53,263 bases of DNA from Bacteroidota bacterium. GTDB lineage: Bacteria; Bacteroidota; Bacteroidia; NS11-12g; UBA955. The notes beneath the pieces were generated by a model, which made no database searches, had not been told where the DNA came from, and was given only the letters and a program-made list of their open reading frames with translations. The stretch covers positions 1-53,263 of the forward strand of contig JBKDBI010000464.1 of NCBI GenBank assembly GCA_046314695.1. The letters run 5' to 3'. The translations under genes and the position numbers were made by a program. This document shows, piece after piece, positions 1 to 53,263 of the stretch (position 1 is the first letter of the stretch; every line of letters starts with the position of its first letter).

Positions 1-456
1 CAGTTGGGGTTTGTGCTGGGTGTGGACGATGTGTTCTGTGAGCGGTGCCACGAGTTGGGACCGGGCACCCAGCAGGCTCTTGAGGTGAGGACCGGGCTGG
101 TCCAGTTGACAGTGGACCAGATGAAGCCGAGGTGGCCGAACATCGGGCACCCCGGCCTACGCGATCTGGTGGGCAAGGCCATGAGCGACGGAGAGCGGGC
201 GGCTGCCGCGAGCAAGCCCACGCCGACACGGGCGGGTCCAAAGAAGATGAAGTGGCTGGGCCTGACGTGGGAGGGTGTGCCCTATCCGTGGCTGCTGGGC
301 GTGGCAGTCGTCAAGGGCGTGCGGACGCTGTGGGCGGAGGTCAGGCGTGTGGGCTGGCCGTGGTCCAAGCGTGCGACCGGCTGCGGCTGCCTGTCCGCCC
401 CCAAGCGAGCACTCGCTGCCGTCACCAACACCTTGAGTGGGGGGAACAGCAAGTGA
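1..456 (+). CDS. 3' part of a virion-module ORF, probably the continuation of the ORF that leaves the window at 53015..53263
   Basis: Frame 1 is open from base 1 to TGA 454-456. The ORF from ATG 53015 ends the window after exactly 83 codons, so the two join in frame if the sequence is circular. No family recognised. Confidence 0.45.
   Translation, partial: QLGFVLGVDDVFCERCHELGPGTQQALEVRTGLVQLTVDQMKPRWPNIGHPGLRDLVGKAMSDGERAAAASKPTPTRAGPKKMKWLGLTWEGVPYPWLLGVAVVKGVRTLWAEVRRVGWPWSKRATGCGCLSAPKRALAAVTNTLSGGNSK
429..444 (-). repeat. Signature motif copy (CCCCCCACTCAAGGTG read on minus strand)
   Basis: The plus strand reads CACCTTGAGTGGGGGG. The copy is antisense to local genes, lies in the last codons of the wrap-around ORF (read as NTLSGG) and sits 20 nt before the glycosyltransferase ATG. 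Confidence 0.95.
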
Positions 457-464
457 TCCAGAAG

Positions 465-1184
465 ATGCTGCATCATGTGTGGCTTGGTCCCAACGAGATT
501 CCTGAGAGGGATCTGGTGTGGATTGGAGCGGCCCAGCGGGCTGTCCGTCGCAACAGCGAGGATTGGCAGTGCGTCTTGTGGGTCAACTCGAAGACCAACG
601 CCAGTCGCTATTCTGATCTGGGGGCGTCGCTGGTGCCCGAGCTGTTCAACCAGCAGATGTTCAACGAGATCCCCACCTTGTTCAAGGGCAACACCGTCTA
701 TGTGGTGCAGTCGGACATCGTGAGGATGGAGATGATTTGTCGGTACGGGGGTGTGTACATAGACACGGATGTTGAGCTGTTCAAGCCGTTGGGACCGCTG
801 CTGGATGGCGTGGAGCTGGCGTACGCCAACGAGTGGGGTGAGAGTCCCGGCAACTACTGCTTTGCAGCGAAGGCTAACCATCCGGCCATGTGGACGTGCC
901 TGCGTGAATTGGAGGGGCACTTCAATCAGATGAAGCAGGGGGGTCGAGTTCAGAAGGATGTGCTGGGGCTGGCGGGGCCGATCTACTTGAGCAGGCAACT
1001 GCTGAAGTATCAGCCGGTGATCTGGCCTCATCGGGTGTTCAACCCGCTTTGCTACATGCAGAACCCGGACAAGGTGGTCAAGTGGCCTGAGTGCTCGTAC
1101 GGCAACCATCGCTATGATGGGAAGTGGTACGAGCGGCAGAAGACTGATCCCGCTGAGTTTCCACGCATGGAGTATCTGCCGTGA
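465..1184 (+). CDS. Glycosyltransferase, GT32-like (DXD sugar-binding region)
   Basis: ATG 465 is in frame in track ORF 132..1184. MLHHVWLGPNEIP and SDIVRMEMICRYGGVYIDTDVE fit the hhQiW.G..iP ... sD..R...L..GG.Y.D.D pattern of DXD glycosyltransferases. Confidence 0.65.
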   Translation: MLHHVWLGPNEIPERDLVWIGAAQRAVRRNSEDWQCVLWVNSKTNASRYSDLGASLVPELFNQQMFNEIPTLFKGNTVYVVQSDIVRMEMICRYGGVYIDTDVELFKPLGPLLDGVELAYANEWGESPGNYCFAAKANHPAMWTCLRELEGHFNQMKQGGRVQKDVLGLAGPIYLSRQLLKYQPVIWPHRVFNPLCYMQNPDKVVKWPECSYGNHRYDGKWYERQKTDPAEFPRMEYLP

Positions 1185-3805
1185 GGACTCGCACGCTGGG
1201 CAACAGGGCTTGGGACTACTCGCTGACGGATGCGAACGCTGATCTGTCGTCGAGCAGGACGGGGTGCAAGCCCGGCTTCGCGTCGAGGTTGGTGGGTGTC
1301 GATCCGATCGAGATGCGACCTTTCCACGGCTTCAAGTATTTTGCGGCATTGGATTCGGGCAGCGGGACGCTGACGTTTGTGCGATCGGTCACAATTCGCA
1401 CGGGCGCTCAGGATCTGACGGGTGGCTTTGTCTATCGCAAGGGCACGTCGATCTACTTCAAGCGGCTTGTGCCTACGGTCGCGGTTGGTGCCGTCGAGCT
1501 GAAGGCGGGAGTGAGTGCGACTGCTCAGATGGACGTGGCGGTCTACGGGCGGCTCGTCTACGTGTTCGTGCAGGGTGAGGAGCCGTTCCTTTTCTACTTC
1601 AATGGAACTACGCCGGTCGTGGTGTACGACACGGGTCCGGGGGCTAACCCCACACTGAACAGCCCGGATCAGACGGTGACGCTGGGTACGTTGACGGGTG
1701 AGGGTGGGCAGATCGTCCTGACGAATCAACGGCCCGATTCGTTTGTGAGCCCGCTGGGGCTGGGACAGAATCAGGCGGCGAGCGTGGTAACGGTGCGGTC
1801 GCTGTCGCCGGGCAACTACACCTTTGCGTACCAGCTCTACGATTCGAGGAGTGGGCGGTGGGGTCAGTTGTCGAAGGTGGCGGTCGCGGATTCGACGGCG
1901 TTCGGTCGCTATCAGACGACGGGCACGGTGGTCGGCTCGGGTGCTCCGGGGTCGGGCGGCGTGAATGCGATTACGAGCGTGACAGGGGCTGCTCAAGAGT
2001 CGCGGTTCGCTGCCATCGAGATCGCGTATGACACGGCCAAGTGGGACACGGCCTACGTCTATCGGTCGGTTCGCACGGAGAGCGCGGGTGGTACGACTGC
2101 TGCTGCTCTGCTGCTGCTCGATCGGATCATCACGCTGTCAGCGTACCGGGCGTATGACTGGCCCACGTCGTCGGGCATCTCGGGCTTCGGCTCGGGCTCA
2201 GGTACGACGTACGGGTCAGGCTCGGGCCGTGTGAATGAGGGCGGGCTTGATCGTGCAATCTACTGGTACGAGCTGGATGACAAGCAGCTTGTCGTCAAGG
2301 GGGACGTGTACGCCGATTCGCCCGATTTTCAGGCGGAGATGCCGCGAGGCGGATGTGCGTGCTTTTATGAGGGGTCGATGTTGGTCGGTGCGTTGAGGCA
2401 GGGCACCACGTCGTTTGACAGCAATTTGGGCGAGTTGCGGTGGTCGTCGCTCGTGCGACAAGGCCCCGAGTTGTTCAGCTCGCGGGCGAGCTACACGCCG
2501 TCGATTCCGAGTGCTGAGGTACTGCGGATTGTGCAGGTGGGGCCGAATGCGGTGGGGTTCGGACGTGACCGGCTGTTCATGGTGCGGAAGGAATCGACGT
2601 TCATCAAGGTGCAGGAGATGCACGAGGGCATCGGCATCATCAACCCCAATGCGGTTGCAGTCTTTGCTAACTCCGCGTACTTCGTCAGCGACAAGGGGCT
2701 GAAGTTTATCGACTCGACCGGGCAGCTCGATGACGTGCGTGGTGTGGACGATCCCATCTATGTGAAGTGGCGAAACACCCGAGCCAACGTGGTCTGCGGC
2801 TTCGATCCGACGCTGGGCGTGGTCGTTGTCCACAACCCTGACTACAAGACGGGGCACACGCTGCTGTTGTGGACAGTTGGCAAAATCACCGAACTTGAGG
2901 ACACCTCGGTCTTCAAGTTCATCGAGCAGGGGGCGTTTCCGGTTGACTGGACTGAGGCATCTCCTACGGGCTCGCTGACCCGTCGCTTGTTTTTTGTGAC
3001 TGCTTCAGGCAACATCTATCTGGTGGACTCGCAGCGGTCCCGCTACACGGAAGGCACGACGAAATACACGGCGTCGGTTCTCATGCACCCGCCTGACTAC
3101 TCACGGCTCGTGTGGCAGGCCGACGAAGACTTGTCCGCTGGCGACACTGTGGTTACGGTGATGGGGCAGTCGGGCAACCCACCGACTGGTTGGGATTTCT
3201 CCAACCCACGTTACGCCGACTGCTATCTCTATGTGTTGAGCGATCCGACCAATCCTGCCAACGTAGGCAAGCGTGCTCGCATCACTGGAGCTACGAGTGG
3301 GCTTGGTGCGCTTGAAGTGGATACGGCGGCAGGGCTTACCCTGAGTGAGGGGGCGTGGGTCGGCATCAGTCCGGTGAAGGTGGTGTGGAATGGCCCGCCG
3401 CTCAGCGAGCAGATGGACAACGGAATGGAGGGGCAAGCCAACTTCGTGTCGCAGAAGCGGGTGAGCGGCATCAAAGTCGGGTTCGACACGCTGTTTGGCC
3501 CGTCGATCGGAGAGCCGTACGCTACCTACATGGGCGTGGTTTATCGCGGGGATCAGGAGGTTCCTGATGCGACGGGCCAGCCCATCTTGCGGTCGGGCAG
3601 CTATGCACCGGGAATTGCGGAGGCTGACGCGGGGTACACTGCGGTTCCCATTCAGACGCAGGCTACGTCGGTGAGGGCGAGGCAGGGCGTGCAGGGCAGC
3701 AATCTGGTGCCGGGCTTTGAGGTGTACTGTCCGAAGACGGACTATACTCTGCTGGGCGTTCGAGTCGAAGGCGAGATGGTTGCCGACGATCGCAGCGCGG
3801 TGTGA
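1181..3805 (+). CDS. Large virion/tail structural protein (874 aa), family not recognised
   Basis: Long ORF with a GTGA overlap onto the preceding stop. It lies in the virion arm. It contains a degenerate motif copy at 3337-3353 read as TLSEG. Confidence 0.6.
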   Translation: MRTRTLGNRAWDYSLTDANADLSSSRTGCKPGFASRLVGVDPIEMRPFHGFKYFAALDSGSGTLTFVRSVTIRTGAQDLTGGFVYRKGTSIYFKRLVPTVAVGAVELKAGVSATAQMDVAVYGRLVYVFVQGEEPFLFYFNGTTPVVVYDTGPGANPTLNSPDQTVTLGTLTGEGGQIVLTNQRPDSFVSPLGLGQNQAASVVTVRSLSPGNYTFAYQLYDSRSGRWGQLSKVAVADSTAFGRYQTTGTVVGSGAPGSGGVNAITSVTGAAQESRFAAIEIAYDTAKWDTAYVYRSVRTESAGGTTAAALLLLDRIITLSAYRAYDWPTSSGISGFGSGSGTTYGSGSGRVNEGGLDRAIYWYELDDKQLVVKGDVYADSPDFQAEMPRGGCACFYEGSMLVGALRQGTTSFDSNLGELRWSSLVRQGPELFSSRASYTPSIPSAEVLRIVQVGPNAVGFGRDRLFMVRKESTFIKVQEMHEGIGIINPNAVAVFANSAYFVSDKGLKFIDSTGQLDDVRGVDDPIYVKWRNTRANVVCGFDPTLGVVVVHNPDYKTGHTLLLWTVGKITELEDTSVFKFIEQGAFPVDWTEASPTGSLTRRLFFVTASGNIYLVDSQRSRYTEGTTKYTASVLMHPPDYSRLVWQADEDLSAGDTVVTVMGQSGNPPTGWDFSNPRYADCYLYVLSDPTNPANVGKRARITGATSGLGALEVDTAAGLTLSEGAWVGISPVKVVWNGPPLSEQMDNGMEGQANFVSQKRVSGIKVGFDTLFGPSIGEPYATYMGVVYRGDQEVPDATGQPILRSGSYAPGIAEADAGYTAVPIQTQATSVRARQGVQGSNLVPGFEVYCPKTDYTLLGVRVEGEMVADDRSAV

Positions 3806-3824
3806 CCGCATGTAGGGAGCCGCC

Positions 3825-4853
3825 ATGACTGCATTCAACAATAACTGGTTTGCGAACTTGGCGAGTCCCAATCGCAACACGCCCGCCTTTCAGCCGCCCA
3901 GCCAGCCGAGGGTGACGGGTGGTAACGAGCGGACCTACATCCGCAGCAACCCGGGCTTTTTGGCGGGCACGACCAACACGGACGGGTTCGGTCGGGTGCT
4001 CAACTGGGACTCGACGCAGACGCTGGCTGACGGGCAGCCCAACGCTTTGGGTCAGTTTACGAACACGCTGTTTGGGGAGATCGGGCAGAAGCAGGCCGCG
4101 GCAGACAGGCAGCGAGATCGCATGATGCAGGCTGGGCAGGGCATCGTGCAAGAGTCGGATGCCGGTGCGGCGGCGGTAATGGGGACGGCGGAGCGGACGG
4201 CTCAGCCGCTTGGGATGTTGGCCGATCAGTTCACGGCGAACATGGACCCCTCGAATCCCAACAGCATGTTGGGCCGTTCCAATCGGTTCGCTGATGAAGC
4301 GGTGGCCGAGAGTCGCCGAGCCCGTGATGAGTTTCAGGCTAACACGTTGGAAGACGAGAGCAACTTCGCTACGTCCATGAGCCGCCGGTTTCAGGATGAG
4401 ATGACCAAACTCCAGAGTGAGTTTGGGCCGCTCGCCGTCAACGACGAGCAGTTTGAGAGCGTCAAGCGAGAGCGGCTTCGAGGGTTTGGTGCTGAGTTGA
4501 ATCAGGGGCTCAATCAGATCCGATCGACGTTCAGGCAGAATGTCGCCGGGCTGACCAACCAGTTGTCGCAGACGATGCTTCAGGCGGGCAACATGGCCCA
4601 GTCAGGAGCGCAGGTGCAGCAGAACTGGGGCCAGCTCGCGCTTCAGTCAAGGCAGGCATGGGGCAACGTGCTCAACGCGGCGCAGGCCAATGCTATTCAG
4701 ATGCGGTTGTCAGGGCGGGACCGGATGGCGGATATCATCCAGCAGAATCCCGAGTCCATCTTCTCGTATGCTGAGGGGCTGCTCGCCTCGATGAACGTGC
4801 GAGACGCGGGTTGGGGAGATCGTTCGGCGTTTAGCGTGAGGAGCAGTCGATGA
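3825..4853 (+). CDS. Virion-module protein (342 aa), unassigned
   Basis: ATG 3825 is preceded by GGGAG. The stop overlaps the next start (ATGA at 4850). Confidence 0.6.
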   Translation: MTAFNNNWFANLASPNRNTPAFQPPSQPRVTGGNERTYIRSNPGFLAGTTNTDGFGRVLNWDSTQTLADGQPNALGQFTNTLFGEIGQKQAAADRQRDRMMQAGQGIVQESDAGAAAVMGTAERTAQPLGMLADQFTANMDPSNPNSMLGRSNRFADEAVAESRRARDEFQANTLEDESNFATSMSRRFQDEMTKLQSEFGPLAVNDEQFESVKRERLRGFGAELNQGLNQIRSTFRQNVAGLTNQLSQTMLQAGNMAQSGAQVQQNWGQLALQSRQAWGNVLNAAQANAIQMRLSGRDRMADIIQQNPESIFSYAEGLLASMNVRDAGWGDRSAFSVRSSR

Positions 4854-6403
4854 GCCAGATGCCCAGCCAAGTCAGCAGCCCCGGCCTGTTCTCTGAGACG
4901 GGCAGCTTCTCTCTGCGCAACTTGAGCGACTACGCCCAGATGCGAGCCCAGAACGATCTGGCGAAGGCCCAGCTTGCGCTGGAGCGGACCAAGATGGATG
5001 CGATGAAGGATCAGTTTCAGCAGGAGATGACGCAGCGGCAGTCGGAGCAGGCGACTGGCGTGGCCGAGGCTGAGAAGAACCGCCAGTTCCAGATGCAGCA
5101 GGTGCAGCAGGGACAGCAGTTCCAAGCGGGACAGAATGAGCTGGATCGACGGATGCAGGAGCAGCAGCTCAAGCAGGCCGACGAGCAGTTCTACACCATG
5201 CGTCAGTTTGAGATCGAGCAGATCAACGCCAAGTCGCGTGAGGCAATGGCCCTCGCTACTACGCAGGCTGAGCGTGAGGCTATCCAAGCCGCCACGCAGC
5301 GTGAGATCGAGCTGGCCGAAGCACGGATGGCAGCCGCCAAACTTCGCTTTGAGTCCAACGATCGCATGAAGGGGGAGGGATCTGCCGAGTTGATGGGTGC
5401 GGCAGCCAATATGGAAGCCGGTCGTTCGACTGCTACTGCCGCGATGGCTGACAGCCTCATCAAGCCTGTTCAAAACGCTGTCTTGCTCGCCGCCTACGAA
5501 GCCCGCAAGAAGAAGATGCTTCCGGGTATGCGAGAGACTCCTGAGCAGGAGGCATCTCGTTCTCGTATGGATCAAGAGATGGGCAACCGGCTGGTTACGT
5601 CGAGGGTGGCGGATGCGGTGGCCAGCTCGATTGGTAACACGCAGGGATTGGAGGGCGTGCAGGAGCAGGTCCGCGACTACATCTTCACGGCTCTTCAGGC
5701 GGCTGACATGCCGGACGACAAGACGGCCCAGAAGAATGCTAGCGAAGCCCTTAGCAAGCTGCTGAAGACGGGCCGGGTTGATGCGTATCAGGCTCGTGAG
5801 TTGCTGCGTGCGACCGCCGGCGCGATGTCCTTTAGCGACGGGTCCAAGACCGACATGCAAATCCAGCAACAGGTCAGGGAACTGAACAAGGGTCTCTGGG
5901 ATACGATGACTGACGCACTGCAAATTACGGGTACACCCGATCAGTTCGCGGACGAGTTTCTGAACAACAACGTCAAGAACTTGAACGAGCGTGCAGGTCG
6001 GCTTCGGTCGGCCAGCGGCTCGTTGTTCAATGGCAAGAGTGTCATTGAGCCCGGTATGTTGACGGCGACGTTTGCGGCGGGGCTCACTGACGGCAACCCA
6101 GACAACGATGGCCCCATCATCGCCCAGCTTCAGCAGTTTAGGGGTATGCCGGGTGGTGCTTCCTTCTTGCAGGCAGTTATCGCTAACACCACGAAGATCA
6201 ACAAAGCAGCGGGCAAGCTGCTCCAAGCTGAACTCGAAATCAAGACGACGGGCGAGGACATCGACCGCGTGAAGAAGAGCGAGATCGATCGGCTGGCCAA
6301 CCTCGATGAGCGGAGCCGCAAGAGCCTGAGCGAAGTGCTCGACCAGAACGAGAAGAATCTCGGACGTGCGATGGGCGATCGCGGCAATCGGAAGGAGAAG
6401 TAA
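4850..6403 (+). CDS. Gln/Glu/Ala-rich coiled-coil-like virion protein (517 aa)
   Basis: ATGA coupling to the upstream gene and a GAGGAG SD. Long heptad-like Q/E/A/K-rich sequence. Confidence 0.6.
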   Translation: MSQMPSQVSSPGLFSETGSFSLRNLSDYAQMRAQNDLAKAQLALERTKMDAMKDQFQQEMTQRQSEQATGVAEAEKNRQFQMQQVQQGQQFQAGQNELDRRMQEQQLKQADEQFYTMRQFEIEQINAKSREAMALATTQAEREAIQAATQREIELAEARMAAAKLRFESNDRMKGEGSAELMGAAANMEAGRSTATAAMADSLIKPVQNAVLLAAYEARKKKMLPGMRETPEQEASRSRMDQEMGNRLVTSRVADAVASSIGNTQGLEGVQEQVRDYIFTALQAADMPDDKTAQKNASEALSKLLKTGRVDAYQARELLRATAGAMSFSDGSKTDMQIQQQVRELNKGLWDTMTDALQITGTPDQFADEFLNNNVKNLNERAGRLRSASGSLFNGKSVIEPGMLTATFAAGLTDGNPDNDGPIIAQLQQFRGMPGGASFLQAVIANTTKINKAAGKLLQAELEIKTTGEDIDRVKKSEIDRLANLDERSRKSLSEVLDQNEKNLGRAMGDRGNRKEK

Positions 6404-6406
6404 CCA

Positions 6407-7867
6407 ATGGCCGATCTCAACAATCTCCATGCGTTGAAGATGCGTGCTCGTGTAAAGCTGGCTGAGCGACTTGCCAAGGTCAAGAAGATCAGCGAGGCTC
6501 AGGCGAGCAACGAGGGACGTGCCCTTCTAGATAAGCTCACCAAGCAATTCGGTCAGACTGGTGATGACGAGCAGAAGTTACTTGAGATGGTGGCTAACGA
6601 CCCCGATCCCGTTATCAAGAAGTTCGCTGGAACTTCGACCCCTGCCGCGACCAAAGTCGCTCCGGCGACTGCTCCGGCTGCTGCGAAGGTAGCCAAGCCT
6701 AAGAAGGTGGCGGCTCCTGCTTCAATTGCAGAGGTGGCCAAGCCTGCCGTTGTTCCGACTGACACGCCCGCCCCGAAAGCTCCAGCGAAGCCGAAGTCTG
6801 CGGCAGTGAAAGCCCGAACGAAGCCGACGGTTCCCGCTTCGGCGACTCCTGCTGCGAAGCCCGAGACGGCTCCGAAGGCAGCGGTGCAGCGAACTCGTAA
6901 GCCCAAGACGGCCCCGACTACGCCTGCGGTAGTGTCCGACAACCCGCCCGCCACGCTGACGGGCACTCAAACTCCGCTCGGTCCCCGTGCAGTGAGTGCA
7001 AGTCGCCCTTACGCTCTGGAGGAGATTGTGCAGATGAGGTCCAGATCGGGGCTTCCTACTCCGGCTGAAGGGCCGAGGGGTGCGCCTACCAATCCGGGTC
7101 AGATGCCGTTTCAGCAGCGTAGCTCGTCTGGAGCAGCGGCTCGGAGTAGCCGTACGCCTCGCCCGAATCCGGGTGTGCCGGAAGTGGCGGTGTCGCCGGA
7201 GGCTGCGTTGAACGAGAGGGCTGCGCGGCGGGCTGCGGCGAAGGCGGCGAACGCTGAACGGTTCTCCAAGACTCCGGCATTCCGTTCTCGTCCAGCGGCT
7301 AAGGCGCAAGAGGCAGTGGGTCAGTGGGCGAAGGCAGCGGACGCTGCTGAGGAGGCTGCGGCTGGCTACTCGGGTGCGAGGTCGGTTGCGAGTACACGAG
7401 CGGCGGCTGGTGCGAGAACGGCGGCTGGGGTTGCTGATGCTGCGGGCACTGCTGCACAAGTTGCGGGAAAGGGTGGCAAACTGGCGGGACTTGCAAAGGT
7501 GGCGGGCCGCGTCGCATTGCCGATCGGTATCGCGCTGACGGCGTGGGAACTTGGTAGGTATGGGTATGGGCTGGCGACGGGCAACCGGCGAGAGGGCGAG
7601 CAGCGAGGGTTGCAGTCGCTGGGCGACTACCAAGAGAACACGCGGCAAGAGATGGAGATGCAGAACTCTGAGCGGCTCAACAGCCAGCTTCGTCGGATTG
7701 AGTCCGATCGGGACTTGATGATGAGCCGCATGATGAGCGAGCGTGAGGAACGGATCACCGAGCTGGCTGGTGTGGTCATACGCAATGAGGGTTCAATCAG
7801 GGCGGCTGCCGTGCCGAGCAGGCCCGGGTTCGCTGAGATCTACGCTCAGATGAAGGGAGGCATGTGA
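6407..7867 (+). CDS. Ala/Pro/Lys-rich low-complexity protein with a C-terminal hydrophobic segment (486 aa)
   Basis: GAAGGAG SD before ATG 6407. About 130 aa of AKP-rich repeats (KVAKPKKVAAP, APKAPAKPKSAAVKA). Hydrophobic stretch GRVALPIGIALTAW. Confidence 0.55.
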   Translation: MADLNNLHALKMRARVKLAERLAKVKKISEAQASNEGRALLDKLTKQFGQTGDDEQKLLEMVANDPDPVIKKFAGTSTPAATKVAPATAPAAAKVAKPKKVAAPASIAEVAKPAVVPTDTPAPKAPAKPKSAAVKARTKPTVPASATPAAKPETAPKAAVQRTRKPKTAPTTPAVVSDNPPATLTGTQTPLGPRAVSASRPYALEEIVQMRSRSGLPTPAEGPRGAPTNPGQMPFQQRSSSGAAARSSRTPRPNPGVPEVAVSPEAALNERAARRAAAKAANAERFSKTPAFRSRPAAKAQEAVGQWAKAADAAEEAAAGYSGARSVASTRAAAGARTAAGVADAAGTAAQVAGKGGKLAGLAKVAGRVALPIGIALTAWELGRYGYGLATGNRREGEQRGLQSLGDYQENTRQEMEMQNSERLNSQLRRIESDRDLMMSRMMSEREERITELAGVVIRNEGSIRAAAVPSRPGFAEIYAQMKGGM

Positions 7868-8292
7868 TGCTACCTGCTGCTGCGGCTGCTGCCGCTTTTG
7901 CACTGCCTACGGGTCAGTTTCTAGGGGAGAACATCGTTGATCCGGTTGCGAGTGCGGCGGCTCGCAGCTTGGGTTGGAAGCGGGACGAGAGCGAGTTGGC
8001 CAGCCTGAGCGAGTCGTTCAGGCAGGAAGACATGGCGAGAGCGGTTGTACTCCGTGAGCAGCGGCTCATGCGAGCCGACATGGATAACGCCGAGCGTCTC
8101 GCTCGAATCAACCCCGGACTGGTCAAGCAGATTTTGGCGGGGCGACGATTGCCCCGAGGGGCTGTCGTCATTGGGGGTAAGCCCCGGACTGACGCACTGA
8201 TGGAGCTGGCACGCGCGATGAGTCAGGGTGCCTATACTGAACAACCGAAAGATCCCCTGCTCGCATTGGCGCAGAGCGGGGTTGCACAGTAA
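7867..8292 (+). CDS. Hypothetical protein (about 141 aa)
   Basis: AAGGGAGG lies 7 nt before ATG 7867, which overlaps the upstream TGA. An in-frame GTG at 7864 is also possible. Confidence 0.5.
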   Translation: MLPAAAAAAAFALPTGQFLGENIVDPVASAAARSLGWKRDESELASLSESFRQEDMARAVVLREQRLMRADMDNAERLARINPGLVKQILAGRRLPRGAVVIGGKPRTDALMELARAMSQGAYTEQPKDPLLALAQSGVAQ

Positions 8293-8313
8293 CTTCTGCA
8301 TTGGAGCATTCAC

Positions 8314-8793
8314 ATGGCCGGTCAACCCATCACTGTCATCGACGTTCTTCCTCGCATCGACCAGTTCTCCACCATCGGCCCCCTGGCTGCTGCGACGGCT
8401 GGCGACGGTCCCTTGTCGTTCCCGCAGGTGCCTCGCAGCAACGGCATCAGCGCGTTTATTGACCAGATCAGCTACAGCATCAACACGCGGGCTTCTGACG
8501 CGGCTGCGAACTTCCGCATCCTGCGTGTGCCGTTCGCGGCTGGCGGCTACGCGAACGTGGCTGCGATGGTGTCGGCAGGGCTTCCCGTGACTACGGCGGG
8601 TGCAACTCCGGCGACGGGTGCTCTTGGCGCGGCTACGGGTACGCTGGAGACGGGCCGCGTTTATGACGTGACCGTGCTGACTGACCAGAACGAGATCGAG
8701 CCGGGCGACATTCTGCTGCTGGACACCAGCGGCACGCTGACCAATCTGGCCGGTCTTGTTGTGACGATTCGCTACTCGACGCGGCGTAAGTGA
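8314..8793 (+). CDS. Hypothetical virion protein (159 aa)
   Basis: GGAG before ATG 8314. It is followed by two hairpins and a T-run, which suggests the end of a strongly expressed unit. Confidence 0.55.
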   Translation: MAGQPITVIDVLPRIDQFSTIGPLAAATAGDGPLSFPQVPRSNGISAFIDQISYSINTRASDAAANFRILRVPFAAGGYANVAAMVSAGLPVTTAGATPATGALGAATGTLETGRVYDVTVLTDQNEIEPGDILLLDTSGTLTNLAGLVVTIRYSTRRK

Positions 8794-8831
8794 TCCCCAC
8801 CACAACGCGATCTACATGATGGCTTGAGGGT

Positions 8832-8889
8832 CAGCACTGGGGAGTGCTGGGCACGGGGCGGGCAGTCGCAAGTCGGCTGCCCGCTTTTT
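8832..8889 (+). terminator. Tandem hairpins, the second a rho-independent terminator
   Basis: First hairpin: CAGCAC-TGGGGA-GTGCTG (8832-8849). Second: GCGGGCAGTCG-caagt-CGGCTGCCCGC (8858-8884), followed by TTTTT (8885-8889). Confidence 0.65.
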
Positions 8890-8907
8890 ACTTGACTAGG
8901 ATGAGCC

Positions 8908-11900
8908 ATGAGCCAAGCCCCCACTCAAGGTGCGTTGCCCGGCCAAGCTGGGTTTGACGTGTCGCCCTTCGGTTACGAGTCGATCTACTCGGCACCCCGT
9001 AACATCGTCTCCTCGCTGCTCGAAGGTGAAGCCACCTTGAGTGGGGGGATGGCTGCGATGTTCGCACAGGATCGGCTCACTCCGGCTGAGCGTAGCAGCA
9101 CGATCAGGCAGCGGCTTGAGGCGACGACGGGCGATTCATCGGTGAGCAAGGCGTTGTGGGGTGTGGTCACGAACCCGTGGGTGTGGCTGTTTGCGGTTAC
9201 GTCGCCTATTGGAGGCCGAGCGGCCAGTGAGATGTTTAGGTCGGCTCCCAAGTATGTGAGTTGGGTGTCCGATCGGTTCTCCGTGTTCAAGATGCTGGGT
9301 CTCACCAACATCCGATCGCAGCTCGGTGAGCGTGTCAACCAGATGGCCCATCGGGTGGGGGCGGTTCACGACGAGGTACTCAACCGGCCAGAGGTCAAGC
9401 GGGTGTTCGACGCTGAGACTGCCCTCATCAAGCAGCACGGCCTCGACCCCAAGATTGGGCTCAACTGGCGGGAGTACACGGATGGCGATCTGCGGAAGAC
9501 TGTGGCCCGCGACATCAGCACCCTGCTCCACGTACACAGGGACGGGATGCTCACGAATGTCTCGCCCACTCGACTCATGATCGACAAGCAGACCGGCAAG
9601 CTGGCCCTTGAGACGAGGAAGGAAGTACCTGCGCTGCTGACCAACAAGGAGAACTTTGGACGGTTGGTTCAGCAGTATGGGGTTGACGAGTACATCAAGG
9701 CGGTCGATGGGCTGTTCGACATGACGGCCAAACGAATGACCGATGATCCGAAGTGGTTGTTCCGCATGGCACGCGGCACGGGCAGTGCGAACGATGCGTT
9801 CAAGGACATCCATCAGCTTGTGAAGCCGAAGGACAAACTGACGAAGGCTCTGTTTGCTCGTATCAAGCAGATGGACCCTAACAACCCCGACGACGTGCGG
9901 GAGTTGAGCGAGACGTTCGTGCGTCGGTTCATCGAAGATAAGCACTACATGCCACGCAACACCCGTGAGTTGTACAGGAACGGGGAGGTACTGGATGGTA
10001 GAGCACTCAGTCAGGAGAAGAATGTCAGGCCGTCGGGACTGGTGTTTGAGCGGTCGAGGAGCAAGGTTCCCTACCACCCCGAAGACTTGGCGTACGCAGC
10101 ACGATTGATTGATGGGGTTGATCTGCCACAGCTCGCATCGCAGGCTGGCGACAAACCTGCGCGGTTGGTGCGGATGTATAAGGAGGGCAACCGGCAGCTC
10201 AAGGGGTTGCAGGGTGAGCCGGGTGCCGTCTACAGGATCGACTCGGCTCGCTCCATTGATCGCTACGTCAAGGACTACGCGCACAATGAGGCGATGTACA
10301 TGACAGATGTGGGTGATCTGGTGCGGGCTGCTGACCAGCAGTTGTGGGGCAACCTCAAGAAGAGCGGTGCGGTTGTTGAGACGAAGGAGACGTTCGGCGA
10401 CGGTGTGTCGTATGCGTTGCCGCTTGATGAGGTGGAGAAGCAGCTCAAGGGCGGAGTGAGTATCGCTGACTTGCTGGGTCAGGAGTACGTGCTGGCCAAG
10501 GGTCAGTACAACAGAGATCTCATCTCGCATGTGGTGGTGCCACACCTGATGGGTGTGCAGGAATCGCACAGCACGGCGGCTCGCGGAGCGGTGCTCTTCA
10601 CGAAGCAGCTGGCTCGGAACTTTAGCGAGGGCGTGATTGGTGATGGGATCAGGAAGACGGGCGAGTGGGGTCGTCGCTTTGTGGAGAAGATGGGGCAGTA
10701 CGGCAACTCGACAGATGCGGCGGGCGTGGCTCGCACGGCCTCCGAACTTCAGTACCGCGTGAGTCAGACGCTCTACTCGTCGCACCTCGGTATCCCTAAT
10801 GTGGGTTCAGCCCTCATCAACCTGACGCAGCCGATGCTGTTTGCGGGCTCGTGGGTCGGCTACGGTGACGTGCTGGCTGGGTACGGCGCGGCGTTCAAGC
10901 GGCTGGGTGGCTACTTCTCTGACCGCATGAAGATGGGGGCAAAGGTCATCAGCGAGACTGAGCGTAACCAGCTGATCGAGAAGCACTTTGGCGATCTGAC
11001 GAAGTTCAGGGTGGGCAACGAGACCCGCGATCTGCTGGAGATCGGAGAGTCAGGGCTTCAGTTGTACGAGGGCGTGGGCATGGGCCGCCGTGCGTCTGCG
11101 GCTGCTGAGACGACGTGGGACAAGTTCTTTCACGGGACCATGAGCCTGTTCCAGAAGGCGGAGTGGGTCAACCGCGTGACCACGGCAGAAGCAGCCTTGC
11201 GTCTGGCTAAGAGGCAGGGACTTGGTGCGGCGGACACTGCGCTGTTTGCGGACAGGGTGGTGAAGACCACCCAGTTTGGTGGGCACTGGATGGACCAGCC
11301 GCTGGCGTTCTTGGGTGGTAGCCAGAAGGTTGAGGGTGTGGCACGCATCACGTCGTTGGCACAGAATCCACTGCTGCGTCAGTTGCTGTCGTTCCCCACT
11401 CGGACGCTGGTGACGGCGTTTGAGACGGTGCCTCGGCTGGGAGGGCGTGAGGGACTGACGGGGTTCACGGGCTTCCTCAACGACATGGGCCGAGCAATGG
11501 CCATGAGTGCGTTGATGTGGGAGGTGGGTAAGGAGACGCTGGGCATTGATCTGGCGAGGGCTGGCATGTTCGCCGCCACCACCGACGCGATGCCCTTCAT
11601 GTCACAGGGCAGAGTGGACACGCGAGATTCGGTGCTGCCTTTGCCTCCGATCATCGACATTCCGGTGGCGGGCATCAAAAAGCTGTATGAGGATGGGACG
11701 GGAGCGGCGATCGCGGAGACGTTGCCAAGGCTGGTGCCGGGTGGTATCGGCTTCCAACGCATGTTCAACGTTGCACCGGAATTGCCGGGGCCGCTTCAGG
11801 CGGTGCTGGGCCAGAAGCAATTTGCCGACTGGAACAACCGTGCGGCAGATGGGTCGGTGCCCATCTACCGAGAAGATGGAACGCTGCTCCGGTTTGAGGA

Positions 11901-12360
11901 GCCCAAGCGGATGGTGTACCGATCGTTGGGTGTCGATCTGGGTGCGTGGAACCAACCCAGCCAGCTCGACAACTGGCTCGTGAAGAACCGCGATCAGATC
12001 GTGGGCTATCAGCACGAGTACATGCGCAAGATGCTGGGTAATGACCCGGGCGGGGCTGAGGGGGTGGCTCGTGAATTCGAGCGGCGTTATAGGTTGCCGC
12101 TCACTGTGACGAGGGATCAGTGGCGATCCTTCATCGACGCACGAACCACCCCCCGTACTGGTCGTGTACTCGAACGTGTCAACCCGCAGATCCGAGCACA
12201 GTTCCAGCAAGCCGCCAGCCAACTCAACCCGCTCAATCTTCAGGCTGATCCTGACCCAGATCTGCGTCAGGCTGCGATTCAAGGGATGGCTCCCCATCAG
12301 GCGTACGAAGCGATGACTGCCTACGGGGCTCAGCCCAACGGCGGAGCGGGCCAGCCATGA
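8908..12360 (+). CDS. Very large virion-associated protein (1150 aa), function unassigned
   Basis: Longest ORF in the window and last gene of the rightward arm. The start is uncertain: ATG 8908, in-frame TTG 8935 just after a motif copy, or ATG 9049. Confidence 0.65.
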   Translation: MSQAPTQGALPGQAGFDVSPFGYESIYSAPRNIVSSLLEGEATLSGGMAAMFAQDRLTPAERSSTIRQRLEATTGDSSVSKALWGVVTNPWVWLFAVTSPIGGRAASEMFRSAPKYVSWVSDRFSVFKMLGLTNIRSQLGERVNQMAHRVGAVHDEVLNRPEVKRVFDAETALIKQHGLDPKIGLNWREYTDGDLRKTVARDISTLLHVHRDGMLTNVSPTRLMIDKQTGKLALETRKEVPALLTNKENFGRLVQQYGVDEYIKAVDGLFDMTAKRMTDDPKWLFRMARGTGSANDAFKDIHQLVKPKDKLTKALFARIKQMDPNNPDDVRELSETFVRRFIEDKHYMPRNTRELYRNGEVLDGRALSQEKNVRPSGLVFERSRSKVPYHPEDLAYAARLIDGVDLPQLASQAGDKPARLVRMYKEGNRQLKGLQGEPGAVYRIDSARSIDRYVKDYAHNEAMYMTDVGDLVRAADQQLWGNLKKSGAVVETKETFGDGVSYALPLDEVEKQLKGGVSIADLLGQEYVLAKGQYNRDLISHVVVPHLMGVQESHSTAARGAVLFTKQLARNFSEGVIGDGIRKTGEWGRRFVEKMGQYGNSTDAAGVARTASELQYRVSQTLYSSHLGIPNVGSALINLTQPMLFAGSWVGYGDVLAGYGAAFKRLGGYFSDRMKMGAKVISETERNQLIEKHFGDLTKFRVGNETRDLLEIGESGLQLYEGVGMGRRASAAAETTWDKFFHGTMSLFQKAEWVNRVTTAEAALRLAKRQGLGAADTALFADRVVKTTQFGGHWMDQPLAFLGGSQKVEGVARITSLAQNPLLRQLLSFPTRTLVTAFETVPRLGGREGLTGFTGFLNDMGRAMAMSALMWEVGKETLGIDLARAGMFAATTDAMPFMSQGRVDTRDSVLPLPPIIDIPVAGIKKLYEDGTGAAIAETLPRLVPGGIGFQRMFNVAPELPGPLQAVLGQKQFADWNNRAADGSVPIYREDGTLLRFEEPKRMVYRSLGVDLGAWNQPSQLDNWLVKNRDQIVGYQHEYMRKMLGNDPGGAEGVAREFERRYRLPLTVTRDQWRSFIDARTTPRTGRVLERVNPQIRAQFQQAASQLNPLNLQADPDPDLRQAAIQGMAPHQAYEAMTAYGAQPNGGAGQP
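8918..8932 (+). repeat. Signature motif copy (CCCCCACTCAAGGTG)
   Basis: Co-oriented with the gene. It lies 7 nt after the ATG 8908 codon and is read as APTQG. An in-frame TTG follows at 8935. Confidence 0.95.
9033..9048 (-). repeat. Signature motif copy (minus strand)
   Basis: CACCTTGAGTGGGGGG on the plus strand, read as TLSGG. It is convergent with copy 8918, with 100 nt between them. Confidence 0.95.
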
Positions 12361-12877
12361 TCTTGATGTAGAGCACCAGCACATCGTCAGTGAGAAGCCA
12401 CGCACCCGGGTACCGCCCCTCCCTGAGCAGAAAGGAGAGGCGGTCAGCCTGCTGCGTGCCGAAGGTGCGGGTCCAGCTGGTGCAGAGTTCGGGCGTGGTG
12501 GAAAGCCGCAAGGTGCGAACCCACTTGTCGTTGCCTTTGTCTCGCTGGCTCATGTTGAGCGTGACCATCTCGTTGAACCACATCACCCTCGCTTGCCCTT
12601 CCACCGACACAAACAACTCGGCACAACGAGGGGCAGTGATCGGTTGACTCGGCTTGAGGAGGGGCGGGCCGCACCACACCAGATAGCCGTTGTGGGCGAG
12701 CGATGGTGCCCACCCCAGCAGGCCCTTGGTCTTCACGGCATCCAGACGCTGCCACGGCACCACCTCCTCGGGTGGTGGCCCATTGCGCCAGGTGAGGGTG
12801 ACAGGGACGAGATCGGGTGAGCGGCTCTTGCGTCTGAGCGTCACCGTCATTTGACCGATCGCTTGTCGCTTGCTCAC
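12233..12877 (-). CDS. Hypothetical protein (214 aa), last gene of the leftward arm
   Basis: GTG 12877 overlaps the upstream stop (GTGA) and is preceded by GAGGGAGGG. Its 3' end overlaps the convergent gene 8908..12360 by 128 nt. Confidence 0.45.
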   Translation of the reverse strand: MSKRQAIGQMTVTLRRKSRSPDLVPVTLTWRNGPPPEEVVPWQRLDAVKTKGLLGWAPSLAHNGYLVWCGPPLLKPSQPITAPRCAELFVSVEGQARVMWFNEMVTLNMSQRDKGNDKWVRTLRLSTTPELCTSWTRTFGTQQADRLSFLLREGRYPGAWLLTDDVLVLYIKIMAGPLRRWAEPRRQSSLRTPDGEPSLESQPDADLGQDQPED

Positions 12878-13437
12878 GACAACCCTCCCTCAGCCTCGTC
12901 ATCGGGGTCGGGCGGGAACGACGCAGGATCGACCATCTCACTCTTGATGAGTTGACCTGTGGCTTCCAACATAGTTTGCTGCTGGGCAGGTACGACCCAC
13001 GAGCGATGCACTTGCACCATCGCCAGCATGATGCTCCTGAGTGCCCTGAGCAGCTTCTCATCATCGCTCATGTTCTCGAAGGTCATCTCGGTGGTGCTGT
13101 GCCGAAGCGGGCTGTCCTTGTAGGGCAGCTTGGCCCAGCTTCGAGCTGTCTCCAGCACAAGGCCCTCCGCTGATTCGATGATGGCTCCAGCCTTCTCCAT
13201 GCAGCGGATGGCGGATGCGGTGGTCTTGTCGTCGTGCGGATCGTCGAGCACGGTCGCCTGCATCTTCTGGATGAGAGCAGCCATGAGGCCGAGGCCCATG
13301 CCGCACATCTCAGCGATGGGCTGCACGTAGGCAGTGGGCAGTTTCTTGAAGTCGCCGCTCCCCGTGAAGTGGGAGTGAGCTTGATCGGAAAGCGACTCAA
13401 ACCTTGCCATCTTCAACCTTATATTGTTGTCGTCCAT
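12874..13437 (-). CDS. Hypothetical protein (187 aa)
   Basis: Start refined to ATG 13437 (MDDNNIRLK) because the motif AAGGTG sits 4 nt upstream. Confidence 0.55.
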   Translation of the reverse strand: MDDNNIRLKMARFESLSDQAHSHFTGSGDFKKLPTAYVQPIAEMCGMGLGLMAALIQKMQATVLDDPHDDKTTASAIRCMEKAGAIIESAEGLVLETARSWAKLPYKDSPLRHSTTEMTFENMSDDEKLLRALRSIMLAMVQVHRSWVVPAQQQTMLEATGQLIKSEMVDPASFPPDPDDEAEGGLS

Positions 13438-13441
13438 AAAG

Positions 13442-13457
13442 CACCTTGAGTGGGGGG
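13442..13457 (-). repeat. Signature motif copy (minus strand)
   Basis: CCCCCCACTCAAGGTG-cttt-ATG(13437). Confidence 0.95.
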
Positions 13458-13547
13458 AATGAACACCGGACACAAAGAAGCCCGCACCATTCCTGATGCG
13501 GGCTCCACGGAAGAGAGAGATGTTCTGCCGTTGATCGTGTGATCGCC

Positions 13548-13796
13548 TCAGCACTTCCAAGCGCGGAGGGCTTTGTTGATGCGGCTGTTCGGGTCTCGGG
13601 CTGTCTTGGCTGACGTGAGCTTCCTCTTCATGCCAAGCATCCTCGCACAGAAGGATGCCTTGCGAGGCCCGCCTCCCGGTTGAGGAGCCTTGAGATTGCC
13701 ACCAGTTGCTTTGTTGTAGGCTGAACGCCCAGCGGCGTTCAGCCCACCATTCGGATTCTTGTGCTTGGCCTTGAACGCGAACTTCGGCTTAGCCAT
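13548..13796 (-). CDS. Small basic protein (82 aa), unassigned
   Basis: ATG 13796 (MAKPKFAFKAKHKNPNGGLNAAGRSAYNK...RINKALRAWKC). Lys/Arg-rich. Confidence 0.55.
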   Translation of the reverse strand: MAKPKFAFKAKHKNPNGGLNAAGRSAYNKATGGNLKAPQPGGGPRKASFCARMLGMKRKLTSAKTARDPNSRINKALRAWKC

Positions 13797-13854
13797 AGGT
13801 GACACCCCTTAGCAACCTGCATCTTGCCTGTGCTGTTGCGATCATGGGGAGTGG

Positions 13855-13896
13855 TCAGCACTTGCCGCCCTTGCCCTTACCTTTGCCCTTAGCCAT
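13855..13896 (-). CDS. 13-codon Lys/Gly mini-ORF (MAKGKGKGKGGKC)
   Basis: ATG 13896 lies 3 nt after an exceptionally long SD. TGA at 13855-13857. Too short to be sure it is translated. Confidence 0.25.
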   Translation of the reverse strand: MAKGKGKGKGGKC

Positions 13897-13897
13897 T

Positions 13898-13913
13898 GGA
13901 TCACCTCCTTTCT
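13898..13913 (-). promoter_or_regulatory. Extended Shine-Dalgarno (AGAAAGGAGGTGATCC on minus strand)
   Basis: The plus strand reads GGATCACCTCCTTTCT, the typical bacterial 16S rRNA 3' terminus. The minus-strand mRNA is therefore complementary to the anti-SD tail over about 13-16 nt. Confidence 0.5.
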
Positions 13914-13979
13914 GAGTTGAGGTGCGAGCCACAAAGCTTCCTGAATAGTGGGGAGGCTGGTGGTGTTCCAAGCCTCCCG

Positions 13980-13995
13980 CACCTTGAGTGGGGGG
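13980..13995 (-). repeat. Signature motif copy (minus strand)
   Basis: Intergenic, 20 nt after the stop of 14016..14606. In the transcription direction it is followed by an 8-bp hairpin GGGAGGCT/AGCCTCCC (13951-13978). Confidence 0.95.
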
Positions 13996-14015
13996 TCAGA
14001 TTCTAGGCCCGACGA

Positions 14016-14606
14016 TCAAGCCTTGGGAGCGACGGCCACGCCCTGCACCAGCCGGTTGATGTAGACGTTCCGGTTGGTGTACTCCTTGCCGTTCTTGGCC
14101 GTGGTCTTCTTGCTGGCGCAGCTCACGTCGAGCTGGATGGCGGTGCCAGAAGAGTTGGCGGTGTCCATCAGATCGAGCACAGTCTGCACGTCGTTCTGGA
14201 GGGAGGCCGACGCTTCCTGCCCAGTGAGGTGCTGGTAGAAGCCCTTGAACTGGCTGAGGTTGATGCGGATGTTGGTCTGCTTACCGTCAGGCAGCTTCTT
14301 GACCTGATCGGGAGCCAGAGCGGGAAGCCGCATCGTCGAGCCCGTGAACTCCATGCCGCTGATGGCGGGGTCGGCGTGCTCGGGGATGATGTAGTGGGGG
14401 GTGATGTCGAAGCAGGGGACGGTGGGGCCATCCTTCTGATCGGACAACTGGAACTTGTCGATGCCCGTCTCGATCTTGGTGAGGACGACCGTGTACACGC
14501 CGTCCGGCGGGAAGCGACGGCCAGCGTCGGCCTTAGCCTCGGCGTACGCCTGAGAGATGGCGTTGAACTGGGACTGGAACTGAGCAAACGCAGAATCTGA
14601 AGACAT
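14016..14606 (-). CDS. Hypothetical protein (196 aa), possibly a DUF669-like / ssDNA-binding accessory of the neighbouring ATPase
   Basis: ATG 14606 (MSSDSAFAQF) with GGAG 5 nt upstream. The position directly after an AAA_24-like ATPase and the PPDGVYTVVLTKIE..F..T pattern are my only basis. Confidence 0.4.
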   Translation of the reverse strand: MSSDSAFAQFQSQFNAISQAYAEAKADAGRRFPPDGVYTVVLTKIETGIDKFQLSDQKDGPTVPCFDITPHYIIPEHADPAISGMEFTGSTMRLPALAPDQVKKLPDGKQTNIRINLSQFKGFYQHLTGQEASASLQNDVQTVLDLMDTANSSGTAIQLDVSCASKKTTAKNGKEYTNRNVYINRLVQGVAVAPKA

Positions 14607-14635
14607 AAAAACTCCGTGCCTTGCGGCAAAGTGCG

Positions 14636-15583
14636 TCAGGTCGCTGACGCGGGTGAGGGTGAAGCAGATGCCGACACGGTATCTGCAACGCACTTGTCAT
14701 AAATCTTGAGGAACTCGGTGAACGCAGTGTGGTCGTTCGGCACGTCGAACTGATCAGGCAGCTGGACGCGACGACCGAACACCTTTTCGAGTCCGGGCTG
14801 GCTAGCCTGAACTCGCAAACGTGACTCGATCCTCACGTCCGACTTCTTCATCTTCGTGCCGTTGGCCAGCGTGATCTCGCGGGTGATGGGGGTGGAATGG
14901 TCGAAACAGGAGATGCCCATCATGAGGTCGGCGAGCGGGAAGAGCCGCTTGTAGAGGCCGTCGGTGATTGCCACGTCGAGCCGCTGGGCGGTCTTGCCGC
15001 CGTCGTCGATGGGGATGTTGATGTAGGTGAGGTGGACCACCACCCCCACACCGTAGCCCGCGTTCTTGAGGCTGTTGAAGATGCGAATCAGCTCTGAGTA
15101 CGCCGCCTCATAGGCGCGACGAGATTCGGTGATGTCTTGGAAGGTGGGGAAGTTGAGCTTGGTAGCGACCCACTGCTTGACCATCTCGTAGCAGGTGGTG
15201 AGTGAGTCGAAGTGGACGACGCGGGGCCGAGGACGCTTATTCTTGGCAGCGTCCAACAGTTGAGTTTCGAGTTCCCTGATAGAATCCCACGAAAAGTTGA
15301 AGGGAGAACCCGTAGATGTGATGGGGCCGGGCCGCTCAGGGTCGGTAGACATGTGCGGCCACACCTGACAGCGGGGGTGGTACTGCGGCCCCAAGTCCGA
15401 GTTGATGATGAGCGCACCTTCGTAACCCTGAAGGAAGCGGGACTTGCCCTGCTTAGGCAATCCGCAATAGAGCACGATCGAGTTGAGCGGCGTGTTGAAG
15501 TGTGCAGTGCCAGTCGCCCCGAACGATCCGTAGATCTGCTGGATCGACTGGCCTGCTGCAAGTGTGTGCGTGGCTTGACTCAC
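14636..15583 (-). CDS. RecA-fold P-loop ATPase (AAA_24 / Sak4-like recombination protein)
   Basis: Walker A LYCGLPKQGKSRF and Walker B-like PRVVHFDSLT. GTG 15583 is preceded by GAAAGGA. Confidence 0.6.
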   Translation of the reverse strand: MSQATHTLAAGQSIQQIYGSFGATGTAHFNTPLNSIVLYCGLPKQGKSRFLQGYEGALIINSDLGPQYHPRCQVWPHMSTDPERPGPITSTGSPFNFSWDSIRELETQLLDAAKNKRPRPRVVHFDSLTTCYEMVKQWVATKLNFPTFQDITESRRAYEAAYSELIRIFNSLKNAGYGVGVVVHLTYINIPIDDGGKTAQRLDVAITDGLYKRLFPLADLMMGISCFDHSTPITREITLANGTKMKKSDVRIESRLRVQASQPGLEKVFGRRVQLPDQFDVPNDHTAFTEFLKIYDKCVADTVSASASPSPASAT

Positions 15584-15594
15584 GAGTCATCCTT

Positions 15595-16146
15595 TCAGTG
15601 AGTGATGTTGTTGATGCCCGCGATCCCTGCGGTCGCGTAGACCGGCACCTGATCGGGCTGACCGTCGAGACCGGCGAAGAGGTTGTCGGGCAACGTAGGC
15701 TGAACTCCCTCGCTCGGAGCCCGCACGTCGAGAGGCAGGGCAGTCTGCGGCTCGGGCCACTGCTGCTGAACCGGGTCTTCCTGCTGCATGATCGGTGAGC
15801 GGGGAGTGGGAACAGGCTGAGGCTGGGGGACGAAGGCGGTCTCGGCGACGAAGGCGCGGCGGGTGGTGATACCGAGGGCAGCGATCCACCGCTTCCACAT
15901 CGTGGGCTTCACCCGGATGGAGAAGCCCCGATTGGCGAGGGCCTTGTTGAACCGGGTCAACCCCCCACTCAAGGTGTTGTCTCCGCTGTTGATAGCAGCC
16001 AGCACATCGGCGCGAAGGTGGTCGATGATGCCGAAGCGGGGGTGCTCGATGTAGGGGAGCAGAGGATGGCTGGCGGGGAGCAGCCCGGTCAGCTTGCTGG
16101 GGCGAGAGCGGTTTGACTTGCGAGCACGAATCTTCTTGCGAGGCAT
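15595..16146 (-). CDS. Hypothetical basic protein (183 aa), possible DNA-binding
   Basis: ATG 16146 (MPRKKIRARKSNR) with a GGAGAA SD. It contains an antisense motif copy read as NTLSGG. Confidence 0.5.
   Translation of the reverse strand: MPRKKIRARKSNRSRPSKLTGLLPASHPLLPYIEHPRFGIIDHLRADVLAAINSGDNTLSGGLTRFNKALANRGFSIRVKPTMWKRWIAALGITTRRAFVAETAFVPQPQPVPTPRSPIMQQEDPVQQQWPEPQTALPLDVRAPSEGVQPTLPDNLFAGLDGQPDQVPVYATAGIAGINNITH
15961..15976 (+). repeat. Signature motif copy (plus strand)
   Basis: Perfect CCCCCCACTCAAGGTG, antisense inside gene 15595..16146. It is convergent with copy 16168, with 191 nt between them. Confidence 0.95.
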
Positions 16147-16167
16147 GGTGTTCTCCGTGTCTTGCGA

Positions 16168-16183
16168 CACCTTGAGTGGGGGG
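16168..16183 (-). repeat. Signature motif copy (minus strand)
   Basis: Perfect copy 21 nt upstream of ATG 16146. Confidence 0.95.
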
Positions 16184-16223
16184 AATCCACAGAGCCGAGC
16201 GGCTCAAGACGTGGGGTCTGGGG

Positions 16224-17480
16224 TTACTTTTCGTCGGTAGCGTCGCGTGGGCTGATGATGAGGTTGTTGTCGCTCATCACCTTGGGCCAAGCGATGGGGG
16301 ATGAGAGGTAGAAGGCGGCATAGGGAGAGAGGCCAGACTGGTGAGACCAGCAGCCGTCGTGGAACTGGGGGAAGAAGGCGGGTTCGGCAGGCATCGTCGC
16401 ATAGTGGTTGATCTGGTCAATGGACTTGTAGGTCTGGGCGATGACGTGATCCTGCTCGAAGTAGGAGGCAGAAGTGTAGGAGATGTTGACGACAGGGCAA
16501 GTCTCTCGTTCAAGTTTTTCGGTGACGTATTCACCTTCTGCGGTGTACCAGTCACGCACTCGTTTGAGGTAGTTGCCGAGCACGGGGTCGCCATACATCT
16601 TGCTGGTTAGGCGGACTACACCTTTGTCGGGTCCACGAGTCAGAGTCTTCTCGATGGTGACAGTGTTGCGGTCTTTGCCACTGAAGCGGATGGACGGCTT
16701 CTGGACGCAGATGTGCGTCATGCCACCATAGGTGGTGTCGGAGGGCAGGCCGTACTCTTCCTGTAGGGTTTGAGTGCGGAGGGCCTCCATGATGGCGATG
16801 CTGTAGAGGCGGGTCTGAAACTCCAAGGGGCACACCTGAGCCCGCTCGGAGGGCTTCTTGGTGGTGGTCTTGTAGTCGATGATGAAGAGCCGCTTCTTGA
16901 TGCTGTCGTAGAGAAGGGCGTCGGGCACGATGCGTACGGCGGTGGTCACGCCGCTGAGCTTCACGGTGATGGCGGGTTCGCAGGCCACGACGGAAAGGCC
17001 GGGCTGCGTGAGGTAACGACGGATGGAGAAGCCGGTCGTTGAGATGGGGGTGTCGAGTGCGCACTGAGCCCAGACGCAGGCTTCGAGGCATCGCTTCTTC
17101 TCGTCGTCGAGCATGAGTTGGATGGAGCCGGGAGATTGGCCGAACAGTTTACCGTAGTCGGTGAGTTCGGTCAGGCGGTGGTCGAGACACGCCTTGACGA
17201 AGGGCGAGTCGAGTTCGTCGGGGGAGCCGGGCTCGGCGTTGGGCTGCCACCCTTCCATGTACTTGTGGAACCACGAGCCGTGTGAGAGGGCTTCGGAGTT
17301 CTTGATGGCAGGCACGATGGAGAGCCGCCGGACGAGGTAGTAGAGGAAGGGACAGTTGCGGACAAGGGAGGAGTCAGAGGAGCGGATGAGGGGGGTGCGA
17401 GCGACGAGGCCGTTGTGAGCGAGCCAGTCGGACGCGTCATAGAGGGAAGTGAACTGGGGAGTGGGGGTGGGGGGTGGCAT
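16224..17480 (-). CDS. PD-(D/E)XK (RecB/Cas4-like) exonuclease
   Basis: IVPDALLYD ... LFIIDYKTT fits the D...(D/E)xK nuclease core. 418 aa. Neighbours are recombination genes. Confidence 0.6.
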   Translation of the reverse strand: MPPPTPTPQFTSLYDASDWLAHNGLVARTPLIRSSDSSLVRNCPFLYYLVRRLSIVPAIKNSEALSHGSWFHKYMEGWQPNAEPGSPDELDSPFVKACLDHRLTELTDYGKLFGQSPGSIQLMLDDEKKRCLEACVWAQCALDTPISTTGFSIRRYLTQPGLSVVACEPAITVKLSGVTTAVRIVPDALLYDSIKKRLFIIDYKTTTKKPSERAQVCPLEFQTRLYSIAIMEALRTQTLQEEYGLPSDTTYGGMTHICVQKPSIRFSGKDRNTVTIEKTLTRGPDKGVVRLTSKMYGDPVLGNYLKRVRDWYTAEGEYVTEKLERETCPVVNISYTSASYFEQDHVIAQTYKSIDQINHYATMPAEPAFFPQFHDGCWSHQSGLSPYAAFYLSSPIAWPKVMSDNNLIISPRDATDEK

Positions 17481-17695
17481 CAGTTGGGCTTCTTTCCGGT
17501 TCGCTTGTCGAAGGCAGCGAGGAACTTCCCACTGTCGAAGTTGGCGTTCGCCTCACGGACCTTCTGACAGGTGATGTTGAGGATGGCGGCACGGGTGCGG
17601 TCTGCGACAGACAGGGGCATGTCGCGGTCTGAGCTGATCCTGCGGTCGAACTCTACGAGGATGTCAACGAGCACGTCGTAATCTTTGCGAGTCAT
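17480..17695 (-). CDS. Hypothetical protein (71 aa)
   Basis: Both its start and its stop overlap the neighbouring genes by 1 nt. Confidence 0.5.
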   Translation of the reverse strand: MTRKDYDVLVDILVEFDRRISSDRDMPLSVADRTRAAILNITCQKVREANANFDSGKFLAAFDKRTGKKPN

Positions 17696-17976
17696 CAGGG
17701 GCTTTCTGGTGCTGAGGCACCTTCACGGAGGGTCTGGATGGCTGCACGCCAGCCATCATCGAAGCCCTCCCTGTAGCGGATGGTTCGTTCTGCGTCGTCA
17801 AAAGAGTCGTACCAGTCTTTGCACCGCTCGGCCACCTTGCGTCGGTGGAGCGGGTCTACGTCTTCGTCCCTGCCGTTCTCGCGGAAGCTGAACCGGATGA
17901 GCGAGATCAGCTCGTCGGCAAGCTGCCCGAAGAAGTGCTCAGCAGGCAGATCATCTCTGTACTTGGTCTTCTCCAT
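17695..17976 (-). CDS. Hypothetical protein (93 aa)
   Basis: ATG 17976 lies 5 nt after the motif-embedded AAGGAG. Confidence 0.55.
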   Translation of the reverse strand: MEKTKYRDDLPAEHFFGQLADELISLIRFSFRENGRDEDVDPLHRRKVAERCKDWYDSFDDAERTIRYREGFDDGWRAAIQTLREGASAPESP

Positions 17977-17981
17977 GTGAA

Positions 17982-17997
17982 CTCCTTGAGTGGGGGG
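17982..17997 (-). repeat. Signature motif copy (CCCCCCACTCAAGGAG)
   Basis: CCCCCCACTCAAGGAG-ttcac-ATG(17976). Confidence 0.95.
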
Positions 17998-18000
17998 TCA

Positions 18001-18026
18001 ATCCCTCGGGCCGGAGTCGAACCGGC
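18001..18026 (-). other. tRNA-like fragment (T-arm plus 3' acceptor strand only)
   Basis: The minus strand reads GCCGG-TTCGACT-CCGGC-CCGAGGG-A. I could not fold a matching 5' acceptor strand, D-arm or anticodon arm. Confidence 0.3.
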
Positions 18027-18304
18027 TATCTCGATGAGGCTTCCCGGTGGTATAGCATCACAACGTGCCCACACTATCGAGAAGGAGGCCAGCACGGCTG
18101 GCTTTCTTGGCTTGCCTGCGTGTCACTGTCCACGCCGCCGAGGGGAAGTGCCCGTGCTCTCCGGGCTGTCACGAGTTTGCTTGCGCCGCCTGTTGGAGTT
18201 CAGGTGGCCCCTTGGGAACCAGAATCTCGTTCTTGGTCAGGAGGTCCGCGTCACCATAGGTGTAGGATGGTGACGCACAGCGAGGGAGCTGCGCTGCATT
18301 GGAA

Positions 18305-18595
18305 TCAGGGAGGGGGGAAGGTGAGGGATTGGGTGGCAGGGGTAGGGCCGGAGTCGGTGATCCACTCGGCGGGGTCGTAAGTGATCCATGTTCCGGCGCG
18401 GAGGGAGGCGCGAGAGCGGACGAGTTTGCCGGTGGAGGGATCGGGGGTGAAGACGGTGACACCGTGGAGGTCTTCACCGAGGCGGACTGGGATCGTTGGG
18501 GGGACGAAGATTGTTTCGGTCTTGACGCAGCCGGTCGAGGATGCGGCGATGGCGAGCAGCGTCGTCAGCAGTAGGAGTCGCGGTGCGTGCTTCAT
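18305..18595 (-). CDS. Secreted lipoprotein, o-spanin candidate
   Basis: MKHAPRLLLLTTLLAIAASSTGC has a signal peptide and a lipobox-like Cys. The mature part is Pro-rich. The start is embedded in the 3' end of 18474..18677 in another frame. Confidence 0.5.
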   Translation of the reverse strand: MKHAPRLLLLTTLLAIAASSTGCVKTETIFVPPTIPVRLGEDLHGVTVFTPDPSTGKLVRSRASLRAGTWITYDPAEWITDSGPTPATQSLTFPPP

Positions 18596-18677
18596 CGGGG
18601 TTCTCTTGACGCCAACGTAGCCCGGACTCTATGAGCCGGGCTATGAGGTTGAGCAGGAATGTGAGGAAGGCTGGCAT
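18474..18677 (-). CDS. Small protein with an N-terminal TM segment, i-spanin candidate
   Basis: MPAFLTFLLNLIARLI followed by a charged tail. It overlaps the lipoprotein gene by 122 nt (overlapped spanin architecture). At 67 aa it is short for an i-spanin. Confidence 0.35.
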   Translation of the reverse strand: MPAFLTFLLNLIARLIESGLRWRQENPDEARTATPTADDAARHRRILDRLRQDRNNLRPPNDPSPPR

Positions 18678-18680
18678 GGG

Positions 18681-18911
18681 TCACGAGTTGGAGGGTGGCG
18701 TCAGGTCAGCGCGGGAGTTGACGCGGAAGTAGATGGCGGAGATGCCACCCACGACGACAGCCAACCCTGCACCGATCTCGGTGACGGACGTGCGAATCGC
18801 GTCGGAGGCTTCAGGCGAGAGCTTGAAGAAGAGGGTGAGTCCGCCGCCGACAACGGTGGCAATGGAGGCCCAAACGGTTCGAGACGAGAGGATTTGGACG
18901 ATGCGATTCAT
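18681..18911 (-). CDS. Two-TM small membrane protein, holin-like
   Basis: ATG 18911 (MNRIVQILSS). Two hydrophobic stretches: WASIATVVGGGLTLFF and IGAGLAVVVGGISAIYF. Confidence 0.5.
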   Translation of the reverse strand: MNRIVQILSSRTVWASIATVVGGGLTLFFKLSPEASDAIRTSVTEIGAGLAVVVGGISAIYFRVNSRADLTPPSNS

Positions 18912-18922
18912 GGGAGTGCCTT

Positions 18923-19270
18923 TCACTCTGAGGGACGGGAAGTCTCGTTGGAACGCTCCAATCGAGACACGGTACGTTCAAGTGTGGTCGCAGTGACACG
19001 GTTCAGCTCGGCGATCAGGCGGAGTTCGCTGGTGATCTGCTTGATCGGGTCGTGTACGGAGTTCATGACTCCGGTGACGGCGGTTTCGATGTCGCGTTCA
19101 CGCTGCTCGCGGGCTTCGCGGTTGATCTCTTTGACGGCCAGCATTGTTGCCTTGAAGAAGTGCAGCATGACAAACACCACCACCACAACGCAGGCCAGCC
19201 CAAAGCCGTAGGGGCCGTACCCACTGACGAGGGAAGAGACGGAAGGGAGGTCAGCCGCCAAGAACAACAT
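18923..19270 (-). CDS. Membrane-anchored coiled-coil protein (holin/antiholin or spanin-like)
   Basis: FGLACVVVVVFVMLHFF is a TM segment. It is followed by a charged helical region. Confidence 0.45.
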   Translation of the reverse strand: MLFLAADLPSVSSLVSGYGPYGFGLACVVVVVFVMLHFFKATMLAVKEINREAREQRERDIETAVTGVMNSVHDPIKQITSELRLIAELNRVTATTLERTVSRLERSNETSRPSE

Positions 19271-19273
19271 AGA

Positions 19274-21427
19274 TCAGCTCCGAGAGAAGGGCGTGTTGGT
19301 AGGACGATTGAAGGTGCGGAAGCGGGTGCTCGGACGAGAAGGGAAGTTGCTGCCGTAGGGGCCGACCACGTTCACAGGGAACGGGTCGCCGTAAAGGTTG
19401 ACTTGGGGGCGAAGCCACGGAAGATGGGGCTCGGCTGCGGGAATGATGGTGTTGGGACCGAAGGGAGCAGAGAGGGTAGTGGGCGAGCCGGTGAGGTTGT
19501 AGCCCAAGAAGTCGACGGTGTTGATTTCGCGGATGCCGAAGAAGGCGCAGCCTCGGGCACCGCCCGTATCGCCCCCGACGATGTTACGGTTGGTGAGGCC
19601 GAGCATGTTCTGGGCGGGGTTTTCGTCACGCTGGTTGACGACAGAAAAGGCGGTGTTGAGCAGGAAAGAGCGGGTGGTTTGCGTGGTACGGGACCTGCCG
19701 AACAACTCGAAGAAGTGATTGGCTCGCCCGTCGAGGATGATGTCGCAGTTCGCAAAACCGATGAACACGCTGGTCTGAGCCTTGTTGTCGCCCACAGAAA
19801 AACAGCCGCCGATGAAGCGGTTGTTTTGGATGGCAGAAGTGAACAGGCGGCGGCTGCTCATCTGAAGTCGTGAGCCAACAAACAGGATGTTGTTGGTATT
19901 GGCAGGTAACGGGTCCGCGTCAGCCTGTGCGTTGAAAAGCAGGTCGTTTGCGGGGTTGGTGGAGATGTTGATGTCGCAACCGCTGTAGCAGCAATCGACA
20001 CCCAGCCCAGATGCGAAGGAGAGGGGGCCGTCCGGGATGGAGCACTCGATGAAGACGCAGCGTTGCCACGTAGCTTCGGCCTCGTGGTCAGGGCGGGCGT
20101 TCACACCGCGAGCCTCACCACTTCCGAGGAAGACCGTGGAGCCTCCGTCGTTCACCGCGTCTTGGGCTACGGTGCAACGGTAGCCGATGAGCAAGTCGAA
20201 GGGGGCACCAGATGCTCCCGAGTGGCCGTAGATCATGTTGCAGTGGCCGGTCGCGGTTCCTGTTGTGAGTGAGGTGCCGGAACCGGAAGGCCCTGCATTG
20301 ACCGAGCGGATGTTGCCGAAGGGAAACTGGCAGTAGCTGACGATACCCTCGTGCCCGCCGTTGTTTGAGTAGGAGACGTGAGGCGTGGAGTTGCCTCCCG
20401 TATCCCCCTGACAGAAGCCGATGACGCAGTTGTGGAACAGGACCGAGCCACCACCACCGCTCGTCTGCAAGTGGCCAATAGCGTGGTGCCCTGAGTAGGC
20501 AGTGACGCAGTTCTCAACAACTGCTTTCTGCGTGCCGCTGCACGAGACGTGAATGCAGTACCGCTGCCTCACGCCGTTGTCTGCGTCCATACCGAAGCCG
20601 ACGGCGGCGATGTTGCGGATGCAGTGATTGTCCGCAAGTCCCAGTTCAACACCCGCATTCTGAGAGATAGAGGCTTCGAGGATCGCGTCGGTAGCGGCGT
20701 TCGTACGACCCGTGCGGAACCTCACATAGAGCCGCTGGTTGGTCGTGTCGTAAACGGCGGAGTCCTGAGTAGGAGCATTATTCATCGCCGTCAGTGCGGT
20801 GGTGAGGTTGGCACCGACAGGCAGCCGCCCATACCAGCGGAAGGTGTTGGGCGAGAGGCCGAAGGCGAGGCCGTCGATGGGGTCGAGGTGCGAGTACCAG
20901 ACGTGGTAGACGGTCTGGGTAACGGCGCGAAACTGAAGATTGGTGTAAGTCCCGTCGGCGGTCCAGCCGCCAGAGCCGACTTGAATGGAGCCGAGCAACA
21001 GGGCGGAACGGGCGAGTCTGCCGTTGCTGCTGGTGTCTGCGGTGTAGGTTCGGGAGTAGGTGTTGAGTGTCCAGTTGGGCAGGGAGGGGAAGACAAGCCA
21101 CGAGTTGGCGATGTTGCCGGTGTCAGGACGGAACACGTCGCCCGAACGGAGCAGAATCTCGGTGTTCGCCACTTGCGGAACAAAGGAGTTGTTGACCATC
21201 AACGAGCGGAGGTCGGCAAGGTGCCGCACCAGAAACGGGCTGGCAAATGTACCTGCACCGCTGCCGCCGGTTGCGCTGCCGGAGCCGGACTGGGCAATGA
21301 ACCAGCGGTTAGTGCGGGTGGAGCCGACCGCGCTGCGCATGAGTTGGATGCTGGACTCGACCCACTCGTTCTCACCAGCGGAACGGGGAGCAGGCTTCGG
21401 GCCAAGCGAGTTGATGATGAACCCCAT
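19274..21427 (-). CDS. Tailspike / receptor-binding protein with a right-handed beta-helix (depolymerase-like) domain
   Basis: ATG 21427 with GGAG upstream. Repetitive Gly/Asn/Cys-rich rungs (NCVTAYSGHHAIGHLQTSGGGGSVLFHNCVIGFCQGDTGGNS...). Confidence 0.55.
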   Translation of the reverse strand: MGFIINSLGPKPAPRSAGENEWVESSIQLMRSAVGSTRTNRWFIAQSGSGSATGGSGAGTFASPFLVRHLADLRSLMVNNSFVPQVANTEILLRSGDVFRPDTGNIANSWLVFPSLPNWTLNTYSRTYTADTSSNGRLARSALLLGSIQVGSGGWTADGTYTNLQFRAVTQTVYHVWYSHLDPIDGLAFGLSPNTFRWYGRLPVGANLTTALTAMNNAPTQDSAVYDTTNQRLYVRFRTGRTNAATDAILEASISQNAGVELGLADNHCIRNIAAVGFGMDADNGVRQRYCIHVSCSGTQKAVVENCVTAYSGHHAIGHLQTSGGGGSVLFHNCVIGFCQGDTGGNSTPHVSYSNNGGHEGIVSYCQFPFGNIRSVNAGPSGSGTSLTTGTATGHCNMIYGHSGASGAPFDLLIGYRCTVAQDAVNDGGSTVFLGSGEARGVNARPDHEAEATWQRCVFIECSIPDGPLSFASGLGVDCCYSGCDINISTNPANDLLFNAQADADPLPANTNNILFVGSRLQMSSRRLFTSAIQNNRFIGGCFSVGDNKAQTSVFIGFANCDIILDGRANHFFELFGRSRTTQTTRSFLLNTAFSVVNQRDENPAQNMLGLTNRNIVGGDTGGARGCAFFGIREINTVDFLGYNLTGSPTTLSAPFGPNTIIPAAEPHLPWLRPQVNLYGDPFPVNVVGPYGSNFPSRPSTRFRTFNRPTNTPFSRS

Positions 21428-21448
21428 GACACACTCCAAGTAGGGAGA

Positions 21449-22066
21449 TTAGCAGACGAAGCGGCCAACCACCATCGACTCGTTGCCGACCGTCGAAGCC
21501 GTCTGAACGGTGACGAGGACGCGGGTGGCACCGGAAAGGAAGAAGGAACGGCGAGCGGTGAGCTTGAAGGCGATGCTCGTAGCACCGGGAGTGGGCAGCG
21601 TAGGTACGTCAATAGGAGGCGTGTTGTTCGTGATCGCCTGATCGACAGCAGCGGACGAATCAAACGTCACGAGCAGCGCGTCGGTCAGGTGCTCTTGCAA
21701 GGGAATCCACATGCCGCTGAGAGCAGGGAACGCCGAAGAGAGAGTGACGGGGAGGTTGGCGTTCGCGTCGCGGGACGTGACGAAGGGCACCCAGCCGTAA
21801 ACTCGGACGAAGGGGGCCGTACCATCCGCACCCCGGTAGAGGTGGTAGAGGTCGAGGAAGTTGGCTCCCGTGTTCACGACGGAGGGGCAGCACACCATGT
21901 CAGCCGCAGCAGTGGAGGTGATCGTGGCGTAGGGGTTGCGGGGCAGGGTCGTCACCTGCTTTGCATCAGCGTGCAGCACAAACAAGGGAGAACCCGAAGT
22001 TCCCGACTTGATGGTGGCAAACTGGTCGTTGAGCTGGGGGATGACGTTTGAGAGTTCGCGTGCCAT
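21449..22066 (-). CDS. Hypothetical protein (205 aa), possibly virion-associated (precedes the tailspike)
   Basis: GGAGG SD before ATG 22066. No motif recognised. Confidence 0.5.
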   Translation of the reverse strand: MARELSNVIPQLNDQFATIKSGTSGSPLFVLHADAKQVTTLPRNPYATITSTAAADMVCCPSVVNTGANFLDLYHLYRGADGTAPFVRVYGWVPFVTSRDANANLPVTLSSAFPALSGMWIPLQEHLTDALLVTFDSSAAVDQAITNNTPPIDVPTLPTPGATSIAFKLTARRSFFLSGATRVLVTVQTASTVGNESMVVGRFVC

Positions 22067-22108
22067 GTGCTGCCTCCGATGAGTGCCTCATCATAGCACA
22101 CCACCAGA

Positions 22109-22124
22109 CCCCCCACTCAAGGTC
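22109..22124 (+). repeat. Signature motif copy (CCCCCCACTCAAGGTC, plus strand)
   Basis: Antisense to local genes. Its complement supplies the TGA stop of gene 22117..22503. Confidence 0.95.
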
Positions 22125-22503
22125 GAGGCTGGCAGGTGTCGAGGTAGGTTTGGGCGGCTTGACGGGTAGGCCACAGGCCGAGGCAGATGAGGCGACCGTT
22201 CTGCCGGGTAGCCTCAAAGACAGGCTCGAAGTCCTCTGTTTCGCTGTTCCACAACCCGAGGATAACGTCACCCTCGCCCTTGTAAGAGCGGTAGGCGATC
22301 AAGCCGTGCTCGGGGCAGACGTACCAGTCGTCGCACTCCTGAACTTCTGCGGGGCTCGCCCAGTTGGTGCGGATGAGGAAGACGGGGCCTTCGTGGGCGG
22401 CTACGGGAGTGGTACCGTCGTGGAAGTAGATGTCAGTGATCTTCACGGGTGGGGTTCCTAGGGGGGAAGCCCGCGCGACGCGGTGTGCGGCGTGCGGGTG
22501 CAT
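22117..22503 (-). CDS. Hypothetical protein (up to 128 aa)
   Basis: ATG 22503 or an internal GTG (VKITDIYFHDG). Unassigned. Confidence 0.4.
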   Translation of the reverse strand: MHPHAAHRVARASPLGTPPVKITDIYFHDGTTPVAAHEGPVFLIRTNWASPAEVQECDDWYVCPEHGLIAYRSYKGEGDVILGLWNSETEDFEPVFEATRQNGRLICLGLWPTRQAAQTYLDTCQPRP

Positions 22504-22521
22504 CGAGTTGGATCGGAGGGA

Positions 22522-23064
22522 TCAGAGGTCGTCGTCATCGCCGTTGTTGGGGATGGAGAGGCGGACGGGCTTGATCTCGCGGATGGCAGAGCCGGATGGG
22601 CCGCAGTCACAGGACGCTGTGCAGGACGGTGGAGTGGACTCGATGTACAGCTCGCCGCCGAGGTTGTTGAACCAGCTGTCGATCAGACGAGGTGATGTGA
22701 GGTAGTCGCCGCAAGGAGCACCCGAGAGGCGGGTGTGGACGCTGGAGTTGGGAGCGATGGGTACATAGGTGTCATGCGAGGGTGCGGAGGGGAGGTGGGT
22801 CTTGATTGAGGCTGCGAGTTCGTAGCTGTTGCTGGTTTGCGCTCGGGCCTCATCGTGGGTTGAACGGAGGATGTTGAGGATGGTGTTGAGGAAGGCGGCG
22901 CGGTAGGCAGGGGAGTTGTCGCTGGCGAGGGCGAGTTGGAGGATGCGAGTCGCGTCCTTCAAGTGGGTGGTCTCGTTGTGAGCGAGGTGGAGGCGATGAT
23001 TGCGGATGGAGTCGAGGAGGTAAGAGGGGAGCTGGGAGAAGATGGAGTCAGAGGGGGTGGTCAT
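22522..23064 (-). CDS. Hypothetical protein (180 aa)
   Basis: First gene, going leftward, whose coding strand is still strongly pyrimidine-rich. Acidic C-terminus NNGDDDDL. Confidence 0.45.
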   Translation of the reverse strand: MTTPSDSIFSQLPSYLLDSIRNHRLHLAHNETTHLKDATRILQLALASDNSPAYRAAFLNTILNILRSTHDEARAQTSNSYELAASIKTHLPSAPSHDTYVPIAPNSSVHTRLSGAPCGDYLTSPRLIDSWFNNLGGELYIESTPPSCTASCDCGPSGSAIREIKPVRLSIPNNGDDDDL

Positions 23065-23317
23065 TGGAGGTGCTTTCGGGGTTGGGGGAGTGGGAGTCGA
23101 GAAGGGAACGGACGGTGATGAGGAAGTTGGGACGGTTGATGGGGACGTGGATGAGAAACTTCACCTCATCTGAGGTGGTGAAGCCGGTGAACTTGTAGGG
23201 AGAACTGACGAAGCAGGCGAAGTCGAGAGACCGGGATCGGAGTTCTCGGATGAGTTCGGCGGTTGTGGCGTAGGCGAGGTTGACAGCGGGCTGGTCACGA
23301 GCACGTCGCTTGGGCAT
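23048..23317 (-). CDS. Hypothetical protein (89 aa)
   Basis: ATG 23317 lies 5 nt after the motif AAGGAG. Confidence 0.5.
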   Translation of the reverse strand: MPKRRARDQPAVNLAYATTAELIRELRSRSLDFACFVSSPYKFTGFTTSDEVKFLIHVPINRPNFLITVRSLLDSHSPNPESTSNDHPL

Positions 23318-23826
23318 ACAAACTCCTTGAGTGGGGGGTACTGGTGCAGGAGAAGGAGGCGGACAACGAGTTCGCCTGCGGCCTTGCGTCCTGCGTCGGA
23401 CTTGGTGTCGATGAAGAAGAGGGAGATGCGGCGAGTTGAGAGTTCATGGATTAGGTGGTCGAAGGCGGGGCCGGGGTTGTGGGTCCAAGGAGCGGCTGGC
23501 TTGAAGAGGATGGAAGAGTTGCATTCGAGGAGGAGGATGGGGACGGGAAAGGCGGAGAGACGGTCGAAAGCGGCGAGGGTTCGGGCTCGGTCGTCAGTGA
23601 GGAGGTTCTTGCAGAGTTCGGAGGGGGAGCCTTTTCGCTCGATGATGCAGCGGGGAGCGGCACAGGAGAGCGAGTAATCCCCGGTCGGAAGCGTGCGAAC
23701 GAGTTTGTGGATGCGGATGACCCGACCTTCGGACGAGCGTGAGCCGGAGATTGTGTGGATCGTGGAGGGGAGGGGGAGCGGGTGCTGCTCACGCGAGTCG
23801 ATGAGGATGGTGTGCTCGGCTGGCAT
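23161..23826 (-). CDS. ERCC4 / Mus81-XPF-type endonuclease
   Basis: ILIDSREQHP ... LPTGDYSL ... IIERKGSPSELCKNL ... ILLLE matches the ERCC4 signature (D.RE ... GDY ... ERK..DL). Its 3' end overlaps the next gene by 157 nt. Confidence 0.6.
   Translation of the reverse strand: MPAEHTILIDSREQHPLPLPSTIHTISGSRSSEGRVIRIHKLVRTLPTGDYSLSCAAPRCIIERKGSPSELCKNLLTDDRARTLAAFDRLSAFPVPILLLECNSSILFKPAAPWTHNPGPAFDHLIHELSTRRISLFFIDTKSDAGRKAAGELVVRLLLLHQYPPLKEFVCPSDVLVTSPLSTSPTPQPPNSSENSDPGLSTSPASSVLPTSSPASPPQMR
23323..23338 (-). repeat. Signature motif copy (CCCCCCACTCAAGGAG)
   Basis: CCCCCCACTCAAGGAG-tttgt-ATG(23317). It lies inside the 3' tail of the ERCC4 ORF, where it is read as YPPLKE. Confidence 0.95.
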
Positions 23827-24380
23827 GGGCGTTGTCGCTTGTAGGGAATAGGGGGAATCGGCTGGTTGGCAAGGGCGGCTTCGTATTGAGAGAGCACGAA
23901 CTTGAGACCGTACTGCCTGATCCGATAGTAGACCGCTTGAACCTTGAGCGAGAGGGTGGCGGCGATGAGGGGGATCTTGGAGCGACGTCGGCGAGAGGAG
24001 GTGATGCGAGAGACGCGAGGAGGTGGGCTGTCGGGGTCTTCTGAGGAGGAGGCGGCGAGGAGGGTGCGGTTGTTGTCGTAGCAGGAGGAGCAGCGGAGCC
24101 GGTTGTTACGGCGTGCGATGCAGAGGGAGGAGGCGGAGCGGACGAGGATGGTGCCGCAGCAGGTGGCCCGGACGTTGAAGAAGTTGTTGTTGAGATGGCG
24201 GGCGTGGAAAGAGAGAACGACGAAGGGACCGAATTGCTGGTTGATGTAGGTGGTCTGGGGCTTGTGGGAGAAGTCAGGTGGAGGCGTGGATGGTGCATTC
24301 GGCAACGAGAGGGACGTAGTGTCCGTAGTGCTCGCAGATGTGGGACCAATAGCCCGTAGTCGCAATGCGTTCAACCGCAT
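23451..24380 (-). CDS. Possible Cys-rich (Zn-ribbon-like) plus helix-turn-helix protein; boundaries uncertain
   Basis: CCGT...CIARRNNRLRCSSC and IPLIAATLSLKVQAVYYRIRQYGL. The only in-frame start (ATG 24380) lies inside the polymerase 3' end. The frame then stays open for 375 nt into the ERCC4 gene. Confidence 0.3.
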   Translation of the reverse strand: MRLNALRLRAIGPTSASTTDTTSLSLPNAPSTPPPDFSHKPQTTYINQQFGPFVVLSFHARHLNNNFFNVRATCCGTILVRSASSLCIARRNNRLRCSSCYDNNRTLLAASSSEDPDSPPPRVSRITSSRRRRSKIPLIAATLSLKVQAVYYRIRQYGLKFVLSQYEAALANQPIPPIPYKRQRPCQPSTPSSSTRVSSTRSPSPPRSTQSPAHARPKVGSSASTNSFARFRPGITRSPVPLPAASSSEKAPPPNSARTSSLTTEPEPSPLSTVSPPFPSPSSSSNATLPSSSSQPLLGPTTPAPPSTT

Positions 24381-26385
24381 CTTGATAGAGGGCGAGGTAG
24401 GCCGAGAGGGCTGAGGGGTGGCAGTCGGTGTAGCAAGCGTCGTGGACATCGAGGAAGGGAGCGATGAGTCCGTGAGAGAGGAGGGAGCGGGCTTCTTTGG
24501 ATGAGAGTGCTGCATGTTCGATGGCTCGCTGGACGGTGGCAGCTGTCGTTTGGATGGGGCAGTTTAGGACTTCGGAGGTGATGTAGGCTTGGTCTTCGTT
24601 AGTGGGATCGAAGTCGGTGAAGGAGCGGCCTGCGCCGGTGAAGGGCAGGGTGATGTGGCCAAGACGGCGGGTGTCGGCGATGAGGCGGCACTGCCAATCG
24701 TAGAGAACGGGGCGGAGGGTGGGGCGGGAGCGGACAATGGAGAGGAAGAAGTCGAAGGGGAAGAGACGGCCTGTGTCCTTGAGCATGGAGGCTTGCATCC
24801 GCTTGGCGAACGCCCAGTAGAGGTCGGAGAAGTTCAGCTTCTTGGCCCACTGGCGAGGGTCCTTGCGCATGTCGCCGCACTTGAAGTCGGGTGAGGACAG
24901 GATGGAAGGGCCGAAGACGAAGACCGCGCGTTTGGTGTGGAGGTCCGGCTTGGGAAGCTGGTACTCGGTGATGAGGGTGGGCTCACCAGAGAGCACGCCG
25001 GGCACGCGAAGCTCAATCTGGGAGAGGTCGTGCGAGACGATGGAGCCGCCACGGTAGCGGGAGCGGAGGCACTTCTTGACGACGGGCGGGAAGGTCTGGG
25101 CGGCGGGCTTCTTGAAGGAGAGCCGGACTTGGGACTGACCGCCGCTGTCACCTGCTGTCGAGTCTTTGCCCTCCTGCGAAGGGGTGACGAAGATGGAGGG
25201 ATAGGCGAGCAGAACGTCCGGGTCATAGCCCCCAGCAAACACACCTTGAGTGGGGGGTTTGATAGCGACGGAAGTGGTGTCGCGCGAGCCGTCGGAGCGT
25301 GGGTTGCGTGAGCCGTGGAGGAGGGGGTAGAGGTAGGTGGAGATGACTTTGTTGAGGCGGGAGCAGGAGGTCCACTCGGTGAAAGCGGGACGGAGTGGCG
25401 AAGTGGGAGAGAGGAGGGAGAGGAGGAGGGTGCGGTTGTTGTCGTCGGTGGAGACTTTGCCGGTGCCAGTGCGGTTGATGAGACGGTGAGAGAGGATGGT
25501 GGGGAGGTTGAGAGAGGAAAGGATGTCAGGAGAGGAGTCGATCTCGTCGATGGCTCGGTCGATGAAGGATTGGCGGGAAGCGGTAGAGCCTTCGCCATTG
25601 AGGGTTAGGCCGTGGGTGAGGGTGGCGGCAGCGGCTGCGTCGGCCCGAGTGAGGTGGTCGGAGAGGGTGGAGGAGAGGGCGGAGGCAGAGAGGGGTATGC
25701 CGGACTCGATGAAGGTGAGGGCGATGTCGAGGGTGGCGGAGTAGAAGGAGGCGGCAGATGCTGAGAGTTTGGGGGAAGAGGGGCCATGCTTGGAGATGAT
25801 GGAACGGGTGAGGGCGCGAGCGAGGAGGACAACGTTGTGGGAGTCTTGGGCGCAGTAGTGTTGAGCTTCAGGCGAGTGAGGAGAAGGGAAGCGGGAGCCG
25901 GAACGAAGAGTGGAGTCGGAGTAGGAATAGATGTTGAAGACAGGGCCGAGGTCCTTGAGAGAGCGTTCGGGGCGAGCGTCGTTGTCGAGGTAGTTGAGGA
26001 TGGTGGTGTCGATGATGGGAATGCCGAGGGGCAGGCAGGAGCGGAGTCCGAAGTAGCGGAGGAAGGAGCGGTCGTAGTTGATGTTGTGACCGAGGAGGTG
26101 GGTGGCACGGGAGAGCCACTCGCGGAGCCAGCGAACGTGGGTGGGATTGTGGAGAAGGAAGAGGCGGGTGTCGATGGGCTCGATGCTGGCGAGCCACTCG
26201 TAGCCGGGGGCTGGATCAGCGCGAACGAGGGTGACGGAGATGAGGGGGACGGCACGGGCGAGGGTGCTGATGCCGGATTGGCCGTGGATGCGGGCGGGGT
26301 GGAAGTGGTCGGAATGGGGGAGGGGGCGGTTGAAAGCGTCTCGCTCAAAGGCTGAGCTGGTTTCGCAGTCGATGGAGAGGACCAT
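24274..26385 (-). CDS. Family A DNA polymerase with 3'-5' exonuclease domain (T7-like size, 703 aa)
   Basis: MVLSIDCETS (ExoI), GHNINYDRSFL (ExoII), YCAQDSHN (ExoIII), HDLSQIELRV (motif A), RQWAKKLNFSDLYW (motif B-like), FLDVHDACY (motif C). Confidence 0.85.
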   Translation of the reverse strand: MVLSIDCETSSAFERDAFNRPLPHSDHFHPARIHGQSGISTLARAVPLISVTLVRADPAPGYEWLASIEPIDTRLFLLHNPTHVRWLREWLSRATHLLGHNINYDRSFLRYFGLRSCLPLGIPIIDTTILNYLDNDARPERSLKDLGPVFNIYSYSDSTLRSGSRFPSPHSPEAQHYCAQDSHNVVLLARALTRSIISKHGPSSPKLSASAASFYSATLDIALTFIESGIPLSASALSSTLSDHLTRADAAAAATLTHGLTLNGEGSTASRQSFIDRAIDEIDSSPDILSSLNLPTILSHRLINRTGTGKVSTDDNNRTLLLSLLSPTSPLRPAFTEWTSCSRLNKVISTYLYPLLHGSRNPRSDGSRDTTSVAIKPPTQGVFAGGYDPDVLLAYPSIFVTPSQEGKDSTAGDSGGQSQVRLSFKKPAAQTFPPVVKKCLRSRYRGGSIVSHDLSQIELRVPGVLSGEPTLITEYQLPKPDLHTKRAVFVFGPSILSSPDFKCGDMRKDPRQWAKKLNFSDLYWAFAKRMQASMLKDTGRLFPFDFFLSIVRSRPTLRPVLYDWQCRLIADTRRLGHITLPFTGAGRSFTDFDPTNEDQAYITSEVLNCPIQTTAATVQRAIEHAALSSKEARSLLSHGLIAPFLDVHDACYTDCHPSALSAYLALYQDAVERIATTGYWSHICEHYGHYVPLVAECTIHAST
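25242..25257 (-). repeat. Signature motif copy (minus strand) inside the polymerase gene
   Basis: Perfect copy, co-oriented with the gene, read as KPPTQGV between the exonuclease and polymerase parts. Confidence 0.95.
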
Positions 26386-26425
26386 GTGAAGTCCAGCAGA
26401 GAGAGGAGGTTGGGTTCGAGGAGGG

Positions 26426-26860
26426 TCAGTTCGAGGCAGAGGGCAACGGCGAGGATGGGGCAGGGGGCGACGGCGGAACGGTAGTAGTCTCCGTTGATGA
26501 CGTAGGTGGCGTGGAAGAGGCCGCGTTGGTGTCCGAGAGGCGAGCACGCACCGACGTCAAGAAAGGTAGCAGGGAGGCACGGAGGTCGCGGGGTGTCTTG
26601 AGGACCGAGTAGTTGAGGATCGTTGATATGGCGGCGAGGTCTTCGGGACACAGGAGAGCCTTGTGGGTCTGAAGGAAGGCGACGTCGTCCATGAACGCGA
26701 GATAGGTGGGCAGGACGCTGGCGAGTTCGGCGAGGGAAGAACGGGTGAGGTGAATGGAGGAGTGCTGGGACTCGCCTTCGGGGGTGAAGCTGGAAAAGTG
26801 GCAGGCCAGCAAGGGGTTGGGGGAGGTGAAGGTGCTGACGAAGTGGGCGTTGAAGTTCAT
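26426..26860 (-). CDS. Hypothetical protein (144 aa)
   Basis: ATG 26860 (MNFNAHFVSTF) with an AAAGGA SD. The C-terminal part is uncertain because a second open frame (25605..26651) competes. Confidence 0.4.
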   Translation of the reverse strand: MNFNAHFVSTFTSPNPLLACHFSSFTPEGESQHSSIHLTRSSLAELASVLPTYLAFMDDVAFLQTHKALLCPEDLAAISTILNYSVLKTPRDLRASLLPFLTSVRARLSDTNAASSTPPTSSTETTTVPPSPPAPSSPLPSASN

Positions 26861-26994
26861 GGGCGGTCCTTTCGGCGGGTGTGGAACCACTCGCGGATGC
26901 GAGCGTCGAGGTCGGAGATGCGAGGGCCGATGTCGGATTTGGGTGTGTTGCTCATGCCACGATATATCGAACTCGCGGCGATATCGTGCATCGT

Positions 26995-27204
26995 TCAATT
27001 TCGTGGCGAAATCGACGCGACTCTCCTACACGCCCCCGCCGCCAACTCCAAGCACGTCGGACACAAGCCGCCGCCGTAGACCGTTTCCCGCTCGCACGCC
27101 TCGCACGGGCCGGGCTGGTTGCACTTGGCGCGGTCCGTGGCGGTTGCCCGCTCCTGACGGGCGAATGCGTCTAGTATCGCAGCGATGCGGGTGTAGACGG
27201 TCAT
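26995..27204 (-). CDS. Small Cys-rich protein (69 aa)
   Basis: ATGA overlap with the upstream stop. Contains CNQPGPCEAC...CPTC. Confidence 0.45.
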   Translation of the reverse strand: MTVYTRIAAILDAFARQERATATDRAKCNQPGPCEACERETVYGGGLCPTCLELAAGACRRVASISPRN

Positions 27205-27581
27205 TCGCCAGCCTCCTGCTTCGCCGCCAACGCTGCCAGAAGGTAGCGGTCGCGGGTTTCGTCGTTGGTGTCGGGGCACTTGGCAAGTACGCGGTACCCC
27301 CATTTCTCTTTCTTCACGGCTCGCCATTCAAGCCAGATGCCAGATGCGCACCCAGTTTCAACGAGACACGCCCTGACCCCCTCCGGCATCGCGGACGCGG
27401 CATCGTCGAGGGTGGGCGGGAAGGGGTGTGTTGCCTGTCCACGGCTCCATCCGCCATAGAGAAGACGACCCAGCCGATCCCGTTTTGTCCATTCGACGTT
27501 TGCAGGAGCGTCGGGATTGGTCTTTGGTGCGAACCACCCCGCCCGCTCTGCGTGCCAGTCGCAGAGTTGGGCCGTGGTCAT
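27201..27581 (-). CDS. Hypothetical protein (126 aa)
   Basis: ATG 27581 (MTTAQLCDWHAERAGWF). Confidence 0.45.
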   Translation of the reverse strand: MTTAQLCDWHAERAGWFAPKTNPDAPANVEWTKRDRLGRLLYGGWSRGQATHPFPPTLDDAASAMPEGVRACLVETGCASGIWLEWRAVKKEKWGYRVLAKCPDTNDETRDRYLLAALAAKQEAGE

Positions 27582-27595
27582 GGTGTGGAGGTTCT

Positions 27596-27769
27596 TCACT
27601 TCTTCCCCTCCTTCCGCCCCGCCCTGCGACCGGCGAGGTAGCCCGCGAGGTAGCCGTCCTTGTACTCTTCCTCGTGGGTCGGCAACAGGCCCACCATGTT
27701 GTTCCACTTTTTCGCGGCCTTGTCTCTGATCTGCTTCGACGTGAGCGGCTTGGGGTGCTTCTTCTTCAT
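27596..27769 (-). CDS. Small Lys-rich protein (57 aa; not in the ORF track)
   Basis: ATG 27769 overlaps the upstream TGA (ATGA). MKKKHPKPLTSKQIRDKAAKKWNN... Confidence 0.4.
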   Translation of the reverse strand: MKKKHPKPLTSKQIRDKAAKKWNNMVGLLPTHEEEYKDGYLAGYLAGRRAGRKEGKK

Positions 27770-27945
27770 GCCTTCTCCTTATGCTCTTTCCAGCGGGTGT
27801 ACGGGTCTAAGTTCTTTGGTCGGTTACTCTCATTCCATACTAAACAACAGTCACGGCAGGCGCAAAGCGAAGAAGGCGGATCTCTCCAATAGGCAACGAT
27901 GATCTTGACCGACCGGCACTGCGGGCACGTCATGCGGTCGGTCAT
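27766..27945 (-). CDS. Small Zn-ribbon-like protein (59 aa; not in the ORF track)
   Basis: ATG 27945 overlaps the upstream TGA (ATGA). MTDRMTCPQCRS...CACRDCC. Confidence 0.45.
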   Translation of the reverse strand: MTDRMTCPQCRSVKIIVAYWRDPPSSLCACRDCCLVWNESNRPKNLDPYTRWKEHKEKA

Positions 27946-28289
27946 GCCTTCTCCTCTCTTGCCGCCTCGGCGGCTTCGCGGGTGGAGTAGCAGTCGGACA
28001 CGGGGCAGTAGAAGAACTTCTCCCCCTCTTCAATCTCGATTGAGAACCCATCTTCGGGGTGTTCGATGAAACACTCACTCGGCTTGGCGTGCTTCGGGTG
28101 CCAGACCTTCATGCCGAGCCGTGCGAACTTCCCGTCCCTCGTGATCTGGCCCGCCGCCTTCGCGTCGGCCTCGATCTGGCGTAGGCGGGTGAGTTCCGCG
28201 ATGGCACGGTCGCGGATGAACCCCGCGCTCGTAACGTTTCGCCCGAGCAGCATCCGCAGTTCCTCGATCAGATCGGGTAGTTTGTTCAC
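27942..28289 (-). CDS. Hypothetical protein (115 aa)
   Basis: GTG 28289 overlaps the upstream TGA (GTGA). Confidence 0.5.
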   Translation of the reverse strand: MNKLPDLIEELRMLLGRNVTSAGFIRDRAIAELTRLRQIEADAKAAGQITRDGKFARLGMKVWHPKHAKPSECFIEHPEDGFSIEIEEGEKFFYCPVSDCYSTREAAEAAREEKA

Positions 28290-28717
28290 TTGCTGTTCTC
28301 CTGTGCCCTTGCCGCTTCGATCGCGGCGCGGGCGGTGGGGTTGGCGTTCACGGCGTCAATATCCGAATAGCCCATGCGGTTCACGTCCTCGACATCGTGC
28401 CGCTTTCGCCAAGTGTGGCATTCCTTCGCCAACACCCTCACGGCCTCGCGGAGTTCGGTGATCTGGGTTCGCATCTCGTCGGCGGTGCGATAGGCAGACA
28501 GCACAAGGCTGTGGCCGACAAACTGCCGAAGCGGTGCAATCTCCGCCTCCAACTTCCTGATCCTCGCGTTCGCGGCTTCGAGCGGGGCGGCGAGGGCTGA
28601 GATGACGCCAGTATCGACGAGTAGGCCGCCGCTTTCTGCGCCGTTCGTCCAATCCAGCCGCCGGAAATCAACCATGATCGCGTCCATCTGTTCGTACTCG
28701 GGGGTGGGGTCGGTCAT
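28286..28717 (-). CDS. Hypothetical protein (143 aa)
   Basis: AAGGAG lies 7 nt before ATG 28717. Confidence 0.55.
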   Translation of the reverse strand: MTDPTPEYEQMDAIMVDFRRLDWTNGAESGGLLVDTGVISALAAPLEAANARIRKLEAEIAPLRQFVGHSLVLSAYRTADEMRTQITELREAVRVLAKECHTWRKRHDVEDVNRMGYSDIDAVNANPTARAAIEAARAQENSK

Positions 28718-28738
28718 TGCGGGGCTCCTTGCGGGGGG

Positions 28739-29191
28739 CTAGAGGTCGGCGTTGGTGGTGTTGAGGGCAGAGGCGATACAGGCGGCGCGGAAGGTCGCGG
28801 CGTCCTTGTTGCTTGCGCGCGCAGAAGCGACGCACTTGTCGCCAGCGGTGAAGATGTCACAGATCCAGTTTGCGCATTCTGCGTGTGCTAATCCGATGTA
28901 GTATTTCTGGGGGGTGCCGACTGGTTGGGCTTTGATGCAGAGGGCACGGAGTTCGCGTTGCTTTTCAGCGGCGAGCACGGCCCATGCCGAGGCTGCGGTG
29001 GAGTAGAGGCGGGACATGGCGTAGCGGGTGGTGGTGGCGTGGGAGATCATCCAGTCACCGCTGGGTTGGGTGATGATGTCCCAGAACGTGATCTTGCGGA
29101 CCTCGTCTTTGTCGATGTAGAAGAGGGGGTCGCTGGGGGAGAGGGAGGAGAGTTTGGTGCCGCAGGCGAGGGTGACTTCGGAGAGTTTCAT
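28739..29191 (-). CDS. Hypothetical protein (150 aa)
   Basis: ATG 29191 is preceded by CCCCCCAAGGCC, which is the motif lacking ACTC. Confidence 0.5.
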   Translation of the reverse strand: MKLSEVTLACGTKLSSLSPSDPLFYIDKDEVRKITFWDIITQPSGDWMISHATTTRYAMSRLYSTAASAWAVLAAEKQRELRALCIKAQPVGTPQKYYIGLAHAECANWICDIFTAGDKCVASARASNKDAATFRAACIASALNTTNADL

Positions 29192-29472
29192 GGGTGGGCC
29201 TTGGGGGGAGGGAGGGAGAAGCGGCGGGTGGGCGTTTGGGGACCGAGCGAGACGGAGAAGGCGGACATGCGAGCGAGCCAGTTGGTCAGGGCGTGGAGGT
29301 GGCGGAGTTCGGCTCGGGTGGGTGGTTGGGGTTTGATGGAGCGGGAGCGGTATTCGAGGGAGTAGGAGGAGTGGAGGAGCTGGAGTCCAGCGATGACTGA
29401 GGAAGTGAGGACGGGGCAGCGAGGGTGGGAGAAGTAGTGGACTCGGGGCTTTCGTCGGGCTGGGCTGGGCAT
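29188..29472 (-). CDS. Hypothetical ORF (94 aa), competes with 29286..29648
   Basis: Two open frames overlap in this stop-poor strand. I cannot tell which parts are translated. Confidence 0.3.
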   Translation of the reverse strand: MPSPARRKPRVHYFSHPRCPVLTSSVIAGLQLLHSSYSLEYRSRSIKPQPPTRAELRHLHALTNWLARMSAFSVSLGPQTPTRRFSLPPPKAHP

Positions 29473-29648
29473 GTGTCCTCGCTGGAGAGGAAGGTGAGAT
29501 AGCGAAGAACGTCGCTCAGGTCACGAGATTGAGCGGACGTGGGCATCGAATCAGGGTCGGGCAAGATGGATACGAGCCAACCGATCTTGCGCCGGAGCTT
29601 CTGGGTGAGACGGGGCCGGTAGTTGTGTGGAGTAGGTGGGATGAGCAT
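29286..29648 (-). CDS. Hypothetical ORF (120 aa), low-complexity C-terminus
   Basis: The N-terminal 60 aa look protein-like. The remainder is Ser/Pro/Thr-rich. Confidence 0.3.
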   Translation of the reverse strand: MLIPPTPHNYRPRLTQKLRRKIGWLVSILPDPDSMPTSAQSRDLSDVLRYLTFLSSEDTCPAQPDESPESTTSPTLAAPSSLPQSSLDSSSSTPPTPSNTAPAPSNPNHPPEPNSATSTP

Positions 29649-29674
29649 AGGTGGGTGGGGGTCAGATGTAGTGC

Positions 29675-29998
29675 TCAGCGTGAGAGGATGTCGGCAGCGA
29701 GGCGACGCATGTCGATGAGGATGCGGCGGTCGTAGGTGGTGGGGCAGGTGGTGGGGCGGAAGGAGAGGGAGTGGGCGGAGCGGAGCGAACGATAGGACTT
29801 CAGGAGGGAGGACGAGAAGCGGAGGCGATCGGGAGGCAAGGTGCGGATGGAGCGGGTGTAGCCCTTGACACGGGACCTGCTGAGGAAGGAGGTGGCACGG
29901 GAGACATCATCGCGGAGTTGGTCGGACAGGGTGCGTAGGTCGGAGAGCGAGTAGCGGGGCTTGACGGGCTTACGGGTGGGGGTGGGGGTGCGTGGCAC
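29675..29998 (-). CDS. Hypothetical Arg/Ser-rich protein (107 aa)
   Basis: GTG 29998 lies 3 nt after the stop of the 55-aa ORF. Confidence 0.4.
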   Translation of the reverse strand: MPRTPTPTRKPVKPRYSLSDLRTLSDQLRDDVSRATSFLSRSRVKGYTRSIRTLPPDRLRFSSSLLKSYRSLRSAHSLSFRPTTCPTTYDRRILIDMRRLAADILSR

Positions 29999-30001
29999 GG
30001 G

Positions 30002-30169
30002 TTACTCCGGGGTGAGGGATTCGCGGGCGGTGAGTTCCGCCTTGAACTGGCGGAAGGGGATGGCTTTGAGGACGTGGAACTTGCGGGTGGTGCGATAGTC
30101 GCCAGCGTTAGCTTTGACCCTGACTGAGACAAGTTTGTTCTGGCGGGGTGAGCGTCTTGTCTTACCCAT
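30002..30169 (-). CDS. Small basic protein (55 aa; not in the ORF track)
   Basis: ATG 30169 lies 6 nt after motif copy 30176. MGKTRRSPRQNKLVSVRVKANAGDYRTTRKF... Confidence 0.45.
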   Translation of the reverse strand: MGKTRRSPRQNKLVSVRVKANAGDYRTTRKFHVLKAIPFRQFKAELTARESLTPE

Positions 30170-30175
30170 GTGAAT

Positions 30176-30190
30176 CGCCTTGAGTGGGGG
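30176..30190 (-). repeat. Signature motif copy (CCCCCACTCAAGGCG)
   Basis: CCCCCACTCAAGGCG-attcac-ATG(30169), directly after the stop of 30191..30430. Confidence 0.9.
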
Positions 30191-30430
30191 TTAGCCGACG
30201 GAGTTGATGCGGAAGGAACCGTGTATGACGTAGGGGGTTTGCCGCATGATGTATTCGCTGAGGTCGGGGGAGACGCATCGCAGATCTCCAGCGAGGTCAA
30301 TGAGTGCAACGCCGGACACCATGACGACGTAGGGGCTGCCTTCGACGGTGACGACGGTGTTGGGCGGGAGTTCGCTGACCTTGCGCTTGTGGGGAGAGGT
30401 GGGCCAATGGTCGGTACAGACGATGTGCAT
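30191..30430 (-). CDS. Hypothetical protein (79 aa)
   Basis: ATG 30430 lies 8 nt after variant motif 30439. Confidence 0.5.
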   Translation of the reverse strand: MHIVCTDHWPTSPHKRKVSELPPNTVVTVEGSPYVVMVSGVALIDLAGDLRCVSPDLSEYIMRQTPYVIHGSFRINSVG

Positions 30431-30437
30431 GGGTTAG

Positions 30438-30671
30438 TTACCTTGAGTGAGGGGTGGATGCGAGGAGGGCACGAGCACGAACATAGAGGCAAGTGGGCTC
30501 GTGCTCTACGGTTATACCTGTGATATAGCCAAAATGCACCTTGGCCCGGCAGAAGAAGCACTCGTGACCTTCTACGTTCCCGTAGCGAGTAACTGGTACC
30601 ATCCAGTCATCCATCTCGGCGAGTTCACGAAAGAGGGAGAAGGGCGTATCGGGAGCAGGCTTGTCGCTCAT
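30438..30671 (-). CDS. Hypothetical protein (77 aa) with a CFFC motif
   Basis: ATG 30671 (MSDKPAPD) lies 7 nt after motif 30679. Its stop TAA lies inside variant motif 30439. Confidence 0.5.
   Translation of the reverse strand: MSDKPAPDTPFSLFRELAEMDDWMVPVTRYGNVEGHECFFCRAKVHFGYITGITVEHEPTCLYVRARALLASTPHSR
30439..30454 (-). repeat. Signature motif variant (CCCCTCACTCAAGGTA)
   Basis: Two substitutions relative to the consensus. AAGGTAA contains the upstream stop codon, and ATG 30430 follows 8 nt later. Confidence 0.8.
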
Positions 30672-31336
30672 TGTGAAGCACCTTGAGTGGGGGGTGGGCC
30701 GGGTGGGACGATGGTGGGTGTGGAGATGGCGGGTGGTGAGCCGGAGAGGTGGGTGGAGAGGAGGGAGAGGTGGGAGAAGGCGGTGGACTTGCGCTCGGGG
30801 CGGAGGAGGATCTCGGCGGGGTCGAGCGTAGCGAAACGTTGGATGGAGAAGGGGGTGGAGGGGAGCGGGAAGACGGAGCCTTGAGTGGAGAAGGCTTCGG
30901 CTTGGGAGCAAGGAGAGTGGAGGAGAGAGTGGAGGGAGCGGACGGCTGGCGCGCCGATGCAGAGGATGGGGGTGGGGGTGGGGGGAAGGTGAGGGAGAAG
31001 GGAGAGGAGGGTGGGGAGGAGGTGGGTTCGAGAGCAGGTGGTGTAGAAGGCGGGCTTCACGCGGGAGGGGGCGGTGACGACGCAGCGGAGGATGGGGATG
31101 AAGATGGGTGAGATGGGGGGAAGGAGGGGAATGAAGGCGGAGGAGACGAGACGGTAGGTGCGAGAGGCGAGGATGGAGCCGGAGCGAGAATCGGTCGAGG
31201 GGGCGGGGAGCAGGATGATGAGAGGGGGGTGAGTGAGGGAGGAGGGGAGGATGGGAGGGACGGGATTGAAGAGGGCGGTCTCGTGCTGGGGACAGGAGGT
31301 GCAGGGTGCGATAGGCAGGGGAGTGGGCTCACGCAT
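30668..31336 (-). CDS. Possible divergent UDG-superfamily (family 4-like) protein
   Basis: ATG 31336 overlaps the upstream stop by 8 nt. LIILLPAPSTDSRSGSILASRTYRL, ILRCVV..P, TTCSRTHLL, ILCIGAPAV and STHLSGSP line up by eye with the family 4 UDG layout, but the GE(A/G)PG motif is not conserved. Confidence 0.3.
   Translation of the reverse strand: MREPTPLPIAPCTSCPQHETALFNPVPPILPSSLTHPPLIILLPAPSTDSRSGSILASRTYRLVSSAFIPLLPPISPIFIPILRCVVTAPSRVKPAFYTTCSRTHLLPTLLSLLPHLPPTPTPILCIGAPAVRSLHSLLHSPCSQAEAFSTQGSVFPLPSTPFSIQRFATLDPAEILLRPERKSTAFSHLSLLSTHLSGSPPAISTPTIVPPGPPPTQGASQ
30679..30694 (-). repeat. Signature motif copy (minus strand)
   Basis: Perfect copy, read as PPTQG in the last codons of 30668..31336. 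ATG 30671 follows 7 nt later. Confidence 0.95.
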
Positions 31337-31568
31337 GGGTGATCTCGAAGCGACGGTCGAGTTCAAAGCGGAGGGAGAGGTATTCGTCACGGCTGAGAGA
31401 GATGTAACTTTCCTGCTTTATGAGAGGGGTGTCGAAGCCGCCGATCTCAATCTGTACCCAGACACGGTAGGAACAGGCGGTGTTGGGAGGACAGGGTTCG
31501 ATGAGGATCTCACGAGAAGCGTGGGTGATGCCGGTGACGGACTTGTTGATGTGTACGATTTCACGCAT
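31329..31568 (-). CDS. Hypothetical protein (79 aa)
   Basis: AAGGAG lies 6 nt before ATG 31568. MREIVHINKSVTGITHASREILIEPCPPNTAC... Confidence 0.55.
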   Translation of the reverse strand: MREIVHINKSVTGITHASREILIEPCPPNTACSYRVWVQIEIGGFDTPLIKQESYISLSRDEYLSLRFELDRRFEITHA

Positions 31569-31578
31569 GGTGTGCTCC

Positions 31579-32556
31579 TTAGGAGGGGAGGTCGGTGGGG
31601 ATTTGGGGGAGGGGACCGCCACGGGTGCGTTCGAGGAAGCCGTGGGGGTTGGAGGCGTCCTCCTCCGTGCGGGAGAGGATGCTGGGACGAGACTGGAGGT
31701 TGTGTGCCGGGTTGGCACGGGACATTGCGGCTTCGATGGAGGGGGTGATGCGGACGGCCCGCACTTCACTAAGGTAGTGCTCGGTGTTGGGGTCGTGGGG
31801 GATGGTGTCACGGCGAGCGGGTGGGGTGGGCGGGGTGACAGTGACTGGAGAGCGTAGTGTGTCTTGGTCGGCTTCTTCGTGGAGCCAGCAGGCAGGCGGG
31901 GTGTGGAAGGAGCGTTGAGCGTAAGTGATGACAGGGAAGCCGGTGAAGCGGCGACGGATATTGTCGAGCATCAAGCAGGCGAGAGCGGTGTTGCCGTAGA
32001 GGGTGGTGGGCACGCCGCATGAGCCGGGCTCGGGAGGGACGGCGGAATCGGGGAAGTGAGCGGAGAGGTAGGAGGCGTAGGAGGGGGCGTCGAAGATGGA
32101 GCGGAGGACGTAGTCGATGGCGCGGACACGGGGGGAGAGGTAGAGGTAGGGATCTGGACGATTTTCCAAGTGGGGGATGAGCTTGGAGGCGATGAAGGCG
32201 TCGGTGTCGCGTGAGTCTACGCAGGAGCAGACGATGGGGGTACAGGAGCGGAGGTCGTGGGCGGCGGACCAGCGACGGGCGTGGTAGGTGATGGAGATGG
32301 AGGGACGGGCGATGCGGAGTTCGGAAGCGAGAGCTTCGACCTTGAGGAGGCCGAGCTGGGCAGCGGACCAGCCTTGGGGGCCGAGGTTGTGCGGCTCGAT
32401 GGTGTCGAAGTCGATGAGGGTGAGGTGTGTGAAGCCGGTGTAGGCGAGTTGGCGGGCGAAGGCTGCGCCGGTGCCGCCGCAACCGATGATGGTGACGGGG
32501 AGGGAACGGATGGAGGGAGGGAGGAGGGCGGCGAAGCGGGTGTCGTCGATGGTCAT
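31579..32556 (-). CDS. ThiF/MoeB/E1-like adenylyltransferase
   Basis: ATG 32556 overlaps the JAB gene stop (ATGA). VTIIGCGGTGAAFARQLAYTGFTHLTLIDFDTIEPHNLGPQ ... KVEALASELRIARPS ... IVCSCVDS is the classical E1/ThiF Rossmann signature. About 130 aa of unassigned C-terminal sequence. Confidence 0.75.
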   Translation of the reverse strand: MTIDDTRFAALLPPSIRSLPVTIIGCGGTGAAFARQLAYTGFTHLTLIDFDTIEPHNLGPQGWSAAQLGLLKVEALASELRIARPSISITYHARRWSAAHDLRSCTPIVCSCVDSRDTDAFIASKLIPHLENRPDPYLYLSPRVRAIDYVLRSIFDAPSYASYLSAHFPDSAVPPEPGSCGVPTTLYGNTALACLMLDNIRRRFTGFPVITYAQRSFHTPPACWLHEEADQDTLRSPVTVTPPTPPARRDTIPHDPNTEHYLSEVRAVRITPSIEAAMSRANPAHNLQSRPSILSRTEEDASNPHGFLERTRGGPLPQIPTDLPS

Positions 32557-34127
32557 GAGTACAACTCCTGCTGGGTGGTGGTCTTGAGGGCGGTGAGGGA
32601 AGTGACGAGTTCGTCGAAGACTTCTGTGAATGCAGTGTCGAGAGCGTCGGACTCTGAGAAGGTACTGTGCTCGCAGATGTGGGACCAAGCGAGTTCGTAG
32701 CGAAGGAGGCAGCCGACGGCGAGGATGGATTGGTCGGGGTTGAGAGTGAGGAGGAGGGTGTTGATGCGGGACACGTCGGAGGGGGTCCACTCCCACTCGT
32801 CACGGGCAGCAGACCACGAGATGCGGAATGCGCCGGTGGATTCGTCGTACTGGAAGACGCGGGAGTCGGCGATGAAATCCTTGATGTCGGAGACGGAGAT
32901 GGGAGAGGAGTGGGGTCGCCACTCGATGGCGTAGAAGGCTTCGTACCAAGTGTCCTCGGGGTTGGTGGGGTTGAGGCTGGGGTTGAAGATGGGGAGCAGG
33001 GTGGGGAAGGTGGAGGGGGTGAGCATGGCACGCCACTTAGAGAAGGAGGTGGCACGCTTGTACTGGACGAGGGGGCCAGAGTCAGATTGAGACTTGGATT
33101 GAGCGAAGTAGGGGGTGAGGGAGGAGGCGAGCCATGTGGCAACAGGGGTGAGGAGGGTGCCCATGAAGGACTGCATGTTGCCGATGAAGTCGTGCCACGC
33201 TTTGCGGATGACGGGGGCAGCGTCGGGGTGAACGAGGTAGGGGAAGGATTCGGAGTCGGGAATGAGCCACGACTGGTTGACAGCTTCGGAGAGGGGGATG
33301 TAGCCGAGGGAGCGGGCGTGCTGAGAGGTGACGGATTGGAAGGGAGGGTGAACGAAGGAGGAGAGCTGGGCGTAGAGGGAACGCTTGAGGGCTTCGTTCT
33401 TGGATTCGGACTGGGTGTGCCAGTTGGTGGTGAGGTTGTGGGAGTAGATGGTGGCGGGAGTGATGGTGGGTGCGCCGGGATTGGCGGCGAGGGCGGACTG
33501 GAGGAAAGCGAGACGATCGGCGGGGGAGAGGGGGAAGGGTGTGCCATCTTCGAGGAAGGCACGGAAGGGGCAGTAGTAGAGGAGCTTGGCCGGGCCGTCG
33601 TAGACGGGAGGGGAGGAGGCGAGAGCGGGGAAGCCGGGGATGACGGCGGGGCCAAGGGGATAGCGGACGCGGAGAGAGAACTCGGGGAAGGCGGTGGGTG
33701 AGGTGGGGCGACCGAAGATGAGCATCATGGCGAAGGGGCCAGTCGATTGGACGGTGCGCCAGTTGGAGTCGTCGCCGCCGGAGGGGGTGGCGGACTCGCC
33801 GGGGTGGGTGTGGAAGATGAGGTTGGTGCAGCAGGGGAGTGCGTTGGGGGAGGTGTCGAAGACGGAGAGCGAGTCGGTGGGGTCGATCTCGAAGGAGGCT
33901 GCGGTGGATTGTTGGCGGGGGACGAAAATGTCGATGATCTTGAAGGGATCGGCGGGGTCGGGTATGAGGAGAGCGGCGGTCTCGCGGGTGCGGAGCGGGT
34001 TGGGCTCGTCGTTGGAGATGGAGGGAGCAAGGGCGAGCAGGTGGAGTTTGAGGTAGGCGAGAGCGGAGAGGGTGACGGTGGGCTGGACGGTGGGATGGTC
34101 AGACGACGGCGGCTTGCGATTCGACAT
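32553..34127 (-). CDS. JAB/MPN+ (JAMM) metalloprotease domain protein with a large unassigned C-terminal region (524 aa)
   Basis: ATG 34127 (MSNRKPPSS). RETAALLIPD ... NLIFHTHPGESATPSGGDDSNW gives a complete E...HxHx7Sx2D signature. Confidence 0.7.
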   Translation of the reverse strand: MSNRKPPSSDHPTVQPTVTLSALAYLKLHLLALAPSISNDEPNPLRTRETAALLIPDPADPFKIIDIFVPRQQSTAASFEIDPTDSLSVFDTSPNALPCCTNLIFHTHPGESATPSGGDDSNWRTVQSTGPFAMMLIFGRPTSPTAFPEFSLRVRYPLGPAVIPGFPALASSPPVYDGPAKLLYYCPFRAFLEDGTPFPLSPADRLAFLQSALAANPGAPTITPATIYSHNLTTNWHTQSESKNEALKRSLYAQLSSFVHPPFQSVTSQHARSLGYIPLSEAVNQSWLIPDSESFPYLVHPDAAPVIRKAWHDFIGNMQSFMGTLLTPVATWLASSLTPYFAQSKSQSDSGPLVQYKRATSFSKWRAMLTPSTFPTLLPIFNPSLNPTNPEDTWYEAFYAIEWRPHSSPISVSDIKDFIADSRVFQYDESTGAFRISWSAARDEWEWTPSDVSRINTLLLTLNPDQSILAVGCLLRYELAWSHICEHSTFSESDALDTAFTEVFDELVTSLTALKTTTQQELYS

Positions 34128-41108: not shown

Positions 41109-42512
41109 TCACTCCTGCCCATCCGCCTTCATCGCCAGCCCCACATAGAACATCCGCCCGTTCACCTTCCTCCTACCCAGTGCCCAACTGGTTGTCTTCA
41201 TGAACCCCTTGTGGAACCTGTTCTCGCTCATGACAGGCCCCCTCTCCCTCCTGAACACCTCCCACATCGTCGCAGCGGCCACCATCCCGCTCCCCACCTT
41301 CACAAACCACTGGCACAGGAAGTCATCCGCCTCATTCACCTCCCTCTGGAAATCCTCTACCTCCTCGCGTCCCAGCTCCACGTCAAACTTCTTCGCACTG
41401 TCCGGCTCCCTCAGCACCCGCCCCAACGCCTCCACCGCCTTCCTCGCCACCCCCGCCAGCTCCGCCTCCAGCTTCTCTTCCAGCCCCGGATCTTCTTTGC
41501 CCGCCCAACTCCTGTTGAACGGCAGCACCCTCAGCTTGCTGCTGATGGCCCTCGCATGGTCCGGCAAGTTAGGGATCGTGTTGCCGACCATCAGCACAGT
41601 CGCATTGATCTGCGTCCGCACCGGCAACTGCCACTTCCCATTGAGCGTCAGCACGTCCCGTCCCACCACCTTCTTCACCACGCTACCTGCCGTCTCTGCT
41701 TGACTCTTCCCGAGCTTGCTCACCTCCTCAACCACGATCACTCCCGCCACCTGCGCACCCCACAACCCATACTCGCTCGTCAGACTCTTCACGTCCGTCA
41801 TAAACGCCCCCGCTCCCTTCAGCTTCTTCACCAACCTGCTCGTCACCCCCTTCCCTCCTCTCGTCAGACCCTCCAGCACCCCAATAACCCCTAACCTCCG
41901 CTCATTCCCCACTGCCAGTCCCATCAGCCTCCACCACATCTCCACCCACCTCTCCTGCCCCTCACCCCACTCACTCACCGTCCGATCCATCAGGGGGCAT
42001 TCCGCTCGTCCACTGGCCCACGCCACCGGCAGCACACCGACATCCACCCAATCCTGAGTCCGCTCCCACGTCTCCCCCGTCCTCGCATTGACCACCACAT
42101 CCTCAAACCCTACACACTCCCACTCTTCCACACCCTGCGGCTTCCTCAGCCACACCGGCAGCGTCTCCGCCTTGAACAAGCTGAAGCCCTTGACGGCATC
42201 CATCACATCGTCCACCATCCGCTTATCAACCCTCACCCGCGTCGTCACCGTGGTCATCTCATCCTCTTGCTCCTCAGTCACGCACACACTCAGAAACTCC
42301 CACAACGCAGCCCTCATCTCCGTCTCGTTCACCCCCACCTCCCACCTTCCCACACCCGGACTCGTCTCGCGCCACATCAGCCACGTACCCTTCCACCACA
42401 ACAGCCCCCGCTTGCTCGCCGTGCAACCCCACACCACAGCCATCGCCCGCCTCGCCAGATCCGCTGGTGCATCGCTCTCAACCACAACCCTGACTGGTGC
42501 TGACCCGGACAT
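41109..42512 (-). CDS. D5/P4-type SF3 replicative helicase (primase-helicase C-terminal NTPase)
   Basis: ATG 42512 with a GAAGGA SD. Walker A VLEGLTRGGKGVTS, Walker B AGVIVVEEVS, motif C LMVGNTIPNLPD. It is encoded on the purine-rich strand, unlike all its neighbours. Confidence 0.7.
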   Translation of the reverse strand: MSGSAPVRVVVESDAPADLARRAMAVVWGCTASKRGLLWWKGTWLMWRETSPGVGRWEVGVNETEMRAALWEFLSVCVTEEQEDEMTTVTTRVRVDKRMVDDVMDAVKGFSLFKAETLPVWLRKPQGVEEWECVGFEDVVVNARTGETWERTQDWVDVGVLPVAWASGRAECPLMDRTVSEWGEGQERWVEMWWRLMGLAVGNERRLGVIGVLEGLTRGGKGVTSRLVKKLKGAGAFMTDVKSLTSEYGLWGAQVAGVIVVEEVSKLGKSQAETAGSVVKKVVGRDVLTLNGKWQLPVRTQINATVLMVGNTIPNLPDHARAISSKLRVLPFNRSWAGKEDPGLEEKLEAELAGVARKAVEALGRVLREPDSAKKFDVELGREEVEDFQREVNEADDFLCQWFVKVGSGMVAAATMWEVFRRERGPVMSENRFHKGFMKTTSWALGRRKVNGRMFYVGLAMKADGQE

Positions 42513-42556
42513 CGTGCTATCCTTCTCTGGACCCTCTGGCCCTTTGGAGTTCCCGC

Positions 42557-43012
42557 ATGAAACCCACGATCGGCACACTGTCCGACCGCTCCTTCAACAA
42601 CTACCTCTCAATCCTCGAAGGCTCGTCCAAACTCTCCCCCGCCACCCAGCTCTCCATCCTGCACTCCATGCGGCACAACTTCCGTGCCCAAGACTTCGCA
42701 GCCATCACCCAAGACATCGCCCAGAAGGCCAAAGCCACCGGGAGCAACCGGAGCAGCCGCGACATCCTCATGACCCCCACTCAAGGTGTGGGCCGAGGCC
42801 GCTCTTCATCTTCAGTTGTGCCTGTTGCGACCGCCGCAAGGAGAGCTTCAACTCAATCCGTTATGCCAGTTCAAAAGCCTGTGCGCGGTGGTCGCCAACT
42901 TGATCCCACCATCCTATCATCTCGTACCGCCGCCATCAACCCCCTGTCCGATTTCCCCCTCACGCTCGGCTCAGCCAATGCCCCCCTCGTCTTCACGCCC
43001 CCCGTCCTCTGA
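42557..43012 (+). CDS. First gene of the rightward arm, hypothetical (151 aa)
   Basis: GGAG lies 8 nt before ATG 42557 (MKPTIGTLSDRSF). It is divergent from the helicase start, only 44 bp away. Confidence 0.45.
   Translation: MKPTIGTLSDRSFNNYLSILEGSSKLSPATQLSILHSMRHNFRAQDFAAITQDIAQKAKATGSNRSSRDILMTPTQGVGRGRSSSSVVPVATAARRASTQSVMPVQKPVRGGRQLDPTILSSRTAAINPLSDFPLTLGSANAPLVFTPPVL
42774..42788 (+). repeat. Signature motif copy (plus strand)
   Basis: CCCCCACTCAAGGTG, read as TPTQGV in 42557..43012. Confidence 0.95.
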
Positions 43013-43027
43013 CCCTCCCCCTCCCAA

Positions 43028-43044
43028 CGCCTTGAGTGGGGGGG
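43028..43044 (-). repeat. Signature motif copy (CCCCCCCACTCAAGGCG, minus strand)
   Basis: Lies 15 nt after the TGA of 42557..43012. It is convergent with 42774, with 239 nt between them. Confidence 0.9.
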
Positions 43045-43052
43045 ATGACTCG

Positions 43053-43877
43053 GTGCATTATGCACCGCCCGGTGTCTACCATCGCAACGCCAAAGACCCC
43101 TCCGCCTTCACGACCCAGACCGACTCGCCTGTCGCGGACTACGTGTCGTTTGGGCCGGGCCTCCGCTTCTACTCGCTCCGCTATCTGCACCGCACGCTCG
43201 CACCGACGGGCTTCACTGTGGAAGCCCTCGCCCACCTCTGCACCCTCTACGGAGTTCCCCTTGTCTACTTTCACCCAAGACACGCCTTCGTTGAGTTCGA
43301 CACCTTCAAGCTCGTACTTCGATCACTCGTTGCTCCGGGGGGTCACGGCATCCCAGCATCCCTCCCCGACGTTGCCCCTTCATCTCACTTCGACCGTCTA
43401 CGCGACACTGCCCGACTTCTCGTCAGTGAGCTGTACGCTCTTCGCAAGCTCAACCAGCTCCCCGCGCCCGCTGACCTGAAAGCCTCGCTTGACACCGCAG
43501 CCTCCACACTCGCTCTTCACGCCATGCAGATTCGAGATGTGGCAACCTTCGAGCGAGCGATGCAGGCTCGCAAGCAGGCGGCTATACTCTTCGAGGACGA
43601 GCCCGAGTCGATAACGACCTACTTCGATGTGGATGAGGAGGCCCAGCAGTGCCACCCGAACTTTCAGGACAATTGCCCCAGCTCCCCCGGCCTCGCCGAA
43701 ACGCTGTGGTCCATTCCAGCGGAGCAGAAGTCGCAGCCTCCTTCTTCAACCCCGACGGGTTCGGAACGTCGTGCGTCGAAAACGGCTTCGACCAAGCGGA
43801 ACTCGTCAATACGCTCATCACCCACGTCCGCTCCCCCGACCCCGCCGTCTCTCTCCGAGCCATCCCCCTCTTCCTGA
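43053..43877 (+). CDS. Hypothetical protein (about 274 aa); start uncertain
   Basis: The frame of track ORF 42786..43877 becomes protein-like from DDSVHYAPPGVYHRN. GTG 43053 follows GGGGGGA. TTG 43032 is also possible. Confidence 0.4.
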   Translation: MHYAPPGVYHRNAKDPSAFTTQTDSPVADYVSFGPGLRFYSLRYLHRTLAPTGFTVEALAHLCTLYGVPLVYFHPRHAFVEFDTFKLVLRSLVAPGGHGIPASLPDVAPSSHFDRLRDTARLLVSELYALRKLNQLPAPADLKASLDTAASTLALHAMQIRDVATFERAMQARKQAAILFEDEPESITTYFDVDEEAQQCHPNFQDNCPSSPGLAETLWSIPAEQKSQPPSSTPTGSERRASKTASTKRNSSIRSSPTSAPPTPPSLSEPSPSS

Positions 43878-44134
43878 GCACCGCCGCTAAGTCGCTTGAG
43901 GCCGCTGGTGCCGTCAAGCAGGCCACCCAAACCACACGCACCCCAGACGGTCGTGTCACCACTCTCACCGCTACCCGCATCATTTTGGAGTCTCCTGATG
44001 TCGATCAGCAACGCGACCCTCAATGCGAACGCAACCTCCTTCCAGCCTCATTCGGGTCCGCCGACTTGGCTGCCCCATCAGCAGAGGCTCTTCAGCGACA
44101 TCCGCAAAGTGATTCTTCAGAACGAACCGCGTGA
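43649..44134 (+). CDS. Hypothetical ORF (161 aa), overlaps both neighbours
   Basis: The middle part (FNPDGFGTSCVENGFDQAELVNTLITHVRSPDP...) looks protein-like. The start is uncertain. Confidence 0.3.
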   Translation: MPPELSGQLPQLPRPRRNAVVHSSGAEVAASFFNPDGFGTSCVENGFDQAELVNTLITHVRSPDPAVSLRAIPLFLSTAAKSLEAAGAVKQATQTTRTPDGRVTTLTATRIILESPDVDQQRDPQCERNLLPASFGSADLAAPSAEALQRHPQSDSSERTA

Positions 44135-44678
44135 CTGCTTTACGTGGTTGTTGCGTGGTTTCAAGAGCCTTGGTCTCATGAATCCGTGCAACCGCTCCTC
44201 TCACAACGACGTGTACTGGGGCGGTCTCTTCATGAAGGTCGTCGATCTGTGGACCGCTCAGGCATTGCCGCTTGAGTGGCAGATCCCCATCAACGAAGCC
44301 GTCTGTGAGTCGCAGATCGACGAAGCCTGCACGTTCCTTGGCAAGTGCCACGTTATGGTGGCGATGGCCGCGTACGCCATCCACGTCAATCCCAACCTTC
44401 TTGCCACGTCGGAGTCCGTGTCATGCCGCCCGCAGTCGTCCAAGTCTCACGGCTCAACAATCCCTACTACCCACTCCCCGCTGACTACCCCGAGCTTGAC
44501 GACGACGGACAGCGGCTCGCCCGAGTCAACGCCTGCCGTCAGTGGCTCGTCCACGCAGCCGACCCTACCGTCCAGTCTGACCTCTACGCAGCCTCAGTCA
44601 ACTTCTTCAACCGCTACTACCTCTACCCCGACCCCGCCGACGACTTCGATCCGTCGTTCTACCAAAACGGCCTCGTAA
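43998..44678 (+). CDS. Hypothetical protein directly upstream of the large terminase (small-terminase position)
   Basis: GGAG lies 9 nt before ATG 43998 (MSISNATLNANA). The frame stays open 255 nt into the terminase gene as a Ser/Thr/Pro tail. The call rests on position only. Confidence 0.35.
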   Translation: MSISNATLNANATSFQPHSGPPTWLPHQQRLFSDIRKVILQNEPRDCFTWLLRGFKSLGLMNPCNRSSHNDVYWGGLFMKVVDLWTAQALPLEWQIPINEAVCESQIDEACTFLGKCHVMVAMAAYAIHVNPNLLATSESVSCRPQSSKSHGSTIPTTHSPLTTPSLTTTDSGSPESTPAVSGSSTQPTLPSSLTSTQPQSTSSTATTSTPTPPTTSIRRSTKTAS

Positions 44679-46444
44679 AGTCCGCTCCGGCCCACTTCAG
44701 TCTGCTGCGTGTGTGGGGCCGCTCCACCTTTCGCCCCTCTGCGTTCGATCGCCGCCACTACTCGCAGGAGGCAGCATCCATCATTGTGTGCCCGCGTGGC
44801 TTCTCGAAGTCCACGCAGGTTCGCATCACCAACTTGATGCACTGCCTCACATACCCCGGCTGGTCCAACACCTACTACACCAGCAGCAACGACAACGCCA
44901 TCGACAACGGCATTCGCATCAAGGCTCAGTGTACCGAGAATCGTCGCATTTTCGACGACTTCACTCCGCTGCCTGAGTTTGGCGGTCGCATCCAACCCAA
45001 ACGCGGCGAGCGTCCTTGGGGTGACGCGTTCTTCTTCCTGACCAACGGTTCCAACGTCCGCTCCGGCTCTGTCGAGTCGCGGATGCGTGGTCGTCGTCCC
45101 ATTTCCATCGACATCGACGACGCTGAGTACGAGGGCACTTCCTCCACTTCCATGTACGATCGTCGTGCCAACTTCGAGGACATGCTCTTCTCGCGTGTCC
45201 TGCCCATGATCCAGATCCCCGGCGCATTCATCCGCTGGATTGCCACCTTCATCTCCCGCCGCCACTACGCCTGGCGCGCGATGCAGACGATCGAATCGCC
45301 CAACGGCCCACTCGCTCTCGACTCCCGTTTCAACTACTGGAACCGGCTTGTCATCCGTGCCGCCTACAACGATGATGCGGGCAACCTCGTGTCGGCATGG
45401 CCTGACATGTGGCCCGTCTCTGAGGCCGACATCCTCGCCAACCCCGAGCTGCGTGGCCGCTTCTCACTTGAGCGCATCCGAGCCACGATCGGCACTCCCT
45501 CATTCGAGGCCGAGTACATGGCACGGCCCGGTACCGGCTCCCGTGCCTTCTTCCCCTCCCTCACTGAAACCCAATCGCCACTCTCTTACTGGTTCTCGGC
45601 CATTGACGGTAAACTTCAGACCGACCCTCGCGGCTCGCTCACTCGCGTCCACACCATCCGCGACGGCACCGAGCATTCGATGACGCTGACCAACCTGTTG
45701 GCGACCAGCCGCCTCTTCATGACGGTCGATCACGCCTACACCGAGAACGCCAACTCGGACTTCAAGGTGTGCTGCTTGATGGCGCATACCCCGCTCAACG
45801 AGTTGTACGTCCTCGACCTCTACTGCGGCAAGCCCTCACTCGACAAGTTCTGCGTCGAGATCCTTGCTATGGCCAAGAAGTGGGGCTGTCGCTCCATCCA
45901 CGTTGAAGCGATCAAGGAGTCGCTGGTTCTCTACAACCAGCTCCGCTCCCTCGTCAACGTCTACAGCCGCACCTCCACTTCCGACCTCGGCTCGCTGCCT
46001 GCCATCCACAAACTCAGCGGTATGGGCACCGCCTCCAAAAACGCCAAGATCTCGACGCTCCAACACCGCTTCAACCACAACCTCATCAAGCTTCCCGTCT
46101 TCTATCGCAGCCAGCCCAACTGGTCCATGCTCTTTGAGCAGCTCGACGGCTTCAACCCTGAGCGAGACGACGGCGGGCTGGAACACGACGACGCACTCGA
46201 TGCAGTGTCGATGTCCTCATTCGTCATCAAGTCGGGTGTTCGTGCTCTTCGTCCCGCTGATGCACCCGAAGCGATCGACCTCACCAAGATGGTTCAGCAG
46301 GGGCGTATGCTTCACCCCAAGACCGGACTCCCCCTCATCTCGTCACTCGATCAAGTGACCCCGGAGATATTCGATGCTGTTCTCACAAACGCCGCCAAAC
46401 GCTACAAGCCCAACTCCTCCCGCGTTGGAGACGCTCTCGTCTAA
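44423..46444 (+). CDS. terL: Terminase large subunit
   Basis: ATG 44423 (MPPAVVQVSRL). Walker A-like VCPRGFSKST and Walker B ISIDIDDAEY. RNase H-like nuclease acidic residues MTVDHAYTE and LEHDDALDA. Confidence 0.75.
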   Translation: MPPAVVQVSRLNNPYYPLPADYPELDDDGQRLARVNACRQWLVHAADPTVQSDLYAASVNFFNRYYLYPDPADDFDPSFYQNGLVKSAPAHFSLLRVWGRSTFRPSAFDRRHYSQEAASIIVCPRGFSKSTQVRITNLMHCLTYPGWSNTYYTSSNDNAIDNGIRIKAQCTENRRIFDDFTPLPEFGGRIQPKRGERPWGDAFFFLTNGSNVRSGSVESRMRGRRPISIDIDDAEYEGTSSTSMYDRRANFEDMLFSRVLPMIQIPGAFIRWIATFISRRHYAWRAMQTIESPNGPLALDSRFNYWNRLVIRAAYNDDAGNLVSAWPDMWPVSEADILANPELRGRFSLERIRATIGTPSFEAEYMARPGTGSRAFFPSLTETQSPLSYWFSAIDGKLQTDPRGSLTRVHTIRDGTEHSMTLTNLLATSRLFMTVDHAYTENANSDFKVCCLMAHTPLNELYVLDLYCGKPSLDKFCVEILAMAKKWGCRSIHVEAIKESLVLYNQLRSLVNVYSRTSTSDLGSLPAIHKLSGMGTASKNAKISTLQHRFNHNLIKLPVFYRSQPNWSMLFEQLDGFNPERDDGGLEHDDALDAVSMSSFVIKSGVRALRPADAPEAIDLTKMVQQGRMLHPKTGLPLISSLDQVTPEIFDAVLTNAAKRYKPNSSRVGDALV

Positions 46445-46661
46445 CCAACCGACTATCCACCCCTCGCACGTCGTCATCCCCCTCTCTCTCTTCCGACTGC
46501 TTGCCGAAGCCTACTACCGAGGGCAGCCCCCCACTCAAGGTGCAGGGACAGGAGCGAGGAAGCCGGAAGATGCGGACTGGCTGCGAGCATATAGTGAGCA
46601 ACGGAGCCAGAACCCGATGCTGTGGCAGGATGCGGATGAAGGCGGAGCGGATCAAGAGTGA
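46374..46661 (+). CDS. Possible small ORF between terminase and portal (95 aa)
   Basis: The only start (ATG 46374) lies 71 nt inside terL. It contains a motif copy read as PPTQG. Confidence 0.25.
   Translation: MLFSQTPPNATSPTPPALETLSSNQPTIHPSHVVIPLSLFRLLAEAYYRGQPPTQGAGTGARKPEDADWLRAYSEQRSQNPMLWQDADEGGADQE
46527..46542 (+). repeat. Signature motif copy (plus strand)
   Basis: Perfect copy 140 nt upstream of the portal ATG. Confidence 0.95.
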
Positions 46662-46682
46662 TCGGATTAGCTGGGAGCGAGT

Positions 46683-48686
46683 ATGCACGTTGCGTTGCCT
46701 GACAACCCGGAAGCCCTCGCAGCCCTCATCGAGGAGCATGTGCAGCAGCAGCTCACGGCGTTCTCGTACCGTCGTCTCATCTGGAATCTGGTTTACCACT
46801 ACCTGAACGGGTGCCGCCGCTTCGACGTGTTCGATCCCAAGTCGAACACGATCAGGCCCTACGAGCTGGACGAGCAGGGCCGGTTGGAGTTGCAGGGACC
46901 GGAAGTCGTCCGCAAGATCGACCAAGTGACCGGACTGCTTGCCTCTCTTGACTTCAGGCCGAGGGTGGGTCGCACAGGTTCGTCGCTGCGGTCGATGCGT
47001 GAACGAGCCGGCGCACAGGTGATCGTGGACAACATCATCAACGACAACACCATCAGGCCGTTCAAGGTGATGGCCGCGCACGTGCTCGCCTCGCTGGGAT
47101 GTGTGGGCATTCAGGGTCACGTCAAGGACTTGCCGGTCGTGGGGCTCACGGGTCATCTTGAGGTGATTCACCCCCGCGAGTTGCTGCCGTTCCCTGCCGC
47201 CACGACCGACTACACCAAGCAGCAGTCGTTCATCCGCATCCAAGCGTTTCCCCTGAAGATGCTCGAAGAGAAGCTCGACCGAAAGCTGACGGAGAAGGAG
47301 CTTCAGGGCTGCAAGAAGTACAGAAGGCGAATCGGCGACACGCTCGCACCCGATCACCACGAAGCCAACTCCTATCCGCACTCGCCCAGCCGCTCAAGCG
47401 GAAGCACCTTGAGTGGGGGGTCGGGCAAGGCGCGAGATGAGATGTTTGAGGATGTGATTCTTACGCGGCAGTTGTGGAACATCGGGCACGGCGGGTTGGT
47501 CCATGACTTTGTAGTCAGCAGTGGGCGATCCATTCTGCTGCATCAGAAGGCAGAGGGCGTGCCGCTCTATCCCAGCATCGGCATCGCACGGTTCATCGAG
47601 AACGGGTCGTTCTACGGTATCGGTGCGTTTGACATCGTGTTTCACTACGCGAGGTCGCTGGAGAAGATGGTCAAGCTGATGTTGCAGAACATCAGCGACA
47701 TGGACTCGTTTGGGTGCGTGGTGTTGCCGCAGACGATGGACGCGAATGCCACGCTCAAGCAGGTGGGTCCGGGGCTCAAGGCGTTGTTCCATTCGCCCGA
47801 TCCCTCCCTTTACGAGTCGAACTTCAGACCGTTCCCCATCACGCCGTTCAACACGGGAGACGCGGCAGGTCGAGGTGCGGCGTTTATTCAGGGGCTCATG
47901 CAGACGGTCGATCCGTATCCTGACTTGGCCAGAGAGAAGGGTCGAGTGGAGAGTGCAGCTGGGTTGCGGATGCTGGACGACAAGTTGAAGTCGGGCACTG
48001 TGACGGGCACGACCAATCTGACGGCGGCTTGTGCGGTCGTGTATCGCTCGATGCTTATTGATGCTGCGAGCATGTTGTTGACTAGTCCGCGACCGATCCC
48101 GGTGTCGAGGTTGACGCTTGATCTGGCGGGTGTGAGCATTGACACGGACACCATGCAGGTGCAGTTCAATGACAACCCGCTGCCCAACGTCAATCTGTTG
48201 ACGGTGGACCTGACTGAGGGTTCTCCCCAGAATCCGCTGGTGGCCAAGATGGAGGCGGTTGAGCTATTGAAGCTCGGGGTGAACACGCCTGAGTCGTTCA
48301 AGCGGTACTGCATCAAGCAGGGCATCGACTTGGCTGCGGACATCGACGGTGAAAAGGCGGCACAGGAGACAGCGGTGATCCGCATCCTGACCATTTTCAA
48401 CGATGGCAAGTCGCCGGGCGAGGTGGTGCTGACGCAGTACAACACGCGGCCCGATGTGGAATTGGCGTTGCTCAGTGACTTCTTGCCGAGTCCCGTCGTG
48501 CAGTTTGCGTCACCCGATGTGCAGAACGCGCTGGGTGATTATCGAGATGCGCTGATTCAGTTCTCGGGTCGAACGCTGCCTGAAGCGGTGCCTAGCCCGG
48601 TGGACATGGCGACGCTCAATCAGGGTCCGATGAATCCGCTACAATCGGCTGGCGGGGCCGTGGGTGCTCCGCCGATGCAGATGTGA
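46683..48686 (+). CDS. Portal protein (by position and size, 667 aa)
   Basis: GGGAG lies 6 nt before ATG 46683. It sits between terL and the scaffold/capsid genes. No motif verified by eye. Confidence 0.55.
   Translation: MHVALPDNPEALAALIEEHVQQQLTAFSYRRLIWNLVYHYLNGCRRFDVFDPKSNTIRPYELDEQGRLELQGPEVVRKIDQVTGLLASLDFRPRVGRTGSSLRSMRERAGAQVIVDNIINDNTIRPFKVMAAHVLASLGCVGIQGHVKDLPVVGLTGHLEVIHPRELLPFPAATTDYTKQQSFIRIQAFPLKMLEEKLDRKLTEKELQGCKKYRRRIGDTLAPDHHEANSYPHSPSRSSGSTLSGGSGKARDEMFEDVILTRQLWNIGHGGLVHDFVVSSGRSILLHQKAEGVPLYPSIGIARFIENGSFYGIGAFDIVFHYARSLEKMVKLMLQNISDMDSFGCVVLPQTMDANATLKQVGPGLKALFHSPDPSLYESNFRPFPITPFNTGDAAGRGAAFIQGLMQTVDPYPDLAREKGRVESAAGLRMLDDKLKSGTVTGTTNLTAACAVVYRSMLIDAASMLLTSPRPIPVSRLTLDLAGVSIDTDTMQVQFNDNPLPNVNLLTVDLTEGSPQNPLVAKMEAVELLKLGVNTPESFKRYCIKQGIDLAADIDGEKAAQETAVIRILTIFNDGKSPGEVVLTQYNTRPDVELALLSDFLPSPVVQFASPDVQNALGDYRDALIQFSGRTLPEAVPSPVDMATLNQGPMNPLQSAGGAVGAPPMQM
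47405..47420 (-). repeat. Signature motif copy (minus strand) inside the portal gene
   Basis: Perfect copy, antisense to the gene, read as STLSGGS within the Ser/Gly-rich loop HSPSRSSGSTLSGGSGKARDE. Confidence 0.95.
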
Positions 48687-48734
48687 CCGTCCCTTCCCCC
48701 CATGTGAGCTACGCAAGTAGCCTGAAAGTGAACC

Positions 48735-53263: not shown

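Follow-up and report, generated by a model that had tools for sequence, protein, structure and literature searches.

A C-rich word repeated along an uncultured freshwater phage genome, and in its relatives, as a putative family-specific DNA recognition word

Repeated asymmetric words in described systems

Among the systems closest to the repeat reported here are the DUS/USS uptake-sequence dialects of the Neisseriaceae and Pasteurellaceae. DUS are short asymmetric words found about once per kb on both strands, common in genes at permissive positions and enriched between genes, with inverted pairs that often form terminator hairpins and with clade-specific dialects that surround a conserved core and follow phylogeny (PMC3630211). 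The phage word is alike in spacing, gene and intergene placement, inverted-pair hairpins and clade dialects, and six of its features (ancestry, codon selection, ORF copies, persistence, pairs and density) match reported DUS dialects (PMC3630211). In contrast, DUS belong to bacterial chromosomes and are read by the competence pilin ComP in transformation, whereas the word described here belongs to a phage family with no uptake process. Unlike DUS, its local dialect is 16-17 nt in length and doubles as a ribosome-binding site.

Two phage systems had been proposed as analogies in a sequence-only reading of this DNA. The start-associated sequences (SAS) of cluster K mycobacteriophages are phage-specific asymmetric repeats with a Shine-Dalgarno core, located a few nt before the ATG of non-structural genes, sometimes over the upstream stop codon, and have no known function. 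Virtually all SAS copies lie 3-7 bp before starts, in one orientation and only in the non-structural arm (PMC3203893). In the present phage, no more than 9-10 of the 24 copies adjoin a start; 7 are contained entirely in ORFs, 7 run antisense and the structural arm has 8 (7 of these in the window). The SAS sequence GGGATAGGAGCCC is also unrelated, so this analogy does not hold. The stoperators of cluster A (L5-like) mycobacteriophages number approximately 25-35 per genome, distributed throughout it as asymmetric sites that mostly share one orientation with respect to transcription, and their variants co-vary with phage lineage as those of the phage word do. However, their reader is the immunity repressor of a temperate phage; this comparison needs a cognate repressor, and no HTH, repressor or integrase domain was detected in any ORF scanned.

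PeSLs of T4-type phages are also short repeated cassettes, which flank small accessory genes and recombine with one another to give gene indels, of which one example is seen here (discussed below). They consist of a sigma-70 promoter plus a stem-loop, neither of which is present in the 16-mer alone, and are restricted to hyperplastic regions and absent from ORFs. Chi sites resemble the phage word in being G-rich, asymmetric, frequent in genes and on the G-rich strand, but are 5-8 nt in length, host-specific and read by RecBCD/AddAB.

Copies in the window and their placement

The window (the whole 53,263-nt stretch analysed) falls approximately 850 bp short of an uncultured freshwater phage genome of approximately 54.1 kb. 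At up to two mismatches, CCCCCCACTCAAGGWG has 22 matches in the window, compared to 0.10 expected from shuffles (largest shuffle value 2), while the 11-nt core CCCACTCAAGG at up to one mismatch gives 24. The total is 24 copies once two degenerate ones are added to the 22. The conserved block is approximately 17 nt (A-C6-ACTCAAGG-T-G), and no second conserved block is found within ±30 nt of the copies, whose quality is bimodal: near-perfect or absent. The ~850 bp beyond the window contain a 25th copy, sense and abutting the ATG of a 176-aa gene (L023, 19594). The copies in the window are as follows (L020, L021 and L233 are relatives).

429..444, minus strand: full copy, antisense relative to the rightward genes; in the final codons of the 176-aa gene (TLSGGNSK-stop); right partner of the sense copy in the ~850 bp outside the window
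8917..8932, plus strand: sense, G at position 1; codons 4-9 of a 1150-aa virion-module gene (APTQGA); left partner of 9033
9033..9048, minus strand: full, antisense; codons 42-47 of the 1150-aa gene (TLSGG); partner 116 bp away
13442..13457, minus strand: full, sense, intergenic; AAGG 6 nt before ATG 13437 (187-aa gene)
13980..13995, minus strand: full, sense, intergenic; ~20 nt past gene 14016-14606; not used as a ribosome-binding site, given a hairpin downstream and 184 nt to the next start
15961..15976, plus strand: full, antisense; within a 183-aa gene (TLSGG); partner 16168 at 207 bp
16168..16183, minus strand: full, sense, intergenic; 21 nt before ATG 16146, with a separate GGAG closer to the start
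17982..17997, minus strand: sense, intergenic, ends AAGGAG; 5 nt before ATG 17976; kept in L233 (18347)
22109..22124, plus strand: antisense; its complement CTTGAG holds the TGA stop of gene 22117-22446; partner 23323; kept in L233 (14239, minus strand)
23323..23338, minus strand: sense, ends AAGGAG; 5 nt before ATG 23317 (conserved 89-aa ORF), where the upstream ERCC4-like protein ceases to be conserved
25242..25257, minus strand: full, sense; inside PolA (IKPPTQGV), within a loop insertion specific to the clade; L233 has the orthologous copy (11150)
30176..30191, minus strand: fills the spacer from the TAA of a 79-aa gene to ATG 30169 (55-aa gene)
30439..30454, minus strand: 2 mismatches; before ATG 30430; holds the stop of a 76-aa gene; one edge of a one-gene indel relative to L233
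30679..30694, minus strand: full; before ATG 30671; encodes the C-terminal PPPTQGASQ-stop of a 222-aa gene; other edge of that indel
36180..36194, minus strand: degenerate (CCCCCACTC-AGGAG, 1-nt deletion); 5 nt before ATG 36171 (690-aa gene)
36253..36268, minus strand: directly 3' of the TGA of an 84-aa gene; terminator-like hairpin 36231-36202 next
37012..37027, minus strand: ACCCCC...AAGGAA; between the TGA of an 87-aa gene and ATG 37006
37297..37312, minus strand: degenerate (ACCCCCACCCAAGGCA, 4 mismatches); between the TGA of a 74-aa gene and ATG 37290
41023..41086, minus strand: inverted copies 41071 (minus) and 41023 (plus) in a hairpin of -54 kcal/mol followed by UUUUU, a predicted intrinsic terminator; directly after the SF3-helicase gene
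42773..42788, plus strand: sense; within a 151-aa gene (TPTQGV); left partner of 43028; kept in L020 (293)
43028..43043, minus strand: antisense, intergenic, between the 151-aa and 274-aa genes; kept in L020 (529) and L021 (2346)
46527..46542, plus strand: full, sense; TerL-portal spacer, 140 nt before the portal ATG; kept in L020 and L021
47405..47420, minus strand: full, antisense; inside the portal gene (TLSGG, ~codon 241), at the same portal codon in relatives 74-77% identical at the nucleotide level

The 24 copies listed by the sequence-only reading are real: all 22 search matches fall within 1 nt of its coordinates, and the two degenerate copies, 36180 and 37297, are recognizable despite their deletion and mismatches. 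The motif-free stretches that it described (445-8916, 17998-22108 and 47421 to the end) are also present, as is a phage-specific frequency far beyond chance. Its weak relic at 3337 is dropped, as three mismatches is chance level (shuffles give approximately 1.6 sites at up to three). With respect to a generic host repeat, no sign of one was seen, the genome and metagenome matches listed being almost all single chance matches.

Intergenic copies make up 14 of the 24, compared to 11.9% intergenic DNA (P=7e-8), and 17 are in sense orientation. The statement that the motif mostly abuts start codons was too strong: nine copies do so, or ten if 16168 is included. For those nine, the geometry was accurately described, with AAGG 6-10 nt before the ATGs at 13437, 17976, 23317, 30169, 30430, 30671, 36171, 37006 and 37290. 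The 3' end does double as a Shine-Dalgarno sequence: AAGG(T/A)G corresponds to the usual AAGGAG/GGAG of this phage and is the ribosome-binding site of approximately ten genes. Several copies overlap an upstream TGA or TAA. The predominance of sense, intergenic and start-abutting copies and the frequent stop overlap also suit a gene-expression cassette, and to that extent count against a DNA word.

Such an intercistronic translation cassette would be SAS-like but act on RNA, as a standard ribosome-binding or re-initiation site. A factor from the phage or the host may bind its unit (stop codon, CCCCCCACUC, AAGGNG, 5-9 nt and AUG), and downstream antisense copies would be its cis anti-RBS partners. 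SAS provide a precedent, all 11 unpaired copies are sense, and every antisense copy follows a sense copy located upstream in the same reading direction. We nevertheless consider this explanation unlikely. Complete 16-mers occur within the genes for PolA, the portal and the 1150-aa protein, and in L233 also within those for JAB and ThiF; no start codon lies close to three of the sense intergenic copies (13980, 36253 and 41071); and pair partners lack compensatory changes (23323 ends AG, its partner 22109 TC). In L021, the left partner is across a divergent promoter region, so it and its mate are probably on separate transcripts. Furthermore, the words of relatives are mostly in ORFs, in any frame and on both strands.

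The seven ORF-internal copies in the window always use one reading frame: sense copies encode PTQG and antisense copies TLSGG. ORF copies in the clade of the window keep the whole 16-mer, with (P/T)PTQG in 10 of 10 sense copies and TLSGG in 6 of 7 antisense copies, and the PolA copies are five-codon loop indels. Because a Shine-Dalgarno sequence is useless inside an ORF, this retention was counted in favour of a DNA word.

A promoter for phage-specific transcription, either a T7/T3-type single block or one used by host RNAP with a phage factor, is the least probable of the readings considered. The motif is indeed a single conserved block with no -35 partner, sense copies precede the portal operon, the 1150-aa gene and many small genes, and CCCCCACTCAAGG is identical at 11 of 13 positions to the T3 promoter CCCTCACTAAAGG. 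However, none of the ORFs shows an RNA polymerase domain or motif, there are seven antisense copies (one pair stands face to face just 48 bp apart), the ORF-internal copies follow the frame rule, the word in relatives is mostly antisense in structural genes, and leaders would measure only ~10 nt.

A sense copy precedes each of the seven antisense copies, 48-1214 bp upstream (P=0.0014), and all seven plus-strand copies have a minus-strand copy within 1.3 kb to the right (P=0.0014). Inverted pairs form hairpins in three clades. This pairing and the bimodal copy quality would suit a cassette that moves or propagates itself without a dedicated reader. Recombination or template switching would spread it, as in PeSLs, its precedent, or in quasi-palindrome mutagenesis, and it would be kept for supplying a Shine-Dalgarno sequence or hairpin. 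Relative to L233, a one-gene indel (30458-30678 plus one copy) has its edges exactly at two copies, and in PolA a clean 15-nt indel carries the motif. Such spread is still very unlikely as the full explanation: of the many indel breakpoints, a single one coincides with the motif, neither a transposase nor a recombinase was detected, and such spread would leave unexplained the same ORF-internal 9-10-mer, against codon expectation, at ~40% TerL identity and very different GC content.

Dialects of the word in related phages

In relatives with 74-87% nucleotide identity, the 16-mer is found at orthologous places, including antisense copies within ORFs. More distant relatives (~40% TerL identity, GC 0.39-0.64) have shorter dialects, CCCCCCACT(C) or, in one nested clade, CCCCACCAGCC, which recur about every 1.2-2 kb, for the most part inside genes. 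Word density is alike across dialects at approximately one per 1.2-2.1 kb, and in the ORFs of 11 relatives the words are 10-30 times commoner than in synonymous-codon shuffles. From GC 0.39 to 0.63, most TerL clades show enrichment of CCCCCACT-type words: at GC 0.43, for example, there are 12-15 copies per 21 kb, or 35-60 times the composition expectation. Two clades show no word enrichment, which speaks against a family-wide word, as does a strand bias within GC-skew expectation. This bias is no larger in relatives than skew alone predicts, so polarity cannot serve as separate evidence. In high-GC, skewed genomes the hexamer CCCCAC by itself is hardly enriched, and the idea of a shared core thus rests on the longer words.

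Dialects that track phage clades, as stoperators track repressors, are consistent with operators at which a phage regulator binds an asymmetric DNA site to block or time transcription genome-wide. The 16-17 bp site, its ~25 copies mostly in short spacers and the shared orientation of 17 of the 24 relative to transcription also agree. In addition to the missing repressor, gene content looks lytic, most copies in relatives are ORF-internal, and sense and antisense copies are equal in number in the rightward arm, making such operators distinctly unlikely.

A host Chi or other host-derived polar word (GAGTGGGG-type), accumulated to tame RecBCD/AddAB, is highly improbable. In its favour, the density is Chi-like, the G-rich form is on the G-rich strand in ~70% of cases, and the G-rich strand of one dialect, GGCTGGTGGGG, contains the E. 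coli Chi octamer GCTGGTGG. Skew accounts for this strand bias, however, and one CCCCCCACT word spans GC 0.39-0.63 and phages from both marine and freshwater samples, a breadth that a host-specific Chi would lack. At 16-17 nt, the stretch conserved in this phage greatly exceeds known Chi in length, and the 14-mer matches in bacterial genomes, among those listed, are all single. A length of 16 nt is unusual for uptake-like words as well, a point against the DNA word itself.

A candidate recognition word and its role

A C-rich word shorter than the 16-mer is kept genome-wide by the phage family, even inside genes, and the 16-mer is its extended local dialect. From its distribution across clades, the word appears to be ancestral and independent of base composition. 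Retention about once per 1-2 kb even inside genes suggests a mark recognized on DNA rather than a signal for translation. The first 9-10 nt of the 16-mer constitute a word shared across the family, which in relatives is selected at the DNA level within genes, so translation initiation is likely not its primary role. We tentatively favour a family-specific DNA recognition word read by a conserved, putatively phage-encoded protein (probability approximately 0.4).

The only family-wide DNA enzymes recognized are PolA, a D5-like SF3 helicase, a PD-(D/E)XK exonuclease and a Sak4-like ATPase. None of these is known to require such a site, which counts against the recognition word, as does the failure to find a reader protein.

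Such a word would be recognized in duplex or single-stranded DNA during a DNA transaction that spans the genome. Because one copy would be needed every 1-2 kb, copies would settle at least-cost sites. In the short spacers of the leftward arm, the motif would be oriented so that AAGG(T/A)G serves as the Shine-Dalgarno sequence of the next gene; inverted pairs would build hairpins, including a terminator; and inside ORFs the motif would be tolerated only in the PTQG or TLSGG frames, in variable loops. The likeliest role for the phage family would be a self-mark directing a nuclease or an enzyme of replication, recombination or packaging, much as Chi steers RecBCD and uptake sequences steer ComP.

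Gene content of the phage

The window has a 61% GC content and the gene layout of a nearly complete phage genome; comparison with the near-identical relative L023 places about 850 bp of a genome of approximately 54.1 kb outside it. Its main features are as follows.

Features of the window
42.56 kb to the window end, then 1 to 12.65 kb, plus strand: rightward (structural) genes, including a portal-sized gene, virion genes, a glycosyltransferase, an 874-aa fibre-like protein and a 1150-aa protein
44423-46444, rightward: large terminase (TerL; phrog_38)
42.44 kb down to 12.87 kb, minus strand: leftward genes, including a D5-like SF3 helicase, small early genes, JAB and ThiF proteins, PolA, an ERCC4-like protein, a PD-(D/E)XK exonuclease and a Sak4-like ATPase
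41109-42443, minus strand: helicase gene, called 'DNA primase' by PHROGs
40415-41108: 700-bp spacer after the helicase gene
40548-40520, minus strand: sigma-70-like promoter TTGACC-17-TATTGT
38034-38513, minus strand: early 159-aa protein
36270-36524, minus strand: 84-aa protein
31579-34127, minus strand: adjoining JAB and ThiF proteins
30441-30671, minus strand: 76-aa gene
23161-23826, minus strand: ERCC4-like protein
23048-23317, minus strand: 89-aa ORF
17998-18035, minus strand: tRNA T-arm-like stretch GGTTCGACTCCGG

Neither a nucleotide match to the window nor a protein match to its TerL was found among 50,697 phage records. An Acetobacteraceae MAG contains a binned protein identical to TerL, and this protein recurs in approximately 100 blocks of the contig collection, on contigs of up to 56 kb; judged from accession numbers alone, the samples of origin appear to be freshwater ones. 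Most ORFs lack a Pfam or PHROG match, so the recognised protein repertoire is thin. A 690-aa early protein has just two homologues and no relative in the PDB, and a 717-aa protein was rejected as a conserved enzyme, as it cannot be aligned with its positional counterparts in relatives. The PHROGs 'DNA primase' aligns solely with the helicase half of a SaPI-type primase-helicase (PDB 7OLA residues 433-757), and a primase domain was not recognised in any part of the genome.

The JAB deubiquitinase-like protein (PF14464, E = 1e-7) adjoins a ThiF/E1-like protein (PF00899, E = 1e-20), and the nearby 84-aa protein has faint beta-grasp matches (Ufm1, 2Fe-2S, SLBB; E approximately 0.03-0.08); together the three may constitute a phage-borne ubiquitin-like conjugation module. 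This possible module is kept in L233, a relative with 79% PolA identity, and was not seen in the distant relatives examined. The ERCC4-like protein has a GDY...ERK motif and matches PF02732 at E = 0.0014, under the curated cut-off. Its conservation stops at a copy of the repeated motif described below, and its final 55 codons, which are unconserved, overlap the conserved 89-aa ORF in a different frame. The early 159-aa protein weakly matches the anti-sigma-factor zf-HC2 zinc finger (E = 0.0045, also under the curated cut-off). Between 37.5 and 40.4 kb, the sets of small early genes vary among the otherwise near-identical genomes of the window, L023, L024 and L025 (for example, 123+109+95+122 aa versus 159+91+136 aa); no motif copy lies in this mosaic region.

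In the 700-bp spacer, GGGGAGGG/CCCTCCCC repeats occur five or six times, in direct and inverted orientation, alongside the AT-rich run cttatatatatttttcaggtgtcaaaaaaa and, ahead of the early genes, the sigma-70-like promoter; the spacer looks like an origin combined with an early promoter. A number of partial contigs from this phage terminate in the 38.5-41 kb interval. The tRNA T-arm-like stretch lies in a 328-nt spacer just upstream of the motif copy at 17982. No tRNA was identified there by ARAGORN or by Rfam (E<=1), and no integrase is present.

Motif copies in the window and its close relatives

At two or fewer mismatches, the 16-mer CCCCCCACTCAAGGTG matches the window 22 times, versus 0.10 expected. 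Two degenerate copies (36180, with a 1-nt deletion, and 37297) raise the total to 24, in agreement with the sequence-only reading, which had listed about this many copies as being beyond chance; the approximately 850 bp absent from the window contain a 25th. The conserved block spans about 16-17 nt, the 30 nt on either side of it contain no further conserved block, and site quality is bimodal, being either near-perfect or at background. Fourteen of the 24 copies are intergenic, although intergenic DNA makes up 11.9% of the window (P = 7e-8).

The earlier claim that copies mostly abut start codons applies to 9-10 of the 24: AAGG is located 6-10 nt upstream of an ATG in nine copies, and a tenth copy sits 21 nt upstream of one, while seven copies lie wholly inside ORFs and three are intergenic with no close start. 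These three (13980, 36253 and 41071, all in the sense orientation) are each followed by a hairpin. Several start-abutting copies overlap the upstream TGA or TAA, and the motif therefore fills the whole spacer. The proposal that the 3' end doubles as a Shine-Dalgarno sequence is borne out, as AAGG(T/A)G occupies the ribosome-binding site (RBS) position in nine cases. Genes without the motif likewise rely on AAGGAG or GGAG within C-rich surroundings, so the 3'-terminal third of the motif amounts to the standard Shine-Dalgarno sequence of this phage.

For the start-associated sequences (SAS) of cluster K mycobacteriophages, virtually all copies lie 3-7 bp upstream of starts, in one orientation and in the non-structural half only (PMC3203893). 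The analogy with SAS drawn from the sequence alone is sound with respect to a repeat that contains a Shine-Dalgarno core and precedes starts, but fails for orientation and location: copies in this phage are also found antisense (seven), in the structural arm (eight, one of them in the missing stretch) and within ORFs. Because start-adjacent, sense copies are so frequent in the window clade, a role of the motif in this clade that is dual, or confined to expression, is a serious rival to a role at the DNA level. If the motif were only an RBS cassette, it would represent a second, independent SAS-like system, outside the actinophages.

Seventeen of the 24 asymmetric sites are sense and seven antisense. 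Every plus-strand copy (7/7) has a minus-strand copy 48-1214 bp after it, and divergent pairs are absent (P = 0.0014 by label permutation). Copies in the rightward arm occur exclusively as four convergent pairs (four sense and four antisense copies). In the leftward arm, three further pairs are accompanied by 11 unpaired copies, each of them sense. The two most closely spaced partners, 41023/41071, form a hairpin of -54 kcal/mol (z = -5.4) with UUUUU behind it, immediately after the helicase gene; we read this hairpin as a predicted intrinsic terminator. Hairpin-forming inverted pairs also occur in the relatives L171 (2577/2597) and L234 (5602/5630). A single motif copy is not palindromic.

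When the window and close relatives are pooled, all ten sense copies inside ORFs are in the frame CCC-ACT-CAA-GGT, reading (P/T)PTQG(V/A), and six of seven antisense copies read TLSGG. The copies in PolA are located in variable loops, and one of them corresponds to a clean indel of 15 nt that distinguishes the window from L233. The full motif is kept at orthologous positions in contigs with 78-85% TerL or 79-84% PolA identity (74-87% nucleotide), including two antisense copies, one near codon 241 of the portal gene and one on the stop codon at 22109. Gain and loss of copies are seen as well: L233 carries additional ones in the JAB gene, the ThiF gene and at PolA residue 56, and it lacks the 76-aa gene and one motif copy (L233 4239-4257), with indel breakpoints that fall within two motif copies.

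Recombination between copies producing gene indels is a property of PeSL, which combine a sigma-70 promoter with a stem-loop (PMC2839356). The 76-aa gene provides one such case here; unlike PeSL, the motif has no promoter hexamer pair in or beside it, and a lone copy forms no stem-loop.

Several other identities were considered and rejected. The motif resembles the T3 promoter at 11 of 13 positions. No ORF has a PF00940 or PHROG RNA polymerase match or a motif-B pattern, seven copies run antisense, and the two members of one pair face each other across 48 bp; a T7/T3-type promoter was thus discarded. A known RNA family or tRNA was rejected from the results of Rfam (no match at the gathering threshold in the whole window; none at E<=1 for 17900-18400) and ARAGORN (no tRNA). 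RNA pairing of sense and antisense partners was dismissed, as no compensatory changes were seen and one partner in the relative L021 is probably outside the transcript. A primase recognition site is disfavoured because the 'primase' gene comprises the helicase part alone, and a helicase site or origin iteron because the ori-like spacer has other repeats (GGGGAGGG) and just one motif hairpin pair. The case against a host repeat comes from a weakly informative search of 185,579 genomes with a 14-mer and of metagenomes with the 16-mer, in which almost all occurrences were single among the matches listed. IMG/VR phages yielded single chance matches to the 16-mer only, and a literature search for the sequence string returned only unrelated primers.

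Word dialects in distant relatives

The distant set comprises 80 TerL-centred and 55 PolA-centred IMG/VR loci, partly redundant, and four long metagenomic contigs (approximately 40% TerL identity, GC 0.37-0.64, up to 60 kb). Counting the 16-mer in related phages, a check suggested in the sequence-only reading, distinguishes these from the close relatives: all distant relatives fetched lack it. Most contain a shorter word in clade-specific dialects, CCCCCCACT(C) or CCCCACCAGCC, to which the 16-mer of the window clade corresponds; two clades have no word enrichment. CCCCCCACT(C) is found in clades of GC 0.39-0.57 and reaches 12-15 copies in the 21.8 kb of L211 (GC 0.43), or 35-45 times expectation. 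CCCCACCAGCC is restricted to one nested high-GC clade, at about 18 copies per 21 kb, and its complement GGCTGGTGGGG is enriched in L201, L216, L218, L226, L227, L234-L236 and most high-GC PolA loci. Density is similar across dialects, and the same 9-10-mer is present in phages spanning GC 0.39-0.63. The window clade branches deepest in the TerL tree, and the first 10 nt of its motif are common to most other clades; the word therefore appears to be ancestral, with the 16-mer looking like a local extension.

By simple ORF calls, most copies in distant relatives lie within ORFs, where they occupy every frame and either strand. Synonymous shuffles that hold protein and codon usage fixed give 0.1-1.5 copies versus 4-10 observed, a 10-30-fold excess. 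Intergenic copies are still 2.5-3-fold enriched, and several form hairpin pairs.

Polarity is not counted as evidence. The G-rich form is on the TerL strand in approximately 70% of cases, a strand bias no larger than GC skew predicts, and genome-wide polarity was rejected on this basis as evidence for a Chi- or KOPS-like signal. Plus-strand (G-C)/(G+C) is +0.3 to +0.58 over the leftward genes (12874-40414), so that their mRNAs are very C-rich and G-poor (down to -0.58); the sign reverses at 40.4-46.5 kb, with plus-strand values of -0.2 to -0.5 over the helicase, 151-aa, 274-aa and TerL genes (40400-46500). The inversion at the helicase gene is seen again in distant relatives. Gene-content association across clades was set aside as a way of finding a protein that reads the word, since enrichment of the hexamer does not give a clean phenotype in high-GC genomes with skew.

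Cluster A stoperators are numerous asymmetric 13-14-bp sites, mainly in one orientation to transcription, that are bound by a cognate immunity repressor (PMC6550527). The stoperator analogy, also proposed earlier, survives with respect to number, asymmetry and dialects. With regard to orientation, the 17 sense sites of 24 in the window sit beside an evenly split rightward arm. The analogy falters in that no HTH, repressor or integrase Pfam match (Pfam-recognisable folds only) was obtained for any ORF scanned, and relatives carry the word mainly inside ORFs.

The phage word reproduces the pattern of DNA uptake sequence (DUS) dialects, in which copies within genes occupy permissive positions, copies between genes are enriched, inverted pairs lie at terminators and core-based dialects track phylogeny (PMC3630211). 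It is likewise over-represented genome-wide on both strands, including within genes beyond codon expectation; its inverted pairs form terminator-type hairpins (window, L171, L234), and its clade-specific dialects have a conserved core and agree with the TerL tree. As the carrier is a phage, uptake machinery is inapplicable, and the resemblance is one of pattern, not membership.

Chi is a 5-8-nt word specific to the host RecBCD or AddAB. The phage word shares its G-richness, and GGCTGGTGGGG contains the E. coli Chi octamer, GCTGGTGG, either as a true host Chi or as a coincidence within the dialect. The length of the window block (16-17 nt) and the persistence of one 9-10-mer across GC 0.39-0.63 are at odds with the length and host specificity of Chi.

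A putative DNA recognition word

Four features are hard to reconcile with translation initiation or promoter activity as the primary role: selection of the whole word inside ORFs, one reading frame per orientation, persistence over GC 0.39-0.63, and clade dialects of like density. Together with the match to the DUS-dialect pattern, they favour the reading of the motif as a DNA recognition word, read by a putative conserved phage protein. Use in ribosome-binding sites, terminators and protein loops would then be secondary accommodations. Conservation of the word over very different GC contents argues for a reader that is phage-encoded rather than host-specific.

More broadly, we suggest tentatively, with a probability of roughly 0.3, that a widespread uncultured family of aquatic phages of approximately 50-58 kb marks its own DNA with a dialect word and a conserved phage-encoded reader, as a viral counterpart of Chi or DUS. 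Such a mark would separate self from host or foreign DNA in replication, recombination, packaging or the breakdown of host DNA, and would be constrained strongly enough to have been incorporated into ribosome-binding sites, terminators and protein loops.

Motifs repeated in phage genomes, SAS and stoperators among them, are usually taken as gene-expression signals, and the comparative data here point elsewhere. A genome-wide word selected even inside genes, with lineage dialects, is seldom documented for viruses, and the fixed-frame PTQG and TLSGG peptides are a clear case of DNA-level constraint shaping protein sequence. If a phage protein does read the word, this family, which has no cultured member by the TerL search, would possess a new self-recognition or DNA-handling mechanism, and the word would also provide a simple sequence marker for placing metagenomic contigs in its clades.

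Follow-up and report, generated by a model that had tools for sequence, protein, structure and literature searches.

A repeated word in an uncultured phage

The window, the whole 53,263-nt stretch of DNA considered here, comes from an uncultured phage and carries 24 copies of a 15-base word, CCCCCACTCAAGGTG, of which 21 are exact and three have one mismatch. The core of the word, CCCCACTCAAGG, is expected 0.59 times from shuffles, and 24 copies were reached in none of 100 shuffles. Six copies are on the plus strand and 18 (75%) on the minus strand. Close relatives used for comparison are A (~79% nucleotide identity to the window), A2 (L027) and B (~75%).

Many copies stand at gene starts. The 3' end of the word, AAGGTG or AAGGAG, forms the Shine-Dalgarno sequence of at least eight early or middle genes in the window's clade: eight minus-strand copies lie 6–10 nt before start codons, where 0.15 would be expected in the window. 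These are the copies at 13442..13456 (AAGGTG, 6 nt, ATG 13437; kept in A2 and B), 17982..17996 (AAGGAG, 7 nt, ATG 17976; kept in B), 23323..23337 (AAGGAG, 7 nt, ATG 23317; kept in A and B), 30176..30190 (8 nt, ATG 30169), 30679..30693 (9 nt, ATG 30671; kept in A) and 37012..37026 (7 nt, ATG 37006), as well as two with one mismatch at 30439..30453 (10 nt, ATG 30430) and 37297..37311 (8 nt, ATG 37290). A degenerate minus-strand copy, CCCCACTCAGGA, at 36181..36192, is placed 9 nt before ATG 36171. The 18:6 strand bias is largely a consequence of this use, since it pins intergenic copies to the coding (minus) strand. Other minus-strand copies follow stop codons and precede hairpins. One, at 13980..13994 (kept in A2 and B), is 22 nt after the stop of gene 14016..14606 and is followed by a conserved hairpin, GGGAGGCT..AGCCTCCC; another, at 36253..36267 (kept in A), comes after the stop of gene 36270..36563 and before a terminator-like hairpin at 36202-36231.

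Could the word be the promoter of an unrecognised phage RNA polymerase, with the pairs described below as convergent promoters? It is a compact block (15–18 nt) with no second box, it lies upstream of many genes and is co-oriented with them, and the copies at 13442 and 36181 directly follow terminator-like hairpins (13477-13506 and 36202-36231, respectively). The word CCCCCACTCAAGGTG also matches 11 of 15 positions of the T3 promoter core, CCCTCACTAAAGGGA. Nevertheless, this explanation is very improbable. Searches of Pfam, PHROGs and PDB sequences revealed no RNA polymerase among the proteins above 300 aa, and a search for catalytic motifs likewise gave none. The window has a sigma-70-type promoter at 40520-40548, it would make no sense for a promoter to run straight into a terminator, as it would at 36255 and 13982, and across the phage family the copies are mainly intragenic, on either strand.

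Copies within genes always read PTQG or TLSGG, occupy variable, indel-prone loops of the proteins and show no differences, even at synonymous sites. The reverse form has one frame that contains a stop codon (CA-CCT-TGA), and this frame is never used. Apart from the paired copies, this class comprises a solo minus-strand copy at 429..443, near the 3' end of ORF 55..456 and antisense to plus-strand genes (T-L-S-G-G); the polA copy at 25242..25256 (−; P-P-T-Q-G), which lies next to an indel and is retained in A and B; and a one-mismatch copy at 30877..30891 (−) inside gene 30668..31336.

Inverted pairs

The inverted pairs noticed in a preliminary description of the window are real and non-random. 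Each of the six plus-strand copies is followed by a minus-strand copy, and the gaps given there (100, 191, 1198, 32, 239 and 862 nt) match the distances of 116, 207, 1214, 48, 255 and 878 nt measured from start to start between the plus-strand cores at 8919, 15963, 22111, 41025, 42775 and 46529 and their partners at 9035, 16170, 23325, 41073, 43030 and 47407. For the six plus-strand copies, the nearest upstream minus-strand copy is 3.4–78 times more distant than the downstream one. When minus-strand copies are fixed and plus-strand copies placed at random, four or more pairs within 260 nt have P = 7e-4; with strand labels shuffled among the 24 sites P = 7e-3, and for the geometric mean distance P = 2e-3. 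Partners are lacking for the copies within polA and for the solo G-rich copy at 431.

At four pairs at least one arm is inside a protein-coding gene, including the genes for the portal and a 1150-aa virion protein. Both arms of the first pair, supposed earlier to enclose the 5' end of the 1150-aa gene, are in fact within it, downstream of an ATG (8908) that is conserved in one relative: the C-rich arm, 8918..8932 (+), covers codons 4-9 (A-P-T-Q-G-A) and falls in a 27-nt in-frame indel relative to B, and the arm that is G-rich in the mRNA, 9033..9047 (−), covers codons 42-47 (T-L-S-G-G) and is kept as a single copy in B. In the second pair the G-rich arm, 15962..15976 (+), lies 57 codons into gene 15595..16146, as had been stated (T-L-S-G-G; present in A2), and the C-rich arm, 16168..16182 (−), precedes ATG 16146 by 23 nt and is retained in A2 and B. 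The third consists of an intergenic G-rich arm, 22110..22124 (+), 43 nt upstream of ATG 22066 and kept in A and B, and the start-associated C-rich copy at 23323..23337. The fifth has its C-rich arm, 42774..42788 (+), inside a 151-aa gene, 42557..43012 (T-P-T-Q-G; present in A, absent in B), and its G-rich arm, 43028..43042 (−), between stop 43012 and GTG 43053; the G-run of this arm, which A and B retain, is spaced from the following gene as a Shine-Dalgarno sequence would be. In the sixth, the C-rich arm, 46528..46542 (+), occupies the TerL-portal spacer at a local minimum of cumulative GC skew (46536) and is kept in A and B at shifted positions; the G-rich arm, 47405..47419 (−), is inside the portal gene (T-L-S-G-G), in a hypervariable linker.

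The fourth pair is the most compact. Its arms, 41024-41038 (+) and 41071-41085 (−), together with an inner stem, make up a hairpin of ~30 bp at 41019..41087 (−), 22 nt past the helicase stop and thus just outside it, as had been described, and followed by T5 on the minus strand, that is, U5 in the helicase-sense transcript (z = -5.6). A GC-rich hairpin with a U5 tract so soon after a stop codon resembles an intrinsic (Rho-independent) terminator, and this element probably is one. The suggestion that the pairs are terminators fits this pair alone and fails for the other five, whose loops are 100–1198 nt; even here, relative A keeps the hairpin without the U tract, and B lacks the motif at this locus.

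Perfect, inverted repeats might also be recombination sites flanking invertible segments, as had been proposed, and the region from 40.6 to 46.5 kb, bounded by copies 41073 (−) and 46529 (+), has a reversed GC skew. There is, however, no evidence for the pairs as DNA switches, and such a role is extremely improbable. All alignable inter-arm segments are collinear with their flanks (two to four independent assemblies per pair), and protein searches found no recombinase or integrase. Were the segments to invert, the portal, the 1150-aa protein and gene 15595..16146 would be interrupted. The gene order around TerL is unchanged in relatives down to 27–40% identity.

Conservation and change in close relatives

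Relative A keeps all five of the pairs that can be tested, and B keeps two of six; three loci in B have lost a single arm, and a fourth has lost the two. Retention of single copies without the pair, which the preliminary description took as evidence against a function of the pairs, is therefore seen in B for three pairs but not in A. Because the pairs are non-random and the closest relative keeps every testable one, some selection for nearby opposite-strand copies is likely. B has two additional plus-strand copies, and minus-strand copies lie downstream of both, at 1.0 and 1.7 kb.

Short in-frame indels or clustered substitutions account for the gain and loss of copies. Where the window has the 15962 copy, the word is absent from B, which uses other codons there to encode S-I-S-G-G. 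In the portal gene, on the other hand, 14 nt (C ACC TTG AGT GGG G) are the same in the window, A and B, synonymous sites included, despite the indel-rich hypervariable linker in which they lie, whereas over the portal gene as a whole the codon is shared in only 37% of identical-residue columns.

Do the pairs act in RNA? The C-rich form would then be an extended ribosome-binding word, like the start-associated sequences of Cluster K phages, and the downstream reverse-complement copy would pair with it, sequestering the ribosome-binding site, coupling translation, creating a processing site or terminating transcription. The eight copies that supply Shine-Dalgarno sequences 6–10 nt from starts are consistent with such control, as are the order of the arms (C-rich first, G-rich second, on every transcript), minimum-free-energy folds that pair the arms, the hairpin and U5 at 41025/41073 and the retention of pairs in A. 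At 42775/43030 the geometry allows translational coupling, with the C-rich arm in the upstream gene and the G-rich arm overlapping the Shine-Dalgarno position of the next, and in gene 15595..16146 the G-rich arm is written in via conservative codon changes.

However, the arms are bare consensus: perfect complementarity spans 13–17 bp (close to the 14–16 bp first claimed), no pairing extends past the consensus at any pair, and no compensatory or wobble changes occur between the arms of the six pairs in the window. At the three loci where B has a single arm, no substitute complement has evolved. The two pairs common to the window, A and B are 0.9–1.2 kb apart and span translated genes, and the copies inside polA and at 431 would have nothing to pair with. 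In distant relatives the shared word is only 8–10 nt, is equally frequent on either strand of genes and is not start-associated, so that a role in RNA would have to be a recent add-on. There is little evidence, then, for the pairs as RNA clamps or RNase III sites, and RNA-level control is rather unlikely. The preliminary interpretation as a whole is partly supported.

The word might instead head small gene cassettes as a conserved leader (followed by Shine-Dalgarno, ATG, gene and stop), providing mainly microhomology by which cassettes are added, deleted or swapped among co-infecting relatives, with the inverted pairs as leftovers of insertion in either orientation. An 87-aa gene flanked by the direct copies 37299 and 37014 is absent from A, where the junction reads CTCCTCCACT|AAAGGAAT, and a 109-aa gene between the arms of the third pair is also missing there. 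Homology blocks with A start or end at copies 37014, 30681 (exactly at this copy) and 22111, so that three of 48 internal block ends are within 5 nt of a copy (0.6 expected); the position of block ends at conserved islands is in part an artefact of the alignment. A cassette leader would leave unexplained the nucleotide-level conservation inside portal and polA and of the family-wide core in conserved genes, and inversion between inverted copies is not seen. It is an improbable account of the word.

A family-wide word with dialects

No 8-mer is more enriched than CCCCCACT in a set of 17 distant, non-redundant relatives (TerL ~40% identical), where it was observed 125 times against 9.5 expected (13-fold). 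Many of these sites are orthologous, and there are therefore fewer independent events than the counts suggest. Of the copies, 51 are sense, 61 antisense and 13 intergenic, for a coding fraction of 0.91, and start association is not present. At a conserved portal peptide, S-P-H, the codons TCC-CCC-CAC are used in 13 of the 15 distinct versions, while the codons next to them are free to change. In other lineages, different 11-nt words behave in this way too, tight inverted hairpins included. It is the nucleotide word that is under selection, whichever strand it is on and also within genes, and lineages differ in the word.

The word is strand-neutral in the distant relatives, and convergent and divergent neighbours are equally common (37 versus 37). 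Neighbouring copies no more than 450 nt apart are on opposite strands in 18 of 21 cases across the family (P = 0.0017). In the window as in the family, copies on one strand have copies on the other strand close by. These results bear on whether the convergent pairing in the window is itself without function, a chance arrangement of a functional word inherited by close relatives. Only six plus-strand copies are involved, the label-shuffle P is modest (2e-3 to 7e-3), A is not an independent sample, B keeps few pairs, and distant relatives show no preference for convergent order. On the other side are the family-wide enrichment of short-range inverted neighbours, the downstream partners of both extra copies in B, and the arm in gene 15595..16146, which clustered codon choices created or preserved at a distance of 191 nt from its partner. 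Chance pairing is, on balance, doubtful.

What might read the word?

The preferred reading, with a probability of roughly 0.4, is that the word is a self-recognition DNA sequence read by a predicted phage protein, with a genomic signature most like that of bacterial uptake sequences, and that in this clade it also serves as a ribosome-binding site. The motif of the window would be the clade's 15-nt 'dialect' of a short recognition word (core T-C6-ACT) in a large family of uncultured phages from marine and fresh water, with genomes of ~50–58 kb. A putative phage-encoded, sequence-specific protein would read it as double-stranded DNA, probably in a process that favours the phage's own DNA, be it packaging, replication, recombination or nicking, and the word may accumulate and be maintained much like the uptake sequences of Neisseria and Haemophilus.

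Several observations fit this poorly. Searches of Pfam, PHROGs and PDB sequences for a binding protein gave no repressor, nickase, small terminase or RNA polymerase. A strand-neutral word does not explain why all six pairs in the window's clade are convergent, and five of the six are 100–1198 nt apart, unlike tight uptake-sequence hairpins. For one protein domain, 15 perfectly conserved nt make a long site, and such conservation would also suit a nucleic acid that base-pairs with the word. Every copy is transcribed, whatever its location, so the sequence is compatible with an RNA-level role.

Documented hallmarks of uptake sequences are dialects that share a conserved core, a preference of intragenic copies for certain frames and for poorly conserved segments, and terminators formed by inverted pairs between genes (bioRxiv 10.1101/2025.10.24.684340, PMC3630211). 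Like the phage word, the DUS of Neisseriaceae and the USS of Pasteurellaceae are 9–12 nt, asymmetric and strongly over-represented on both strands. They share with it lineage dialects on a conserved core, intragenic copies confined to particular frames and poorly conserved protein segments, intergenic copies that often form inverted terminator hairpins, and avoidance of the stop-containing frame of the reverse form. The differences are that the phage is not a competent bacterium and has no uptake machinery or ComP, that the word of the window's clade is 15 nt, strand-biased and doubles as a ribosome-binding site, and that most of its pairs are too far apart for tight hairpins.

Cluster A mycobacteriophages carry stoperators, an asymmetric 13-bp word present ~24–30 times in short gaps between genes and oriented with transcription. 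Their consensus varies among subclusters along with the binding protein, and they depend on an immunity repressor in a temperate phage. In the window, by contrast, no repressor or integrase was found and many copies are inside genes. Stoperators are mentioned in a study of Cluster K mycobacteriophages, whose start-associated sequence (SAS) is an asymmetric 13–15 nt word with a Shine-Dalgarno core a few nt upstream of non-structural gene starts, present in 11–24 copies, mainly in one orientation, conserved across subclusters and absent from other genomes (PMC3203893). The window word resembles SAS/ESAS in its asymmetry, core, position upstream of starts and predominant orientation. While SAS copies are nearly all at gene starts and in one orientation, a third of the window's copies are intragenic or opposite, structural genes included, and the ancestral core of the phage word is not start-associated at all. 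The ESAS inverted repeats are a separate 17-bp element upstream of SAS; the window pairs are reverse copies of the word itself.

A further possibility is that the word is the recognition sequence of a phage nickase, producing single-strand interruptions in packaged DNA as in T5, phiKMV-like phages and phage tf. Nick words, which occur in podovirus genomes and whose function is still enigmatic, are 9–19 nt, number ~4–14 per genome and differ slightly between lineages, apparently co-evolving with the enzyme; two have an ACT or CTA/C core (TACT/RTGMC and CCTA/CTCCGG) (PMC3517423). The window word shares several of their properties, being short, scattered irrespective of coding, found at similar positions in relatives and drifting in consensus (PMC3517423), and 75% of its copies are on one strand. 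Nick words, however, are strictly one-stranded, whereas the phage word, known here from sequence alone, has six of its 24 copies on the other strand and a ratio of 51:74 in distant relatives. Opposite-strand copies 18–48 bp apart would risk double-strand breaks, association with start codons is not expected, and no nickase was found in Pfam, PHROGs or PDB sequence searches. Nicking is accordingly a distinctly improbable function.

For a DNA recognition word, the paired orientation would reflect two-sided use, for instance by a head-to-head pair of protein molecules, or a requirement that both orientations be close at hand. Any RNA duplex between paired arms would be a by-product, except in the compact hairpin downstream of the helicase gene, which probably serves as a transcription terminator too, in the manner of intergenic pairs of uptake sequences.

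Paired copies of the word

The motif is CCCCCACTCAAGGTG, which reads CACCTTGAGTGGGGG on the opposite strand. Its 12-nt core occurs in the 53,263-bp window in 21 exact copies and three with one mismatch, against 0.59 expected, with six copies on the plus strand and 18 on the minus strand. Each plus copy is followed by a minus copy, and the start-to-start distances of 116 nt (8919/9035), 207 nt (15963/16170), 1214 nt (22111/23325), 48 nt (41025/41073), 255 nt (42775/43030) and 878 nt (46529/47407) agree with the gaps of 100, 191, 1198, 32, 239 and 862 nt in the preliminary description. The closest minus copy upstream of each plus copy is 1.7-8.5 kb off. With the minus copies fixed and the plus copies randomly placed, the probability of at least four pairs within 260 nt is 7e-4; shuffling strand labels over the 24 sites gives P = 7e-3, and the geometric mean distance P = 2e-3. 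The paired layout, judged from six plus copies only, is unlikely to be due to chance.

Two close relatives were reached via the helicase, the nuclease and the 690-aa protein: relative A (about 79% nucleotide identity; L019, L020 and L150, plus L027 from another sample) and relative B (about 75-79%; L021, L022, L025 and L026). Conservation of the pairs holds for A, which keeps all five of those covered (8919/9035 being outside coverage), with a different and shorter loop in 41025/41073. It fails in part for B, which keeps two of the six, 22111/23325 and 46529/47407. Elsewhere B has the 9035 and 16170 copies alone, lacks the motif in the available 435 nt past the helicase stop, where 41025/41073 would lie, and keeps 43030 with an opposite-strand copy at a new site in the helicase (~42037). 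An additional new plus copy is found in the large virion gene of B (~11789), and both new plus copies again have a minus copy downstream, at 1.0 and 1.7 kb.

Some copies also mark mosaic junctions. The 87-aa gene between direct copies 37299 and 37014 (37027-37290 in the window; junction between CTCCTCCACT and AAAGGAAT) is absent from A, and copies 37014, 30681 and 22111 coincide with boundaries of homology blocks shared with A. Of 48 internal block ends, three are no more than 5 nt from a copy, where 0.6 would be expected. This excess is what would favor the copies being mosaic-junction repeats, a reading that we consider quite improbable. (The junction in A, at L150:1-60, shows a deletion or insertion through ...CCACT... 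microhomology.)

Selection on nucleotides in coding copies

Every coding copy in the clade of the window uses a single frame. The C-rich form encodes (P)PTQG, as in polA (two sites), the 1150-aa gene and a 151-aa gene, and the G-rich form encodes TLSGG, as in the portal gene, gene 15595..16146, the 1150-aa gene and ORF 55..456; a third possible frame, in the G-rich form, runs into a stop codon and is never used. Frames are thus restricted, and the coding copies lie in poorly conserved, indel-prone loops. The portal copy sits in a hypervariable, indel-rich Ser/Thr/Pro linker, where neighboring residues differ among the window, A and B; 14 nt (C ACC TTG AGT GGG G) are identical in all three phages, in a gene in which the codon is shared in just 37% of identical-residue columns. 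In gene 15595..16146, B has S-I-S-G-G, written in other codons and without the word.

Copies are gained and lost by short in-frame indels: the copy at 8919 is borne by a 27-nt block, and a polA copy (P-T-Q-G) common to A and B (L150:8675-8686 and L025:1311-1322) was lost from the window via a 15-nt in-frame deletion at about 26200. They also come and go by clustered substitutions, as in the helicase and the 1124-aa gene of B. In more distant phages, the conserved portal peptide L-S-P-H-Y-L-D-E-E-G-N has TCC-CCC-CAC for S-P-H in 13 of 15 distinct versions, while adjacent codons vary freely. Selection acts on the nucleotide word, and for annotation this means that perfectly conserved 15-mers within phage genes need not reflect the protein.

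Copies at gene starts

Eight minus copies sit 6-10 nt 5' of minus-strand gene starts, against 0.15 at random positions (P < 5e-5, scored as a predicted start 4-12 nt downstream of the copy). Because of this distance, the 3' end of the copy, AAGGTG or AAGGAG, is in Shine-Dalgarno position; the remaining phage genes have ordinary Shine-Dalgarno sites (GGAG, AAGG or AGGA). At several copies, the gap from one stop codon to the next start is wholly occupied by the word. Hairpins come after two copies, 13982 and 36255, and terminator-like hairpins at 13477-13506 and 36202-36231 each immediately precede a copy and an ATG.

The start copies bear a close likeness to the start-associated sequences (SAS) of Cluster K mycobacteriophages (PMC3203893), in that the word holds a Shine-Dalgarno core a few nucleotides before start codons. 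However, virtually all SAS are at gene starts, in one orientation and in the non-structural half of the genome (PMC3203893), whereas six of the 24 window copies are on the other strand and copies are found inside polA, the portal gene, the 1150-aa gene and others. Unlike SAS, moreover, the word has no start association in distant relatives. Could the copies be promoters of an unseen RNA polymerase? This is very unlikely: for promoters of the T7/T3/SP6 type, the phage should encode the cognate polymerase, and no protein above 300 aa matched PF00940 or another polymerase, nor were there PDB sequence matches or catalytic motifs.

The word across the phage family

Scanning metagenome contigs with a TerL profile yielded 80 loci from marine and freshwater samples (contigs up to 58 kb, 38-66% G+C), with TerL mostly 35-45% identical. 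The core, CCCCCACT, is present in 4-10 copies against 0.35-1.1 expected in 29 of the 46 loci of at least 9 kb, and in 17 non-redundant loci pooled it is the top-enriched 8-mer (125 against 9.5 expected, 13-fold). Near-variants are enriched about 2.5-3.6-fold or not at all, and the consensus is about T-C6-ACT. The word has dialects: C6ACT-CAAGGTG, C6ACT-GG (the core being extended otherwise in some lineages) and unrelated 11-mers. Five loci without the C6ACT core, L202, L205, L206, L210 and L023, have 11-nt words of their own (CCCCTCTCCCG, CCCCCTCCCGT, GACCGTCCCAC, TCGGATGGGAC and, in L023, TCTCTCACACC), at 6-14 copies per 12-22 kb, i.e., one per 1-2 kb, on both strands and mostly intragenic, some as tight inverted hairpins. 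On the evidence of these contigs, the word is ancient and family-wide.

The distant copies show no gene-sense preference (51 sense, 61 antisense and 13 intergenic, a coding fraction of 0.91). Their orientation is unrelated to local GC skew, which was considered as an explanation and rejected. They are split 74:51 by strand, and the use of both strands, which is 18:6 in the window, is at odds with nick sites, since in T5, the phiKMV-like phages and tf all copies of the nick word are on one DNA strand (PMC3517423). Nicking at the word is accordingly a doubtful proposition.

Neighboring convergent and divergent pairs are equally frequent in the distant relatives (37 and 37, with similar spacings), and the all-convergent rule therefore belongs to the clade of the window. 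What is shared more widely is inverted pairing in either order. Neighbors are on opposite strands in 18 of the 21 adjacencies of 450 nt or less, where label shuffles average 11 (P = 0.0017), and the strand alternates in 74 of 108 adjacencies, although there are fewer independent pairing events than these counts, because many sites are orthologous. At the TerL-portal junction, an inverted pair recurs in many lineages, in either order, with a spacing of 98-125 or 277-409 nt; in the clade of the window the spacing is 862-938 nt. Tight inverted intergenic pairs are represented by one hairpin in the window (41019-41087) and by others in L202, L205 and L166, while most window pairs are 100-1198 nt apart. 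That pairing has no function of its own appears improbable.

Why are the copies paired?

The preliminary description offered RNA clamps, RNase III sites, bidirectional terminators or invertible segments. The arms do pair in silico, as any perfect GC-rich 15-mer would. Their perfect complementarity is 13-17 bp, close to the 14-16 bp of that description, and consists of the consensus alone, never extended. RNase III typically processes near-continuous double-stranded RNA of some 20 bp or longer, and of the pairs only 41025/41073 reaches such a length, about 30 bp via an inner stem, which argues against the arms being RNase III sites. Contrary to the preliminary description, 8919/9035 does not enclose the 5' end of the 1150-aa gene: both arms are inside the gene, at codons 4-9 and 42-47, 3' of the ATG at 8908 (kept in a relative).

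An RNA clamp, or more broadly a ribosome-binding word acting at the RNA level together with a cis-antisense copy, is unlikely overall. A clade-specific RNA role is conceivable, because the geometry of 42775/43030 would allow translational coupling. A required duplex, on the other hand, is hard to reconcile with several observations. Covariation is absent; the partners lost in B are unreplaced, there being no substitute complement where B lacks an arm (the best duplex energies equal background, against -35 kcal/mol for an intact window pair); in the two pairs kept by all three phages, the arms are separated by 0.9-1.2 kb of translated sequence; and the ancestral word is too short, and on either strand.

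The terminator proposal fits one pair and not the other five, which have no hairpin with a U tract. At 41019-41087 on the minus strand, 22 nt beyond the helicase stop, a hairpin of about 30 bp is followed by U5 (-53 kcal/mol, z = -5.6). At the helicase stop, A has a hairpin (z = -4.5) that lacks a U tract, and there is no such hairpin in B. A terminator role is thus plausible, from predicted folding, for one pair in one lineage.

For invertible segments, the chances appear close to nil. In the small sample of 2-4 assemblies per pair, each inter-arm segment that could be aligned is collinear with its flanks, Pfam scans of 60 proteins and PHROGs scans of 20 revealed no recombinase or integrase domain, and inversion would break essential genes.

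The layout near the helicase raised the idea of origin-binding sites for an SF3 initiator helicase. Inverted copies and an AT-rich tract occur there in the window and A, but not in distant relatives: copies within 700 nt of the helicase stop are absent in 22 of the 26 with downstream sequence, and a pair is present in none of the 26. This candidate was rejected.

A recognition word for a phage protein?

In bacterial uptake sequences, dialects co-vary with a specific DNA-binding receptor, and the word biases a DNA transaction, uptake, toward DNA that carries it. Their intergenic copies are commonly tight inverted pairs that work as terminators (bioRxiv 10.1101/2025.10.24.684340, PMC3630211). 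The phage motif resembles them in being a short asymmetric word over-represented on both strands (24 copies against 0.59 expected in the window) and in coding copies confined to tolerated frames and loops; a likeness is also suggested by its dialects around a conserved core and by its intergenic inverted hairpins. Because this combination of properties agrees well with theirs, the motif is best read as a DNA-level recognition word for a putative phage protein, which in this clade would have been lengthened and co-opted as a ribosome-binding site, with inverted pairing reflecting two-sided use and not RNA structure. This reading is tentative, with a probability of roughly 0.4. The enrichment, the selection on nucleotides, the dialects, the start association, and the pair statistics with their conservation are observed; that a reader protein exists, what it is and why copies are paired, we infer. 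Pfam, PHROGs and PDB sequence searches of the window phage proteins identified no receptor for the word.

A broader version, possible but not to be pressed, is that a large uncultured marine and freshwater phage family marks its own genome with a self-recognition word, either a T-C6-ACT dialect or an unrelated 11-mer, as a viral counterpart of uptake sequences. The word would enter genes by codon choice and be read by a fast-evolving phage protein, and inverted pairs would be the preferred functional unit. In the clade of the window, lengthening to 15 nt and use within ribosome-binding sites would couple gene expression to that signal.

Bacteria have genome-wide recognition words (uptake sequences, Chi, KOPS), and so do a few groups of phages (SAS, stoperators, nick words). 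Literature searches for the word and for sample accessions returned no relevant paper and no description of the word. What we believe to be new is the uptake-sequence-like signature over a deep phage family, combined with the clade-specific fusion with ribosome-binding sites and the convergent pairs. The signal spans a deep and environmentally widespread family, with nucleotide selection inside essential genes, lineage dialects and a tendency to inverted pairing. If a phage protein reads the word, this would be a new self-recognition step in the phage life cycle, in packaging, replication, recombination or nicking; the word would also be a sequence tag by which to recognize family members in metagenomes, and it might help in manipulating these phages independently of the host.

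The phage genome

With 62% G+C, the window is all, or nearly all, of the genome of an uncultured phage. Plus-strand genes at 43-53 kb and 0-12.4 kb encode TerL, the portal, probable capsid and adaptor proteins, a glycosyltransferase and large virion proteins. Minus-strand genes at 12.4-42.4 kb encode a PD-(D/E)XK nuclease, an AAA_24 protein, an ERCC4-like nuclease, polA, ThiF/JAB proteins, many small proteins and an SF3/D5-type helicase without a primase domain. RNA polymerase, integrase, recombinase, repressor and small terminase were not detected among the window proteins by Pfam, PHROGs, PDB sequence or catalytic motifs. Among 50,697 phage records, there was no nucleotide match (megablast, 29.5 kb) and no TerL match (tblastn), and polA matched at about 26% only; in IMG/VR, the motif and TerL each produced single chance matches only.

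A host repeat or prophage was rejected as the source of the word: among the matches listed for a 14-specified-base word in 185,579 species genomes, there were scattered single matches in unrelated taxa. The sole multi-copy locus among them, L039:90-490 in a Halothiobacillus neapolitanus MAG bin, is a tandem array with a period of about 33 nt, whose unit contains CCCCACTCAAGG-like words; it has no real homology to the phage and is probably a coincidence. No tRNA or Rfam element was found. A T-arm-like sequence, CCGGTTCGACTCCGG, lies at ~17996-18040 on the minus strand, just 5' of copy 17984 in a 310-nt non-coding gap, where ARAGORN and a permissive Rfam scan found no tRNA.

The peak of the cumulative GC skew lies at 40632, 0.4 kb away from the hairpin pair, and copy 46529 contains a local minimum (46536). 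The skew is very strong, up to +0.57 for the plus strand over 24-36 kb, and its sign turns (-0.2 to -0.5) in a 5.9-kb segment at 40.6-46.5 kb, from helicase through TerL; it tracks the DNA strand, not the direction of transcription. The reversed segment around TerL and helicase is also present in A and B, and distant relatives have little skew. A genome terminus at 40.65 kb was dropped, because the relatives' contigs stop nearby but not at one base. The 700-nt non-coding region after the helicase gene (40415-41108, minus strand), which holds a G-rich stretch, an AT-rich tract at ~40910-40950 (TTATATATATTTTTCAGGTGTCAAAAAAACG) and a GGGGAGGGA..CCCTCCCC hairpin, may be an origin or early control region. 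A good match to a sigma-70-type promoter (TTGACC, 17 nt, TATTGT) is found at 40520-40548 on the minus strand, and a second non-coding gap at 39201-39895.

By coordinates, JGI contig Ga0114337_1000219 (54,634 bp) is the window with 1,371 bp of terminal overlap added, which falls at 29652-31022, where a cluster of four direct motif copies lies (30178-30890); this points to either a direct terminal repeat or circular permutation of the genome. A canonical intrinsic terminator on the plus strand (8860-8895, GCGGGCAG..CTGCCCGC then T5), 12 nt 5' of the ATG of the 1150-aa gene, is conserved in B with a compensatory G/C change. The 1150-aa virion protein (8908-12360) weakly matches phrog_11358 (E = 1.8e-6) over 75 residues of a 3,431-position profile. 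A 717-aa Gly/Ser/Thr/Asn-rich protein (19274-21427, minus strand), whose gene is surrounded by those for replication and is not on the strand of the structural module, looks like a beta-helix fiber or spike protein. Consecutive genes at 31579-36171 on the minus strand, for ThiF (E1-like), JAB-domain and 690-aa Ser/Pro/Leu/Thr-rich proteins, resemble a module for ubiquitin-like conjugation or deconjugation; identity to A is only 36% for the 690-aa protein, compared to 88% for the helicase.

Follow-up and report, generated by a model that had tools for sequence, protein, structure and literature searches.

Extreme strand asymmetry with a flip beside the helicase gene of an uncultivated phage: a candidate replication-linked mutational bias

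Why should guanine be nearly absent from the silent sites of one strand across ~18 kb of a genome, and why should this preference pass sharply to the other strand? The question is raised by the window analysed here, a stretch of 53,263 nucleotides from an uncultivated phage of 53 kb. A sequence-only reading had described an extreme purine/pyrimidine asymmetry with a change of sign at 40.4-41.1 kb. The features discussed below are collected in Table 1.

On the plus strand, nucleotides 22501-26990 contain 2000 G and 786 C (GC skew +0.436, purine fraction 0.644, binomial z 23) and nucleotides 28741-39200 contain 4743 G and 1825 C (+0.444, 0.652, z 36), with the sign reversed at 41101-44400 (644 G, 1380 C; -0.364, 0.379, z -16). 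The extremes per 1 kb are +0.58 (35-36 kb) and -0.495 (41-42 kb), and over 42579-46444 the 1-kb values run from -0.435 to -0.21, decaying away from the flip. Cumulative GC-skew and purine curves both reach their maxima at 40,632 and their minima at 46,536. The z-scores of 16-36 and the sharp flip at 40,632 bear out the claimed asymmetry, and the base counts quoted for two 60-mers (33001-33060 and 41101-41160) are exactly right. As a purine/pyrimidine effect it holds in part: the purine skew is present, but AT skew is small in the region counts over all sites, so the asymmetry at that level is mainly one of G and C. For skew and 4-fold composition we used two phages of similar GC content, phiKMV and YuA, as comparators; their maximal absolute skew over 2 kb is 0.08, against 0.57 here. 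To our knowledge, replication skews in dsDNA phages or bacteria are all several times smaller. Far from vanishing at synonymous sites, the skew is strongest at 4-fold sites and codon position 3, and weaker at positions 2 and 1. Non-coding DNA matches its neighbourhood, with skews of +0.29 to +0.48 left of the flip and of -0.41 and -0.43 right of it. The asymmetry is genuine and extreme.

Its sign belongs to the DNA strand and region and not to gene orientation, as had been proposed. Both sign changes, at 40,632 (helicase/early genes) and 46,536 (TerL/portal), fall between co-oriented genes, and where the coding strand does switch, at 12.4 and 42.7 kb, the sign is unchanged. TerL is C-rich and the neighbouring portal gene G-rich, both on the plus strand. 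The early genes, on the minus strand, have C 0.707 and G 0.077 at pooled 4-fold sites; the co-oriented SF3 helicase, confirmed as a gene on the purine-rich strand, is their mirror image (G 0.704, C 0.091).

Within the core early genes of 28739..39227 the 4-fold skew amplitude is 0.8-0.9 (per gene, C 0.72-0.80 and G 0.03-0.08). The plus-strand terminase block (42579-46444) has C 0.50 and G 0.20. Two sets of genes had been described as unbiased, and here the earlier description fails: those at 12-22 kb have C 0.505 and G 0.22, a weaker bias of the same plus-strand sign that is back at baseline by 12-14 kb, and the plus-strand virion genes from portal onward deviate likewise on that strand (G 0.46, C 0.26, against C 0.43-0.50 and G 0.35-0.40 in phiKMV/YuA). 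On the strand that reads outward from the flip, 4-fold G is down ~4-7 fold and A ~2 fold, and C/(C+T) is about constant (0.82 vs baseline 0.78 to ~0.88). The complement of the helicase carries the identical purine-loss signature, and the G-rich strand is depleted in pyrimidines overall (0.14 at 4-fold sites). The coding strand of the virion genes shows a differing, classical signature, with C down and T up. No oriented oligomers were over-represented, and neither G-runs nor G-quadruplex motifs were enriched, which argues against selection at the level of motifs.

The genes on the pyrimidine-rich strand are real, with Pfam/PHROG matches for PolA, ThiF/E1, JAB and TerL and a weak one for ERCC4, and long overlapping ORFs were found there. 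Compared with the structural proteins, the early proteins are enriched in Ser (11.2 vs 6.6%), Pro (9.8 vs 5.3%) and His (3.9 vs 1.1%) and depleted in Gly (3.6 vs 9.0%), Lys (2.1 vs 3.8%), Glu (3.2 vs 5.4%) and Met (1.1 vs 2.9%); the amino acid bias is thus as claimed except for Trp, which shows no depletion (1.0 vs 1.1%). PolA is very divergent, with 26% identity to known phage PolA across 40% of its length. Neither a primase nor any nucleotide-metabolism or base-modification gene was recognised in the phage.

Table 1. Coordinates of the features discussed, from left to right in the window
Feature	Position	Strand	Remarks
Moderately skewed distal leftward block	12233..22503	-	pooled 4-fold sites and per-gene gradient
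721-aa gene	within 12233..22503	-	
AAA_24 (annealase-like)	14636-15583	-	Pfam
PD-(D/E)XK nuclease	16224-17480	-	Pfam
Second strongly skewed part	22522..26998	-	skew +0.436
ERCC4-like nuclease	23161-23826	-	weak Pfam/PHROG match
PolA	24274-26547	-	Pfam/PHROG; 4-fold C 0.72, G 0.06
Unskewed island	26995..28717	-	six small, tightly packed genes; skew ~0
Strongly skewed early block	28739..39227	-	coding strand C-rich, G-poor; plus-strand skew +0.444
UDG-like gene	30668-31336	-	homology to Pfam-UDG genes of relatives L004 and L010
ThiF/E1	31579-32796	-	Pfam match
JAB	32553-34262	-	Pfam match
690-aa gene	34099-36171	-	inside strongly skewed block
Non-coding stretch	39228..39895	-	between first early gene and skewed block; skew +0.14
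First leftward gene (172 aa)	39896..40414	-	unskewed; 4-fold C 0.47, G 0.32
Flip point	40600..40660	.	cumulative maxima at 40,632, at conserved GGGGGTG..CACCCCC hairpin
Non-coding control region	40633..41108	.	3' of helicase; plus strand C-rich, skew -0.41
GGGGAGGGA/TCCCTCCCC hairpins	40881-40917, 40741-40791		in control region
ATATATATA tract	40940-40949		in control region, 3' of helicase
14-bp stem	41024-41085		followed by T-run on minus strand; probably helicase terminator
D5/SF3-type helicase	41109..42578	-	phrog_6088 2e-19; DUF5906 3.4e-5; homologues P0009-P0015
C-rich right-arm genes	42579..46444	+	42786-43877, 43896-44678, TerL
TerL, large terminase	44345-46444	+	phrog_38 2.6e-36
TerL-portal spacer	46445..46682	.	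second, low-amplitude switch; cumulative minimum 46,536
CCCCACTCAAGGTG motif, one copy	46529-46542		in TerL-portal spacer

The pattern is shared with relatives. The GC-rich members of this ~50-kb phage family again have a C-rich early block, and the helicase-to-early flip is repeated in ~12 IMG/VR relatives and in L010, in keeping with the mirror symmetry claimed about 40.4-41.1 kb. In 10 of the 12 IMG/VR relatives, and also in L010 at 27% identity, a G-rich helicase is followed by 3 kb of C-rich sequence. Among ~28 relatives the 4-fold skews of the polymerase gene form a graded series between 0 and -0.76. With distance from the flip the bias weakens on either side in the window, and it does so in L006, L008, L056 and L059 as well. 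Since the skew is extreme, its flip independent of gene direction and the pattern common to dozens of relatives, the most likely cause is lopsided copying of DNA.

The control region between the flip and the helicase has a layout that resembles a replication origin, and we treat it as a candidate. In P4 and SaPI elements the origin lies directly 3' of the initiator helicase gene; P4 alpha/ori and SaPI pri-rep-ori have, as here, a helicase gene, a terminator, and then a spacer with repeats or hairpins around an AT-rich tract. The layout is kept in relatives: in the window, and in most of the relatives examined, the flip falls 0.4-1 kb beyond the helicase gene, within a spacer that carries a conserved TTATATATA tract and hairpins. 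Unlike P4/SaPI, the spacer has no regular iteron array, only scattered GGGAGG/CCTCCC repeats, and we know of no extreme skew in elements of that type.

Our preferred explanation, held at a little short of even confidence, is a mutational asymmetry linked to single-strand exposure during replication and centred on an origin at 40.6-41.1 kb. The region at ~40.63-41.1 kb, directly 3' of the SF3 helicase gene, would be the origin, its AT-rich tract being flanked by short repeats and hairpins. Forks or displacement loops would leave it both ways, a long way leftward but no more than ~6 kb rightward, and the strand running 5' to 3' away from it (minus on the left, plus on the right) would be the displaced or lagging-strand template, staying single-stranded for long, like the heavy strand of vertebrate mitochondrial DNA. 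We infer that the exposed strand would shed purines, guanine foremost, through depurination or oxidation, and that bypass copying would put pyrimidines in their place. Over evolutionary time this would leave the exposed strand C-rich and G-poor and its partner G-rich, most strongly near the origin and more weakly farther off. As most early genes lie on the exposed strand, their codons and then their proteins would shift towards Ser, Pro, Thr, Leu and His; the helicase, on the opposite strand, would shift towards Gly, Val, Glu and Trp.

An origin at the flip implies a C-rich leading strand, opposite to the bacterial rule, so purine-loss chemistry is needed rather than classical cytosine deamination. 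The observed signature fits depurination or oxidation of G followed by purine insertion opposite the lesion during bypass. A family A polymerase, an SF3 helicase and a UDG-like gene, with no recognisable primase, would be weakly compatible with delayed second-strand synthesis. Against the origin model stand the amplitude, so far beyond known replication skews, its stepwise course, with changes at gene-block boundaries and not smoothly, and the absence of skew from the flip to 1.4 kb on its left and in the 1.7-kb island at 27.0-28.7 kb. We propose, for the island only tentatively, that the island and the first gene are recently acquired cassettes in which drift is pending. The island (4-fold C ~0.4, G ~0.35) has an unskewed orthologue in L001, with low synonymous divergence between the two, and no homologues in more distant relatives. 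The protein of the first gene has an identical copy in 34 blocks of public assemblies. The adjoining non-coding stretch, with a fold z of -2.7 against 20 shuffles and no Rfam or tRNA match, may encode a structured RNA or act in regulation. Since the arms are very unequal (~28-47 kb vs 5.9 kb), the model needs an extra assumption, and the classical signature of the virion genes means that a two-arc picture of the whole replicon may merge two processes.

The strongest rival, though in our view unlikely, is selection for transcripts that are rich in C, poor in G and almost without structure, directed away from a divergent control region at 40.5-41 kb. Such transcripts might evade a G-dependent RNase or defence of the host, keep clear of internal Shine-Dalgarno-like or CsrA sites or of R-loops, or interact with Rho, which binds RNA of this composition; the helicase would be G-rich solely through a rightward antisense transcript across it. 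Each arm is indeed C-rich outward from the control region, a promoter scan located a sigma-70-like leftward promoter (40548-40520) upstream of the first gene, the base order C > T > A >= G holds at 4-fold and 2-fold sites alike, and the alternative early cassette of strain L013 is C-rich too. The skewed block resembles an early operon, and its variable length among relatives (5 to >19 kb) would equally fit an operon of variable length. The T-run of the helicase terminator hairpin is on the minus strand only, so this terminator would not stop a rightward transcript. However, the same scan found no rightward promoter in 40,632-41,100, the helicase, a replication gene, has a mirror-image message, and C-richness extends to terminase, usually expressed late, but not to the adjoining portal gene, which is G-rich. 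The supposed operon also contains the unskewed island and an unskewed first gene, the messages of low-GC relatives are normal and purine-rich, and so heavy a distortion of protein composition is a large cost for a benefit at the RNA level. Given that the helicase is a mirror image, the terminase C-rich and the non-coding DNA skewed, strand-based mutation is the better reading, with no decisive separation between the two. In that reading the skew would be a property of DNA strands set by mutation, and not of genes or messages.

A shade less probable again is a second mutational reading, in which the flip is a DNA end or a site of fork convergence and the exposed G-rich strands lose cytosine. 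In the first version 40.63 kb would be a cos/pac site or terminal-repeat junction, with terminase genes near one end, and in each cycle 5' to 3' resection by the phage PD-(D/E)XK exonuclease with its annealase would bare 3'-ended strands at both ends; in the second, forks from an origin near 46.5 kb would meet at 40.63 kb. The G-rich strands are those with 3' ends towards 40,632 on both sides, with the bias maximal nearby, and the polarity, with G exceeding C on the exposed strand, is the classical one. The terminase genes are 2-6 kb away, and the phage has the PD-(D/E)XK nuclease, the AAA_24 annealase-like protein and the ERCC4-like nuclease. Contigs of two relatives (four assemblies) stop within ~80 nt of the flip, and a same-sample 46.7-kb contig, the source of L001, apparently ends nearby too, judging from coordinates. 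Yet numerous assemblies of the window phage continue through the site, and the IMG/VR genomes of relatives are opened at arbitrary points, in one case within the polymerase gene, the way circular or permuted assemblies would be; contig ends cluster at other variable spots as well and so may simply mark strain variation. Moreover, cytosine deamination would raise T on the exposed strand, where pyrimidines are instead depleted, a change from C to G would need a pyrimidine to be placed opposite an abasic site, as family A polymerases seldom do, and resection of at least 18 kb would be very long.

Improbable, in our judgement, is a copying bias without damage, in which nascent strands made by the family A polymerase from the flip would gain C or lack G through its error spectrum, an early dGTP-poor or dCTP-rich pool or a modified base, the other strand being made differently. 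All changes on the C-rich strand (G to C, T or A; A to C; T to C) could reflect heavy use of dCTP and sparing use of dGTP during its synthesis, and the polymerase is both very divergent and linked to the UDG-like protein. Bacteria with PolC, whose purine asymmetry has been linked to distinct leading- and lagging-strand polymerases, offer a precedent. Against this, the phage has no recognised nucleotide-metabolism or base-modification gene, the effect is ten-fold where known leading/lagging fidelity differences are few-fold, and copying bias alone explains neither the decay with distance nor the island. Artefact or chance (a chimeric assembly, a strand called wrongly, or ordinary coding-strand bias inflated by window choice) has virtually no probability left and is refuted by the z-scores, by near-identical sequence crossing the flip in five independent public contigs, by relatives from many samples that repeat the pattern and by the low skew of the equal-GC comparators, nothing having been found in its favour.

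Single-strand exposure from a candidate origin may also be set beside known skews. As in the replication-associated chirochores of bacteria, plasmids and some dsDNA viruses, the sign follows the DNA strand, there are two switch points, one of them in an origin-like spacer next to the gene for the replication helicase, and synonymous sites are affected most. The phage differs in an amplitude several-fold larger (0.44-0.58 overall, 0.8-0.9 at core 4-fold sites), in a G/C (purine/pyrimidine) instead of a keto/amino signature (G+T against A+C), in very unequal arms with block-wise amplitude fading with distance and, if the origin is at the flip, in inverted polarity. Vertebrate mitochondrial DNA, replicated by strand displacement with a phage-type family A polymerase and helicase, is comparable in magnitude: at 4-fold sites most genes have almost no G on their sense strand, protein composition follows the bias, a family A polymerase is at the core of the replisome in both, and there is a gradient from the origin. 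Its transitions (C to T and A to G on the exposed strand) give a G+T-rich strand, whereas in the phage C:T is unchanged and purines become pyrimidines; under the origin model the exposed phage strand is the C-rich one, and the phage helicase is of SF3 (D5-like) type rather than Twinkle/gp4-like. With transcription-associated skew the phage has in common that most genes of the skewed block share one coding strand and that transcription diverges from the flip region. The sign ignores the coding strand, however (helicase; terminase against portal), and the pyrimidine-rich, G-poor early coding strands are the opposite of Szybalski purine loading. The virion genes do follow the ordinary mild coding-strand pattern.

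GC skew on the plus strand of the window (61.5% G+C) was +0.436 at 22,501-26,990, +0.444 at 28,741-39,200 and -0.364 at 41,101-44,400, with binomial z values of 23, 36 and -16, respectively. AT skew in the same three regions was only +0.05, +0.07 and -0.05; over all sites the asymmetry is mainly one of G and C. The extremes among 1-kb windows were +0.58 at 35-36 kb and -0.495 at 41-42 kb. In the comparator phages phiKMV (62% G+C) and YuA (64.5%) the absolute skew of 2-kb windows never exceeded 0.08, against 0.57 here. Region skews, z-scores and comparator contrast all agree with the extreme strand asymmetry claimed from a sequence-only reading, whose base counts for two quoted 60-mers were exactly as stated, and the skew is confirmed to lie far outside ordinary values.

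The cumulative GC-skew and cumulative purine curves share a peak at 40,632 (the flip) and the next minimum at 46,536, and each of these switch points falls between co-oriented genes. The helicase and the early genes (leftward genes at 22.5-27.0 and 28.7-39.2 kb) are all on the minus strand and are mirror images in composition; the terminase (C-rich) and portal (G-rich) genes, both on the plus strand, have opposite signs; and the coding strand switches at ~12.4 kb and 42.7 kb without a change of sign. These observations bear out the earlier proposal that the sign belongs to strand and region rather than to gene orientation. Transcription or coding-strand bias as the sole cause is contradicted by the helicase and by the terminase/portal contrast, and the sign rule of purine-loaded coding strands is not obeyed, the early genes being pyrimidine-rich and the co-oriented helicase the opposite. 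Non-coding or unassigned DNA inside the left block keeps the local skew (+0.29 to +0.48), and to the right of the flip non-coding skew was -0.41 (40,633-41,108) and -0.43 (42,579-42,785). To either side, the strand read outward 5' to 3' from 40,632 is rich in C and poor in G. Leftward the bias is strong for ~18 kb and is at baseline by 12-14 kb; rightward it fades over 5.9 kb. On both sides, and in relatives, the decay is stepwise and broken by unskewed genes. The second switch is of low amplitude and is not fixed in the related phage L008.

Disappearance of the skew at synonymous sites had been named beforehand as telling against it. The skew does not disappear there, since it is greatest at codon position 3, followed by positions 2 and 1, and the pooled 4-fold skew was -0.80.

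Features of the window and base composition at 4-fold degenerate sites, pooled per gene class and read on the coding strand
Feature	Position	Strand	Basis	4-fold sites
Virion genes		+		C 0.26, G 0.46, T 0.21
Genes at 12.2-22.5 kb	12.2-22.5 kb	-		C 0.505, G 0.22
AAA_24	14636-15583	-	family searches	
PD-(D/E)XK nuclease	16224-17480	-	family searches	
Early genes	22.5-27.0 + 28.7-39.2 kb	-		C 0.707, G 0.077, T 0.15, A 0.066
ERCC4, weak match	23161-23826	-	family searches	
Family A DNA polymerase	24274-26547	-	family searches	
Island + first gene	26,995-28,717 + 39,896-40,414	-		C 0.42, G 0.33
Homologue of Pfam-labelled UDG genes of relatives L004 and L010	30668-31336	-		
ThiF/E1	31579-32796	-	family searches	
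JAB	32553-34262	-	family searches	
First gene, unskewed	left of promoter	-		
Sigma-70-like leftward promoter (predicted)	40,548-40,520	-	promoter scan	
GC hairpin GGGGGTG..CACCCCC	at skew maximum			
GGGGAGGGA/TCCCTCCCC hairpins	leftward of ATATATATA tract		sequence, repeats	
ATATATATA tract adjoining T7GA	40,940-40,949		sequence	
14-bp perfect stem, then TTTTTCGTT (probable helicase terminator)	41,024-41,085	-	sequence, repeats	
D5/SF3-type helicase, sole gene on purine-rich strand; stop at 41,109	41109-42578	-	phrog_6088 2e-19; DUF5906 3.4e-5	C 0.091, G 0.704
Gene 42786-43877 + terminase	42786-43877 + 44345-46444	+		C 0.50, G 0.20
Large terminase	44345-46444	+	family searches	

Single core early genes reached a 4-fold C of 0.80 with G at 0.03; the comparator phages had C of 0.43-0.50 and G of 0.35-0.40. 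Relative to unskewed genes and comparators, G on the C-rich strand is down ~4-7 fold and A ~2 fold, with C/(C+T) unchanged at 0.82 (baseline 0.78 to ~0.88). Of the 4-fold sites on that strand 0.14 are purines, vs 0.46 in unskewed genes, and pyrimidines occupy 86% of these sites in the early coding strands. The complement of the helicase gave the same pattern (C/(C+T) 0.87, G/(A+G) 0.47), and on the G-rich strand 4-fold sites hold more A than T (0.15 vs 0.066), with pyrimidines depleted overall. In mutational terms the asymmetry is one of purine against pyrimidine, of the transversion type, the dominant change being purine to pyrimidine on one strand. Neither the keto excess (G>C, T>A) of cytosine and adenine deamination nor a mitochondrial-like transition signature (C->T, A->G) was seen at the 4-fold sites of the skewed strands, and deamination as the only cause is ruled out by the A/T and pyrimidine data. 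The virion genes show the ordinary pattern on their coding strand, with C down and T up. Polymorphism among five near-identical strains amounted to ~20 variable sites, too few for a spectrum.

Oriented sequence signals do not explain the bias. No 6-8-mer on the G-rich strands stood notably above Markov expectation (top z ~4, mostly single-copy words), and the 14-nt motif CCCCACTCAAGGTG is found on both strands, mostly upstream of start codons. Runs of G3+ fell short of expectation (466 vs 533, and 157 vs 222), and quadruplex motifs were at or below shuffle expectation. On these oligomer, G-run and quadruplex results, Chi/KOPS-like polarity (no over-represented oligomer) and quadruplex or R-loop design (neither G-runs nor quadruplex motifs enriched) are ruled out.

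The spacer containing the flip, beside the replication helicase, appears origin-like. Its AT tract and hairpins are kept in relatives, and the distance from the helicase to the skew maximum beyond it is 0.4-1 kb in most of those examined. The promoter scan found no canonical rightward promoter in 40.63-41.1 kb; TTGACA at 40926 lies too near the TATATA tract.

Judged by sequence comparison, no isolated phage is close to this one. A DNA search of the INPHARED phage collection with the window found nothing, nor did a search with the portal protein, and the polymerase has only 26% identity over 40% of its length to known phages. Five public contigs spanning the flip are from the same phage (99.8-99.97% identity). 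Many public metagenomes contain it, among them JGI 3300027806, 3300008116, 3300008450 and 3300021582 and ENA ERZ27247959 and ERZ17175169. In the relatives L001 and L006-L009 the polymerase or helicase is 79-88% identical, more distant relatives being L002-L005 and L010; the relatives' coding strands around the polymerase are all C-rich (skew -0.2 to -0.64), and their helicase arms are all G-rich, with a bias that grows toward the flip. Single-protein scans of IMG/VR gave no close relative, and the only hits of a genome-collection scan were cellular PolI genes. When IMG/VR was scanned by alignment, ~45 contigs came up, many of them 45-55 kb long, with polymerase identities of 27-39%; these were analysed as 20-kb pieces. 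In the GC-rich members an early block with C-rich skew (-0.2 to -0.6) begins directly after a co-oriented G-rich helicase, and the low-GC members have normal purine-rich coding strands. Among these relatives the 4-fold skew of the polymerase is graded from 0 to -0.76. The length of the skewed block ranges among relatives from 5 to >19 kb and is not tied to the polymerase.

Our leading explanation, to which we would give not quite an even chance, is mutational asymmetry from replication starting at 40.6-41.1 kb; we infer both the origin function and the chemistry. Forks would leave this site, and the outward-reading strands would be the exposed ones, as displaced or lagging-strand templates. 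The lesion would be loss of purines in single-stranded DNA, by depurination or guanine oxidation; insertion of a purine opposite it would yield a purine-to-pyrimidine change, and the bias would be expected to be strongest near the origin. In mitochondrial DNA such bias is strongest near the heavy-strand origin (OH). The gene content (a family A polymerase and a helicase, with no primase recognised) gives a hint of strand displacement in which the second strand would be made late. The mutational reading fits best because the sign is strand-based, the flip is sharp and lies in an origin-like spacer, the skew is maximal at silent sites, non-coding DNA is skewed, the bias decays with distance and its distribution across the lineage is graded. 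Against an origin stand the polarity, opposite to the rule in bacteria, the stepwise amplitude, the very unequal arms, and the unskewed first gene and 1.7-kb island, for both of which a recent arrival is plausible; the virion genes seem to be under a separate, ordinary process. The island is orthologous in L001, where its 4-fold divergence is ~12% vs ~25% in the flanks, and has no homologues in the distant relatives.

Selection for G-poor outward transcripts would account for the operon-like extent of the skew and for the ranking of the bases, but it requires a postulated antisense transcript over the helicase and leaves the terminase/portal contrast unexplained; we consider it unlikely. Under such selection, structure-free early RNA, paid for in protein distortion, would evade or use a host factor that senses G or RNA structure (an RNase, a defence sensor, CsrA or Rho), and the antisense transcript would constrain the helicase gene. 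It is similarly doubtful that G-depleted early RNA is adaptive throughout this family of ~50-kb phages. Somewhat less probable again is that the flip marks a genome end or a point of fork convergence, the exposed strands then being the G-rich, 3'-ended ones. The contigs of two relatives stop there, the terminase genes are close by and the phage carries an exonuclease/annealase module; many assemblies nevertheless pass through the site, and an unusual C->G chemistry would be required. A bias of the polymerase, the dNTP pool or base modification on one nascent strand is improbable. Pfam, PHROG, NCBIfam and PDB sequence searches of the unknown proteins gave no match to nucleotide metabolism, base modification, primase or RNA polymerase. 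An artefact has a negligible probability as the source, assembly artefact being ruled out by the recurrence of the skew in many independent assemblies.

We rate the finding as belonging with replication-associated strand asymmetries, among which it stands out by its amplitude and polarity. Its magnitude and its effect on the proteome recall vertebrate mitochondrial DNA; in contrast, the keto/amino signature shared by replication skew and mitochondrial DNA is lacking. Literature searches turned up no phage reported to have such a skew, and a replication mode with long-lived single strands and a purine-loss signature, if the family uses one, would be new for dsDNA phages. Should the skew be a record of replication, it reveals the site and direction of DNA copying in an uncultivated virus, and would be a bacterial-virus counterpart of mitochondrial heavy/light asymmetry, distinguished by its signature (purine-loss or G/C), offering a system in which to study strand-displacement replication and its mutational cost. 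If it is selected, it would represent a new layer of phage-host conflict through RNA composition. The finding is of value in three ways: the sequence itself points to how a widespread family of uncultivated phages replicates; proteins have drifted with base composition so far that homology searches and gene callers fail; and RNA composition may here be under selection.

The genes on the pyrimidine-rich strand are real, and their placement there, as first read, is upheld by family matches to the polymerase, ThiF/E1, JAB, ERCC4 (weakly) and large terminase. The many long overlapping ORFs reported were also present on the stop-poor pyrimidine strands, and such false ORFs mislead gene callers. The bias reshapes proteins, giving Ser/Pro/Thr/Leu/His-rich enzymes and a Gly/Val/Glu/Trp-rich helicase; the amino-acid shift was as claimed except for Trp, which is not depleted. 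This reshaping is probably why most genes of the window have no family match. The ORF at 53014-53263 joined to 1-456 stays open, without a stop, across the end-to-start junction, so the window is probably a complete circular or permuted assembly of 53,263 bp, cut inside a virion gene. The virion gene 6407-7867(+), with GC1/2/3 of 0.67/0.58/0.64 and a position-2 skew of -0.35, may encode a Gly/Ala-rich fibre-like protein.

The ThiF/E1-like and JAB-domain genes of the early block adjoin a gene for a 690-aa protein (31579-36171(-) in all), which had no match in Pfam, PHROG, NCBIfam or PDB. The corresponding region of the relative L002 (654-4555) has an extra ThiS-like (ubiquitin-fold) gene upstream. 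The set forms a ubiquitin-like or sulfur-carrier module within a phage replication region. A 9-bp in-frame indel at 34842-34850, in the 690-aa gene, sets the window apart from three otherwise near-identical strains.

The 668-nt non-coding stretch at 39228-39895 has a skew of +0.14, far below its neighbours, and many inverted repeats. Its minus-strand RNA folds more stably than shuffled sequence (z = -2.7, 20 shuffles) and may be a structured leader or regulatory RNA; tRNA and Rfam scans of the window gave no match, this stretch included for Rfam. In strain L013 (JGI 3300021582, 99.7-99.97% identical), positions 5936-8657 replace 38170-40359 of the window with unrelated sequence that carries different small genes, which are equally strongly C-rich; its first gene shares the N-terminus MNAIVAPAPAPVSSAAAPP with that of the window. 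Proteins encoded at 18.3-22.1 kb and 29.67-30.0 kb are 91-98% identical to those of L001, and those of neighbouring genes 47-80%, a sharp mosaic that points to recent recombination between lineages.

Contigs of two related phages (L006-L009; two assemblies each, from different pipelines) end within ~80 nt of the flip, next to the conserved GC hairpin (window ~40560-40640). In sample ERZ17175169 the genome lies in 46.8-kb and 8.0-kb contigs of equal coverage; the 8.0-kb contig ends at the flip and, from coordinate arithmetic, the 46.8-kb contig appears to do so too. These ends suggest that either the DNA physically stops here or the assemblies break where a junction varies. As proof of physical termini the contig ends were rejected, since the window phage assembles through the site and ends cluster at other variable spots too.

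The motif CCCCACTCAAGGTG has 22 sites in the window at <=2 mismatches, 13 of them exact, against 0.7 expected, and is common to L001, L006 and L008. Minus-strand examples are 37012-37025, 30679-30692, 23323-23336, 17982-17995 and 13442-13455. An inverted pair, 41025-41038(+)/41071-41084(-), forms the stem of the helicase terminator, and the copy at 46529-46542(+) sits at the second skew switch. Others lie within genes, and many are 4-8 nt upstream of ATG, a position from which the AAGGTG/AAGGAG part would act as a ribosome-binding site, much like the 'start-associated sequences' of cluster K mycobacteriophages.
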